A stretch of 64,000 nt of DNA. It comes from an uncultured Pseudomonadota bacterium. Lineage in GTDB: Bacteria; Myxococcota_A; Polyangia; Fen-1088. The position numbers and the translations under genes were made by a program. The stretch spans positions 32,001 to 96,000 of the forward strand of contig CAWKBC010000030.1 in the NCBI GenBank assembly GCA_963847705.1, written 5' to 3'. Positions 1 to 64,000 of this stretch are shown piece by piece (position 1 is the stretch's first letter; every line of letters begins with the position of its first letter). Below the pieces are notes generated by a model. It did not search any database and was not told the origin of the DNA. It saw only the letters and a program-made list of their open reading frames with translations.

Positions 1-52
1 GTGCGGCCGCCCTCCGACTGGCGAGCGCCGAGCCCGGCGCCGCCGGCGGAGC

Positions 53-313
53 ATGAGCAGGCCGAGGCCGAGGGCGCAGACTCCTGCCAGCGACGACGAG
101 GATCCGCTGGCCACGGCGCAGGCGCATCCGCTCGACGCTCCGGAGGTCGCGCCGCTGTCGCCCGAGGCGCCGCCGGTCGCGCCCGGCTCCTCGCCGCCCG
201 TGCCAGACGGGTTGCCGGAGCCACGGGTGGAGGTGACGGCTCCGCCGGTGCCCGAGGAGGTCCCGCCCGCCCCGTTGCCGTCGTTGCCGATCCCCACGCC
301 GCCGCCGCTCTGA
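53..313 (+). CDS. Pro-rich hypothetical protein, possibly the C-terminal part of a gene starting before the window
   Basis: Frame is open from the window edge; Pro/Glu-rich tail ends at TGA 311-313, convergent with mutH. Confidence 0.45.
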   Translation: MSRPRPRAQTPASDDEDPLATAQAHPLDAPEVAPLSPEAPPVAPGSSPPVPDGLPEPRVEVTAPPVPEEVPPAPLPSLPIPTPPPL

Positions 314-344
314 TCACGCCGCCATGGAGAGGAGCGCGCGGGCG

Positions 345-1004
345 TCAGCCGTCGCGCAGGATCCGGGCGACGAAGGCCGGGCGCAGGTAGAAACCGTGCT
401 TGCCGACGCGCGCCGGGTTGCCGGCGGCGTCGTAAGCGTCGCGCAGATCGTCGGCGTCGCGCCCCTTCGGACGCACCTGCAGCACCTCCCCGAGGTGCCC
501 GGTGATCTCGGCGGCACGACCCTGGCGGTAGTAGCCGCGCACGAACAGCTCGAAGTCGTCGCGCAGGGCGCGCGCTTCGTCGGCGTCGGGCGACCAGAGG
601 CGCACGGCGGCCACCCGCCGCTCGCCGACCGAGCGGGCCCCACTTGGGACGGCCAGCGCGACGAAGAGGACGCGGGCCAGCTTCTGGCGCACGTAGCTCG
701 AGTCCCAGGACTCGCCCGCGATGGCGACCGGATCGATCTGACAGACGGCGGTCGATTCGAGCGGCTCCAGCGATTCCCGGACCGGGACGGTCTTCAATTC
801 GACCCCCAGCGCCGCGAAGTCGGGCCCGCGTGCGCCGCCGCCCGCCACCCCCAGCTCGTGCTCGATCACCTGGCCCGACCACCCCTTGGTGCGCAGGCGA
901 CCGACCGGGACCGGGAGGCCGAGCGTGTCGGCCAGCTCGGAGAGCTCCACCCCGACCAGCGCCCGCGCGTGGGCGAGCAGGGCCTCGAGCGTCTCCCCTT
1001 CCAT
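345..1004 (-). CDS. mutH: MutH/Sau3AI-family GATC endonuclease (DNA mismatch repair protein MutH)
   Basis: KGWSGQVIE, PDFAALGVELKTVP (PD-(D/E)XK), LQVRPKG and GFYLR match MutH motifs; start moved to ATG 1004 gives 219 aa. Confidence 0.9.
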   Translation of the reverse strand: MEGETLEALLAHARALVGVELSELADTLGLPVPVGRLRTKGWSGQVIEHELGVAGGGARGPDFAALGVELKTVPVRESLEPLESTAVCQIDPVAIAGESWDSSYVRQKLARVLFVALAVPSGARSVGERRVAAVRLWSPDADEARALRDDFELFVRGYYRQGRAAEITGHLGEVLQVRPKGRDADDLRDAYDAAGNPARVGKHGFYLRPAFVARILRDG

Positions 1005-1181
1005 GCCCTGACCGTGAGCGAATTTCGCGGCCAGGTCCAGCGCCCGATGGACCAGCCGCACCGGCGCCGGGGTCGAGCCGGCACCGGCGCCGGGGGGCGA
1101 GCCGGCGCGAAAACGGCGCACGGAAGAGCCATCCCCTTTACCCGTTGAAAGCGGGCCGCATTAGCGGTAGCACCTTGGCCC

Positions 1182-2261
1182 ATGAGCAACCGCGTGTTCA
1201 ACTTCAGTGCAGGGCCGGCCATGCTGCCGACCGAGGTTTTGGAAGCATCCGCCAAGGCTCTGGTCGATTTCCAGGGCAAGGGCTTCGGCATCGCCGAGTG
1301 CAGCCACCGGGGCAAGGAGTTCGACGGCGTCCTCGACGAGGCGATCGCCAAGTGCAAGGCGCTGCTGTCGGTCCCCGACACGCACGACATCCTGTTCCTG
1401 CAGGGCGGGGCCACGCAGCTCTTCAACACCATCCCGATGAACATCCTCAACGGCACCGCCGACTACGTGGTGGGCGGCGAGTGGTCGAAGAAGGCCGCCG
1501 GCTCCGCGCAGAGCGCCTACGGCGAGAAGATTCGCGTCATCGCCAGCAGCGAAGAGACCAAGTTCGATCGCCCGCCCACGGGCTGGAAGGCCGATCCGAA
1601 CGCCGCCTACCTGCACGTCTGCTCCAACGAGACGGTGCACGGTCACCGGCTGGTCGAGTGGCCCGAGCACCCGACCCTGGTCGTCGATGCCAGCTCCGAG
1701 ATGATGTCGCGGCCCCACCCGGTGTCGCGCACCGCGCTCATCTACGCCGGCGCGCAGAAGAACCTGGGCCCGGCCGGCGTGGTGGTGGCGATCGTCCGCA
1801 AGGATCTCTACCCGCGCATCGCCAAGAGCGTCCCCAAGATCTTCAGCTTCCAGGCGATGGCCGAGGCCAAGAGCTGCCTCAACACGCCGCCCACCTTCGG
1901 GATCTACTTCCTGCTGGAGACCTTCCGCTGGCTGGAGGCGCAGGGGGGCCTGGCGGCGATCGAGAAGCGCAACGCCGAGAAGGCGGCGCTGATCTACGAG
2001 GCCATCGACAGCTCGGGCGGCTACTACAAGGGGACCGTGGCCGACAAGAGCGCGCGCAGCCACATGAACGTGACCTACCTCCTGCCGAGCGAGGAGCTCA
2101 CCGACAAGTTCGTCAAGGAGGCCTCCAAGAACGGCATGGTGGCGCTCAAGGGCTACCGCACCGTCGGCGGCATCCGCGCCTCGATCTACAACGCCATGCC
2201 GGTCGCCGGCGCCAAGGCGCTGGCCGACTTCATGGCAACGTTCGCCAAAGCGAACGGCTGA
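1182..2261 (+). CDS. serC: 3-phosphoserine/phosphohydroxythreonine aminotransferase
   Basis: FNFSAGPAMLP, SHRGKEF, GAQKNLGPAG (PLP lysine), NTPP, GGIRASIYNA; 359 aa. Confidence 0.97.
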   Translation: MSNRVFNFSAGPAMLPTEVLEASAKALVDFQGKGFGIAECSHRGKEFDGVLDEAIAKCKALLSVPDTHDILFLQGGATQLFNTIPMNILNGTADYVVGGEWSKKAAGSAQSAYGEKIRVIASSEETKFDRPPTGWKADPNAAYLHVCSNETVHGHRLVEWPEHPTLVVDASSEMMSRPHPVSRTALIYAGAQKNLGPAGVVVAIVRKDLYPRIAKSVPKIFSFQAMAEAKSCLNTPPTFGIYFLLETFRWLEAQGGLAAIEKRNAEKAALIYEAIDSSGGYYKGTVADKSARSHMNVTYLLPSEELTDKFVKEASKNGMVALKGYRTVGGIRASIYNAMPVAGAKALADFMATFAKANG

Positions 2262-2340
2262 TCGACGGCCCAAGCCAAGGCTGACGAACGGCGGATCGAC
2301 GGCCAAAGCCAACGGCGGATCGACCGCCAAGGCGAACGGC
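2244..2340 (+). repeat. Degenerate ~24-30 bp tandem repeat (4 copies) of the serC terminal codons
   Basis: GCCAAAGCGAACGGCTGATCGACG-like units start at 2244, 2274, 2302 and 2326. Confidence 0.7.
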
Positions 2341-2433
2341 CAAGCTCAGCGAGGGCGTCGTCTTGCCGCCGTGAGGGATCTTCGCGTGTCACGACGATAA
2401 CGGTGGCCGGGGCCGCGCGCGAGCGTGGCGCCG

Positions 2434-3825
2434 CTATTCGTTGCGGCGGAACTTCTGCGGGTCGAGGCCGAACTTCTTGATCCAGCGCCAGACGGCGGCG
2501 CGGTGCTTGCCGAGCTCGCGCGAGACGTCGGCCACGTTCCCCTCGTAGCGGCGCAGCGACTCCTCGATCTGCGCCGGTGTCGGCGACGGTCCGGTGGTGC
2601 GGCGCACGCCCGCGCTGGTGCCGGCGGGGGCCGACAGCACGCGCGCGATCGGCTCCGGCAGATCGCGCAGCGCGATCGGCTTGTCGCCCCCGGTCAGCAC
2701 CGCCGCGGTGGAGATGATCTTCTCCAGCTCGCGGACGTTGAGCGGCCAGCCGTGCAGCGCCAGCGCGCGGAAGGCCGGTTGCTCGAACTTGGCGGACGAG
2801 GAGGCCCGCCCCAGAAAATGCGCGACGAGGGCGCCCAGATCCTCGACCCGGTTGCGCAGCGGCGGCAGGTAGATCGGCGCCGCGCCCAGGCGCCCCACGA
2901 TGTCGTCGCGCAGGCCGCTCGGGCCCTTGCCCGGCCCGGCGGCGGTGCGGTTGGTGGCGGCGACGATGCGCACGTCCATCTGGCGCGGCCGCGTCGACCC
3001 CAGCGGCGTCAGCTCGCGGTCCTGCAGAAAGCGCAGGATCTTGATCTGCGCCTCGGGCGTCATCTCGCCGATCTCGTCGAGGAACAGCGTCCCCCCCTCG
3101 GCCTCCTCGATGAGCCCCGCCTTGGCCTGGTGCGCGGTGGAGTGCGCCCCCTGCCGGTAGCCGAACAGCTCGCTTTCGACCAGCTCGCGCGGGATGGCGG
3201 CGCAGTTGATGGCGACGAAGCGACCCTTGCGGCCGCTCGCCTGATGCACGGCGCGCGCGTAGACCTCCTTGCCGGCGCCGGTCTCGCCCAGGATCAGCAG
3301 CTCGCCCTCGGACGCCGCCAGCCGGCGCAGGCGATCGCAGGCCACCGCCAGCGTCGGGGAGGCGGTCGCCACCGGGCCGAAGGGGGCCACCAGCTCGGCC
3401 TTGATCGCCTCGAGCTCGATCTGCGACACCATCCGGAAGACGGCCACGTGGTTGCCGAAGAACAGCAGCGCGCCGTCACGGAGGCGCGCTTTCCCCAGCT
3501 CTCGGTCGACGCGCTGGTTGTCGATCCAGCTGCCGTTCTTGCTGCCCAGATCTTCGAGGTCGTAGCCGCCGGCCACCCGGGTGATCCGCGCGTGCTGGCT
3601 CGAGACCAGACCGTCGTCGAGAACGGCGGCGTTGGCCCCCACCGGCACCCCCTCCGCCCGCCGCCCCACGAAGAGATCGTCGCCGGCGATCTGCAGGCGC
3701 GTGCGCGCGGGGAGCGCGGGCATGTCCGCGCTGCCGACCACCAGCAGCACCGCCCGATCCTTCTGCTCGCCCGGCGAGAGCGGAGACTGGACCGCCGTCA
3801 GCGTTCGTTCGGCGGGATCGCGCAT
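2434..3825 (-). CDS. FHA-domain sigma54-type enhancer-binding protein (FHA-AAA+-HTH)
   Basis: FHA motifs (VGR, VSSQHA, DLGSKNG), Walker A GETGAGKE, Walker B LFLDEIGE, WPLNVREL, C-terminal Fis-like HTH; GAFTGA loop reads GAHSTA. Confidence 0.92.
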   Translation of the reverse strand: MRDPAERTLTAVQSPLSPGEQKDRAVLLVVGSADMPALPARTRLQIAGDDLFVGRRAEGVPVGANAAVLDDGLVSSQHARITRVAGGYDLEDLGSKNGSWIDNQRVDRELGKARLRDGALLFFGNHVAVFRMVSQIELEAIKAELVAPFGPVATASPTLAVACDRLRRLAASEGELLILGETGAGKEVYARAVHQASGRKGRFVAINCAAIPRELVESELFGYRQGAHSTAHQAKAGLIEEAEGGTLFLDEIGEMTPEAQIKILRFLQDRELTPLGSTRPRQMDVRIVAATNRTAAGPGKGPSGLRDDIVGRLGAAPIYLPPLRNRVEDLGALVAHFLGRASSSAKFEQPAFRALALHGWPLNVRELEKIISTAAVLTGGDKPIALRDLPEPIARVLSAPAGTSAGVRRTTGPSPTPAQIEESLRRYEGNVADVSRELGKHRAAVWRWIKKFGLDPQKFRRNE

Positions 3826-3879
3826 CCCCCACAGACTAACACCTGGGCCCTCTGTTTGGCCGCGCGCCTTCGATTGTGG

Positions 3880-6299
<2,420 letters not shown>

Positions 6300-6303
<4 letters not shown>

Positions 6304-6941
6304 AACGTCCCTCCCAGCAGGCCAGGGCCGATCCAGACGGCGACGAAGTCATTCCGCGCGTGCCGGCGCACCAGTAGAAACCGGGCCACGCCCGTCGCCG
6401 TCAGCACCGCGCCGATCGCCAGCGCGCCGACGGCGACGTCGAGGCGCGCGCCGGCCGTCGACCAGTGGCTCTGGTACGCGCTGTAGCTCGGCGCGTTCTC
6501 GGCCTCGCCGCGCGCGCTCTCGGCCGCCACGAGGTAGCCGATGCCGATGCCCAGCGCGACCACGCCGGCGCTGGTCAGCCCGAGGCCCCAGGGATCGCGG
6601 CTCCAGCGCGGCGGCGCCGGTCTGGGGGGCGGCGGCGCCGGTGCCGGCGTCATGATCACCACCTCGGGTTTCTTGGCCAGCTCCTGCGCGCAGCGCGCGA
6701 GCGCGATCTGCGTGGCGTCGATCTGCAACGCAGGGGGCCTGGTGGTCAGGAAGCGCTGGTAGAGGACCACCGCGCCCCGGCAGTCACCGCCGAGCCGCTT
6801 GGCCTGCGCCTCGGCAAACAGGAACTCGCGGCGGGGATCGAGCGCGAAGCCCTCTTCCAGATCGCCGATGGCCGCCGCGTAGTCGCGCGTCTCGAACTTC
6901 TTCAGCGCGCGATCATAGAGCGCCTGCGCCGCCGGGTGCAT
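6300..6941 (-). CDS. TPR-containing membrane protein; true start probably further upstream (~7124-7135)
   Basis: TPR helices (AQALYDRA...YAAAIGDLEEGF), Pro linker and two C-terminal hydrophobic segments; frame stays open upstream through a signal-peptide-like stretch (LALVALLVLVSGGA). Confidence 0.75.
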
Positions 6942-7232
6942 GGGGCCCTCCAGCTCACCCGGGCCGCTCTCGGGCGCCGCGGCCGCCGGCGCGGCGGCAC
7001 GCGCCGCCGCCGGGACCGAAACGGCGCCGCCCGAGACCAGAACGAGCAGAGCGACGAGAGCGAGCGGGCCGCAGCGAAAAGCCCGCCGTAGGTGCTCAGA
7101 TCGAGGTGAAGGCCTACGCTGAATGGCCCGTCCACGTTATGCCCCTGCCACGGCGCTGTCGAGAGCCGCGGCTGCGTCGGGGGGCCAGGGACACGGTCGA
7201 CGAGCTTCGCCGCGTGGGTCTTCAAGGCGTCG

Positions 7233-8711
<1,479 letters not shown>

Positions 8712-8811
8712 CTCCGCGCCCAGAATATCAGAACCCGGGGGGCATTCGCGCTCAGATGGACGGCATTGGCGCCGGCATCCTGGCCTGGCCGGCGGCGGGT
8801 GACGTTTCGCT

Positions 8812-8916
8812 GTTGCGCAACCCTGCGACGCGGCGACTTTTCCTCGATATTTCAGCTAGATCGCGGGGCGGCATGAGAGAATGGGCCGTATTCGCGGGGT
8901 TCTCTGGTTGCGCAAC
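8812..8916. promoter_or_regulatory. Two perfect GTTGCGCAAC palindromes, candidate activator/enhancer sites
   Basis: Identical 10-bp palindrome at 8812-8821 and 8907-8916, upstream of a sigma54-like promoter. Confidence 0.55.
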
Positions 8917-8974
8917 AAACGCCCCGAAAATGCTCCGCAAGCCCGGCCATCCGGCTGTTTCCGACGCAATTCGA

Positions 8975-8991
8975 TTGGCCCCCTTATTGCG
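8975..8991 (+). promoter_or_regulatory. Sigma54 (-24/-12) promoter of the HzsA-like operon
   Basis: TTGGCCCCCTTATTGCG has GG-N10-GC spacing with TTGC; followed by SD AAGGAG (9006-9011) and ATG 9020. Confidence 0.65.
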
Positions 8992-9019
8992 TAATCCAGC
9001 GAACGAAGGAGAGCCGCTC

Positions 9020-11419
9020 ATGCGAGACAAGCTCACACTCAAGACACTTTGGTTGCTGCAGTCGAGCGTCCTCGGGTTGGCGCTCGGGGCCGGCGCCGGG
9101 TGCAGCTCGACGAGCAAGACCACCGGGAACGTCAGCGCGCTGCCGGCCGACGTCCAGGCGATCACCTTCTTGCAGCGCACGCCGCGCAACGACGACGGCA
9201 ACGTCTTCGACTACGCCAACTTCGTCCCGGGCGGTCGGCTGTCGATGCTCTCCCCGCCCTCGGCGGACGGGCAGCTGACGGTCATCTTCCCGAACACGGC
9301 GACCTGCACCGCGCTCCTCAAGAACATGGACGGCACGGACGCCTCGCCCACCGACATCAGCAACTGCGTGAGCGGCTCCGACGTCCAGGCGTACAATCTC
9401 TCGTTCGACGCCAAGTCGGTGGTCTTCTCGGCCCAGCTCCCGGGCGACGGCAGCTACCAGATCTATTCGATCAACCTGGACGGGTCGGACCTGAAGCAGC
9501 TGACCAGCGGCGGGAACGACTTCGTCTATCCGGTCTACGCGCCGGGCGATCGCGTCACCTTCATGACCAACCGCAACGTCGAGGCGGACGCCGACCCCAG
9601 CTCGATGCAGTTCAAGGACGAGTACGAACGCGCGGTGACCGCCCAGGTCGGCAGCGTCACCACCAGCGGGACGGACCTGCAGCTCGGACCGCGCAACGTC
9701 TCCCACCGCGTCTCGCCGGCGCTGCTGCCCGACGGCCACGTGCTCTACACCGAGTGGATGCACATGGGCGAGGTCAACGAGGGGCACCTCCGCATGATGA
9801 ACACCGACATGACGGGGATGAAGGAGGCGTTCGGCGACGAGCTCGCCGCGCAGTATCCGTCGACCAACAGCTACCTCAAGGCCCGCTACGTCAAGACCAC
9901 GCCGTACTTCGACGTCGCCGCCAACAAGATGCTCGACGACTATCAGGTCATCGCCGTGGCCACCTCGCGCGATCGCACCCTGCAGTCGGGCAAGCTGTTC
10001 CTCATCGATCTCAACGGCAGCGAGGCCAACTCGACCTCGCAGGACCTGACGCCGCTCATCCCGGGCGATCGGTCGCCGAGCTCGCAGGGGATCGGCCGCT
10101 ACTACGACGCCGAGCCGGTGGGCGACGAGGCCCCGGGGCAGTTCCTCACCTCCTGGTCGGATGGCCCGGTCCAGTCGGAGGAGCTCGACCGCGCGATGAG
10201 CACCGCGCAGTTCGGCATCTACGTGCTCGACGCGGCGAACGCCAACGCCAGCAACGGCGGCCGCTCGCCCATCTACGACGACCCGAACTACTGGGACGTC
10301 CTGCCCCGCCCGGTGAAGGTGCGCCCCGAGCCGGCCAACCTGGCTTCGCAGATCAGCACCACCGACACCAGCACCACCGTCGGCTGCCTCAACGTCTACA
10401 ACTCGTCGCTGCTGACCATCCCGCAGGGGAGCGTGACGAAGGTGCGGCTCATCGAGGGCTTCTCGGGCGAAGAGGGGGGCGTCGACATGTTCGGCACCAC
10501 CGAGTTCGACGGGCAGTCGAAGTACGGCGAGATTCCGATCCAGGACGACGCCTCGTTCGCCGCCGACGTCCCGGCCAACGTGCCGCTGCACATCCAGCTG
10601 GTCGACAAGTTCGGCATGGCCACGGCGGTCAGCGGCAGCCACGGCACGGCCGTGGACACCCCGGTCGCCAACGAGGACATCTGGTTCTCCGGCCGCTCGG
10701 GCGAGTCGCGCTTCTGCGGCGGCTGCCACGAGAACCGCACCGTGGCCTCGTCGATTCAGCCGGGGGCGACCCAGGCCGTCATCCACGGTCCGGTCAACCT
10801 CGACGCGCCCCGGGCCTCTCGCCAGTCGACCACGGCCTACGTGCTCGCCAACGGCGCCCTGCCGGCCGGGACCAACGCGGCCAACCCGGGTGACAACGAC
10901 GTGCGCGGCGTCCCCTGGGATCTGGCCATTCAACCGATCCTCGACGCCAAGTGCGCCACCTGCCACAACGGCGACGCCACCCAGTCCTACAACCCGAGCT
11001 ACACCGTCACCGACATGACCAGCGGGACCTCGCAGACCTTCGTGTTCGACCTGCGCGGCCAGAAGCTCAACGTCACCGTCGGTGAGAAGATGACGGGGGA
11101 CTTCACCGCATCGTACCTGTCGCTGATGGGGCTGGGCGAGATCCTGGGCGACGACGTCGTCAAGATCACCGGGACGCCGCCCGACTACGTGACGGCGGCC
11201 GCGGCCGAGACCAGCAAGCTCATGACCGAGCACCTGAATCCGCCGCAGCGCTACCCGCTCGACACCAACACCCGCCTCGTGCCGGGCCTGGCGGTCCACC
11301 CGGTGGACGTCGGCGGAACCGAGCTGACGCCGGACGAGTACTACCTCTTGGAGCTCAACATCGACATGGGTGGCCAGTACTTCTTCCGGGAGAACCTGGA
11401 CGAAGCAGGGTCTCAGTAA
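9020..11419 (+). CDS. HzsA-related (hydrazine synthase alpha-like) lipoprotein: TolB-like propeller, middle domain, two c-type heme motifs
   Basis: Lipobox-like GAGC; propeller motifs (SFDAKSVVFS, YQIYSINLDGSDLKQLT); GEIPIQDDASFAADVPANVPLHIQLVDKFG; CGGCH and CATCH. Confidence 0.8.
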   Translation: MRDKLTLKTLWLLQSSVLGLALGAGAGCSSTSKTTGNVSALPADVQAITFLQRTPRNDDGNVFDYANFVPGGRLSMLSPPSADGQLTVIFPNTATCTALLKNMDGTDASPTDISNCVSGSDVQAYNLSFDAKSVVFSAQLPGDGSYQIYSINLDGSDLKQLTSGGNDFVYPVYAPGDRVTFMTNRNVEADADPSSMQFKDEYERAVTAQVGSVTTSGTDLQLGPRNVSHRVSPALLPDGHVLYTEWMHMGEVNEGHLRMMNTDMTGMKEAFGDELAAQYPSTNSYLKARYVKTTPYFDVAANKMLDDYQVIAVATSRDRTLQSGKLFLIDLNGSEANSTSQDLTPLIPGDRSPSSQGIGRYYDAEPVGDEAPGQFLTSWSDGPVQSEELDRAMSTAQFGIYVLDAANANASNGGRSPIYDDPNYWDVLPRPVKVRPEPANLASQISTTDTSTTVGCLNVYNSSLLTIPQGSVTKVRLIEGFSGEEGGVDMFGTTEFDGQSKYGEIPIQDDASFAADVPANVPLHIQLVDKFGMATAVSGSHGTAVDTPVANEDIWFSGRSGESRFCGGCHENRTVASSIQPGATQAVIHGPVNLDAPRASRQSTTAYVLANGALPAGTNAANPGDNDVRGVPWDLAIQPILDAKCATCHNGDATQSYNPSYTVTDMTSGTSQTFVFDLRGQKLNVTVGEKMTGDFTASYLSLMGLGEILGDDVVKITGTPPDYVTAAAAETSKLMTEHLNPPQRYPLDTNTRLVPGLAVHPVDVGGTELTPDEYYLLELNIDMGGQYFFRENLDEAGSQ

Positions 11420-11441
11420 CAACGGACGGGAGCCAGTGAAC

Positions 11442-12299
11442 ATGCGAATCATCAACATGAACGCAAAGAAGCTCGCGATCGTCGGCACGCTCGGACTCGC
11501 CCTGGCGGCGGGGCGGGGCGCGAACGCTGGGACCGGCGGCAGCGCCTCGACCATCCAGCAGGCCATCTCCGCCAACTCGGTCGACTCCATCAAGGCCGAG
11601 CTCGAACGGACGGAGTTCCTGGTCTGCGCCGCCTGCGTCGATCTGGTCACCCCGCTCGTCGACCACCCGGACGTTCGCGTCCGGACGGTCGCCGCCTGGT
11701 GGCTGGCCCGGCGCGGAATCGCCAAGACGATCCAGGTGCAGATGCTGACCCGGCTCTCGCAGCCCGACTCGACGGCGGCGCTCAACGCGGCTGACGTGCT
11801 GGGCGAGTTCCACTACGTCTCGTCGATCCCGGCGCTGGGGGCCGCGCTGTCGAACCCGACCTTCTCGGGGGCGGCGCGCGCGGAGATGGCCAAGGCGCTG
11901 GGGACGATCGGGCGCCCGGCGGGGACGCAGTATCTCACCACCGCGCTTGCCGACAGCGACCCACAGGTGCGCTCGGCCTCTCTGCTGGCGCTGCGGACCA
12001 TCCCGGGCTTCCACGACGGCAGCGTCGCGGCTCCCCTCATCGGCGACGGCGACGCGGGCGTGCGCTCCGACGCGGTCGTCACCGTCGGGATGTTCAAGTA
12101 CACCGGCGGAGCGTCGGCCCTCGTTTCGGCGCTCTCCGATCCGTCGCAGACGGTGCGCAAGAAGGCGGCCTGGGCGTTGGGCGAGATCGGGGCCTCTGCA
12201 TCGACGGCCGGCCCGGCCCTGCAGAACGCCGCCGCCAACGATCCGAGCCCGCTCGTCCGCTCGCTGGCCAAGGCCGCGCTGACCAAGCTCACGCAATAA
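11442..12299 (+). CDS. Secreted HEAT-repeat protein with a CxxC motif
   Basis: Signal peptide; PBS-lyase-like HEAT repeats (LADSDPQVRSAS, LSDPSQTVRKKAAWALG); CAAC. Confidence 0.85.
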   Translation: MRIINMNAKKLAIVGTLGLALAAGRGANAGTGGSASTIQQAISANSVDSIKAELERTEFLVCAACVDLVTPLVDHPDVRVRTVAAWWLARRGIAKTIQVQMLTRLSQPDSTAALNAADVLGEFHYVSSIPALGAALSNPTFSGAARAEMAKALGTIGRPAGTQYLTTALADSDPQVRSASLLALRTIPGFHDGSVAAPLIGDGDAGVRSDAVVTVGMFKYTGGASALVSALSDPSQTVRKKAAWALGEIGASASTAGPALQNAAANDPSPLVRSLAKAALTKLTQ

Positions 12300-12387
12300 G
12301 CTCGATTCTCGTCTCTCGCGTCTCGTTGTTCATCGTTGGTCGGTGTTCACAACCCGAGCGGGACTTGGTACAATCGGCGTCCCCGGA

Positions 12388-15300
12388 ATGCGTTCTTCCC
12401 AACAGGGCAGGGTCGGTTACGGGCTCGCAGTCGTGGCTGCGACGTTGCTCTTCGGCTGCCGGCCGGCCTCGCCGCCCGAAGAACATTTCTACGACGTCCA
12501 CATCCAGCCGATCCTCAACGCCTCTTGCGTGGGCAACACGTCGCCTTGCCACAGCATCGCCGTCGATCCGGTCACCAACAAGCCGACCGCCCTCGGCAAC
12601 CTCGATCTCTCCTCGTTTGACGGGGTCCAGAAGCGGCGCGACGTGCTCCGGACCTACGGCAGCTACCCGCAGCCGCTGCTGCTGTTGAAGGCGATGCCGC
12701 CCGAGAGCAACCAGATCCCCTACCAGGGAAACTTCTATCCGAGCGAGATCCAACACAGCGGCGGCTCGCCCATCCAGCCCAACTCTGAAGCCTACTTCGA
12801 GCTGAAGAACTGGCTCGACAACGGCGCCAATCGCGACGGGATCGCGCCCCAGGCGGTCGCCAACAAGGGACAGGGCCCCTGCAGCGACGCGCTTCCTCCG
12901 GTCAGCCAGCGCATCGCCGTCGACACCACCAGCCAGGCCTACCAGGACTTCAAGGACAACATCGAGCCGATGCTCGAGTCGTCGTGCGCCTACGGCAGCT
13001 GCCACAGCTCGCCGCAGGCCGACATGTACCTGACCTGCGGTCAGGGGGGCACCGACCCGGACGCCGAGACCGCCTTCAACTACGCGCAGGTGGCCGGCTT
13101 CGTGATCGCGCCGCCCACCGACCCGACGATGGTCAACGTCGATCAGAGCGAGATCCTCCTGCGGCCGCTGGCCGTCGCGGCCGGCGGTGTGAGCCACACC
13201 GGCGGGACCTTCTTCCAGTCGCGGACAGACAGCACCTGGATGTCCTGGGAGTCGTGGGCCAAGGAGGTCCAGGCCGCGCCGCCGCTCGCCTATGGGCCCA
13301 AGACGGCCGGGCAGACGTTCTTCGAGGAGCACGTCATGCCGAAGCTGCTCGTGCGCGGCTGCGACCTCGAGGGGTGCCACAGCCCCGATGGGTTCAACGA
13401 CTTTCGCCTCCGCTCGGGCGCGTTCGGCTTCTTCGCGCCGGCGGCGCTGACGCGCAACTACCACGCGCTGGCGGACGAGTTCATGGCCTTCGACACCGTC
13501 GACGTCAAGCAGTCACGCGCGGTGAAGAAGAACATCATCGCCGCGTCGGGTGGCACCACCCATCGCGCCGGATCGATCCTGGAGGACATCAACACCTCGG
13601 TCGACACGCCCTGCCCGCAACCGTTCGTCGACGGACCCGGCACGCGTGCCTTCTGCGTGCTCCAGGCCTGGCAGCAGGCCGAGCGGCAGGATCGGATCGC
13701 CGCCGGGAGCGTCTCGCCGATGACCGCCGGCAGCACGCTGCCGCTGGCGTTCGTGGCGCGGCCGACGAACGGCGACAATCTCCTGCACTTCGACACCTAT
13801 GAAGGGGGGGCCGATCTGAGGCTGGCCGACGCCACGCTCGACGCCAACGGCCAGGTGACCGCGGTGGGCAACGTGCGCAGCGCGCTCGGCCCCTGCGCCG
13901 GCCTGGCCGGCGAGGACGTCGACGTCCGCGGCCCCGAGTGGAGCTACGACGCGACCAAGGTGGTCTTCGCCGCGCGGCCGGGGGCGGCCAGCGGGCTCGA
14001 ATCTGTGGATGCTCGACGTGGCAGGCGGGACCTGCACCAAGCTCACCACCGACGCGGGCCGGATGGTCAGCGGGACCAATGTCCGGGTGCACAACTTCGA
14101 CCCGGTCTTCGCGCCCGACAACACCATCGTGTTCGCCTCGACGCGCTCGGGGACCCTCACCCAGCGGAACATGCTCCCCAACTCGGACCTCTTCCGGGTC
14201 AATCCGACCAACCCGGGAACGTTCAGCTACGACTTCAGCAACCCGACGCAGATGACCTTCTTGCTCAACTCGGAGCTGTCGCCCGCCTTCATGCAGGACG
14301 GGCGGGTCAGCTTCACCGCCGAGAAGGCCACCCCCGATTTTTACCAGCTGTCGGGCCGCCGGATGAACTGGGACCTCACCGACTACCACCCGCTGCTGGC
14401 GCAGCGCGCGCAGTCGACCTCCACCTTCGACAACAATCTCTTGCCGTCGGTCGGTTACCAGGAGGCGACGGAGATCCGCGAAGGGCTCGATCGGAACTTC
14501 CTGCTGATCCTCTCGAACGAAGGGGCGAAAGGGGGCGGCGGGGCGCTGGCCACCTTCAACCGCTCGATCGGCCCGTTCGAGGCCGACCGGACCGACGTCA
14601 CCTTCTTGAAATCGATGGTCATCGTCGACCCGGCCGCCGCGCCGGCCGCCGACGGCACCACCACCGGCGCCTACCGCTCGCCGTTCTCGCTCCCCAACGG
14701 CGAGATCCTGGCGTCCTACGACCCCACGGTCAAAAACATCATGACCGACATCCCGCAATATCAGCTGGTCGCGGTCGACCCGCAGACCGGAACCAGCCGC
14801 CCGCTGGCCAGCGACGGGTCGCTCTCCTATGTCGAGGCGGCGCTCGGCTACAAGCGCGGCGAGACGGAGCTGTTCTCGAACCTGCCCCAGCTGGTCTTCG
14901 GCGGCCACGCCGGGCAGACCGACGCCGGCAACAACGGCATCATGCATTTCCCGGATGTGCCGGTGCTGGCCACGCTGCTGGGCGCCAACCTGCGCCGGGG
15001 GCGTGACGTCGCGGCGTTCGACGGGGCAGCGTCGCTGAAGGTCTACCAGGACCTTCCGCCACCGGCGAGCTCGACCACCTCCATCATCCCCACGGGGGCG
15101 CTGGCCTACTCGCAGCTGATGCCCCGCGGCTCGGCGAGCCTCATGGGGGATCACTCGTTGAAGGCGCTCGTTCCCGCCGGGGTGCCGCTGATCCTCGAGT
15201 TCGACGACGGCAACGGGAAGGCCCTGTTCACGATGTCGGAGGAGCACCAGGTGACCGCGGGGGAATACATCACCCCCGGTCCCCAGCGCGCGTTGTTCAA

Positions 15301-15427
15301 CAACATCTGTGGCGGGTGCCACGGCAGCCTGAGCGGCTCGGAGCTGGACGTCGCGGTGAGTGCGGACGCCCTCACCGGCGCCTCCATCTCGCAGTCGCGC
15401 TACGCCGACCCGCAGCAGCTCCACTAG
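12388..15427 (+). CDS. Multiheme HzsA-like lipoprotein, frameshifted at ~14000 (probable sequencing error)
   Basis: Lipobox LFGC; CVGNTSPCH, CAYGSCH, CDLEGCH, then propeller and C-terminal CGGCH. Removing one base at 13999-14001 joins ORF 12343 to ORF 14009 (GLDLWMLDV). Confidence 0.78.
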
Positions 15428-15490
15428 GAGAGCTGCAGCAGACGGACAGCTGCCGATTCCCGACAGCGGGCCAGCCCGATCGGGCCCGGT

Positions 15491-15499
15491 TGTGGATAA
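15491..15499 (-). promoter_or_regulatory. Perfect DnaA box (TTATCCACA)
   Basis: TGTGGATAA on the + strand in an AT-richer intergenic patch. Confidence 0.45.
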
Positions 15500-15564
15500 A
15501 CTGTTACCAAAAGATCGTAGGCCCGAAAACAGGCCGAAACATGCATCTGCGATTGTAGAGCGTC

Positions 15565-16005
15565 GTGCTCGTCGCCGCTTCCTCGGATTCCAAGCCCTCA
15601 ACCCCTTCGGTCAACTCGGTGGTTCGCCGTCCCGACACCGCCACAGCCGCCATCTTGGCCCTCACAGCTGATCCGGAGGTCCGAGATCTGCTGCTCGAGC
15701 TGGCCATCGCAGAAGGGTTTGGTGTTCGCTGCGCCGAGACCGAGGCCGAAGCGGCCGAGATTCTCGCTCTGGAGCGTCCGGGCCTGGTGCTGGTCGACCT
15801 CGACATGCCGGCACGGACCGGGACGAAGTTCCTGCGGACCCTCCGGCAGGGCCCCTTGAACGGGATCCCCTGCATCGCCATCACCGCCTCCAACGACCCG
15901 ATGCTGGCCGTCAGCGTGGATGCGTCGATCTTCTACAAGCCGGACCTCGACGGGATCGACACGGCGATCGGGCGGCTGTTCTGGCCCGAGACCTACGGCC
16001 GCTGA
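15565..16005 (+). CDS. Single-domain response regulator (atypical acidic pocket)
   Basis: LVLVDLDMP phosphoacceptor motif, AITA, YKP; beta1 ends LTAD rather than VDDD. Confidence 0.8.
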   Translation: MLVAASSDSKPSTPSVNSVVRRPDTATAAILALTADPEVRDLLLELAIAEGFGVRCAETEAEAAEILALERPGLVLVDLDMPARTGTKFLRTLRQGPLNGIPCIAITASNDPMLAVSVDASIFYKPDLDGIDTAIGRLFWPETYGR

Positions 16006-16127
16006 GCCTGGTCAGCCGAGCCGGGGCAGCCGGGCGAGCAAGAGCCCGAGGGTCTCACGCCGATTCATTCGAGAAGGTTAGCTGATCGCGTGGACGACGC
16101 GCGGCTCCGCCGCGCGGAGTCCTTCGC

Positions 16128-16148
16128 GGGAGGGTTGGGAGCCCTCCC
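16128..16148. terminator. GC hairpin between convergent genes
   Basis: GGGAGGGTT-GGG-AGCCCTCCC just downstream of the DUF3570 stop; no clear U-tract. Confidence 0.3.
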
Positions 16149-16157
16149 AGGTTCCCA

Positions 16158-17393
16158 TCAAAAACGGACCGAAAATGACCCTTGCAGGATGTGGGCGTAA
16201 GGGCGGTCGGGGTTGGGCGCGTAGATCGAATCCAGGTGATAGACGAGCAGCTCGTACTTCACGTCGGCCTCCATCTCGGCGAACCAGCTGGAGCGCTCCT
16301 GCTGCGGGCGGCGCAGGAAGGCCATCCGGCCGCCGACCAGATAGTTGCTCATCGGCGACAGCTCCCGGTCGCCGGTCCAGTACTGCCCGGCCGGGCCGAG
16401 GATGTGGTACTGGTCGCTGTTGCGATAGAAGCTGGCGCCGCTTTGCAGGTGATAGTGGCCGCGCAGGGACAACAGCATCACCGAGCTGAGGTACTTGTTC
16501 ACCACCAAGTCGCCGGTCACCGCCTGCATCGCCCAGCTGTCCTCGTAGAGGCGCGCCATCCCGATCCCCGACGCGCGCCACTGCGGAAAGGCATAAGCCG
16601 CGCGGGCGAAGAGGGCGTAGCGCTGGCGGTAGGTCGGCTCGTGCTCCTGCGGCTCCTGGTGCTCGCCGCCGACCTGCACGCTCCGGTAGGGGTTCGACTG
16701 GAAGCCGTCGAGGATCTGGATCGTACCGCCCCCCTGGATCACCAGGCGGGGGGTCATCGTCCAGGAGAGCGAGGGCTCGACCGCGTCGATGCTGAGCGGC
16801 TGGGTGACCACGTCGGTGTAGGTCGAGTTGAAGCAATGGGCGGACGACGTGAGCGGCTGCAGATGCAGCGCCGTTTCAGCCATGCTGTTGTTGGCGTCGC
16901 AGACGCTGTCCCAGTTGTGGCTGTACGCCACCACGAGCGTGAAGTTGTGGTCGTAGAGATCGTCGCGGGCGGTGACGGAGAGTGAGTGCGATCGGTAGTC
17001 ATGCTCCCAGCCGTAGGCGTAGGAGGCGCCGATGCCGGCGTCCGGGCGGTTGTAGCTGAAGCCGCCGTGGACCTGCTGGCGGAAGTCCTGGAACGGGGTG
17101 GCCTTGGTGACGGTGTCGACGAACACGGCGGGGGTCGCGCCGCTGACCGCGTCGGCCTCCCAGCCGGCCGTGACGCCGAGGCCTCCGCCGATCGGCGAAG
17201 CGGCATCGACCTGCGGGTGAATGACGGTGATCCCTTTGTTGCTGGTGGACGGCTCGCGGAAATACGTCAGGCGCGCCGAGGCCTCTGTCGGATCGTCGGC
17301 GCGCGCCGGCGCGGCCGACAACAGGGCCGAGACCAGGGGCAAGACGGCCGCCGCCAGGGTGAGGCGCGCCGGGCGTCTCAGTTGCAACCGCAC
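16158..17393 (-). CDS. DUF3570-family outer-membrane beta-barrel protein
   Basis: Signal peptide; ADAVSGAT, EHDYRS, GFQSNPYRSV, RLYEDSW, TGDRELSP; C-terminal Phe; GTG start lies within the GCGCN codons of the DUF4266 gene. Confidence 0.85.
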   Translation of the reverse strand: MRLQLRRPARLTLAAAVLPLVSALLSAAPARADDPTEASARLTYFREPSTSNKGITVIHPQVDAASPIGGGLGVTAGWEADAVSGATPAVFVDTVTKATPFQDFRQQVHGGFSYNRPDAGIGASYAYGWEHDYRSHSLSVTARDDLYDHNFTLVVAYSHNWDSVCDANNSMAETALHLQPLTSSAHCFNSTYTDVVTQPLSIDAVEPSLSWTMTPRLVIQGGGTIQILDGFQSNPYRSVQVGGEHQEPQEHEPTYRQRYALFARAAYAFPQWRASGIGMARLYEDSWAMQAVTGDLVVNKYLSSVMLLSLRGHYHLQSGASFYRNSDQYHILGPAGQYWTGDRELSPMSNYLVGGRMAFLRRPQQERSSWFAEMEADVKYELLVYHLDSIYAPNPDRPYAHILQGSFSVRF

Positions 17394-17644
17394 CCTCCGC
17401 CGGCGGTCCCACTCCCTCCGATCGCGCCCTCGCGGTTCTCCAGGATGTGCTGCTCGGCGGCCTGCTCCTGCCCGATGGCGTCGAGCGACATGATCCGGTC
17501 GGCCAAGAGCTCCCGCTGGTGGGGCCGCACGGTCCACTTCGAGGCCGCGCACCCATTGCAAACCACGGCCGCCGCCGCGACGGCCACCAGCGCCAGGCGG
17601 CGCAGGACGCCTCTCCCGCGGCTAAAAATAGACGCTGAGTGCAC
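17378..17644 (-). CDS. DUF4266-family small lipoprotein
   Basis: VRPHQRELLADRIM ... REGAIGGSGTAGGGCGCN signature. Confidence 0.88.
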   Translation of the reverse strand: MHSASIFSRGRGVLRRLALVAVAAAAVVCNGCAASKWTVRPHQRELLADRIMSLDAIGQEQAAEQHILENREGAIGGSGTAGGGCGCN

Positions 17645-18395
17645 CTGAGTACTCCTGGATTCGTTGGGTGTGGTTGGCGTCGAAGATGACGTACTGGCGG
17701 GCGTCGCCCCGCAGCGTGAGGCGCTTCTTGAGCGCGACGATCAACCCTCCGCCGACGTTCAGCATCGAGTAGTTGCCGGTCTGGATGGCGAACTGATCGG
17801 CCTTCTTGTGGCCGAAGGCGCCACCCGCCGAGGCCCCCACGAAGGGCGTGACCGGCGACGAGGCGAACAGGAAGGCGTTGAAGCCCCCTCCGGCATAGAT
17901 GACGTCGATCTGGTTGCCGACCGTCTCGCCGATCATCCCCTCGAGCGAGACGTGCGGCGCCAGGAGCCAGGAGGGGCGGAAGAGAAACATTCCGTCGCCC
18001 CCCAGGACGCCGGCGGAGAAGGTGAAGCCGACATTCTCCTCCTCCAGCGGCGGAGGCGAGAAGACCGCGGTCCCCATCCGCTTCCAGACCGAGGGGCCCT
18101 CGTGCGCGGCGGCGGTGTCGACGTCGAGCGGGAAGACCTCGTCTCCCAGGATCCAGCCGTAGGTGCCGTCGGGGAGCTCGACACGGAACCAGTGATCGTG
18201 GGAGGCCCGGCCGATGGCGGGCAGCACCTCGTTGAGCTTGGCGCGGTAGACCACCCGGAACGCGAAGCCCGGTCCGGTGTGGACCTGTGCCTCCTCGGCG
18301 ATCACGCGCACCAGCGCGCGGTCGTCGGCGCGCGCCCGGAGCGTCGTCAGCAAGACGACGGCGATGCAAGCGCCCCCCAACGCGCGGACGATCAT
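17622..18395 (-). CDS. SH3b domain plus outer-membrane beta-barrel protein
   Basis: Signal peptide; VHTGPGFAFRVV...WFRVELPDGTYGWI (bacterial SH3); alternating beta-strands ending VYF; ATGA coupling to the upstream gene. Confidence 0.8.
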   Translation of the reverse strand: MIVRALGGACIAVVLLTTLRARADDRALVRVIAEEAQVHTGPGFAFRVVYRAKLNEVLPAIGRASHDHWFRVELPDGTYGWILGDEVFPLDVDTAAAHEGPSVWKRMGTAVFSPPPLEEENVGFTFSAGVLGGDGMFLFRPSWLLAPHVSLEGMIGETVGNQIDVIYAGGGFNAFLFASSPVTPFVGASAGGAFGHKKADQFAIQTGNYSMLNVGGGLIVALKKRLTLRGDARQYVIFDANHTQRIQEYSGALSVYF

Positions 18396-18871
18396 GGCGA
18401 CGTGACCCACGCCTGGAGGGTGGTGACGAGATCCTTGGCCTGCTGCGAGGAGGGATCGATCAACTCGCCGCCGCCGTGGACCTGGATGTTTTCGGGGAAC
18501 GTCAGCAGCCGACTGTCGGGCGCGTCGGAGCAGCTCATCTGCTGGGAAGCCTGCGTATAGTCGTCCAGGATGTCCTGAGGGAGCGGGTTGGGCAGCGGCG
18601 TCGGAAGCGCGGCGATCTCGGCCGTGATGTCGGTGAGGGTCATCTGCGTGAGGGTCCCGAGGCCGTGGCAGCTGGAGTCGAAGCAGTGCTTCCCGTTGTA
18701 TTCCAGCCCCAGGAACATCGGCCAGATCGTCGTGACGAAGTACTGCTGGCCCGGCTCGCAGATGTTCACGTCGGCGGGCGGCGCGCCGAGGTCGACGGTC
18801 TGGCAACCGAAGGCCCCGCCCAGCAGCGAGGCCGCCGCGAGGAGGAGGAGACGACCGGCGCGGCGGCTCAA
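18392..18871 (-). CDS. Small lipoprotein, putative monoheme cytochrome c with CX4CH motif
   Basis: Lipobox AFGC; YFVTTIWPMFL...CFDSSCH...HGGG...W; TTGA coupling to the upstream gene. Confidence 0.7.
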   Translation of the reverse strand: MSRRAGRLLLLAAASLLGGAFGCQTVDLGAPPADVNICEPGQQYFVTTIWPMFLGLEYNGKHCFDSSCHGLGTLTQMTLTDITAEIAALPTPLPNPLPQDILDDYTQASQQMSCSDAPDSRLLTFPENIQVHGGGELIDPSSQQAKDLVTTLQAWVTSP

Positions 18872-19485
18872 AACGTGTACCTCAGGTAGGTGGTCGCCAT
18901 CAGCTCCTGGCTGCTGGAGAGCTCCGCCATGACGAAGTAGCCGCCGCGCAGGCCGACCGAGAAGTGCCGCGACAGCGAGTGGTAGTCGATCCCGGCGCCG
19001 CCGCCCGCGATGAAGCCGACGCGGTACCGCGGCTCGACCCCCAGCACGTAGAGCGCGTTGGTCGACAGCCGCTCGGCCCCGATTCCCCCCTCGCCGAAGA
19101 TCGAAGTCTGACCGAAGCGGTAGGTCAGCTTCCCCTCGACCAGCGCCTGGTAGGTCTGCAGCAGCTGGCCGTTGAGCGGGTTGTCGCCGGTGAGCTGATG
19201 GGTCGAGCCGACGAAGTGCGCCTGCAGCGCAAAAAAGCGGAAGAGGTCGTAGCCGACCCGCGCGCCGATGGCGAAGCCGGGGGAGACGTCGTTCCCCGCC
19301 TTGCCGAAGAAGGCCACCGAGCCGACCTCCCCCTCGGTGAAGAGGCCGTGGGCGAACTTGGCCGGGTCGGGGAAGACGACGGCGCTCGGTTCGGCGGTGA
19401 CCTGGGCGCGGGCGGCGGACGCGCCCGCGACCAGCCAAGACGTCACCAACGCCGCCATCAGCTTGCGAGATCGTCTTGGTCTCAA
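18868..19485 (-). CDS. GltH/CglE/NfsH-like small outer-membrane beta-barrel
   Basis: Signal peptide, ~8 amphipathic strands, terminal YTF; lies downstream of the gltG homolog as in glt/nfs operons. Confidence 0.65.
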   Translation of the reverse strand: MRPRRSRKLMAALVTSWLVAGASAARAQVTAEPSAVVFPDPAKFAHGLFTEGEVGSVAFFGKAGNDVSPGFAIGARVGYDLFRFFALQAHFVGSTHQLTGDNPLNGQLLQTYQALVEGKLTYRFGQTSIFGEGGIGAERLSTNALYVLGVEPRYRVGFIAGGGAGIDYHSLSRHFSVGLRGGYFVMAELSSSQELMATTYLRYTF

Positions 19486-19498
19486 TGGCCCCTGGTCG

Positions 19499-20347
19499 TC
19501 ACATCATGGCCGGCGCGGGCGGGACGAACAGCGTCGGCGTCGGCGAGAAGAGCGTGTTCGTGGTGTCGTGCAGCAACTGCCCGTCGTCGTCGCGGACACG
19601 AATGTCGTAGCTGCAGGACATGCTGCGGTTGGCGGTGAAGCTGACGTCAATCTCGATGAGCGCGGGGATGACGACGTTCGGCGGCACCATGCTCAACCCG
19701 ATCGGATTGACCTGCGAATTGTTGATCAACACGGCGTTGAAGGGGGCCATCCAGCGACCGATGGCGTCCAGATCCAGCTCCGCCTCGTTGAAGTCGTCCT
19801 CGCGCACCGTCCCCGAGATGGTCTGCCCGGGGGCGATCGCCTGCGGGGTCACCGGGATGAGCGGGATGTACTGGGGGGGATCGTCGTTCCCCTCACCGAG
19901 CGTCATGGCCACGATGTTCGAGTCGTACTTGGTGTACTCGTTGGCGCCGTCGATCCCGATGCTGAACTGCGAGGGTCCGTCGGTGTTGTCTCCGTCCATG
20001 GGCGTGTAGGTGACCTGGTAGGTCAGCTCGATGTGGACGTGATCGCGCTGGATCCAGGGAACGTCGAACCCCAGCGTGGCGGTCTGCGTGTCGAGCTCCT
20101 TCTTCTCGGCGTCGGTCGGGTTGCGAAACTGCAGCGTCATCCCGTTCTCGATGCGGGGCGAGGCCCCCGTCATGTCGGCGCTTCCGCCGCTGATCACCAG
20201 CGCCGGGGTGGTGGGCGAGGCGAAGTAGATCGGCGTGTTGTCCATCCCCTGGCAGCCGAGCGCCAGCGGCGACAGCAGCGAGAGGGCCAAGGCGACCTGA
20301 CCGCCGGCCCGGGTGCCGCCCTGTTTGCCCCATAAGCATCCTGGCAT
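19499..20347 (-). CDS. Hypothetical lipoprotein
   Basis: Lipobox ALGC; ATG overlaps the gltG-like stop (TGATG); acidic beta-rich mature part. Confidence 0.75.
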   Translation of the reverse strand: MPGCLWGKQGGTRAGGQVALALSLLSPLALGCQGMDNTPIYFASPTTPALVISGGSADMTGASPRIENGMTLQFRNPTDAEKKELDTQTATLGFDVPWIQRDHVHIELTYQVTYTPMDGDNTDGPSQFSIGIDGANEYTKYDSNIVAMTLGEGNDDPPQYIPLIPVTPQAIAPGQTISGTVREDDFNEAELDLDAIGRWMAPFNAVLINNSQVNPIGLSMVPPNVVIPALIEIDVSFTANRSMSCSYDIRVRDDDGQLLHDTTNTLFSPTPTLFVPPAPAMM

Positions 20348-21756
20348 CAGGACCCTCCTTTGAAGACGAAGGGAAAGCGGCCGACGATCGTCTGCCCGGG
20401 CGCCTTGGGGAACTGCCACTGCTTGACCTGGCGGACGATGCACCCTTCGACGGCGGCGTCGTTCATGGCGCTCGATTTGACGTTTGCCTTGCTGACGGTG
20501 CCGTCGGGCTGAATCACCCAGAAGATGTCGATGTTGCCGGAGAGCGAGCTCTTGTGCTGGAGCTCCTTCTCGTAGCAGTACTTCACGCCCGCGAAGTGGG
20601 CCTTGACCACCTTGTAGACCTGATCCTTCGACAGCGAGCCGTCGGTGTCGCCGCCGCTGGTGCCGAGGCCGACCGACACCTCGTGCTCGCCGCGCTCGGC
20701 CAGCTTCGGTCCGCGGCCGTGGCCGTGCGCGCCCCGGCCGCCAGTGTCGAGGTTGCCGGCGCCGTAGATGTGCCCGTAGCCGGTGCCGCCGCCGCCCGGC
20801 CCCGACCCGCTGGTGGCGAGGCCGCCCGCGCCGTGTCCGACGACCATCTTGGCGCCGGCCATTCCCGCCATCGCCTGCTCGACGTCGTTGCTCTGCGCGA
20901 ACAGCCTGGAGAGCCCCGAGCCCGGCGCCTTGTCGCGCCCGATGATGCTGAGGATGCCGACCTTCTGCACCTTCTCGCGCAGGATGTCTTCCCGCCCCTT
21001 GGGGATGACGGTCTCCTTGGGGGTGGCGTCGTTGCGGCCGATGCGGCCGGCCTTCTCCTTGGCGCGCTTGGTCTGACCTTCCTTCTCGGTCGACTTCTCG
21101 GCCTCTTCCTCTTTCTGCTTCTTGACCTCTTTCTTCTCGAACTCGATCGCCGCGGGCGCTTCGATCTTGGCCACCCGCTGCGCGTCGAGCGCCAGCGGCG
21201 GCTTGGGCTCCGTCTTCTCCCACATGATGTTGAGGAGCAGGGCCAGCGCGCCGAGCACGATGCTGGTCCCGACGGTGATCTGCACCATCTGCGGATCGCG
21301 CACGCGCGGGCGCGCGATGAGGTCCGGGGGATCGACCCAGCGGAGCTCGAGCCGCACGTCGCTGCCGTCGGCGAAGATCAGCTTGGCCTTGTCGCCGCGG
21401 GCGAGGTCGACGTCGCGCGAAGCGATGTCGGCCACCGATGTGCTGATCCCGCCCAGCGTCAGCTCTCCCTTGAGCGCCGAGGCGAGGTGAAGGACGTAGC
21501 CGTCGCGGCGCGGCTGCAGCAGCAGGAACTTGCTCTTCCCCTCCAGCGCCGGCGTCGCGAAGGTGGCGCGCTTCGACGGTCCCACGGTGATCTTGCGGCG
21601 ACGCGCCAGCAGGCGATAGCCGATGATCTGGCCGCGCCAGATCATCGCGACCTGGAGCATCGCGTGCGCCGTCACCGGACGGGGCGCCGTCCGACGCCGC
21701 ACAGGCTGAGGGCCCGGCGGAGCTGGCGGCAGCGCGTGAGAGTGTGTGGTTGCCAA
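20347..21756 (-). CDS. GltG/NfsG-like TonB-family energy transducer (AgmX/PglI C-terminal domain)
   Basis: N-terminal cytoplasmic domain, one TM, Lys/Glu- and Gly-rich linker, VKYCYEKEL...GCIVRQVKQWQFP...FPFVF. Confidence 0.88.
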   Translation of the reverse strand: MATTHSHALPPAPPGPQPVRRRTAPRPVTAHAMLQVAMIWRGQIIGYRLLARRRKITVGPSKRATFATPALEGKSKFLLLQPRRDGYVLHLASALKGELTLGGISTSVADIASRDVDLARGDKAKLIFADGSDVRLELRWVDPPDLIARPRVRDPQMVQITVGTSIVLGALALLLNIMWEKTEPKPPLALDAQRVAKIEAPAAIEFEKKEVKKQKEEEAEKSTEKEGQTKRAKEKAGRIGRNDATPKETVIPKGREDILREKVQKVGILSIIGRDKAPGSGLSRLFAQSNDVEQAMAGMAGAKMVVGHGAGGLATSGSGPGGGGTGYGHIYGAGNLDTGGRGAHGHGRGPKLAERGEHEVSVGLGTSGGDTDGSLSKDQVYKVVKAHFAGVKYCYEKELQHKSSLSGNIDIFWVIQPDGTVSKANVKSSAMNDAAVEGCIVRQVKQWQFPKAPGQTIVGRFPFVFKGGS

Positions 21757-21777
21757 GGGGTCACCTATTTGTCTACG

Positions 21778-22239
21778 TCAGAGGCTCTTGTCATCGGCGC
21801 TTTGGCCGAGCTCCTTCATGAACGAGCGCTTGTCGGGCGCCGACATATCGAGCTCCAGCTTGACCCGGTTCAAAAAGTAGAGGAGTTGCGGGGTCTTGAG
21901 CTTCCCTTCGACGTCCATGGCGCCGAAGGTGTAGGTCTTGGTCTTGACGTTCTTGCCGCCGGCCTTGGCCTCCCCGGCCGGCTTGGCGTCGTCGGAGGAC
22001 TGGCCGCCACTTTGGCCGCCGCCTTCGTTCGACCCTTCGGCCTCGGCGACCGGCGCCGGCGGGGCGACACTTCGCTCCTGCGTGTGCGCGGGCGCCGGTC
22101 TGTGGGCCGCCGCGTGTCGCCTGGCCGGCTTGGCCAGCGCGCGGCCGTCAATCGCCAGGGTCAGCGCGAGGGCCAGCGCCAGCGCGGCCACCCGCGGGAC
22201 GAGCCTCCCCGTCAGTTGCAGTCTCGCGCGAGGTCTCAC
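21778..22239 (-). CDS. GltF/CglF-like protein
   Basis: Signal peptide; C-terminal KTYTFGAMDVEGKLKTPQLLYFLNR...SFMKELGQS resembles the CglF core; located between the gltE and gltG homologs. Confidence 0.8.
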   Translation of the reverse strand: MRPRARLQLTGRLVPRVAALALALALTLAIDGRALAKPARRHAAAHRPAPAHTQERSVAPPAPVAEAEGSNEGGGQSGGQSSDDAKPAGEAKAGGKNVKTKTYTFGAMDVEGKLKTPQLLYFLNRVKLELDMSAPDKRSFMKELGQSADDKSL

Positions 22240-23420
22240 TTCAGCTCCTTGAGCCGCGCCTCGACGTCGGCGCGGCGGGCGTCGTCTTTCCCCACCGCCT
22301 GCAGGTACTGGGTGAGCAGATCCTTGGCCTTGGCCGGGACCTTGTCGAAGTCCATGTAGAGGACGCCGAGATCGTAGAGCGCGGGCGGATAGTCGGGCTC
22401 GATGTCGAGCGCGCGTTCGTACGCCTTGCGGGCCTGATCGAATTTCCCTTCGCCACGCGAGGCGACGCCCAGCGCGACCTGCGACTCGGCGTCATTGGGA
22501 TCGATCTCCACCGCCTTCTCCAGATCCGCCCGCGCCTTCTTGTAGTCGCCGCAGTCGAGGTAGACGACCGCCTTGTTCAGGCGCGCCTGGACGTACTTGG
22601 GATCGAGCTCCGAAGCCTTTTGAAAGTCCAAGAAAGCCTCCTGGTCATGACCGCGTTCGAAGGCGACGAGGCCCAGGTTGTTCCAGACGAAAGCACTCTT
22701 GGGGTCGAGATCCGACGCCTTGTGCAGCGCGGTCTCGGCAAGTTCGAACTTCCCCATTTTATAGTAGGTCAGCGCCAGAGCGTTATAGGCAATTACGGTG
22801 TGGGAGACGTCCCCACCTGCCTCCGTCAGCAGCAAACGCGCCTGTTCCAGCGATTCGTCGAGCGTCGTCGATCCTTGTTCGCCCGCTTCGCGCAGCACCT
22901 GGCTGTAACGGGCGCGCATCTCGAAGTCGTTGGGGTCGGAGGTGAGCCAGCGGGAGTAGACCTCGCCCGCTCGCTTTCTACCTTGGCCGTTCTTCGAACG
23001 ACGCAGGCTCTCACCGTAGGCCAGCACCGTCTGGCGGGCGCCGGGCTGGATGTCGAGCGCGTGCTTGAAGTCGTCGGCCGCGACGTCGAAGTTGCCGAGC
23101 GCCGTCTCGACGACGCCGAGATCGTGCCAGGCCTCGAACAGGCGCCCGTCGAGCCGCGTGGCGCGCGTCAGCGGCTCGAGCGCGTCCTTGTAGTGCTTGC
23201 GCCCGGTGCGCATGATCCGGACGCCTTCATCAAACGCCGCTTGGGCTTCGGGGCTGGTCTTGGGCAAGGCCACCGGCGCGATCGGATTGACGGCCGTCGT
23301 CCCCGGAGGCGGGGCCTTGTGGGCGCAGGCGCCCAACAGTCCCCCGCTCAGCGTCGCCACGGCCAACACCCACGCCAACGCTCTCGATCGCAGCGAAAAC
23401 CACGCGAGCGCCGGGATCAC
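22236..23420 (-). CDS. GltE/AglT/NfsE-like TPR lipoprotein
   Basis: Lipobox LGAC, many TPRs (AWHDLG, VWNNLG, ALYDLG); GTG start uncertain because the frame is open up to 23939. Confidence 0.82.
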   Translation of the reverse strand: MIPALAWFSLRSRALAWVLAVATLSGGLLGACAHKAPPPGTTAVNPIAPVALPKTSPEAQAAFDEGVRIMRTGRKHYKDALEPLTRATRLDGRLFEAWHDLGVVETALGNFDVAADDFKHALDIQPGARQTVLAYGESLRRSKNGQGRKRAGEVYSRWLTSDPNDFEMRARYSQVLREAGEQGSTTLDESLEQARLLLTEAGGDVSHTVIAYNALALTYYKMGKFELAETALHKASDLDPKSAFVWNNLGLVAFERGHDQEAFLDFQKASELDPKYVQARLNKAVVYLDCGDYKKARADLEKAVEIDPNDAESQVALGVASRGEGKFDQARKAYERALDIEPDYPPALYDLGVLYMDFDKVPAKAKDLLTQYLQAVGKDDARRADVEARLKELK

Positions 23421-23500
23421 CACCTCCTCGCGCTCACGTGAACCCCGGGCCGCGCGGAATCGGGAGCCGCCCGCTCGATTCGTCTGATCCTCCGCACGGG

Positions 23501-23568
23501 ACTTTTTTCCGGCCGCGGTGAGCGCACCTGTCGATTCGAGGCCGCGCTCACCGCGGCCGGAAAAAAGT
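23501..23568. repeat. Perfect 25-bp inverted repeat with an 18-nt loop
   Basis: ACTTTTTTCCGGCCGCGGTGAGCGC (23501-23525) and its exact reverse complement (23544-23568); extendable by CCTCCGCAC/GTGCGGAGG. Confidence 0.9.
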
Positions 23569-23697
23569 TCATGTGCGGAGGCGGAGGGGAGAACGAGCGG
23601 GCGACCTTGATTCCGCACATGCCCGGGGTTCACGGGCGGCGCGTTTACGCGCGGCGAGTTCAGGTTCGGTATCGCGCCGACTGGGACAGAGCGCGCG

Positions 23698-23915
23698 GCC
23701 GATGCGCGAAGCGCGAGGCCCGTGAGGCGTGCCGATGCGCGAAGCGCGAGGCCCGTGACGCCCGCGCGACATGCCGATGCGCGAAGCGCGAGGCCCGCGA
23801 GGCCCGTGAGGCGTGCCGATGCGCGAAGCGCGAGGCCCGCGACGCCCGCGCGACATGCCGATGCGCGAAGCGCGCGGCCCGCGCGGCCCGCGCGGCCCGC
23901 GACGCCCGCGCGGCC
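23698..23915. repeat. REP-like tandem array, 5 copies of GCCGATGCGCGAAGCGCG(A/C)GGCCCG
   Basis: Units start at 23698, 23731, 23773, 23815 and 23857 (spacing 33/42/42/42) and contain 9-bp sub-repeats. Confidence 0.9.
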
Positions 23916-23928
23916 GCGGGTGGGGCGT

Positions 23929-26900
23929 CTATTGATCACGTCGCACCTCCTCGATCCGGTCGAGCGTCACCCGTGGCTCGCCTGGGCGGGTGGAGAGCCG
24001 CAGCTCGGCCTCCTTGGGGAATTCGTTTTCGGCCAGGCGCCCCAGCGCCTGCCGGATCGCTTGCGTGTGCTTGTTGTAGACGCCGATCTGCAGCGCGCGC
24101 GCGTAGCCGGACTTGTAGGCGTCGATCGCCTTGTCCTCGATCACCACGATGACCTTCTCCAGCTCGTCGCGGTACATCTGCTTCTCGTCTTCCTTGAGGT
24201 CCTTCGGGACCGGCGCGTTGCGCATCGCCTTGGCGAAGGCCTCGTAGCCCTGGCCGATGCGCAGCAGCGAGGCCGTTGCCCACTCGGGTGACTTGTAGGT
24301 GACGACGTCGAGATAGATCGACTTCGCCTCTTCGAGCCGCTTGGCCTTCTCCTCGAGGACCTTGGCGAGCTGCCTCGGCTTGCCGGCGATCTTGATCTTC
24401 TCGTAGTCGAGGTAGGCCAGCTCGCCCTGGATGTAGCGGGCCTCGGCGGCGTAGTAGCTTCCTTCGTCGCTCCCCTTGCCGTGCTTGCCGTAAGCGGCCA
24501 GCGCCTTGGCGGCGGTCTCCTTGGCGGCGGCGTCGTTGCCGGCCTTGAGGTGCGCATCGGCCTCGCGGGCCAGCGCCTCGACGGTCTTGCCGTCGCCCGG
24601 GTAGACCTTGCTGAAGGCGGCGAACGAGGCGGCGGCGCCGCGCCAATCCTTCTGATCCTCGCGCACGACGGCGGCCTGAAAGGCGACGTCCTTGGCGTCG
24701 GGGCGGTCCTTGTAACGCCTGGCATACTCGCCGTAGTGCTTGATGGCCCGGTCGTGCTGGCCCAGGCTCTGGCGCAGGACGCCGGCGGAGCGGAGCGCGT
24801 CGGCGGCGTGGCTGTTCTGCGGATACTTCGCGGCCAGCTGTTCGTAAAGGCCGGCGGCCTTGTCGTAGTAGGCGATGTTCTCCTCGATGCGGGCGGCGGT
24901 GAAGAGCGCCTCGGGGGCCTCGCTGGCCGCGGGATACGTGTCGGCCAGCTGCTTGTAGGCGGCGACCGCCTCGTCCTGCTTCTTCTCCTTTTCGTAGACC
25001 ACGGCCGCGTTGTTGAGCGCCTTGGGGGCGTAGCCGTTCTGCGGATACTCGTTCGGCACCCGCAGGAAGAAGGCGGCCGCCTTGTCGTACTCGCCGCTCT
25101 GCGCGTACTTCTCGCCCGACTTCATGACCGCGCCGACGATCAGCTTGTCGAGGCGATCCTGCTCGTCCTTCGAGGCGAAAGCCTTGGTCTTCTTGAGGCG
25201 GCGCGCCCAGCTCTCGATGTTCTCGTAGTCCTTGGCCTTGCCGAGCGCCTGCAAGATGCGATCGCCGGCGGCGCCCGCGTTGGGGTCGTCGGGGTAGCGC
25301 TCGACGATCAGGCCGAACCGCTTGACCGCCTCGTCGTAGTCGCCGTAGTCGAAGAAGAACTGCCCGTTCTTGTAGATGACGGTGACGATCTCCTTGTCGT
25401 TGGGGAAAAGCGTGGCGTAGAGGTCGGCCGCCTCGCCGAACAGGCGATCGCTGTCGGTGATCTCGCGCTTGCCGGCGCCGGCGCCGTTGCTGGGGATCGG
25501 CTTGCGGACCTTCTCGAAGGCCCCCATCGATTGCAGGAGCGCGTCCTTGTGGTACTTGCCGACCGGCTGGGTCTTGCCGACGGCCAGGTACTCGCGGCCG
25601 GCGTCCTCGTATTTGCCGAGCTTGAAGTAGAGGATGTCGGCGCGCAGGTAGCGCAGCTCGGCGGCGTCGAGCGCCTCGGGGAAGTTGGCCAGGTAGAACT
25701 GGTAGGCCTCGGCGGCGCGCGCGTAACGATCCTTGTCGACGACCTTGGTCGTCTTCTCCGTCTGCTGCGCCTCGGCGTGCATCGTCTTGGCCAGGTTGCG
25801 GATCAGCCCCTCGGCCATGGTGCGGGCATGCTCGACCGCCTTCGGACGATCCTTGTTGGCGGTGGCCCAGGCGCTGCGGGGGCCGTAGTCGCCGGCCAGC
25901 TTCCGCATCTCCTCGACGGCGGTCTTGGTGTCGCCGAGGAGCTGATACCCCTCGACGATCTTGCCGGCGTGGTCGGGGGCGTCGCTGGCGTTGGGATCGA
26001 GCTCGATGAGCAGCCGATAGGCCTCGACCGCGCGCTCGTAGCGGGTCTGGTCGAAGACCGTGTCGGCCAGCTGCTTCAGAACCTTGCGCGAGTATTGCTT
26101 GCCGCCGATCTGGGCCAGGAACTCGAAGGCGTCGCGGGCCGTCTTGGTGTCATCCTCCGTGAAGAGCTCGACCAAATAGTCGAGCGCCTCGCCCTGCAGC
26201 TCCTCGGCCCGCTTCTGCTGCTCCTCGCTGCGCCCCGCCTTCTTCTTGGCGAGATCGAGCACGTCCTTGAACCGCAGCGCCGACTTGGTGGTGTCGCCCA
26301 GCTTCCAGTAGCACCAGGCGGTCTTGAACAGCGCCAGATCGTAGAGCGTCGACTGGGGGTGCTCGAGGACCTTCTCGTAGGCCTCGAGGGAGGTCTTGTA
26401 GTCCTGCTGCTCGTAGAAGCGGTACTCGGCGATCGCCATCCAGGCGTCGGCGATGTAGCGGGAGCGCGGGTACTTATCGAGGATGATCTGGAAGTACCTG
26501 ATCGACTCGCCCAGCTTCCCCTGATCGCGCAGCGAGAAGGCGTAGAGGTAGATGACCGTGTCGATCTTGCGGAACTTCGGGTACTGGTCGATGAGCTGCA
26601 GGTAGGTCGCCTGCGCGCGGCTCAGATCGATGGTCGGCGGGCGGTGCGGAACCTTCGGGCATTCCGCGCGATCGGCGTGACAGGCCGACACCGCCGCCTG
26701 ATAGCGCCCCATCTTCTCGAGGTAGACCTCTTTCGACTCCTCCCAGTAGAGCTCGGCCAGCTTGTAGAGGGACTCCGCCTGCTCCTTGGCGCGGAAGCCG
26801 GCCGACCCGCGCGGGTTCTCATGCAGGTAGGCCTCGAGGAGGCGGATCGCCTCCCGCCGCGCCTCGGTGATCTGCCCTTCCTTCTCTTCCAGCGCCTTTT

Positions 26901-27114
26901 GCAGGATCGGCGGCAGCGTCTTCTCGGGCTCGCTCGCCTTGTCGTCGTCGCCCTTGCCGCCTTTGCCGTTCTTGTCGGCGGGCCTGTCCGCCGCGGCGAA
27001 CGCGGTTCCGCGCGGCGCCAAGAGCGGCAACGTCAGCGCGAGCGCACCGACGATCGACAGGGCGAAGCGCCGCGACCGGGCGAGGCCCGCTCTATTTGAA
27101 GTTCTCGTACTCAT
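23929..27114 (-). CDS. GltD/AgmU/NfsD-like large periplasmic TPR protein
   Basis: Signal peptide, >1000 aa of TPR/YfiO-like repeats; C-terminal EWATASLLRIGQ...YRDELE...IEDKAIDAY typical of GltD. Confidence 0.85.
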   Translation of the reverse strand: MSTRTSNRAGLARSRRFALSIVGALALTLPLLAPRGTAFAAADRPADKNGKGGKGDDDKASEPEKTLPPILQKALEEKEGQITEARREAIRLLEAYLHENPRGSAGFRAKEQAESLYKLAELYWEESKEVYLEKMGRYQAAVSACHADRAECPKVPHRPPTIDLSRAQATYLQLIDQYPKFRKIDTVIYLYAFSLRDQGKLGESIRYFQIILDKYPRSRYIADAWMAIAEYRFYEQQDYKTSLEAYEKVLEHPQSTLYDLALFKTAWCYWKLGDTTKSALRFKDVLDLAKKKAGRSEEQQKRAEELQGEALDYLVELFTEDDTKTARDAFEFLAQIGGKQYSRKVLKQLADTVFDQTRYERAVEAYRLLIELDPNASDAPDHAGKIVEGYQLLGDTKTAVEEMRKLAGDYGPRSAWATANKDRPKAVEHARTMAEGLIRNLAKTMHAEAQQTEKTTKVVDKDRYARAAEAYQFYLANFPEALDAAELRYLRADILYFKLGKYEDAGREYLAVGKTQPVGKYHKDALLQSMGAFEKVRKPIPSNGAGAGKREITDSDRLFGEAADLYATLFPNDKEIVTVIYKNGQFFFDYGDYDEAVKRFGLIVERYPDDPNAGAAGDRILQALGKAKDYENIESWARRLKKTKAFASKDEQDRLDKLIVGAVMKSGEKYAQSGEYDKAAAFFLRVPNEYPQNGYAPKALNNAAVVYEKEKKQDEAVAAYKQLADTYPAASEAPEALFTAARIEENIAYYDKAAGLYEQLAAKYPQNSHAADALRSAGVLRQSLGQHDRAIKHYGEYARRYKDRPDAKDVAFQAAVVREDQKDWRGAAASFAAFSKVYPGDGKTVEALAREADAHLKAGNDAAAKETAAKALAAYGKHGKGSDEGSYYAAEARYIQGELAYLDYEKIKIAGKPRQLAKVLEEKAKRLEEAKSIYLDVVTYKSPEWATASLLRIGQGYEAFAKAMRNAPVPKDLKEDEKQMYRDELEKVIVVIEDKAIDAYKSGYARALQIGVYNKHTQAIRQALGRLAENEFPKEAELRLSTRPGEPRVTLDRIEEVRRDQ

Positions 27115-28906
27115 CCGACCAGTACTCGCCCTCGAACGGCCAGTACTCCTCGTCATCGCCCATCAACCCCTCGAGCTGGAGGGTGGCGAACAGCTCAGCC
27201 GGGTAGCGGCCGTCGCGCAGGTGCTCGACCTCGATCTCCAGCTTCTTCTTCTTGCCGATGATGGCGTCGATCTGGGTGAGCCGCGCCTGCCGGAGCAGAT
27301 CGCGCAGCCGCTTGTCCAGATCCGCCAGCGCCTTGCCGGCGATGAGCCCTGTCGCCGTGACCAGGTGCGCGCGCAGCTTCCGTGCCTCGGCGCCCAGGGC
27401 CAGCGTCGCCGCCGCCTCCTTGGCGAAGGGGCCGCTGCCGACGTTCTTGAGCCGCGCCGCCCGGTGCGCCTCGTCGGCGAGCTGGCTCACGCGCTCTTCC
27501 ATCTCCGGATCGCCGGCGGCCAGCGGGCGCAGCGACTCGACGTCCTGCACCAGGCGCACCGCCTCGGTGGCGTCGACCCCCTCGGCCTGGCCGTCGATCT
27601 GCGCCTTCTGGTGCGCGGTCAGCTCGTCCCAGATGGCGACCTCGTTGGGGATCCGGCCGGCCTCGCGATCGAGCGCCTGAATGTCGCCATAGAACTTGTA
27701 GAAGCGCGGGTCGACCTTGAGCAGATCGGCGATCGGATCGTGCGGCGTGGCGATCGAGGCCTTGCTGAGCAGCCGCCGGTAGAGCGCGCCGCGCTTGGCC
27801 GGGTCCTTGAGCAGCGCCGCCACCTGCACCTCGATCGGGCCGTAGACCTGCACGAACCTCTCCAGCGTGGCCCGCACGGTGTCGAACTGGCAGGACTTGA
27901 GGTCGATCATCGCGTGCAGCAGCATCACGTCGGGCGCCAGCGGCGAGGCGGGGAAGTTGTGGTCGAACTCCTCCAGAAACGCGCGGGCCGCCTCGTACTC
28001 CCCCTTCTGGAACATCGACCACGACGCCTCGAAGAGGGCGTCGGGCAGGCGATCGGAATCGGCGGGGACCCGGAAGTAGAAGTAGTAGGCGTCGTCGTAC
28101 TTCCCCTGCTCGTGGGCGATCCGGCCGAGCGCCAGATAGGCCAGGTCCTTGACCGCGAAGTAGCGGCCGTCGATGAAGAAGGTGAAGCGGTCCTGGTCGG
28201 CCTGCTCGACGATCTCGCACAGGTTGCGGCGGGCCGAGGCGAAGTGATTCTGGCGGGCCTGGATGAGGCCGCGGAAGTAGAGGGCGGCCGCGTAGAAGCG
28301 CGACTGGCGGTCGACCGCGGAGAAGAGCGCCTCGGCCTGGGCGGCGGCGCCGGTCTCGTAGGCGACCTTGCCGGCCAGGTAGGCGTGCTCGGCGGCGCTG
28401 TCGCGGGGCAGCGCCTCTCCGCGGGCCTGATCGTAATGATCGAGCACCGCGAGCATCTCGGCCTCCTCCTTGGTCTCGAGCGCGATGTCGACCAGGGCGC
28501 GGTAGGCGGGGGCGAACTGCGGGGCCTGGGGTCCGCGGGCGAGAACGCGCAACAGGTAGCGCTCGGCGCTCTTGGTTCCGCCCGCACGGATGAGGGCGCG
28601 CGCCAGGGTCAGCTCGGCGGTGGCGTAGTCGGGCGCGTACTCGAGCTGAACGTAGCGCTGCGACTCGACGATCTTGTAGAGACGGACGCTGGCGATCTCG
28701 GCGTTGCCGGTGACCAGATCGTCCTCGGCGGCGGCCAGCTCTTCGCGCAGCTTGTCCAGCGTCGCCGGCGTCTTGTCGCCGCCGAGCACGCCCGCCTTCT
28801 CCAGGTCGGTGAGATAGCGCGCCATCGGGTCGCCGGCCTGTGGCTGTGCCTTCGCCGTTGGGGCCTCGGCGGGCTGGCAGAGCAGGGTGACCAGGAGCGC
28901 GATCAT
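27092..28906 (-). CDS. GltC/NfsC-like TPR protein
   Basis: TPRs, [16 protein letters not shown] and the C-terminal GltC-type motif [13 protein letters not shown]. Confidence 0.85.
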
Positions 28907-29604
28907 TTTTCCGTCTTCAGCTCGAGCTCGATCTCCGGTTCGTACCCGGGGAGATCGCCATCGTCGTCGGCGGTGAACGCCACGGTGGTCGTCCCGGCGT
29001 CGGGGACCTGGACCACGAACGTCTGTTCGGATTCGTAGCCCAGATCGGCGTGTTCCTTTTCGCCCTTCTTCCCGGGGCGGACCTCGATCTTCACCGTGAC
29101 CGTGTGCGGCCCCGGCTTGATCGGCCGCTCCGACACCTTGATGAGCTCGTCGACCAGCGGCTTTTCACCGGAGTCCCAGATGGAGTTGCCGTCGAGGCGG
29201 ATCTCCGCCCGGTGGAGGATGAAGTCGGGCGCGCCCTTCCAGCGCAGGGTCGCCCCCAGCTTGGAGGCATAGATCCCCTCCTCGACCAGCTCGGCCCGGG
29301 CGCGGGCGCGGAACAGCTCGTCGCGCAGGCGATCGTACTCCGCCCGCAGCTTGGCGAGGTCGATGGTGGCCGCCACGGGCGGGGCCGTCTCGTTGGCGCC
29401 GTTTCCGCTGCTGGCGCCGTTTCCGCTGCCGGCCGGCGGCGCGGCGCTCTTGTCGGCGGGGTGCCCGGCGTCGGGACTCCCCGAGGTCGCCTCGGCGCTG
29501 GAATCGTTCTTTCCCGCCTTGGCCGCGCGCGCCGGGAGGGCGCCGGCCGTCAGCGAAACGAGCGGCAACGCGATCACCAATGTCGATAGCCTGGGCAGCT
29601 TCAT
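28903..29604 (-). CDS. Secreted hypothetical protein (coiled coil plus beta-sandwich) in the glt-like operon
   Basis: Signal peptide, low-complexity linker, LRAEYDRLRDELFRARAR helix, IKPGPHTVTV; ATGA coupling to the gltC homolog. Confidence 0.8.
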   Translation of the reverse strand: MKLPRLSTLVIALPLVSLTAGALPARAAKAGKNDSSAEATSGSPDAGHPADKSAAPPAGSGNGASSGNGANETAPPVAATIDLAKLRAEYDRLRDELFRARARAELVEEGIYASKLGATLRWKGAPDFILHRAEIRLDGNSIWDSGEKPLVDELIKVSERPIKPGPHTVTVKIEVRPGKKGEKEHADLGYESEQTFVVQVPDAGTTTVAFTADDDGDLPGYEPEIELELKTEK

Positions 29605-29609
29605 CGTCG

Positions 29610-30374
29610 TTACTCCGTGAAGGGGACGTACATGCTCACGCCGACGGTGGTGGTGAGGTCGTTGACGACCATCACCTGGGAGAGCAGCTGTTGCCGGTAG
29701 ACGTGGTCGCGCACGTCGAAGCGAATGGCGAAGATGTGCCCAAGAAAAAATTTCAACCCGAAGCCGCCGTTGCCGGCCAGATCTTCAGAGAGGACCGAAT
29801 CGACCAGACCGCCGCCCAGCGCCAGGTAGAAGTCGAAGTGGGTGATCGAGCCGCCGAGGCGCATCTTGGCGTGCGCCGGCACCCAGATCAGGTCGGCGTC
29901 GAAGTAGAGCTCGGTGCGCGGCTTGCCGGCCAGCACGCTGAAGGTCCGCTCGAGCTCGGGGCCGCCCGACGAGGTGAGGCGCGTGTATGCCGCCGACGCC
30001 TCGACGCCGAGGTCCTCGGTCATGTGATAGGTGTAGGCGCCACCGAAGGTGTAGGTGCCGTCGAAGAGATCGGAGACGTAGTAGCCACCCTGCAAGGTCA
30101 GCTCGTGGCGGTTGGCTTGCTGAAAGAGACGCTCGCGGCTGGTGCGCTGCTTTCGCTTGGCGAAGAGATCCGCCTTGATGTTCTCGTCGATGCAGGCGTC
30201 TTGGTGTTCGGGACCCTGAGAGGGTCCCGCGCCCCCCGCGATGGGCTCGGACGAGCTGAGCTCGTCCTCCCCCGACGCGATCCCGCCTGGCTGTGCGTCG
30301 TCGGCCGCCGCGCTGGTGGCGGTTCCAGCCAGCAGCAGGGCGGCGCCGACGGCGATGAGACCTAGCCTAGCCAT
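29610..30374 (-). CDS. GltA/GltB-type myxobacterial outer-membrane beta-barrel
   Basis: RHELTLQGGYYVSD...YTYHMTEDLGVE, WVPAHAK, HFDFYLALGGG, RFDVRD. Confidence 0.85.
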   Translation of the reverse strand: MARLGLIAVGAALLLAGTATSAAADDAQPGGIASGEDELSSSEPIAGGAGPSQGPEHQDACIDENIKADLFAKRKQRTSRERLFQQANRHELTLQGGYYVSDLFDGTYTFGGAYTYHMTEDLGVEASAAYTRLTSSGGPELERTFSVLAGKPRTELYFDADLIWVPAHAKMRLGGSITHFDFYLALGGGLVDSVLSEDLAGNGGFGLKFFLGHIFAIRFDVRDHVYRQQLLSQVMVVNDLTTTVGVSMYVPFTE

Positions 30375-31210
30375 AGGCTCAGCCCCGCGAGGACGGTGAC
30401 GTTGTTGGTGATGCGCCCGCGTCCCAGAACCTCCTGCGGCAAGAGAAAGTCCCGCAGGTCGAGCCGGAAGGAGAAGAACCGGTTGAAGTAGAGCTTGGCG
30501 CCGACGCCGGCCTCCCAGGTCAGCCCCAGCACGCTGGGGTCGGCGGTGCGGCCGGCGCCCACCACCGCGAACAGATCGCCGTGGATGATCGTCGTGTCGC
30601 TGAACTTGAACTTCGCGTGAATGGGCGACCAGAGCAGCGACGCGATCCCTTGCCAGGCGACGGTGGGCGAAAAGTGGGTCTGCTGGTCGAACGCCGTGAA
30701 GGGCTGCTCCAGCCGAAACTGCATCGGCGTTCGGGTGAGGAGAAACTCGAGGCCGAAGTCCTCCGACGGATAGAAGGCGACCGCGCCGCCGTAGCTGTAC
30801 GTCGACGACAGCGCGTCGGAGGCGTAGAAGCCGCCCAGCCCCGACAGCTCGAAGCGGTGCTTCTTGAGAAAGTCGCGGCGCTGGACTCCCTTGCGTTTGC
30901 CGCCGGTGGCGTCCCCTTCCAGGCAGGCGAGCCCGTGCAGCGCCGACTCGGCCGACTCTGCCTCGTCCCCGCCTTCGTCGTCGTTGTCGCCCGAGGCCTC
31001 TTCGCTCGATTGACTGGTCGCGGAGGAGGCGTCGCGCGCATCGCTGGCCGGCGTCGCGTCGTCGTTGTCGCCGCTGTCGCCGCTGTTGTGGTCCGCGGTC
31101 TCGAACGGGTTGTCCGTCGGCTTAGAGCCCGCCCCCGGGGGCGCGGCCAACGCCGAGGTCCCGTTGGTGAGCCCGTAAGCCAGAGCGATCACGACTGTCG
31201 CACGTACCAA
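30362..31210 (-). CDS. GltA/GltB-type myxobacterial outer-membrane beta-barrel
   Basis: FLKKHRFELS, WSPIHAK, HGDLFAVVGAG, RLDLRD; paralog of the neighbouring gene. Confidence 0.85.
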   Translation of the reverse strand: MVRATVVIALAYGLTNGTSALAAPPGAGSKPTDNPFETADHNSGDSGDNDDATPASDARDASSATSQSSEEASGDNDDEGGDEAESAESALHGLACLEGDATGGKRKGVQRRDFLKKHRFELSGLGGFYASDALSSTYSYGGAVAFYPSEDFGLEFLLTRTPMQFRLEQPFTAFDQQTHFSPTVAWQGIASLLWSPIHAKFKFSDTTIIHGDLFAVVGAGRTADPSVLGLTWEAGVGAKLYFNRFFSFRLDLRDFLLPQEVLGRGRITNNVTVLAGLSLWLG

Positions 31211-31219
31211 CGCGGAAAA

Positions 31220-31249
31220 ATCGTAGCCCTAGCGCACTGCGCTTGGCAA
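31220..31249 (-). promoter_or_regulatory. Sigma70-like promoter of the glt-like operon with a spacer palindrome
   Basis: Minus strand TTGCCA-N18-TACGAT; spacer contains AGCGCA-N-TGCGCT (31231-31243). Confidence 0.45.
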
Positions 31250-31353
31250 GGTTCGTCATTCGTCGTTCATCCTTTTGTGCGACGGAAAATGAAGATCTTT
31301 GCAGTGCGGGTAAGATGCTTCACGACGTGCTCGACCGGAAGGTGGGCGACGAA

Positions 31354-33069
31354 ATGACGGAACGGAATGTGGCGCAACCGCGGCGCAACAAGCGGAGCGA
31401 TGTGGCGCAACGTGCGCGACGTGAGCATGCGTCCCACATTGGCCTCCGCCTTCGTCCGAGTCTTCGTGTGGGTCTTCGCCTGGGCCCGGTCCTTTGCGGC
31501 GTGCTCGGGCTCGGCCTCGGCTGCGCGAAACCGACCGCGCGGCCCGATGGCGGCCCGAAGGATGGAGGCGCGTCCGACGCGGCCGACGCCGCGAACGGCG
31601 GGTGTGCCGACGATTGTAAGGCGGTCGGGCTCGCCTGCAGCTTCCAGCGATGCACGTCGACGGCCTGCCAGGCCTCCGAGAGCACCGGCGAGGGGATCGC
31701 CGGTTGCATCTTCTATTCGTTGCAAGCCGACAACGTCACCGCCGACGAGAACGCCACCACCAGCTTCCTGGTGGCCAACGCCGGCCAGGCGCGCGCCAAC
31801 GTGACGCTGGAGGCGCCGCCCGGCCCAGGCGCATCGATCTGGACGGAGCTGGGGGCGTTTCAGATCGATGTCGGAGCTTCGCTTCGCATCCCTGTCCCCC
31901 CGGGGCACCAGGTGATCGCGGCCGGGGTCAATCAGAAGATGGCGCTCCGGATCTCCAGCGACCAGCCGGTGACGGTGTCCGAGCTCGAGAGCGACGACGT
32001 CGATAGCCCGGCAACCAGCAGCGGTGGAACGATGATCCTTCCGCTGCAATCGCTGGGAACCGATCACCGGGTCATCACCTATCCGCAGGAGGCGACCAGC
32101 GACGTCCAGGCGACCGCGGGCAGCCGCGGCGGAAGCGCGCGCGTGATGGTCGTCGCCACGCAGGACGGAACGACGGTCAGGTTCACCCCGGTCGGCGCGG
32201 TGACCGGCGATCCGAGCAGCGACCCGCCCGCGCCCGCCATCGACGCCGGAGCCACCTACACGGTCATGCTCGACGCGGGCGACGTGTTTCAGATCTACAG
32301 CGGCGCCATGGGCGAGGATCTGACGGGCGCCGAGGTCTGGGCCAGCGCGCGGGTGGCTGTCTTCTCGGGGAACATCTCCACCACTTACGGTTTCAATGTC
32401 ACCGGGATCAACTCAGCCGACATGGCGCACGAGCAGATGCCGCCGCTTTCGAGCTGGAGCAAGACCTATGTCGCGGCGGCCATGACGCCGCAGGCGAGCA
32501 TCGGCTGCACGTCGTTCTTTGGGATGAACGGGGCGTCGATCTGGAAGGTGCTCGCTTCGCACGACGGCACGACGGTGACCGTGGCGGGGCCGGGAATCCC
32601 CAGCGCGAACTATCCGCTCGACGCTGGCGGGGTCCTGACGCTCGTGGAGACCAGCAGCTTCACCGTCACGACCAAGACTTACCCGATTCTGGTGACCCAG
32701 GGGATCGACTGCGAGCCGAGCCTCTCGCTGGCGGTGGCGGTCGGCGCGACGACCCTCCTCACCAACCTCCCTTTCGCGGTACCGCCCAGCTTCGATCTCT
32801 TGCTGGACATCGTTCGCCCGGCGGGCGCGGAGATCCTTCTCGACACCAAGGCCGTCAGCGGGGCCATGTTCCACGCGGTGGGGCCCTACGAGGTCGCCTC
32901 CATTCCGCTCGATCCCTGCGTCCCCACCGACGGGAGCGGCGTCTGCACCCACCTGCTCGTCTCGACCTCGATGAACGGCGGGTTCGGAATGAGCCTGCGC
33001 GGGATGGACGTCGGGTCGAGCTTCGCGTTCACCACGCCCTTGGTCGGCTGCGACCTCTGCGTCAACTAG
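31354..33069 (+). CDS. IgGFc-binding-protein N-terminal domain lipoprotein
   Basis: Lipobox GLGC; ILPLQSLG, VVATQDGTTV, DLTGAEV...VAVFSGN, HEQMPPLSSWSKTYV; start uncertain. Confidence 0.8.
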   Translation: MTERNVAQPRRNKRSDVAQRARREHASHIGLRLRPSLRVGLRLGPVLCGVLGLGLGCAKPTARPDGGPKDGGASDAADAANGGCADDCKAVGLACSFQRCTSTACQASESTGEGIAGCIFYSLQADNVTADENATTSFLVANAGQARANVTLEAPPGPGASIWTELGAFQIDVGASLRIPVPPGHQVIAAGVNQKMALRISSDQPVTVSELESDDVDSPATSSGGTMILPLQSLGTDHRVITYPQEATSDVQATAGSRGGSARVMVVATQDGTTVRFTPVGAVTGDPSSDPPAPAIDAGATYTVMLDAGDVFQIYSGAMGEDLTGAEVWASARVAVFSGNISTTYGFNVTGINSADMAHEQMPPLSSWSKTYVAAAMTPQASIGCTSFFGMNGASIWKVLASHDGTTVTVAGPGIPSANYPLDAGGVLTLVETSSFTVTTKTYPILVTQGIDCEPSLSLAVAVGATTLLTNLPFAVPPSFDLLLDIVRPAGAEILLDTKAVSGAMFHAVGPYEVASIPLDPCVPTDGSGVCTHLLVSTSMNGGFGMSLRGMDVGSSFAFTTPLVGCDLCVN

Positions 33070-33140
33070 TTCGGGACCGGAGAGGTCCCGCTCCCCCGCG
33101 AAGGGCTCGGGCCGGCGAAGCCGTCCCTCCCCCACGCGAT

Positions 33141-33995
33141 CTACGGGGGCTCCGCGAAGCCGGTGGTCAGGCGATTCTTGAGGGCCTCGAGGTCGGCGCG
33201 GAGGTTGTCGTTGGTGAAGTTGTCGCGCTTGCGGCGGACGTCGAAGTAGAGGAGCACCGTCCCCAGCACCGGGATCGGCAGCATCACCATGGTGAAGAGG
33301 TCGCTCAAGAGCGAGCCGACGAAGATGGCGGAGGGGGCGACGAAGATGCTCGCCACCAGCTGCGCCACGAAGCGGACGATGGCGAAGGTCATCAGCAGCA
33401 GCGCGACCCGCAGCCAGTCCGAGCGGACCAGCGTGGTGCTCCGTTCGAGGGCGGCCCGGCCGCCCAGCCCCTCGATCAGCACCACCGGTGAGACGAAGGT
33501 GAAGAAGAGCGCCAGCACCAAGCCGGGGATCACGAAGAAGAGGCAGCCGAGGGTGATCACGATGGCCGCGGGGATGACGGCGGAGAGCAGCTTGCCGAGC
33601 CGCCGGAAGAGGAGCATCCAGACCTCGCGCCACTCCGCCTGCCCGCCCAGGATGCGATCGGCGGCGGCGATGGTGAGGGCCCCATTGGTCAATGGCACGA
33701 TGATCCCGTAGAGAAAGAACGCCGTCACCAGCGTCCCCAGGAGCCCGAGCATGTAGACGCTCAGGCTGCCGGCCAGCGCCGCCGCCGGATCGGACGACGC
33801 GGCGATGGCCAGCGTCGGACCGAGGATCGCCGCGCGCGCCATGGAATTGATGATGGCGGCGGGCACGAACAGCAACGCGCAGGTGAGGAGCAGCGGCTTG
33901 GCGTGCGCGCGGCAGAGCCGGAAGGCCTCGCCCAGGATGTCCGCCACGCCCTTCTCGGGAGCGGGTGAACCTTCGGGAATCAGCGTCTCGTCCAT
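33141..33995 (-). CDS. Integral membrane protein (YciC/GDPD-membrane-anchor-like)
   Basis: About 6 TM segments; VVLIEGLGGRAALERSTTLV, LLYFDVR; SD AAGGAGG upstream. Confidence 0.8.
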   Translation of the reverse strand: MDETLIPEGSPAPEKGVADILGEAFRLCRAHAKPLLLTCALLFVPAAIINSMARAAILGPTLAIAASSDPAAALAGSLSVYMLGLLGTLVTAFFLYGIIVPLTNGALTIAAADRILGGQAEWREVWMLLFRRLGKLLSAVIPAAIVITLGCLFFVIPGLVLALFFTFVSPVVLIEGLGGRAALERSTTLVRSDWLRVALLLMTFAIVRFVAQLVASIFVAPSAIFVGSLLSDLFTMVMLPIPVLGTVLLYFDVRRKRDNFTNDNLRADLEALKNRLTTGFAEPP

Positions 33996-34066
33996 GGGCG
34001 GTCCTCCTTCTCGAATCCGGGCGGAAGCATATATCGAAGGGGCGCGCGCGTGTTAGAAGTCGGCGG

Positions 34067-34945
34067 ATGGGCCGGCGCCCCGCATACGGTCTGGCTGGGC
34101 TGCCGTTGGCACTGGCGGTGTTGGCCCTCGCCCCGGCCGCGCGGGCCGAGGAGCAACCGCAGGTCGTGCCATCGGTCGAGGCGGCGCCAGTCCCGGCGCC
34201 CGCGCAGCCGCCGGTCGAGACGCCGTCAGTCCCGGCGCCCGCGCCGCCGCTCGAGACGCCGCCAGTCCCGGCGCCCGCGCCGCCGCTCGAGGCGCCGCCA
34301 GCTCAGGCGCCCGCGCCGCCTCCGGTGGAGACGCCCCTGGTCGCCCGGCCGCCCGAGCAGCCGTCCGAGGTGGTCGAAGCTGAGCTGCTCTCCCTCGCGC
34401 CGCCACCACGCCCCCGCCTGTCGCTGGCGGTGGGAATGGGCGCCACCCTCGACCCCACCGGGTTCGCCAACGGTGGACACTTCATCCCGGCGTTCTTCGG
34501 CGTCGGTGACATCGGCGACGGGTTGCTTGGGTTCAGCATGGGCGCGTTCTCGTCGGCGGCGTTGGGCCGGTTTCCCACCGCGGACAGCCCGGTCGATCGG
34601 CTGGCGCTCGACGCCTTCGGCGTGTTTCGGCCGGCGGCCCGCCTGCGCCCGGGGGATCAGCGCTACCGCATGCGTGTCCTGCGGACCCTGGGCGCCGAGC
34701 TCGGCCTGGGGTTCGAGCGCGATGGCCAGGTGGTGGTCTCCGGCACCCGCTGGGTGATTCACACCGGCGCGCGGATCGAGTTTCCGTTGACCTCGGGCCA
34801 GGCCAGCGAGCTCCGGCTGCGTCTGGCCGTGCGCCGGGCCTTCGGCCTCTACACCCCGGAGCTCTCGACGAATTCGGGGTCGAACGGGACCATCTCGGTC
34901 GGCGACTCGACCGAGCTCTACGCCGCGCTCGCCGTGGTCTTCTAG
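34067..34945 (+). CDS. Secreted or outer-membrane protein with Pro-rich repeats
   Basis: Signal peptide; ~4 copies of an 11-aa VPAPAPPLETP unit; beta-strand C-terminus ending in Phe. Confidence 0.7.
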   Translation: MGRRPAYGLAGLPLALAVLALAPAARAEEQPQVVPSVEAAPVPAPAQPPVETPSVPAPAPPLETPPVPAPAPPLEAPPAQAPAPPPVETPLVARPPEQPSEVVEAELLSLAPPPRPRLSLAVGMGATLDPTGFANGGHFIPAFFGVGDIGDGLLGFSMGAFSSAALGRFPTADSPVDRLALDAFGVFRPAARLRPGDQRYRMRVLRTLGAELGLGFERDGQVVVSGTRWVIHTGARIEFPLTSGQASELRLRLAVRRAFGLYTPELSTNSGSNGTISVGDSTELYAALAVVF

Positions 34946-35007
34946 CCCGGCTAGAGTTTGGCGCTGGGGCTCAGGGCCCGACCCCAGAAAGCCGATGAAG
35001 AGAGTCG

Positions 35008-35934
35008 ATGTGGTTTCGGATCACAGGTAGACCCTTGGCGTTCGCCTTCGCCGGGCTGGCGGTCGCCTGCGCAGCCGGATGCACGTCGACCGTCGAGGTG
35101 CGCCCTGCGGCCGAATCGCTGGCGCCGACCGTCGCCAGCGTGGTCGGTCTGCCGCTCTCGATCGGCTGGGGGGGCGACCCCGAGCTGCGCCGGATCCAGC
35201 GCCGCGCCAGCGACAGCCTGATCGCCGCGAGCGGCGGACACGCCGTGATCGCCGAGGAGCTCGTCACCGGCGAGGACGATGCGGCGGTCGCGGCGGCGCT
35301 CAAATCCCTGGGCGAGGACCCGAAGCGCGCGCTGACCTTCACCATCAACATCGGCATGGGCGGGCGTCTGGAGAACGGCGTGGCGGCGATCCCGGGGTTC
35401 ATCGTGGGGAAGCGGCTGGTGGTCGACTACCACGCCCACGTCGACGTCCGGCAGCTCGGCAACCGGGAGCTCATCGGGAGCGTCGAGACCGTCGCCAGCG
35501 GCGCGCCCAACGAGCCGGAGGTCGGCCCCGACGGGGAGAAGCACGCGGTGATGGAGGCGATCGACGCCGCGCTGGAGAAGGCCATCGCCACCTTCGCGCC
35601 GCGCCTCGCCTCGAACGCCTCCGGGTCGACCATCGTCGAGGTGCCGGCCGAGGCAGCCGCCAGCGTGACCCGGCGGCTGACGGCGCTCGGCACCCTCTAC
35701 CCCGAGCTCTCGCTGGATGAGATGCAGGCGCTGGCGCAGAGCCCCGAGCGGTTCCTGGTCCTCGCTCCCGGCCCGCTGGCCGCCCTGGGGATCGCGCGCG
35801 GCGATCTGCTGGGAGTCCCCGGCGGTGTGACCGCGGCCAGCCGCGCGGCACTGGCCCGCGCGGTCGCCCACGGTCTGAAGCCGGCGCTGGCCGTCGAGCG
35901 CGGCGGGCAGCGGTACGTGCTGGCGGCGCGGTAG
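35008..35934 (+). CDS. Hypothetical lipoprotein
   Basis: Lipobox AAGC; GC3-rich codon usage. Confidence 0.75.
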   Translation: MWFRITGRPLAFAFAGLAVACAAGCTSTVEVRPAAESLAPTVASVVGLPLSIGWGGDPELRRIQRRASDSLIAASGGHAVIAEELVTGEDDAAVAAALKSLGEDPKRALTFTINIGMGGRLENGVAAIPGFIVGKRLVVDYHAHVDVRQLGNRELIGSVETVASGAPNEPEVGPDGEKHAVMEAIDAALEKAIATFAPRLASNASGSTIVEVPAEAAASVTRRLTALGTLYPELSLDEMQALAQSPERFLVLAPGPLAALGIARGDLLGVPGGVTAASRAALARAVAHGLKPALAVERGGQRYVLAAR

Positions 35935-36025
35935 TCGCGGCGGGGGCGTCGGGCTCTGCCCGGTGACGCTCGCCGTGGGGGTGCAAAGGACCCTTCGAGG
36001 GCCCTTTCGTGAGTAGACTCGCCGG

Positions 36026-37994
36026 GTGTTGCGGACCGCCGCGCGCTTCCTGCCGCTCGCGGCGCTCTTGCTGTTCATCGCCGGGCTCTCGCTCTGCCCG
36101 ATGGCGGAGTCGGATTCTGTTTTTCCACCTCAAGGCGGGGCAGGAGATCCTGGCGCGGCACGGCCTCCCCGGGCGCAACCTCTATTCGTTCACCGCCCCC
36201 GACTACCCGGACCTGGACACCTCCTGGCTCGCCGAGGTCGGCGCCGCGGCGCTCTTCGCGCGCGGTGGCTTTCCCGCCATCGTCGTGGCCAAGACGCTGG
36301 TCCTGCTGAGCGCCTTCGCGGGCGCCTACGCGCTTTGCCGGCGGCGGGGCGCCGGTGCGGTGGCGAGCGCGCTGGCGCTGGCGGCCGCGGCGTTCGTGGG
36401 GCGCGACCGCTTCGTCGAGCGACCGCATCTCTTCTCTCTGGCCGGTGCGGTGGCGACGCTGGCGGCGATCGACGCCCTGCTGGAACGACGGTGCGAAGCG
36501 GCGGCGGCCGCGCGCGCGGCGGCCTGGTTTCTGGGTGCCGTCGTGGTGTGGGCCAACTTGCACGCCGGGGTGTTCGTGGCGCCGGTCCTCGTCGGAGCAG
36601 CGGCGGTGGCGACCGCGACCGTCGGGCGCGACCGCCTGGGGGCGCGGCGGCTCGCCCTCTTGGCCGCGGGCGCGGCGCTGGCGGCGCTGGTCACGCCGGT
36701 GGGGTGGGGTCTCATCCGATACCTGCGCCTGCATCTGGTGCTCCCGGCGCTTCATCCGGTCGACGAGTTCCGTGCGCCGACCTGGCTCTCCGACGGGGCG
36801 CTGGTGGTCTACGCGGGCGCCTTCGTCGTTGCCGCCACGTTCCTGGTGGCGATCGGCAGGGGCCCCGCGCGCGCGCGGACCTTCGTGCTGCTCGCGCCCG
36901 TCCTGCCGCTCGGGATTCTGGCCGCCCATTCGGTCCGTTTCGGCGCCGACTTCGCGCTGGTGGCGGCGCCGGTCCTGGCGATCGCCGGGACCGTGGCCGC
37001 GGATCGCCTGGCGCTGCGGTTCCCCGGGGTCGCGCCCAGCTTGCGGTCCCCGCTGCCGGCTGTTGCGACGGCCGCGCTGCTGATCGGCTTTGCGGTCGCG
37101 CCGCGGCTGGCGGCCGGGTCGACGTCCGGGATCGGCCTCGACACGCGCGAGCTGCCGCTCGCGGCGATCGCCTTCGCCAACGACAATGGCCTCCGCGCGC
37201 GGATGTACAACGACTTCGAGCTCGGCTCGTACCTGTTGTTCGAACCGGTGGGCGGCTACCCCCGGCACAGGGTCTTCGTCGATCCCCGGCTGCCGGCCTA
37301 CCCGCCGGAGATGCACCGGTTGCTGGGGCGGAGCGATCTGACACGCGACGAATGGCAGGCCGCGATGGATCGCTATGGCGTCGACAGCGCGCTCCTCGCC
37401 TACGCGGGGATCAACCGGCGGGTCGCCTGGTGGGACCCGGCGCGCTGGGCGCTCATCTTCAGCGGAGGTGACGCGCGCATCTTCGTGCGACGGCTGCCGC
37501 GCTTCGCCGCGCTCATCGCCACGCACGAGATCCCGGCCACGTTCGGCTTTTCGGTCGAGGAGGGGACGACGACGCTGCCGCTCGAGGCCCGACCGCCGGC
37601 GTCCCCGGTCAGCGAGTGCGAGTGGAGCCGGCGGCTCGGCGATCTGATGTTCGAGCTGGACGGCGCGCTCAGCGAGCGGGCGCGCGCGGCCTACGCGCGT
37701 GCGCTGGCGTCGCCGGTCGGCTGCCTGGCACCCGCGGACGAGTCGCGGCTCGGCGCCTGGCTGGGCGCGGTCGCGCTCGGCACACAACGACCGGCCGAGG
37801 CGCTCGCCTTCCTCGAGCGCGCGCTCGGCGCCGGAAATCGCGAGCTCTCCACCTTCACCGATCGCGCGGCGGCGCTGGAGGCGCTGGGACGACGCGCCGA
37901 AGCGGCCGCCGCCTGGAGCGACGTCGCCAGGCGCGCCGGTGATTCCCCCCTCGCTGTCCGCGCCCGCGGCCGCGCGGCGCGGCTCGGGAACTAG
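36026..37994 (+). CDS. Polytopic membrane protein (GT-C-like family) with C-terminal TPR, frameshifted at ~36115
   Basis: Deleting one T in GATTC (36113-36117) yields MAESDLFFHLKAG...; WANLHAG, YNDFELGSYL, VFVDPR motifs. Confidence 0.75.
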
Positions 37995-38147
37995 CCCCCA
38001 GCTCCCAAGATTCGTCACATCGCCGGCGCCGAGCTGGCGTTCCGCGCCCGCATTCCGGCCGATTGTTACGTCACGACCGGACAGCCGCCGACTCGATGAA
38101 GTGGCTGGCTCCGATCGCGACGAACCGCGGGAGCCCCGAACTGGCCC

Positions 38148-40011
38148 CTAGTTTCTCCGGCCCTCGAAGGTGGCCGTGACCTGCGAGCTCCCCAGGCTGG
38201 TCCGGAGGGTGACCGACCAGGTGGCGGCCGGGGAGGTTCCGGTGCCGTCGGAGCCGAGGCGGTCGGCCAGTCCGCCGCCGGACTTTTCAATCAGCGGCGC
38301 CGTCCCGGAGAGCGAGAGATCGAGGCCGGTTCCGTCGGCGGCGGCGAACGCGCCGTCGAGCTTCGCGGCGAGCGCCCCCAGGCCGCTCGAGCAGGCGCTC
38401 ATCAGGCAGCCGGCGGGGCGGGCCGCGGCGGGACAGACGACGCCGTCGAGCGCGCCGCAGCCGGTGGCGGTGCCGCCCGGCGTCTGGGCCAGCGAGAACA
38501 GCACCGCGAGGAATGACGGGACGTCGGCCGGCAGCCCGCGGGGGACGAGCGCCAGCGGTCCGAAGGCGGCGTGCGCCGCGGTGCCCAGCCGGAGCGTGAA
38601 GCCGTGGTTCCCGATCACCAGAGCGTCGTCGCTCACGGTGGCCGAGGTATAGGCCTGCAAGATCGGCAGGGCCAGCGAGGCCAGCGTCACGGGGACCTGC
38701 GAGGTGGGGCCGAACTCGGCGCCCGTCAGGAGGTGCGTGACGGCGTAGCTGCCGGCGGTCCCGCTCGGCGCGACGGTCAGCTGCGAGACGAGCTGCACGC
38801 TGTCGAGGATGGAGGCGGCGTCGTCGGCGATCTCCGGCAGCGCCAGGAGCGTCGGCGGCGTCGGGCTGCCGAAGAGGCTGAGCGCCAGCGCGTCGAGGCT
38901 CTCGTTCCCGGCCGCGTCCTGCGCGCCTCGACAACGAGAGGGGCCCCCGGCGCCGTCGGCCAGCAGGACACCGCGCAGCGCCGCGATCGCGTCACCGAGG
39001 GGGCCCTCTGCGCCGGGCGCCGTCGCCGGGACGCAGTCGAGCGGGTCGGCGCTGGTGGCTGGCGAGAGGGCGTCGGCCGTGCAGTCGAGCCAGAGCTGGG
39101 CCGGATTCGAGCGGGCAGTCCGAGAGATCCGTCCAGGGCGCGGCGACGGCCGCGGCCGCCGCCAGCGGTGGCGCAAACTTCAGCGTCGACGTCACCGTGT
39201 AGGTGCCGACCGGGTCGGGGAACCAGTCGGTGAGCGGCAGCGCGACCTCGACGGTTTCGTTCGGCAGCAGGATCGACCCGGGAATGTCGACGCAGCCGGT
39301 GGCGACCAGCGTCCCTCCCGAGTAGGCCCGCCCGACGGCGGCGCTGACCACCGTCGTGCTCACCACGTCGAAACGAGCGGGGGTGGCGAGCCCGGTCAAG
39401 GTGACCTCGGGACGCACGGGCGTGGGCGGCGCGTCGAGATCGAGATCGGCGCAGGAGACAGGGTCGTAGATGAGGACGTCGATCGTCGCGTCGGGCGGCA
39501 GCGGGCTGCTCGACGGTGCCACGAACGGCGCCACCAGGACCGTCCCCGTGGGCCCCGTGGCGACGATGATGGTGACGTCGGCGGTGGCGGCGCCGATCTG
39601 CGCCTCGACGCGGAAGTCGGCCAGCCCGGCGCGCACGATGACGGAGACGCTTCCGTCGGCGCCGGTGATGCCCGACGGCGCGGCGACGGTGGCCCCCTGG
39701 ACGCCGGCGGTGGACGAACCGATGGTGGTGAACGAGACGGTCTGGCCGGGGACCGGGTGGCCGCCGTCGGTCAGGATGAAGGTCAGGGTCGCCTGCGCGT
39801 TGGGACTGAGCTCGAGCGGCTGCGTGGTCGCGGTGGCGGTGAGAATGAAGTCTCCCGTTCCGACCCCGCTGCTGCCTCCAGAGCAGCCGTCGCCTGCCGT
39901 TGCCGCGACGAGCAGGGCCACCGCGCAGGCGACGCGCCCGCTTGTGGACAGGCTGTGGATTCTTTTGCGCTGGATTGCCCGCGCCGGCAGGGCCAAGCTC
40001 GATCGCCGCAT
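38148..40011 (-). CDS. Secreted/lipoprotein with Big-1 Ig-like domain, frameshifted at ~39106
   Basis: Hydrophobic leader with GDGC, PVPGQTVSF...TGADG Ig motif; deleting one base at 39104-39108 gives DCPLDPAQLWLDC joining ORF 38148; start uncertain. Confidence 0.65.
39943..39962 (-). promoter_or_regulatory. Two tandem DnaA-box-like 9-mers upstream of dnaE
   Basis: TGTGGACAG (39943) and TGTGGATTC (39954), 11 bp apart, each 7/9 match to TGTGGATAA. Confidence 0.4.
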
Positions 40012-43677
<3,666 letters not shown>

Positions 43678-43686
43678 GCGGCGGCG

Positions 43687-44406
43687 CTACTCGCAGGTGA
43701 GCGTCGTCGCGTTGCAGGCGAGCGGCGGCAGGCAGTCGTCGGTCGTGTTGCAGGCGCCGCCCATCCCCTGGAACGGGAAGCAGGTCCCCAGGGTTCCGCT
43801 GCCGCCGATCGAGGTGACGTTCTGGCCGGTCCCCTGCGACAGACAGTAGGCGCCGCTGACGCACTCCTCGGTCATGTCACAGCGCTCGCCGACGGGGATA
43901 TAGCCCGTGAAGAGGTTGGCGCAGGCCGGGTTGTCGAGCGCCACCTGGACGTCGGGCTCGGTCTGACCGGCCAGGGCCGCGCAGCTGGTGCTGGCGTAGG
44001 CGCTGACGCAGGTCGTGGCGATCGTCGGGTCGATCGTCAGCAGCCCTTCACCGACCGCGGTCGTCACCAGCGCGAGCTGCTGGTCCGCCGAGAGCGTCGC
44101 GCGATCGATGCAGCTGGAAACCCCGCCATCGGTGGCCGCGGCGTCGCTGTCGCCGCTGCACGTGCCGGGGGCCGCCGTTGCACCACCATCCCGGTTGGTC
44201 GAACCGTCCGGGAGCGTGGTGCCCGCGGGCGAGCCGCAGCAGGCGGCCTGCGCGGTGCAGAAGGCCTGCGCCAGCAGGGAGGCCAGCGTGGTGGTCGAGC
44301 CGGGGACGGGCGTCGCCGAGCCGGAGCCCGAGGTGCAGCCGACCAGGGCCGCCAAGAGCAGCGTCAGGAATGTGGCGCTTCCACGACCGCAAAGACGGTT
44401 TCGCAT
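43687..44406 (-). CDS. Cys-rich lipoprotein
   Basis: Lipobox LVGC; many cysteines (CDMTEECVSGAYC, CNTTDDCLPPLAC). Confidence 0.78.
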   Translation of the reverse strand: MRNRLCGRGSATFLTLLLAALVGCTSGSGSATPVPGSTTTLASLLAQAFCTAQAACCGSPAGTTLPDGSTNRDGGATAAPGTCSGDSDAAATDGGVSSCIDRATLSADQQLALVTTAVGEGLLTIDPTIATTCVSAYASTSCAALAGQTEPDVQVALDNPACANLFTGYIPVGERCDMTEECVSGAYCLSQGTGQNVTSIGGSGTLGTCFPFQGMGGACNTTDDCLPPLACNATTLTCE

Positions 44407-44606
44407 GGGCGCCATCAATAACATGAGGACCCGGGCTCCCGCGCGTGATACGCGTCGCGCCGCCGCGCGTCGCGCCGCGTCGGATTCAGGCGATGGATGG
44501 CCTCTAGGGGCTGGTTTGAAAGAAGCTCAGACACTATGCTCGGAGCATCTTGTCGCGGGAAACGACCCGTCCGAGACCTAAGACTAAGACTAAGGCTGTG
44601 CCGGTG

Positions 44607-44864
44607 ATGACCGTTCGTCTGCTCTTGCAGGATGTTGCCGAAGGAATTCGCGTGCTTCAAACGCGCGACGGCGTCGATCTGACCGACGAGCAGATCCTCG
44701 AGCGGGCGCGCAACATCGTGACCGGCCTGCTCGGGAACTATCGGATCCGTTCGATCGATCCGCGCGAGCCCCGTGAGCCGGAAGAGGTTCACCAGATGGA
44801 CCTGCTCGACCAGATCGAAGCGCGCGCCGAAGCGCGCAACAACGGCCGTCCAGGCCGCGCCTAG
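44607..44864 (+). CDS. Small hypothetical cytoplasmic protein
   Basis: Protein-like composition (DLTDEQILERARNIVTGLL); start uncertain. Confidence 0.6.
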   Translation: MTVRLLLQDVAEGIRVLQTRDGVDLTDEQILERARNIVTGLLGNYRIRSIDPREPREPEEVHQMDLLDQIEARAEARNNGRPGRA

Positions 44865-45011
44865 CTTCGTTCCTTTCGGCGCGGCACCGGCGCCCGAGGT
44901 GGCGTCGGTGTTGGTCTGGAGGTGTTTGGCTTCCTTGCCGCGCCGGCTCAAGGTCTGTTCGGACTGGCCGATCCTTGAGGGGAACGAACGGGCCGAGATC
45001 TCTTAGTTTTC

Positions 45012-48000
45012 ATGCGCGCAAAGACCTGGGGCCTTGCTGTTGGTTTGCTGGCCACCGTGCTGAGCGGCGGCGTCGCCCGCGCCGCCGTGTGTGCCTGGCA
45101 GGGCGCCTCGGGTGGTTCGTTCAGCCCCGGCGCCAACTGGTCGTGCGGCGGCACGCCGGGCTCGGGGGACGACGTCTACTTCGATCCCACGATGACGGGC
45201 GCGACCAACAACAGCTGCTTCCTCGACGTCGCCGTCAACGTCAAGTCGATCACCTTTCAGAACGGCTACACCGCGACCGTGACCGCAGGCGCGAACACCG
45301 TGACCGTCACGAACGGCTGGAGCATGTCGACCGGGACGTTCTCGGGCGCCAGCGGCAACATCACGATCGGCGGCAACCTGTCGCTGACGGGCGGCGCCTT
45401 CACCGCCAGCGTCAACACCACTCAGCTCGGCGGGGCTTTCAACAAAGCGGGGGGGGCCTTCAACGCCAACGGCGGCACCATCTTCTTCAGTGGCAGCTCG
45501 GCCCTCTCCCACACCTTCGGCGGGTCGACGCTGGCCAACGTCCAGCTGGGGTTCGGCACCAGCGGCCTGGTCGGGTACTGGAAGCTCGACGAGACGTCGG
45601 GGACCACCGCCGTCGACAGCTCGGGCAGCGGCAACGACGGGACCTGGAGCGCCAGCGGCGTTTCACGGACGGCGTCGGTCCCCGGGACGATCAGCTTCGG
45701 CGATCCCGAGGCGCTCACCCTCGATGGCTCATCCGGCTATGTCACCCTCGGCGTGACCAACCTGCCGGCCAACAACGCCCCGCAGAGCATCAGCCTCTGG
45801 TTTCAGGGGACGCCCAACGCCAACAACCAGAACATGCTGGCGATGAGCAACGTCGGCGCCGGCAGCGCGGTGCAGCTCGGCTTTCGGGGGAGCAGCCTCA
45901 TCGCCTGGAACTACGGGGGTGGCACGCTGGTGAGCACGGCAGCCCCCACCGACAGCGCCTGGCACCAGGTCATCTACACCTACGATGGGGCGACCGACCG
46001 CCTCTATCTCGACGGCGCGCTGGCCGCGACCTCGACCACCGGCACGCACCAGAGCGGGAACCCCACCTCCGCCTACCTCGGGACTTATAGCCCGTCGATG
46101 GAGATGTTCGGGGGCTCGCTCGACGACGTGCGCGTTTACAGCCGGGCGCTCAGCACGGCCGAGGTCACCATCCTGGCCGCGGGGTCGTCTCCGTCGTCGG
46201 TGGCTGCCACCAACACCTTCAACGACGCGTTCGCCTGCACCGGGAGCTTCAACATTCTGGCCGGTGCGGTGACCGGGACGAGCACGCTCACCGTGGGCGG
46301 CAACTGGTTCAACGCGGGCACGTACAGCGGCACCGGCGGGGTGACGCTGAACGGGACCTCGGCTGGCGGAACGCTCACCTCGGGAGGGGCAAGCTTCGGC
46401 GCGCTGACCATCAACGGCAGCGGCGGGATCTACAGCTTGAAGGACCCGCTCTCCGTCACCGGCAACCTCACGATCGCCAGCGGGGCAGGGCTCACCGGCG
46501 CGCAGGCGATCACCGTCGGCGGGAGCTGGTCCAATGCCGGTGCGTTCAGCGACGTCGGGGTCGTCACGCTGACCAGCGCGTCGCCGGCAGCGACGATCAG
46601 CTCGGGGGGCGGTCGCTTCAGCGCGCTGACGATCAACGGCACCGGGACCTACACCCTCCTGGATCGCCTCTGGGTGCCGGGCGGCACGATCACGCTCACC
46701 AACGGGACGCTCAACGGCGGCTCGGCGGTGATCCACGTGGGCGCCTTCTCGATGGGGGCCGGGAGCTTCGCCGTCGGATCCAGCACCGTCGTGTTCGACG
46801 GGCTCGCCTCCCAGTCGCTGCCGTTCTCCAACTTCGCGGGCCTGCGGCTCGAGGCGCCCGCGGAGAACAATCTGGTCGGCTACTGGAAGCTCGACGAAGG
46901 GCAGGGGACGACGCTGCAGGATGTCTCCGGCAACGGGAACACGGGCGCGGCCTCCTCTGCCGGTGTCGCCTGGGGGACGGTCCCGGCGTCGATCCCCTCC
47001 CCGATCGGCTTCGACGACTACGCGTCGCTGACGTTCGACGGCAGCAGCGGCTACGCCCAGCTGGGCGCCAACAACATCCCGGGGACCAGCGCGGCGGTGA
47101 CGATCAGCGCCTGGGTCTACTTCACGAGCGTCGGGGGAAACCAGAACATGGTCGTCCTGGCGGGCGCAGGAAACTACCTCCAGTTCGGCCTTCGCAACGG
47201 TGCCTTCACCGCCTGGCCTTCCGGCGCCGGCACCATGGTGACCGGGCCGGCCGCGGTCACGGGGGGCTGGCACCATGCGGCTTATACCTACGACGGTTCA
47301 TCGGTCGACACGATCTACGTCGACGGCGTCCCGTACACTGGCTCGTTCACCCACCAGGGCGGGGCGACCACCGCCGTCTATCTGGGGACCTTCTCTCCCC
47401 CGCAAGAGCTTCTCTCCGGTGCGCTCGACGACGTGCGCATCTACAACGTGGCGCTGACGGCCAGCCAGGTCGCCCAGCTGGCGGCCGGGCGCTACGCGGG
47501 CACGGGCGGCTACCCCACCACCACGCTCAGCGCCAACACCACCGTCTCCGGCCTGCTGGCGCTCGACGCGGGCGTGCTCAGTGCCAACGGGCGGACCATG
47601 ACGGCCAGCTCGGCCACCGCGGCCGCTCGAGTGAGCTCCGGGACCTACACCGTCGGCGCCGCGGCGCAGAGCTTCGCGGGCGGGCTGACCGTCCAGCCGG
47701 GCGGCGTGCTCACGCTGGCCTCCAGCGGCGGGAGCGTTCAGATCGGCTCGGGCAAGACGCTGACGGTCGACGGGACGCTCAACGCCTCCAACAGCGGCGC
47801 GACGATCGAGGGGATCTCCGGCGCGGGGTACACGTTCCAGGTCGGATCGACCTCGAGCGTGACGCCGGTGCTGAACATCAGCGGCCTGGCGATCCAGAAC
47901 ACCAGTGGCGGCATGCAGATCGGCGCCAGCACCAGCGCGACCACGACCTTCACCAGGTTCGACAACATCGCCTTCAGCGGCGGCACGGGGGCGCAATACC

Positions 48001-49471
48001 TTCTGATCAACGCCAAGTCGCTGTTTCTCTCTTCGAGCGGCTGCAGCTTCGACAGCGGCAGCGCCACCGGCACCACGACCACGGCGGTGACGGCCGTGGG
48101 GGACGGCACCGGCGACGGCGAGACGCGCGCCATCTTCGGCGGCACCAGCTGCGCCACCAACTGGGCGCTGAGCGCGAGCGACAGCGTCTGTGGCGCAGCC
48201 GCCAAGTCGGACGACGACAGCGACGGGAACGGAATCGCCGACAGCGGAACCGCCAGCACCAACGGCGCGATCGTTCAGTTCACGCGTGCCGCGGAGGACG
48301 ACACCGCCGGATCGGTGGTCGGCTTCCCGACCGCCGCCTTCGACTGGAGCACGTTCACCTACTATTCAACCTACGTGGCGCTTCACAACGCCGCCTCGGG
48401 GAGCAACGACGTCATCTACGTCCGCGACGAGCTGGGCAATCCGCTCTATTCCTGGACCGTCCCGGCGGCGGGCGAAGCGATCACCGGAACGCCCCAGTGG
48501 ACCACGATCGGCTCCACACACTACCTGTTCGTGGCCACCAGCGCGGGGCACGTCTACAAGCTGATCGACACGGCGACCGGCACCACCTCCGGGACGCTCT
48601 CCCTCGACGGCACCAGCTGGGCGACCAATCCGTACGACTGCGCCTGCACGATCAGCACGCCCCTGGCCCAGGACGCCAGCAACCTCTATTTCGGCAGCAC
48701 CACCAGCAACCGGAGCTTCTTCACCGTCGGGCAGGCCAGCGAGTCCATCCCCTCGGGCTCGCCCATCACCATCGGCCAGGCGGTGACCAACAACGCCCCC
48801 AGCATCGCGACGATCGGCTCGACCGCCTACGCCTTCCTGGGGCTGGCGGGCGCCGTCATCAAGATCAGCGCGCTCTCCCAGACGACGACCTTCATCAACA
48901 GCTCGCCCGGTGTGCAGTCGATCTTCGGGCGGATCGTGCTCGGGACCAACGGCAGCACCACCCGCGTCTACGCCGGCGACGACGGCGGGACGATGTGGGC
49001 CCTCGACGCTGCCGGCAACTTCACCACCAGCGGCGGCCTCTGGAAGTACGCCATCGCCGGCGACCAGATCAAGAGCTCGCCGTACTACGATCAGGGGACC
49101 GACACCATCCAGTACGGGACGCAGAACGGGGCCATCAACGTCCTCGGGGGCAGTGGCGCCGTGCTGAACGCCGGCTATCCGTACACACCCTCGGCCGGTG
49201 ACGCGATCACGGCTGCGCCGCTCTACTACAACGGCGTCCTGGTGGTCGGCTCGACGGGGGGAAGCTCTACTTCCTCGACCGCAACACCGGGACCACCGCT
49301 GCCGTCTCGATCATGCGCGAGTACAACTTCGGCGCATCGGAGTCCGTCTCCGGCGTCGGGTTCGACCCGACCGCGAACCGCTACATGGTCACCACCGCCA
49401 ACTCGGCCAGCAACGACGGGCGCCTCTACTATTTCGATCTCCTCACCGACCCGACACCGGGCTCCCTTTGA
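45012..49471 (+). CDS. Large secreted protein with two LamG-like jellyroll domains, beta-solenoid repeats and a C-terminal propeller; frameshifted at 49256-49261
   Basis: Signal peptide; LVGYWKLDE...LDDVR twice; adding one G to the G6 run restores GSTGGKLYFLDR...DPTPGSL with TGA at 49469-49471. Confidence 0.82.
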
Positions 49472-49473
49472 CC

Positions 49474-52044
49474 ATGCGCCACAGCCTCCACGGATTCTGC
49501 CGCTTCGTCCCCGCCGCGCTGGCCGGGGCGATGGCGATCGCCGCGCCGACCGCCGCCCGCGCCGACGACTGGGCGACGCCTGGCCTCGACGCCGCGCGCA
49601 GCCGGCTGTCGGCCGAGCGCTCGGGGGCCGGATTCACCGACGGGCACTGGTCGTTCACGCCGCGGACGGCGGCGCGCGCGCTGGCGAGCCCGGTGGTGGC
49701 CGAAGGGTTCGCCGTCAGCGCCGACCTCGACGGGACGGTGAACGTGGTGCAGGCCGACAGCGGCAAGCTGGTCTGGGCCGCGTCGGCCGGGGCGCCCGTA
49801 CAGGGAACGCCGGCCATCGCGCACGGACGGCTGTTCGTGCCGACGCTCGGCAACAAGGTGGTGGCCTTCGGTCTCGCGGACGGGGCGCTGCTCTGGAGCA
49901 CGAACGTCGGGGGGATGACCATGTCGTCGCCGGCGCCGGTGGGGAGCGACATCGTCTTCGCGGCCGGATTCCCGCAGCACCGCGTGCTTCGCCTGGACGG
50001 TGCGACGGGGGCGCTGCTCTGGCAGAGCCCCGCTGTCATCGATCAGCCGGCGAACAGCTCGCCCGCGGTGTCGGCGGGGCTGGTGGTGGTGGGGAGCAAT
50101 GGCGGGCACTACTACGCGTTCGACGCGGCCACCGGTGCCGCCCGCTGGGACTACCAGGCCGACGGCGTGGTGCACCTGGCCTCACCGCTGATCGCGGGCG
50201 GACGCGTCTACATGGCGGGGGGGGACGACAGCGATCGGGTGCACGCCGTGGATGTGGCGACGGGGACCGCCGTCCCGGGCTGGCCGGTGAGCCTCCCTGC
50301 CCCGGATCCGGATGTGGCCGGGACTCGGCTCGATCGGCACCGGGCCGTGTCGTCCTTCGCCGCGGCGGGGGGGAACGTGGTGCTCGAGACCCGGCTCGAC
50401 GACATGATCGACAGCGACGGTGACGGGGCGCCGGATCAATACCTGTCGCGCGAGATGGTGGTGGCGCTGGGGGCGGGCACCGGCAACGTCGTGTGGCAAA
50501 GATCGCTCGGCCGGGTGCTGTTCACCGATCCGAACGACGTTCCGAAGTTCTTCGTCTGCCCGACGCCGGCGGCGTTCGGAAGCGACAGCGGGACGCCGTT
50601 CTTGGCGGTGGCCTCCTCCCTGGCCGCCCGGGTGAGCATCCTCGACGCGTCGACGGGTGCTGACGACGGCGACCTGACGGTGGCGGGACGCGCGCTGGCG
50701 TCGCCGGTGATGGCGAACGGGCGGGTCGTCACCGCGGCGGAGAACGGTACGGTCGAAGCGCAGCTGTCGAGCGTGAACCACCCGCCCACGGCGCCGGTGC
50801 TGGCGGCGAACCCGCGCCCGCTCGACGCGGCGGACGTGAGCCTGCACTGGTCGGCGGCGATGGATCTCGACGGCGAGCAGCCGACATACGAGCTGCGGAT
50901 CGATTCCGACGGGGAGGTGCTGGAGAGCTACGCGCAGCAGATCTTCCCGGGGCAAGGGGTGACGTCACTGGTCGTGACGGCGCCGCTCGCGCCAGGCGTG
51001 ACCTACACCTTCGCAGTGCGGGCGCGGGATCCGCACGGGGCCCTCTCCCCCTGGTCGGCGCCGGAGACGTTCACCGTGGTGACGGCCGGGACCGTCACGG
51101 TCAACGGGACGCCGGCCGCAAATCTGCGGAGCGCGGTGGCTGCGGCGCAGGCCGGAGATCTGATCGCGCTCGGCGCCGGGACCTATCCCGTGTCGGACAC
51201 CTTGCAGGTGGCGGGGGGGGTCAGCGTGCGCGGCGCGGGCGCCGGCCGGACCACCATCGACGCCACGGGGCTGGCGGTCGGGGTGCGCTTTGCTGGAACG
51301 GATCCGAAATCGCCCACGGTGCTGGACCGGGTGACGGTGACGGGCGCCGCCACCTGTGTCGCGGTGGACAGCGGCGCGACCGGCCTCCAGCTGACGCACC
51401 TCGTGGTGCGCGATTGCGCGACCGCGGGAATCGCGGTGGCGGCCGGTGGCGGCGCCGAGATCGCCAACGCCACGGTGGCGACGAACGGGCTGGGGGTCGA
51501 CGCGACGGGGATCGCGACGATCAAGAACAGCCTGGTGACCGGCAATGACGTCGGCTTGAAGAGCGAGGGGACGGGCGATCTGGTCAGCAGCTACGACGAT
51601 CTGTTCGGCAACACCACCGCGTACGAAGGCCTGGTGGCCGGAACCGGCGACCTGGCAGCGGCGGTGACGTTCCTCGATCTGGCGGGGCACAACCTGATGC
51701 TCTCGGGACCGCAGCCGTCGACCGACCAGGGAGACCCGACGGACGCGGTGGGCGAGGAGCCGACGCCCAACGGCGGGCGCATCAACCTGGGCGCGTTCGG
51801 CGGAACGGCCGACGCCGAGTTGAGCAGACCGGCCGCCGTCGACGGCGATGCGGGCACCTCGACGCCGACCCCCTCGACCCCGGCGGGGCTCCCTCCGGGG
51901 GAGACCCCACCGCACCAGATTGGCGAGGCCGCGGATGGCTGTGCGCTCGGCGGCCCTGCCCGCGACGCTGCGGCCGAGACTTCCTTGATCTTGGTCCTGG
52001 CGGCGCTGGCGATCGCGCGCCGACGGACCGGCGCGCGATCGTAG
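49474..52044 (+). CDS. PQQ-like beta-propeller, FN3 and right-handed beta-helix surface protein with MYXO-CTERM-like tail
   Basis: Signal peptide, PQQ repeats (AFDAATGAARW), FN3 (YTFAVRARD), RINLGAFGGT; GCALGG...LILVLAALAIARRR. Confidence 0.82.
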   Translation: MRHSLHGFCRFVPAALAGAMAIAAPTAARADDWATPGLDAARSRLSAERSGAGFTDGHWSFTPRTAARALASPVVAEGFAVSADLDGTVNVVQADSGKLVWAASAGAPVQGTPAIAHGRLFVPTLGNKVVAFGLADGALLWSTNVGGMTMSSPAPVGSDIVFAAGFPQHRVLRLDGATGALLWQSPAVIDQPANSSPAVSAGLVVVGSNGGHYYAFDAATGAARWDYQADGVVHLASPLIAGGRVYMAGGDDSDRVHAVDVATGTAVPGWPVSLPAPDPDVAGTRLDRHRAVSSFAAAGGNVVLETRLDDMIDSDGDGAPDQYLSREMVVALGAGTGNVVWQRSLGRVLFTDPNDVPKFFVCPTPAAFGSDSGTPFLAVASSLAARVSILDASTGADDGDLTVAGRALASPVMANGRVVTAAENGTVEAQLSSVNHPPTAPVLAANPRPLDAADVSLHWSAAMDLDGEQPTYELRIDSDGEVLESYAQQIFPGQGVTSLVVTAPLAPGVTYTFAVRARDPHGALSPWSAPETFTVVTAGTVTVNGTPAANLRSAVAAAQAGDLIALGAGTYPVSDTLQVAGGVSVRGAGAGRTTIDATGLAVGVRFAGTDPKSPTVLDRVTVTGAATCVAVDSGATGLQLTHLVVRDCATAGIAVAAGGGAEIANATVATNGLGVDATGIATIKNSLVTGNDVGLKSEGTGDLVSSYDDLFGNTTAYEGLVAGTGDLAAAVTFLDLAGHNLMLSGPQPSTDQGDPTDAVGEEPTPNGGRINLGAFGGTADAELSRPAAVDGDAGTSTPTPSTPAGLPPGETPPHQIGEAADGCALGGPARDAAAETSLILVLAALAIARRRTGARS

Positions 52045-52110
52045 CAGGGCGCCCGAGGTTCGCGGCGTGTTACCTTTCGTCGAGGGGCGGCGAAGCTTGC
52101 CGTTGCGCGA

Positions 52111-54006
52111 ATGAGCGCTGGACGAACAACGGCCGAGTTGGAAGAGCGAAGCGAACCCCCCGAAGAGGCTCAGCGGCGTTCGCGGTTTCTGATCTCGGCC
52201 AGCGCCACGCTCTCCGAGTCGCTCGACTACGAACGGACGCTGCAGCGGGTGGCCGAGCTCTCCGTTCCCGACATCGCCGATTGGTGCACGGTCACCATCG
52301 TCGACGAGGTGGGTGAGGCCCGCCGGCTGGCGGTGGTGCACGCCGATCCCGCCAAGCGGGAGCTGGCCGCCGAGTACAAGATGAAGTTCCCCCCCACCGA
52401 GCACCGCAGCGGCCAGCTGGCCGGCGTGCTCAAGGGGGGAGCCGCCGCGCTCAGCGTGCGCGTCACCGACGAGGATCTCGTGCGCGCCGCCCAGACCGGG
52501 GATCACCTGCGCATCATGCGCGGGCTCGGGTGCGCGTCGTGCGTGATGGTTCCCATGGTGGTGCGGGGCGAGATCCTGGGCGTGATCTCGCTGATGCGCG
52601 GCGAAGGGCGCCTCCCCTACGGCAAGGGCGACGTCGAGACGGCCGGGGAGCTGGCCCACCGCGCGGCGCTGGCCATCGACAACGCGCGGCTTTACCGGGA
52701 AGCGCGGCGGCGCGAGGGGACGATGCGGTTCTTCGCCGAGGCGAGCACGCTCCTCTCGAGCTCCCTCGACCACGTCTCGATCTGCGAACGGCTGGCGCAT
52801 CTGGTGGTGCCGTCGTTCGCCGACTGGTGCGGCGTCGAGCTGGCCGAGGCGGGGGAGCTGCGTTCGATCGCCATCGCCCACGTCGACAGCGCCAAGGTGG
52901 AGACGGCCCGGCAGATGCGCCTGCGCTATCCCCCCGATGCGGCGGCGGCGCACGGTCCCCACGCGGTGCTCCGGACGGGACGTGCCGAGCTGGTGGCCGA
53001 GGTCACCGAGGCGATGGCGGTGCGCGGCGCGCGCAACGAAGAGCACCTCGAGTTCATCCGCGACCTCGGGCTGCGGTCGGTGCTGATCGTCCCGCTGGTG
53101 GCGGGCGGCCGCCCGATCGGCGTTCTCAACCTGGTCTGGGCGGAGTCAAACCGTCGCTACGGACCGGAGGATCTCGAGACGATGCGCGAGCTCGGCCGCC
53201 GGGCCGGGCTGGCCGTGGAGAACGCGCGGCTCTACAACGAGGCGCGGGCGGCGGTGAAGCTGCGCGATGAGTTTCTCTCGATCGCCAGCCACGAGCTCAA
53301 GACGCCCCTCACCAGCCTGCGGCTGAAGGTGGATGGGATCCTGCGCATCACCGCCAAACCCGAGAAGGCACCTGCCGATCTGGCCAAGCTCGCCTCCCGG
53401 GTTCAGGGGGTCGACAAGCAACTCGGGCGTCTCACCGAGCTGGTCGATGCGCTGCTCGATGTCAGCCGCGCCGCGGCCGGACAGCTGCAGCTCCGCCTGG
53501 AGGATGTCGATCTGGCCGCGGCGGCTCAGGCAGTGGCCGAACGGTTCAAGGACGATCTCGCCTCCGCCGGCTGCTCGCTGTCGGTGGTCGTGACGGGCCC
53601 GGCGGGAACCAAGACCGCGATTCACGGGCGCTGGGATCGCCTGCGCCTCGACGAGGTGCTCACCAATTTTCTCTCCAACGCCATCAAGTACGGCGCCGGG
53701 AAACCGATCCAGATTCGGGTTTCGGCGACCGAGAGCGTGGCCACGCTGGAGATCGAGGATCAGGGGATCGGCATCTCGCCCGACGATCAGCAGCGGCTCT
53801 TCGAGCGCTTCGCGCGCGTCGTCTCGCCGGAGCACTACGGCGGTTTCGGCCTCGGTCTCTGGATCGTCAAGCTGCTGGTCGAGGCGATGGGGGGGAAGGT
53901 CGCCGTCCGCAGCGCCGTCGGCACGGGCTCTGTCTTCAGTGCGGAGCTGCCGCGCCGGGCGCCAGCGAACGGGCAAGCCAAGCGCAAAGGACACCCCGGC
54001 GCGTGA
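52111..54006 (+). CDS. Cytoplasmic GAF-GAF sensor histidine kinase
   Basis: Two GAF repeats (ADWC...LAIDNARLY), H-box ASHELKTPL, N-box NAIKY, DQGIG, GFGLGL. Confidence 0.94.
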   Translation: MSAGRTTAELEERSEPPEEAQRRSRFLISASATLSESLDYERTLQRVAELSVPDIADWCTVTIVDEVGEARRLAVVHADPAKRELAAEYKMKFPPTEHRSGQLAGVLKGGAAALSVRVTDEDLVRAAQTGDHLRIMRGLGCASCVMVPMVVRGEILGVISLMRGEGRLPYGKGDVETAGELAHRAALAIDNARLYREARRREGTMRFFAEASTLLSSSLDHVSICERLAHLVVPSFADWCGVELAEAGELRSIAIAHVDSAKVETARQMRLRYPPDAAAAHGPHAVLRTGRAELVAEVTEAMAVRGARNEEHLEFIRDLGLRSVLIVPLVAGGRPIGVLNLVWAESNRRYGPEDLETMRELGRRAGLAVENARLYNEARAAVKLRDEFLSIASHELKTPLTSLRLKVDGILRITAKPEKAPADLAKLASRVQGVDKQLGRLTELVDALLDVSRAAAGQLQLRLEDVDLAAAAQAVAERFKDDLASAGCSLSVVVTGPAGTKTAIHGRWDRLRLDEVLTNFLSNAIKYGAGKPIQIRVSATESVATLEIEDQGIGISPDDQQRLFERFARVVSPEHYGGFGLGLWIVKLLVEAMGGKVAVRSAVGTGSVFSAELPRRAPANGQAKRKGHPGA

Positions 54007-54389
54007 CCGCGCTCAGCCCCGACTGCCAGCGGCTGGTCCTGGTCGTCGACGACGACGAGTCGATTCGCGAATCGCTGGCCGATCTGCTGGGCGACGAGGG
54101 GTACCGGGTGCAGACCGCCAACAACGGTGCCGAAGCGTTGAGCCTGCTGCGCCCGCCCGCTCAGCTCCGACCCTGCGTGATCCTGCTCGACCTGATGATG
54201 CCGGTCATGAACGGCCAGGAGTTCTACGTCCAGCAGCAGCGCGACCCAGCCCTCGCCACGATCCCCGTCGTCGTCATCTCCGCCGACAAGAACCTGGCGA
54301 TGAAGGCCTCTGGCATCAACGGCGAGTTTCTCCCCAAGCCGGTTCGCCTGGACACCGTGCTCGGCGTCCTCGGCCGTCACTGTCCCTGA
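54003..54389 (+). CDS. Single-domain response regulator
   Basis: VVDDD, LLDLMMP, ISA, KP; GTGA overlap with the kinase. Confidence 0.93.
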   Translation: MTALSPDCQRLVLVVDDDESIRESLADLLGDEGYRVQTANNGAEALSLLRPPAQLRPCVILLDLMMPVMNGQEFYVQQQRDPALATIPVVVISADKNLAMKASGINGEFLPKPVRLDTVLGVLGRHCP

Positions 54390-54616
54390 CCGCGCCCGCC
54401 GCCGTTCGAAAAAGTGGCCGGCCGCGCCCCCAGAAAAGAGCGCGGCCGGCCGGTCGGGTCAGGCTAAGTTAAGGGCAGGCAAGGCCGGCGGTGCAGGTCC
54501 ACTTGCCCCCGCCGCCGCCATGGGGGGCGCAGAGACAGTGCATCCGCGTTTCGGCGGTGCAGGTGGCCTGGGGAGGGAAACGGTCAGGCAAGAGCTCCGG
54601 GTCATTCGTCTCCCTC

Positions 54617-55008
54617 TCATGAAGTGGTCAATCCTTGGTGCCGGCCGGCGGCCGGGCGGTTGAAGCGCCAGAACTGCCCGAGCGAGATGGGCGGCTCGCA
54701 GAATCCGCCGATGCAGAAGGTGGAGCAGCAGTCGGTGTCCGTGGTGCAGGCGCCGCTGACCGGCTGGCAGCTGCTGGCAGGGGGGCGCAGCTTCCAGTCG
54801 CGCAGCTGTTGCTGCAGCAGGCCGCGTTGCCGGTACAGGCCGCTCCGTTGGCGGTGCAGGGGGTCTTGCAGACATGGCCGGCGGGGTCGCAGGCGCCGCG
54901 GCAGCACTGCGCGTCCGCGGTGCAAGCGGCCCCTTCGGCGAAGCTTTTCGTGCATGGCGCTATCGTGCCGACGCGCGCCCGCACGGTTGAAATCGTCGGC
55001 GCCTTCAT
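54617..55008 (-). pseudogene. Cys-rich repeat protein fragment (CxxDxxCC units), frameshifted at 54780-54785
   Basis: Three GxAC...CC...C units split over two frames at a C6 run; no signal peptide seen. Confidence 0.5.
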
Positions 55009-55041
55009 CCGCGCGGCGCCTTCGCGCTACTCTGAAGGCGC

Positions 55042-56169
55042 GTGGCCGCGTTTCATTCCATGGCGATGGTGATGGCGACCGCTCTGCTCGGTGCCGCGGC
55101 GCCCCCCACGCCGGCGAGCGATCCGGTCGTGCTGTGGCTCGGCCCCTTCGACGGCAGCGCGCTCGACGGGGCGGCGCTGCTCGAAGCGGTCTCGGTTTAC
55201 ACCCGCGACCTCAGCCTGGAGACCCGGACCGCCACCGACGTTCCACCGCCCACGCTCGCCGCGCGTGACGCGGGGGTCGACGCGGCGGCGGGGGCGGCAA
55301 TTCGCGCGCACGGAGCCCGCCTCGGGTTCTGGTGCGAGCCGGCGCCGGACGCCCGGACGACGGCGCTCATCATCGTCGACGGTGAGGGGCGGCTCGAGGT
55401 TCGCGTCGTCGACAGCGCGGGGCTCGACGGGCCCGAGCTCCATCGCGCGATCGCGCTCAAGCTCCGCGCGGTGCTGGCGGCGACGATCGGACCGGAGGCG
55501 GCGGCGAGCTCCGGCGAGGCCCCGCGCGCGGCATCGTCGTCGGAAACGCCGGCGGTCATCGTGCCGCCGTCGCCCAGCACCACGGCACCGGCCGCTGCGG
55601 GGGCCCGCGGCGGCGCGGGCGTCGTGGCGCTGGCGGCGACGCCGCCGGAGGCGCGTGGGCCTGGTCGATTCTTCGCCGCGCTCGGCTACCGCCTCTCGAC
55701 CTCGCTCGGCTCCGGGGCGGTTCAGCAAGGCGCCGCCGCCGAGGTGGGCGCGCACCTCGGGCGCGCCGTCGAGCTGGCGCTCGCCGCGGCGCTCGAAACG
55801 CGGGCCCGCGGCGGCGCCAGCGCGGGGACGGTCTCGCTGTTCGATCTCCCGATCGACGTCGAGGCGCGCTGGGTTCGCCGCGGCCCCGGTCGCCTCTCCT
55901 GGGGCGGCGGCGCCTTTGCGACGGTCCATCTCGCCCGGGCCACGGCGACCGCCCCGACGGGCGCCCAACAGACGTCCTTCGACGTGGCGGGCGGTGTCGG
56001 CCTGGCGGCGCTGGTGCGCGGCGCGCTCGGCCGGGGCATCGCGGGCGAAGCGCGCCTTTACACCGAGCTGCCGCTCCCGAGCACGACCTACTGGGTGCAG
56101 GGGACGCCGGTGCTCGATCGCGGTGCCCGCGTCGGCCTCGCGCTGGCGCTGGTTTTTCCGTCCCTGTGA
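55042..56169 (+). CDS. Secreted or outer-membrane protein of the ECF module
   Basis: Signal peptide, N-terminal alpha/beta domain, Pro/Ala linker, amphipathic beta-strand C-terminus. Confidence 0.72.
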   Translation: MAAFHSMAMVMATALLGAAAPPTPASDPVVLWLGPFDGSALDGAALLEAVSVYTRDLSLETRTATDVPPPTLAARDAGVDAAAGAAIRAHGARLGFWCEPAPDARTTALIIVDGEGRLEVRVVDSAGLDGPELHRAIALKLRAVLAATIGPEAAASSGEAPRAASSSETPAVIVPPSPSTTAPAAAGARGGAGVVALAATPPEARGPGRFFAALGYRLSTSLGSGAVQQGAAAEVGAHLGRAVELALAAALETRARGGASAGTVSLFDLPIDVEARWVRRGPGRLSWGGGAFATVHLARATATAPTGAQQTSFDVAGGVGLAALVRGALGRGIAGEARLYTELPLPSTTYWVQGTPVLDRGARVGLALALVFPSL

Positions 56170-56242
56170 CGCGGTGCGACCGCCGTTGCGACTTCGGGGG
56201 CGACCTTTCAACCAAAACCCGCCCCTGGGGTACGATCCGGGT

Positions 56243-56869
56243 GTGGGCGATCCGCGCGACGCGACCTCCCCGACCACCCCCGGCGACGAGCCGGCGCTGG
56301 TGGCCGGCTGCCGGGCCCACGATCCGGCCAGCCTGGAGGCCTTTTTTCGCGCCCATGCCCGCTACGTCGAGCGCGTGATCGCCCGCCTGACCGGACCGAC
56401 GCCCGATCTCGAGGATCTGGTCCAGACCACGTTCATTCAAGCCTTCCAGAGCTTCGGGCGCTTCCGCGGCGAGGCGAGCCTCAAGACCTGGGTCACCCGG
56501 ATCGCGGTGCACGTGGCGTTGCACCAGCTGCGCGCCGGCGTGCGGCGGGCCCTGCCGCTCGAGCTCGTGCCCGAGAGTCAGGAGCCGGTGGATCTGGCGC
56601 CCCGCGCCAATCAGGAGGCCTCCAGCCGTCAGCTCGCGCGGCGCTTGCACGCGCTGCTGGACGGGATCGGGCCCAAAAAACGCGTGGCCTTTCTGCTCTA
56701 CACCGTGGAGGAGAATTCGATCGAGGAGGTCGCGGCCCTGACCGGCGCCAGCAAGGCGGCGACGAAGTCGCGCATCTGGTTCGCCCGGCGCGAGCTGATG
56801 GCCTTGGTGAAGGAGAATCCCGATCTCGCGCCGCTCATCGACGCCGCGGAGGGGCAGCCGTGGCGCTGA
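56243..56869 (+). CDS. ECF RNA polymerase sigma factor
   Basis: DLEDLVQTTF, FRGEASLKTWVTRIA, region 4 SIEEVAALTG...KSRIWFAR. Confidence 0.92.
   Translation: MGDPRDATSPTTPGDEPALVAGCRAHDPASLEAFFRAHARYVERVIARLTGPTPDLEDLVQTTFIQAFQSFGRFRGEASLKTWVTRIAVHVALHQLRAGVRRALPLELVPESQEPVDLAPRANQEASSRQLARRLHALLDGIGPKKRVAFLLYTVEENSIEEVAALTGASKAATKSRIWFARRELMALVKENPDLAPLIDAAEGQPWR

Positions 56870-64000: not shown

Follow-up and report, generated by a model that had tools for sequence, protein, structure and literature searches.

The closest described systems are the Agl-Glt gliding transducer and the Nfs spore-coat complex of Myxococcus xanthus (PMC3169522, PMC3858216, PMC11761067). The locus described here resembles both in its gltA, B, C, D, E, F, G and H-like gene set and its TonB-C-type GltG, and it resembles nfs in having no I, J or K and no motor in the cluster. 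It differs in that its GltD belongs to a clade separate from motility-type paralogs, its proteins lie below all gliding cut-offs and the GltG histidine is mostly absent; it also carries extra unknown, lipoprotein, cytochrome, SH3-barrel, DUF4266 and DUF3570 genes. The last two are known from flavinylation clusters that combine ApbE and DUF3570 with genes of thioredoxin-like type and with DUF4266, termed ‘DsbD systems’ (PMC8238504), with which the locus shares the DUF3570 [S/T]GA[S/T] motif, an adjoining CxC-bearing DUF4266 and an ApbE in the genome. However, this cluster contains no ApbE, thioredoxin or DsbD gene, DUF3570 here mostly has a single motif and not two, and the pair is joined to cytochrome, SH3-barrel and glt genes.

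The third comparison is with the alpha subunit of hydrazine synthase (PDB 5C2V), which likewise combines a propeller with a middle and a C-terminal heme domain. The Tyr591 heme ligand and the Cys303 zinc site of hydrazine synthase are missing here, as in the published non-anammox alpha homologs (PMC12758564). Unlike the alpha subunit, the locus encodes two lipoprotein paralogs, one with three extra N-terminal modules, together with a HEAT protein, and there is no beta or gamma neighbour. The combination of a Glt paralog, a DUF3570 module and HzsA-like proteins was not found in print; the supplementary tables of PMC8238504 may list such clusters, and ‘Myxococc’ and ‘DUF3570’ do not occur in the main text of PMC12758564. 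The locus brings together, as one candidate system, three published orphans: Glt paralogs outside motility, the flavinylation clusters with DUF3570/DUF4266, and the homologs of hydrazine synthase alpha from non-anammox organisms.

The window is the whole stretch of DNA analysed, 64,000 nt at positions 32,001-96,000 (forward strand) of contig CAWKBC010000030.1, assembly GCA_963847705.1, from Fen-1088 (Polyangia, Myxococcota_A). Open reading frames and family profile searches recovered every gene listed in the original prediction, in the order and on the strands first noted. These genes form three modules: a glt-like operon; a cytochrome-SH3-barrel-DUF4266-DUF3570 set; and HzsA1-HEAT-HzsA2. The features are as follows.

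2434..3825, minus strand: FHA and sigma-54 enhancer-binding protein, candidate regulator, outside the core set
8812..8916: two palindrome copies (GTTGCGCAAC), 95 bp apart, candidate activator sites
8975..8992, plus strand: sigma-54 -24/-12-like site, GG-N10-GC
9020..11419, plus strand: HzsA1, predicted lipoprotein, hydrazine synthase alpha homolog (HZS_alpha PF18582; lipobox by eye)
11442..12299 (open frame from 11370), plus strand: exported HEAT-repeat protein (HEAT_2)
12343..15427, plus strand: HzsA2, predicted lipoprotein, frameshifted near 14000 in the assembly
15565..16005, plus strand: stand-alone receiver domain, not core (Response_reg)
16158..17387, minus strand: DUF3570, predicted 16-stranded outer-membrane barrel, SGAT motif (3e-21)
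17378..17644, minus strand: DUF4266, small predicted lipoprotein, CGCN end, start codon uncertain (1.6e-18)
17622..18395, minus strand: SH3 domain and small outer-membrane barrel (SH3_3)
18392..18871, minus strand: small predicted mono-heme lipoprotein, CX4CH and distal His (heme binding predicted by homology)
18868..19485, minus strand: GltH/CglE-like barrel (54.8 bits, cut-off 70)
19499..20347, minus strand: conserved lipoprotein, no assigned family
20347..21756, minus strand: GltG-like, short form (171.6 bits, cut-off 650)
21778..22239, minus strand: GltF-like (label from position and size)
22236..23423, minus strand: GltE-like TPR lipoprotein (114 bits, cut-off 225)
23440..23929: local repeat insertion in the gltD/gltE gap
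23929..27156, minus strand: GltD-like TPR scaffold (label from size, TPR content and position)
27092..28906, minus strand: GltC-like TPR protein (124 bits, cut-off 450)
28903..29604, minus strand: exported protein, no assigned family
29610..30374, minus strand: GltA/B-like barrel (TIGR04565, 108.7 bits)
30362..31210, minus strand: GltA/B-like barrel, first gene of the operon (TIGR04565, 88.2 bits)
31369..31411: near-palindrome pair upstream of gltA (GTTGCGCCAC on the minus strand)

HzsA1 was detected in 25 of 300 Myxococcota genomes, and the counts that follow come from kin genomes that are not independent. The same 25 genomes carry the small cytochrome at E<=4.5e-28, compared to 9.8e-12 for the best other genome, with a query alignment that included 21 of the 25 and not the remaining 4. 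The best GltD and DUF3570 matches fall in these 25 genomes as well. Among 59 chosen genomes, DUF3570 was found at E<=1.7e-44 in all 26 that are HzsA1-positive and in one incomplete genome of the same genus; the best match in the remaining 32 was 8e-20. One genome that is 82% complete (G013) has DUF3570, with HzsA1 and the GltD ortholog absent. Presence and absence split inside families (12/23, 3/18 and 1/2) and inside one genus (1/3), and the negatives of one family (f15) retain other GltD paralogs. In Polyangia, a distinct Glt copy is kept or lost together with the flavin-motif barrel and the HzsA-like lipoproteins.

The convergent layout was observed in 22 of 80 loci. A divergent layout occurs in L114/G338, and L158 has a co-directional run, gltC..H-hzsA1-HEAT-cyt-SH3-DUF4266. 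In a fourth geometry, on metagenome contigs, DUF3570 is placed within the glt operon, and the flanks of these loci showed no HzsA. Two genomes of other lineages (G193, G208) have an HzsA2-like gene, the small cytochrome and DUF3570 in one run, and some HzsA2-like/DUF3570 clusters have no glt gene in the stretch examined. Outside this lineage, the heme operon is rarely near glt or DUF3570 (0/13 family-level loci and 1/37 of the most distant). The convergent operon pair originally described is real here, but such adjacency is confined to one lineage, though the link is wider. The response regulator placed between the operons is likewise present in the window, but it was not found in 7 of the 22 convergent loci and was rejected as a core part. 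Co-occurrence in 25 genomes and four geometries support the predicted co-conservation of the Glt class, the DUF3570 module and the heme operon. The three modules very probably form one system.

Profile scores and a GltD tree bear on the class of this Glt copy. The two GltA/B-like barrels exceed the TIGR04565 cut-off; the CglE/GltH, GltG, GltE and GltC models all matched below their curated NCBIfam cut-offs, and gltD and gltF gave no gliding-family matches. Because no sampled genome reaches the GltG or GltC cut-off, relative scores are the better test. Another cluster in the same genomes scores higher for both GltC (231-314 vs 86-147 bits) and GltG (214-424 vs 121-152). In a quick tree covering 16 of the 25 HzsA1 genomes, in which FHA-GltG clusters served as motility proxies and M. 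xanthus Glt and Nfs were absent, 23 GltD rows formed one group (SH-aLRT 100) apart from the FHA-GltG motility-like paralogs of the same genomes. GltD from the metagenome contigs with DUF3570 inside the glt operon is sister to this clade (support 0.999). The identity gap is narrow (33-50% vs up to 32%). No grouping with the motility proxies was seen in the GltD tree, and the separate Glt class that had been proposed is supported by its own clade relative to the FHA-GltG proxies. A gliding ortholog was rejected, since the other same-genome cluster scores far higher and GltD lies outside the motility-type proxies.

The eight-gene A-H set without I, J and K is an Nfs-like feature. No full match to GltI, J, K or CglB was found among the locus proteins, and no motor genes were found in the locus; elsewhere in the genome, one ExbB and two ExbD-like genes lie at C17:77639-79396 (AglRQS label by eye). 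GltG aligns to model positions 183-646 only and consists of one cytoplasmic domain, a TM helix and a TonB-C-like AgmX/PglI domain; the long form with an N-terminal FHA domain was not found. All members retain the TM helix of GltG together with its long linker and its TonB-C domain. An S-x3-H-type transmembrane histidine, a motif of the TonB/TolA type, is present in 6 of 21 GltG orthologs and absent in 15, including those of this genus.

The structure model of DUF3570 is a 16-stranded barrel (pLDDT 92.5) without a plug domain, and Foldseek returned only generic barrels for it. The SGA[S/T] motif is kept in 44 of 44 DUF3570 sequences, and the locus has both the [S/T]GA[S/T] motif in DUF3570 and the adjacent CxC-bearing DUF4266. 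Neither ApbE nor thioredoxin-like genes were found in the locus; ApbE sits alone on contig C29. ApbE was found in 26 of 26 HzsA1-positive genomes, but also in 24 of 33 negatives. A search of a plasmid collection gave no matches for DUF3570 or GltD and only two partial matches for the SH3 protein. Some of the distant SH3-barrels found come from deltaproteobacterial records.

HzsA1 matches HZS_alpha PF18582 (E 1.5e-7) and is colinear with 5c2v_A over its full length (E 1.2e-25). Its propeller is followed by a middle domain with CGGCHE and by a C-terminal CxxCH with distal His, the alpha-subunit architecture of hydrazine synthase. However, CGGCHE.R stands where hydrazine synthase has CSGCHYGSY, neither the Tyr591 ligand nor the Cys303 zinc site is present, and the alignment of relatives holds no invariant Cys beyond the heme motifs. 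Hydrazine-type N-chemistry, which falls within the activities first suggested, is unlikely given that neither Tyr591 nor the zinc cysteine is conserved, and hydrazine synthesis as the function was rejected with the hydrazine-forming residues missing. Three propeller-diheme queries for beta and gamma subunits gave one partial match, in an 85%-complete genome (G000). HzsA1 relatives are encoded in at least 537 genome stretches, so the system may represent surface chemistry that is common among these myxobacteria; among the best 80 of these stretches, group names, where given in the title, are mostly Myxococcota-type.

The HEAT gene adjoins hzsA1 in every locus where the sequence extends far enough. 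HzsA2 consists of three CXnCH modules (n=6, 4, 4), a propeller and a CGGCH middle domain. A single additional base near 14000 breaks its frame in the window; this base is absent from six same-genus relatives and from three short contigs of public runs (X1, X3 and X8). The frameshift is thus an assembly error or strain-private; a programmed frameshift was rejected.

The heme module that had been noticed in both the small cytochrome and the large protein of the opposite operon, HzsA2, is real. An HMM built from small cytochromes alone matches the N-terminal HzsA2 modules of relatives (E 1e-15 to 4e-9, full-length copies). The small cytochrome shares homology with the three HzsA2 modules and with hydrazine synthase's heme-αII domain, the module type being PSCyt1/hydrazine-synthase heme-alphaII. 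Across relatives its distal His is invariant and the heme-motif spacing ranges from 4 to 13. A fold search with the apo cytochrome model gave no Foldseek matches and a best Z of 3.4, to FoxE.

Each of the two operons has a palindrome pair ahead of it in this genus. The GTTGCGCAAC pair upstream of hzsA1 is kept in the genus and most close relatives and was not found in distant families; the near-palindrome pair upstream of gltA is present in 6 of 6 same-genus loci. Paired sites number only three in the 6.1-Mb genome, for a motif defined from two of these same three, and single sites are at background (11 vs 12.3). The third pair precedes another AgmX/PglI-domain gene (on C47), whose presence does not track the system. 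The GG-N10-GC site upstream of hzsA1 is one that we take to be sigma-54 -24/-12-like; no sigma-54 site was found before gltA. The FHA and sigma-54 activator is 57% identical to an activator between hzsA1 and gltA in G338, and up to 15 genomes have similar activators next to gltA or to DUF3570, as counted from a single-linkage cluster that may include other activators.

That the modules are kept or lost together suggests a machine that positions a surface redox complex rather than one for cell movement. The favoured reading, held tentatively at close to an even chance, is that the non-motility Glt copy delivers the heme lipoproteins and holds them on outer-membrane barrels as a predicted surface redox complex. 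In M. xanthus a single motor serves both Glt and Nfs, and GltG here would likewise engage a shared motor of AglRQS type whose genes lie elsewhere. Force would then travel through GltC/D/E/F to the GltA/B/H barrels, which are known to make the lipoprotein CglB surface-exposed. In this copy the small cytochrome, HzsA1 and HzsA2 would be carried instead, and the HEAT protein would act as chaperone or scaffold. ApbE may flavinylate the DUF3570 SGAT loop, which is predicted to face outward. The flavinylated DUF3570, the DUF4266 CxC and the small cytochrome could then provide an electron path to a heme active site located where the propeller and the middle domain meet in the HzsA-like pair, and the substrate would be an external one. 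In this lineage the sigma-54 activator would co-induce both operons. On this reading, Glt-type motors outside gliding would have a defined cargo, one that can be followed by heme stain, FMN fluorescence and surface exposure.

To our knowledge, the original job of the Glt core has been unexplained since 2011. It is conceivable, though doubtful, that this job was the export and display of heme lipoproteins, driven by pmf across and along the outer membrane and wired through a flavinylated barrel, with gliding and the spore coat derived from it; a motor-positioned surface enzyme may then serve, for example, contact-dependent oxidation of prey or polymers.

The same genes could instead serve energised uptake, the Glt copy pulling a metal, heme or redox-processed nutrient TonB-like through DUF3570 or the small barrels while hemes and flavin reduce or release it. 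The TonB-C-like domain of GltG, the open barrel modelled for DUF3570 and the 25 DUF3570 clusters with a VIT1 iron transporter (PMC8238504) are consistent with uptake, but the barrel has no plug, no transporter recurs among the neighbours and a six-heme, catalytic-looking pair exceeds uptake needs; we consider it unlikely. Somewhat less credible is a static scaffold, a Glt copy that belongs to the complex but has lost its motor coupling and serves only as a link between the inner membrane and the redox module in the outer membrane. The histidine loss in 15 of 21 GltG, the lack of motor genes at the locus and the lack of GltI/J-like matches among its proteins would suit a tether, whereas the TM helix, linker and TonB-C domain persist in all GltG members, and Nfs (PMC3858216) also has no GltI/J/K or motor of its own yet uses AglRQS.

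Improbable, too, is mere co-regulation, in which the glt paralog, the redox module with DUF3570 and the heme enzyme would be physically separate and respond to one physiological state through one sigma-54 activator. Here the common upstream motif, the scattering of modules in most families and the HzsA2-like/DUF3570 clusters without nearby glt have to be set against DUF3570 and cytochrome genes interleaved within the glt operon in several lineages, and against co-occurrence that persists in families where the motif is missing. The nearby FHA-sigma-54 activator, receiver domain and Ser/Thr kinase could point to a surface redox or gas (NO, O2) sensor signalling inward through the GltG cytoplasmic domain and the activator; however, the receiver is not a conserved component, kinases are found everywhere in myxobacteria and the heme content suggests catalysis or electron transfer, which makes a sensor very improbable. 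Hardly credible at all is a Polyangia gliding or spore-coat machine, or a hydrazine synthase. The A-H set without I, J and K and the short GltG do resemble nfs, and HzsA1 is colinear with the alpha subunit, but the gliding models give far higher scores to another cluster of the same genomes, neither Tyr591 nor the zinc cysteine is present, and G000 has no clear beta or gamma partner beyond its partial match.

A Ser/Thr kinase, the receiver domain and the FHA-sigma-54 activator are encoded near the locus. Between gltD and gltE lie ~500 bp in which an 18-bp unit occurs five times; a whole-genome search found this unit nowhere else. Pfam searches of the exported protein (28903..29604) and the lipoprotein (19499..20347) gave nothing useful; the exported protein recurs in a second Polyangia glt paralog cluster.

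ORF and codon-position analysis combined with family scans (22 proteins) confirmed the gene list of the original prediction. The plus strand carries the heme operon, which encodes two hydrazine-synthase-alpha-like heme lipoproteins and a HEAT protein:

9020-11419, plus strand, HzsA1, first gene of the operon HzsA1, HEAT, HzsA2

The minus-strand order is gltA/B, gltA/B, an unknown gene, gltC, gltD, a 500-bp repeat insertion, gltE, gltF, gltG, a lipoprotein gene and gltH, followed by the DUF3570 module (small cytochrome, SH3-barrel, DUF4266, DUF3570). Lipoprotein signals were assigned by eye. The repeat insertion (23440-23929) is probably non-coding; the frame is open across it from the gltD stop into gltE (567-aa ORF). 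The HzsA2 frame shifts near 14000, where the window has one extra base compared with six same-genus relatives. This base is likewise missing from short contigs of three of the four public sequencing runs compared, and each of the 15 aligned HzsA2 copies of relatives reads as one uninterrupted frame of about 1000 aa. An RCC1-like repeat protein, a TPR protein and a Ser/Thr kinase, the last adjacent across the genus, are encoded between a candidate sigma-54 activator and hzsA1 (3880-8711).

The heme operon had been predicted to be co-conserved with the Glt copy and the DUF3570 module. In a draw of 300 phylum genomes, HzsA1 and the small cytochrome mark one and the same set of 25, which also have the best GltD and DUF3570 matches. 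HzsA1 is present in these 25 genomes of the draw, all within the class (25 of the 58 in ten listed same-class families), and strong small-cytochrome matches are confined to them (21 were in the query alignment). With two candidates scored per genome, GltD identity is 33-50% in the 25 genomes versus up to 32% in 60 other matching genomes. DUF3570 separates at 1.7e-44 versus 8e-20 (59 chosen genomes), and the one discordant genome, G013, is incomplete. Within the genus, HzsA1 occurs in 22/24 genomes and gene order is kept in 8/8 fetched loci. Of 13 loci from other families, 12 keep the heme operon whole (G150 is without an adjacent HzsA2), and neither glt nor DUF3570 lies beside it in any of the 13. 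Fisher tests of co-occurrence overstate the association because the sampled genomes are kin; the evidence that can be used comes from three families and one genus in which carriers and non-carriers both occur.

The proposal of a separate class of Glt was supported by phylogeny: GltD from heme-operon genomes forms one group apart from other paralogs of the same genomes, in trees that do not include M. xanthus Glt and Nfs. In a quick IQ-TREE analysis (45 rows), 23 heme-operon-genome rows, representing 16 of the 25 phylum-draw genomes and 7 others, grouped with SH-aLRT 100, and two borderline negatives (G033, G035) fell outside. A profile of this clade gave 1151-1377 bits for seven more of the 25, and none of 20 other paralog loci exceeded 691. 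In a 31-row FastTree, four GltD sequences from metagenomes took the sister position to this clade. The same genomes contain a separate FHA-GltG cluster, with much higher scores on gliding models, and a third glt type. In the source genome (G000), a second glt cluster (C23:63210-70139; gltD fragment, E, F, G) continues directly into polysaccharide-export-like genes (barrel, Wza-like and Wzc-like, labeled by eye) and is a candidate Nfs/Exo-type link. The third type (C18:20132-23797) begins with a gene homologous to the unknown one, followed by gltC and gltD, and ends at the contig edge.

Locus geometry varies. The convergent layout was seen in 22 of the best 80 of at least 537 HzsA1 loci, all 22 at ≥51% identity; several of the 80 are from genomes already counted in other samples. 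At L114, glt is upstream of the heme operon and divergent. A Haliangiales locus (L158) reads gltC-D-E-F-G-lipoprotein-H-hzsA1-HEAT-cytochrome-SH3-DUF4266 on a single strand, with HzsA2 on a different contig. In G031, G032 and G278, the DUF3570 module is just upstream of gltA, the two being separated by a sigma-54 activator gene. Metagenome contigs of another lineage (16 matches, 8 long ones examined, two pairs possibly near-copies) carry SH3-gltB-DUF3570-unknown-gltC in 7/8 long loci, 6 of these with the cytochrome before and gltD after; HzsA was not found in the flanks of the 8. Other lineages (G193, G208, G340) have HzsA2-like genes with a small cytochrome, a propeller-diheme protein and DUF3570, and no nearby glt. 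Pairs of hydrazine-synthase-like alpha and propeller-diheme (beta-gamma-like) proteins occur in non-anammox genomes (L171, L172, L167, L208, L209), some with small cytochrome, DUF4266/DUF3570 and ApbE, and in several copies in G340.

HzsA1 aligns colinearly with the alpha subunit of hydrazine synthase, 5c2v_A (E 1.2e-5 from a single sequence, 1.2e-25 from a 17-sequence profile), which HzsA2 also matches (E 4.5e-11). According to PMC12758564, the unusual heme alphaI site is defined by Tyr591 and Cys303, and non-anammox homologs lack these residues. They are absent here too; HzsA1 has an invariant C..GCHE.R. The heme module said to be common to the small cytochrome and HzsA2 was recovered, with the cytochrome-family HMM matching HzsA2's three N-terminal modules. 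Across the small cytochrome family (27 sequences), the C, CH and distal His are invariant and spacing ranges from CX4CH to CX13CH. The cysteines of the long-spacing forms may instead make a disulfide; we infer that the family binds heme at these spacings also. Its nearest named atlas cluster, PSCyt1, is a lead only, and a fold search with the small cytochrome yielded no clear structural match (best Z 3.4, to FoxE). Five genomes of family f7 (L071, L073, L076, L078, L079) also have a small CxxCH mono-heme lipoprotein close to the DUF3570 module, and a G000 cluster of proteins with 6, 20 and 10 CxxCH (C27:793955-799590) is a possible porin-multiheme conduit.

The predicted DUF3570 structure has 16 strands (pLDDT 92.5). 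Strand 3 ends in SGAT, on the side with the long loops, which by standard barrel topology would be the outer one. The SGA[S/T] motif is kept in 44/44 members of the clade; a search of the N-terminal 130 residues of 4 distant DUF3570 did not find it. ApbE-dependent flavinylation of such motifs is reported in PMC8238504 for a Chlorobium DUF3570. One ApbE, unlinked to the locus, is encoded in G000 (85% complete). The four-gene module is intact in 24/24 fetched loci. G000 has two more DUF4266-DUF3570 pairs (C40:153424-155434, C17:61848-62996), one with a TlpA-like gene.

GltABH, GltK and GltC are modeled to bring the lipoprotein CglB to the surface, and GltF, G and D to provide the link to the motor (PMC11761067); Nfs borrows an unlinked Agl motor (PMC3858216); and the Glt core and further paralogs are left without assigned function (PMC3169522, in whose available text 'cytochrome' does not occur). 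By analogy with CglB exposure by Glt and motor sharing by Nfs, this Glt copy may be a display machine, which would present heme lipoproteins beside the putatively flavinylated DUF3570 barrel. The TonB/TolA-type transmembrane histidine of GltG is present in only 6/21 members, which counts against active coupling. The Glt, DUF3570 and heme combination was not found in the literature searched, which included few subscription journals, and 'glt' is absent from the available part of a preprint (bioRxiv 2023.06.07.544157). The finding is real, and new here are the matched 25-genome profile, the GltD clade, the four geometries, the homology of the heme modules and the motif common to both upstream regions.

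Two GTTGCGCAAC palindromes and a sigma-54-like site are located upstream of hzsA1, and two GTTGCGCCAC palindromes upstream of gltA. Both pairs are kept within the genus, and the hzsA1 pair also beyond it; neither was found in distant families. Single sites in G000 number 42, the background level, and pairs only three, by a pattern defined from two of the three. The third pair precedes another AgmX/PglI-domain gene, whose distribution does not follow the system. At this third site (C47:46488-48734, L201), two AgmX/PglI-domain genes lie either side of paired GTTGCGCAAC and a run of short repeats.
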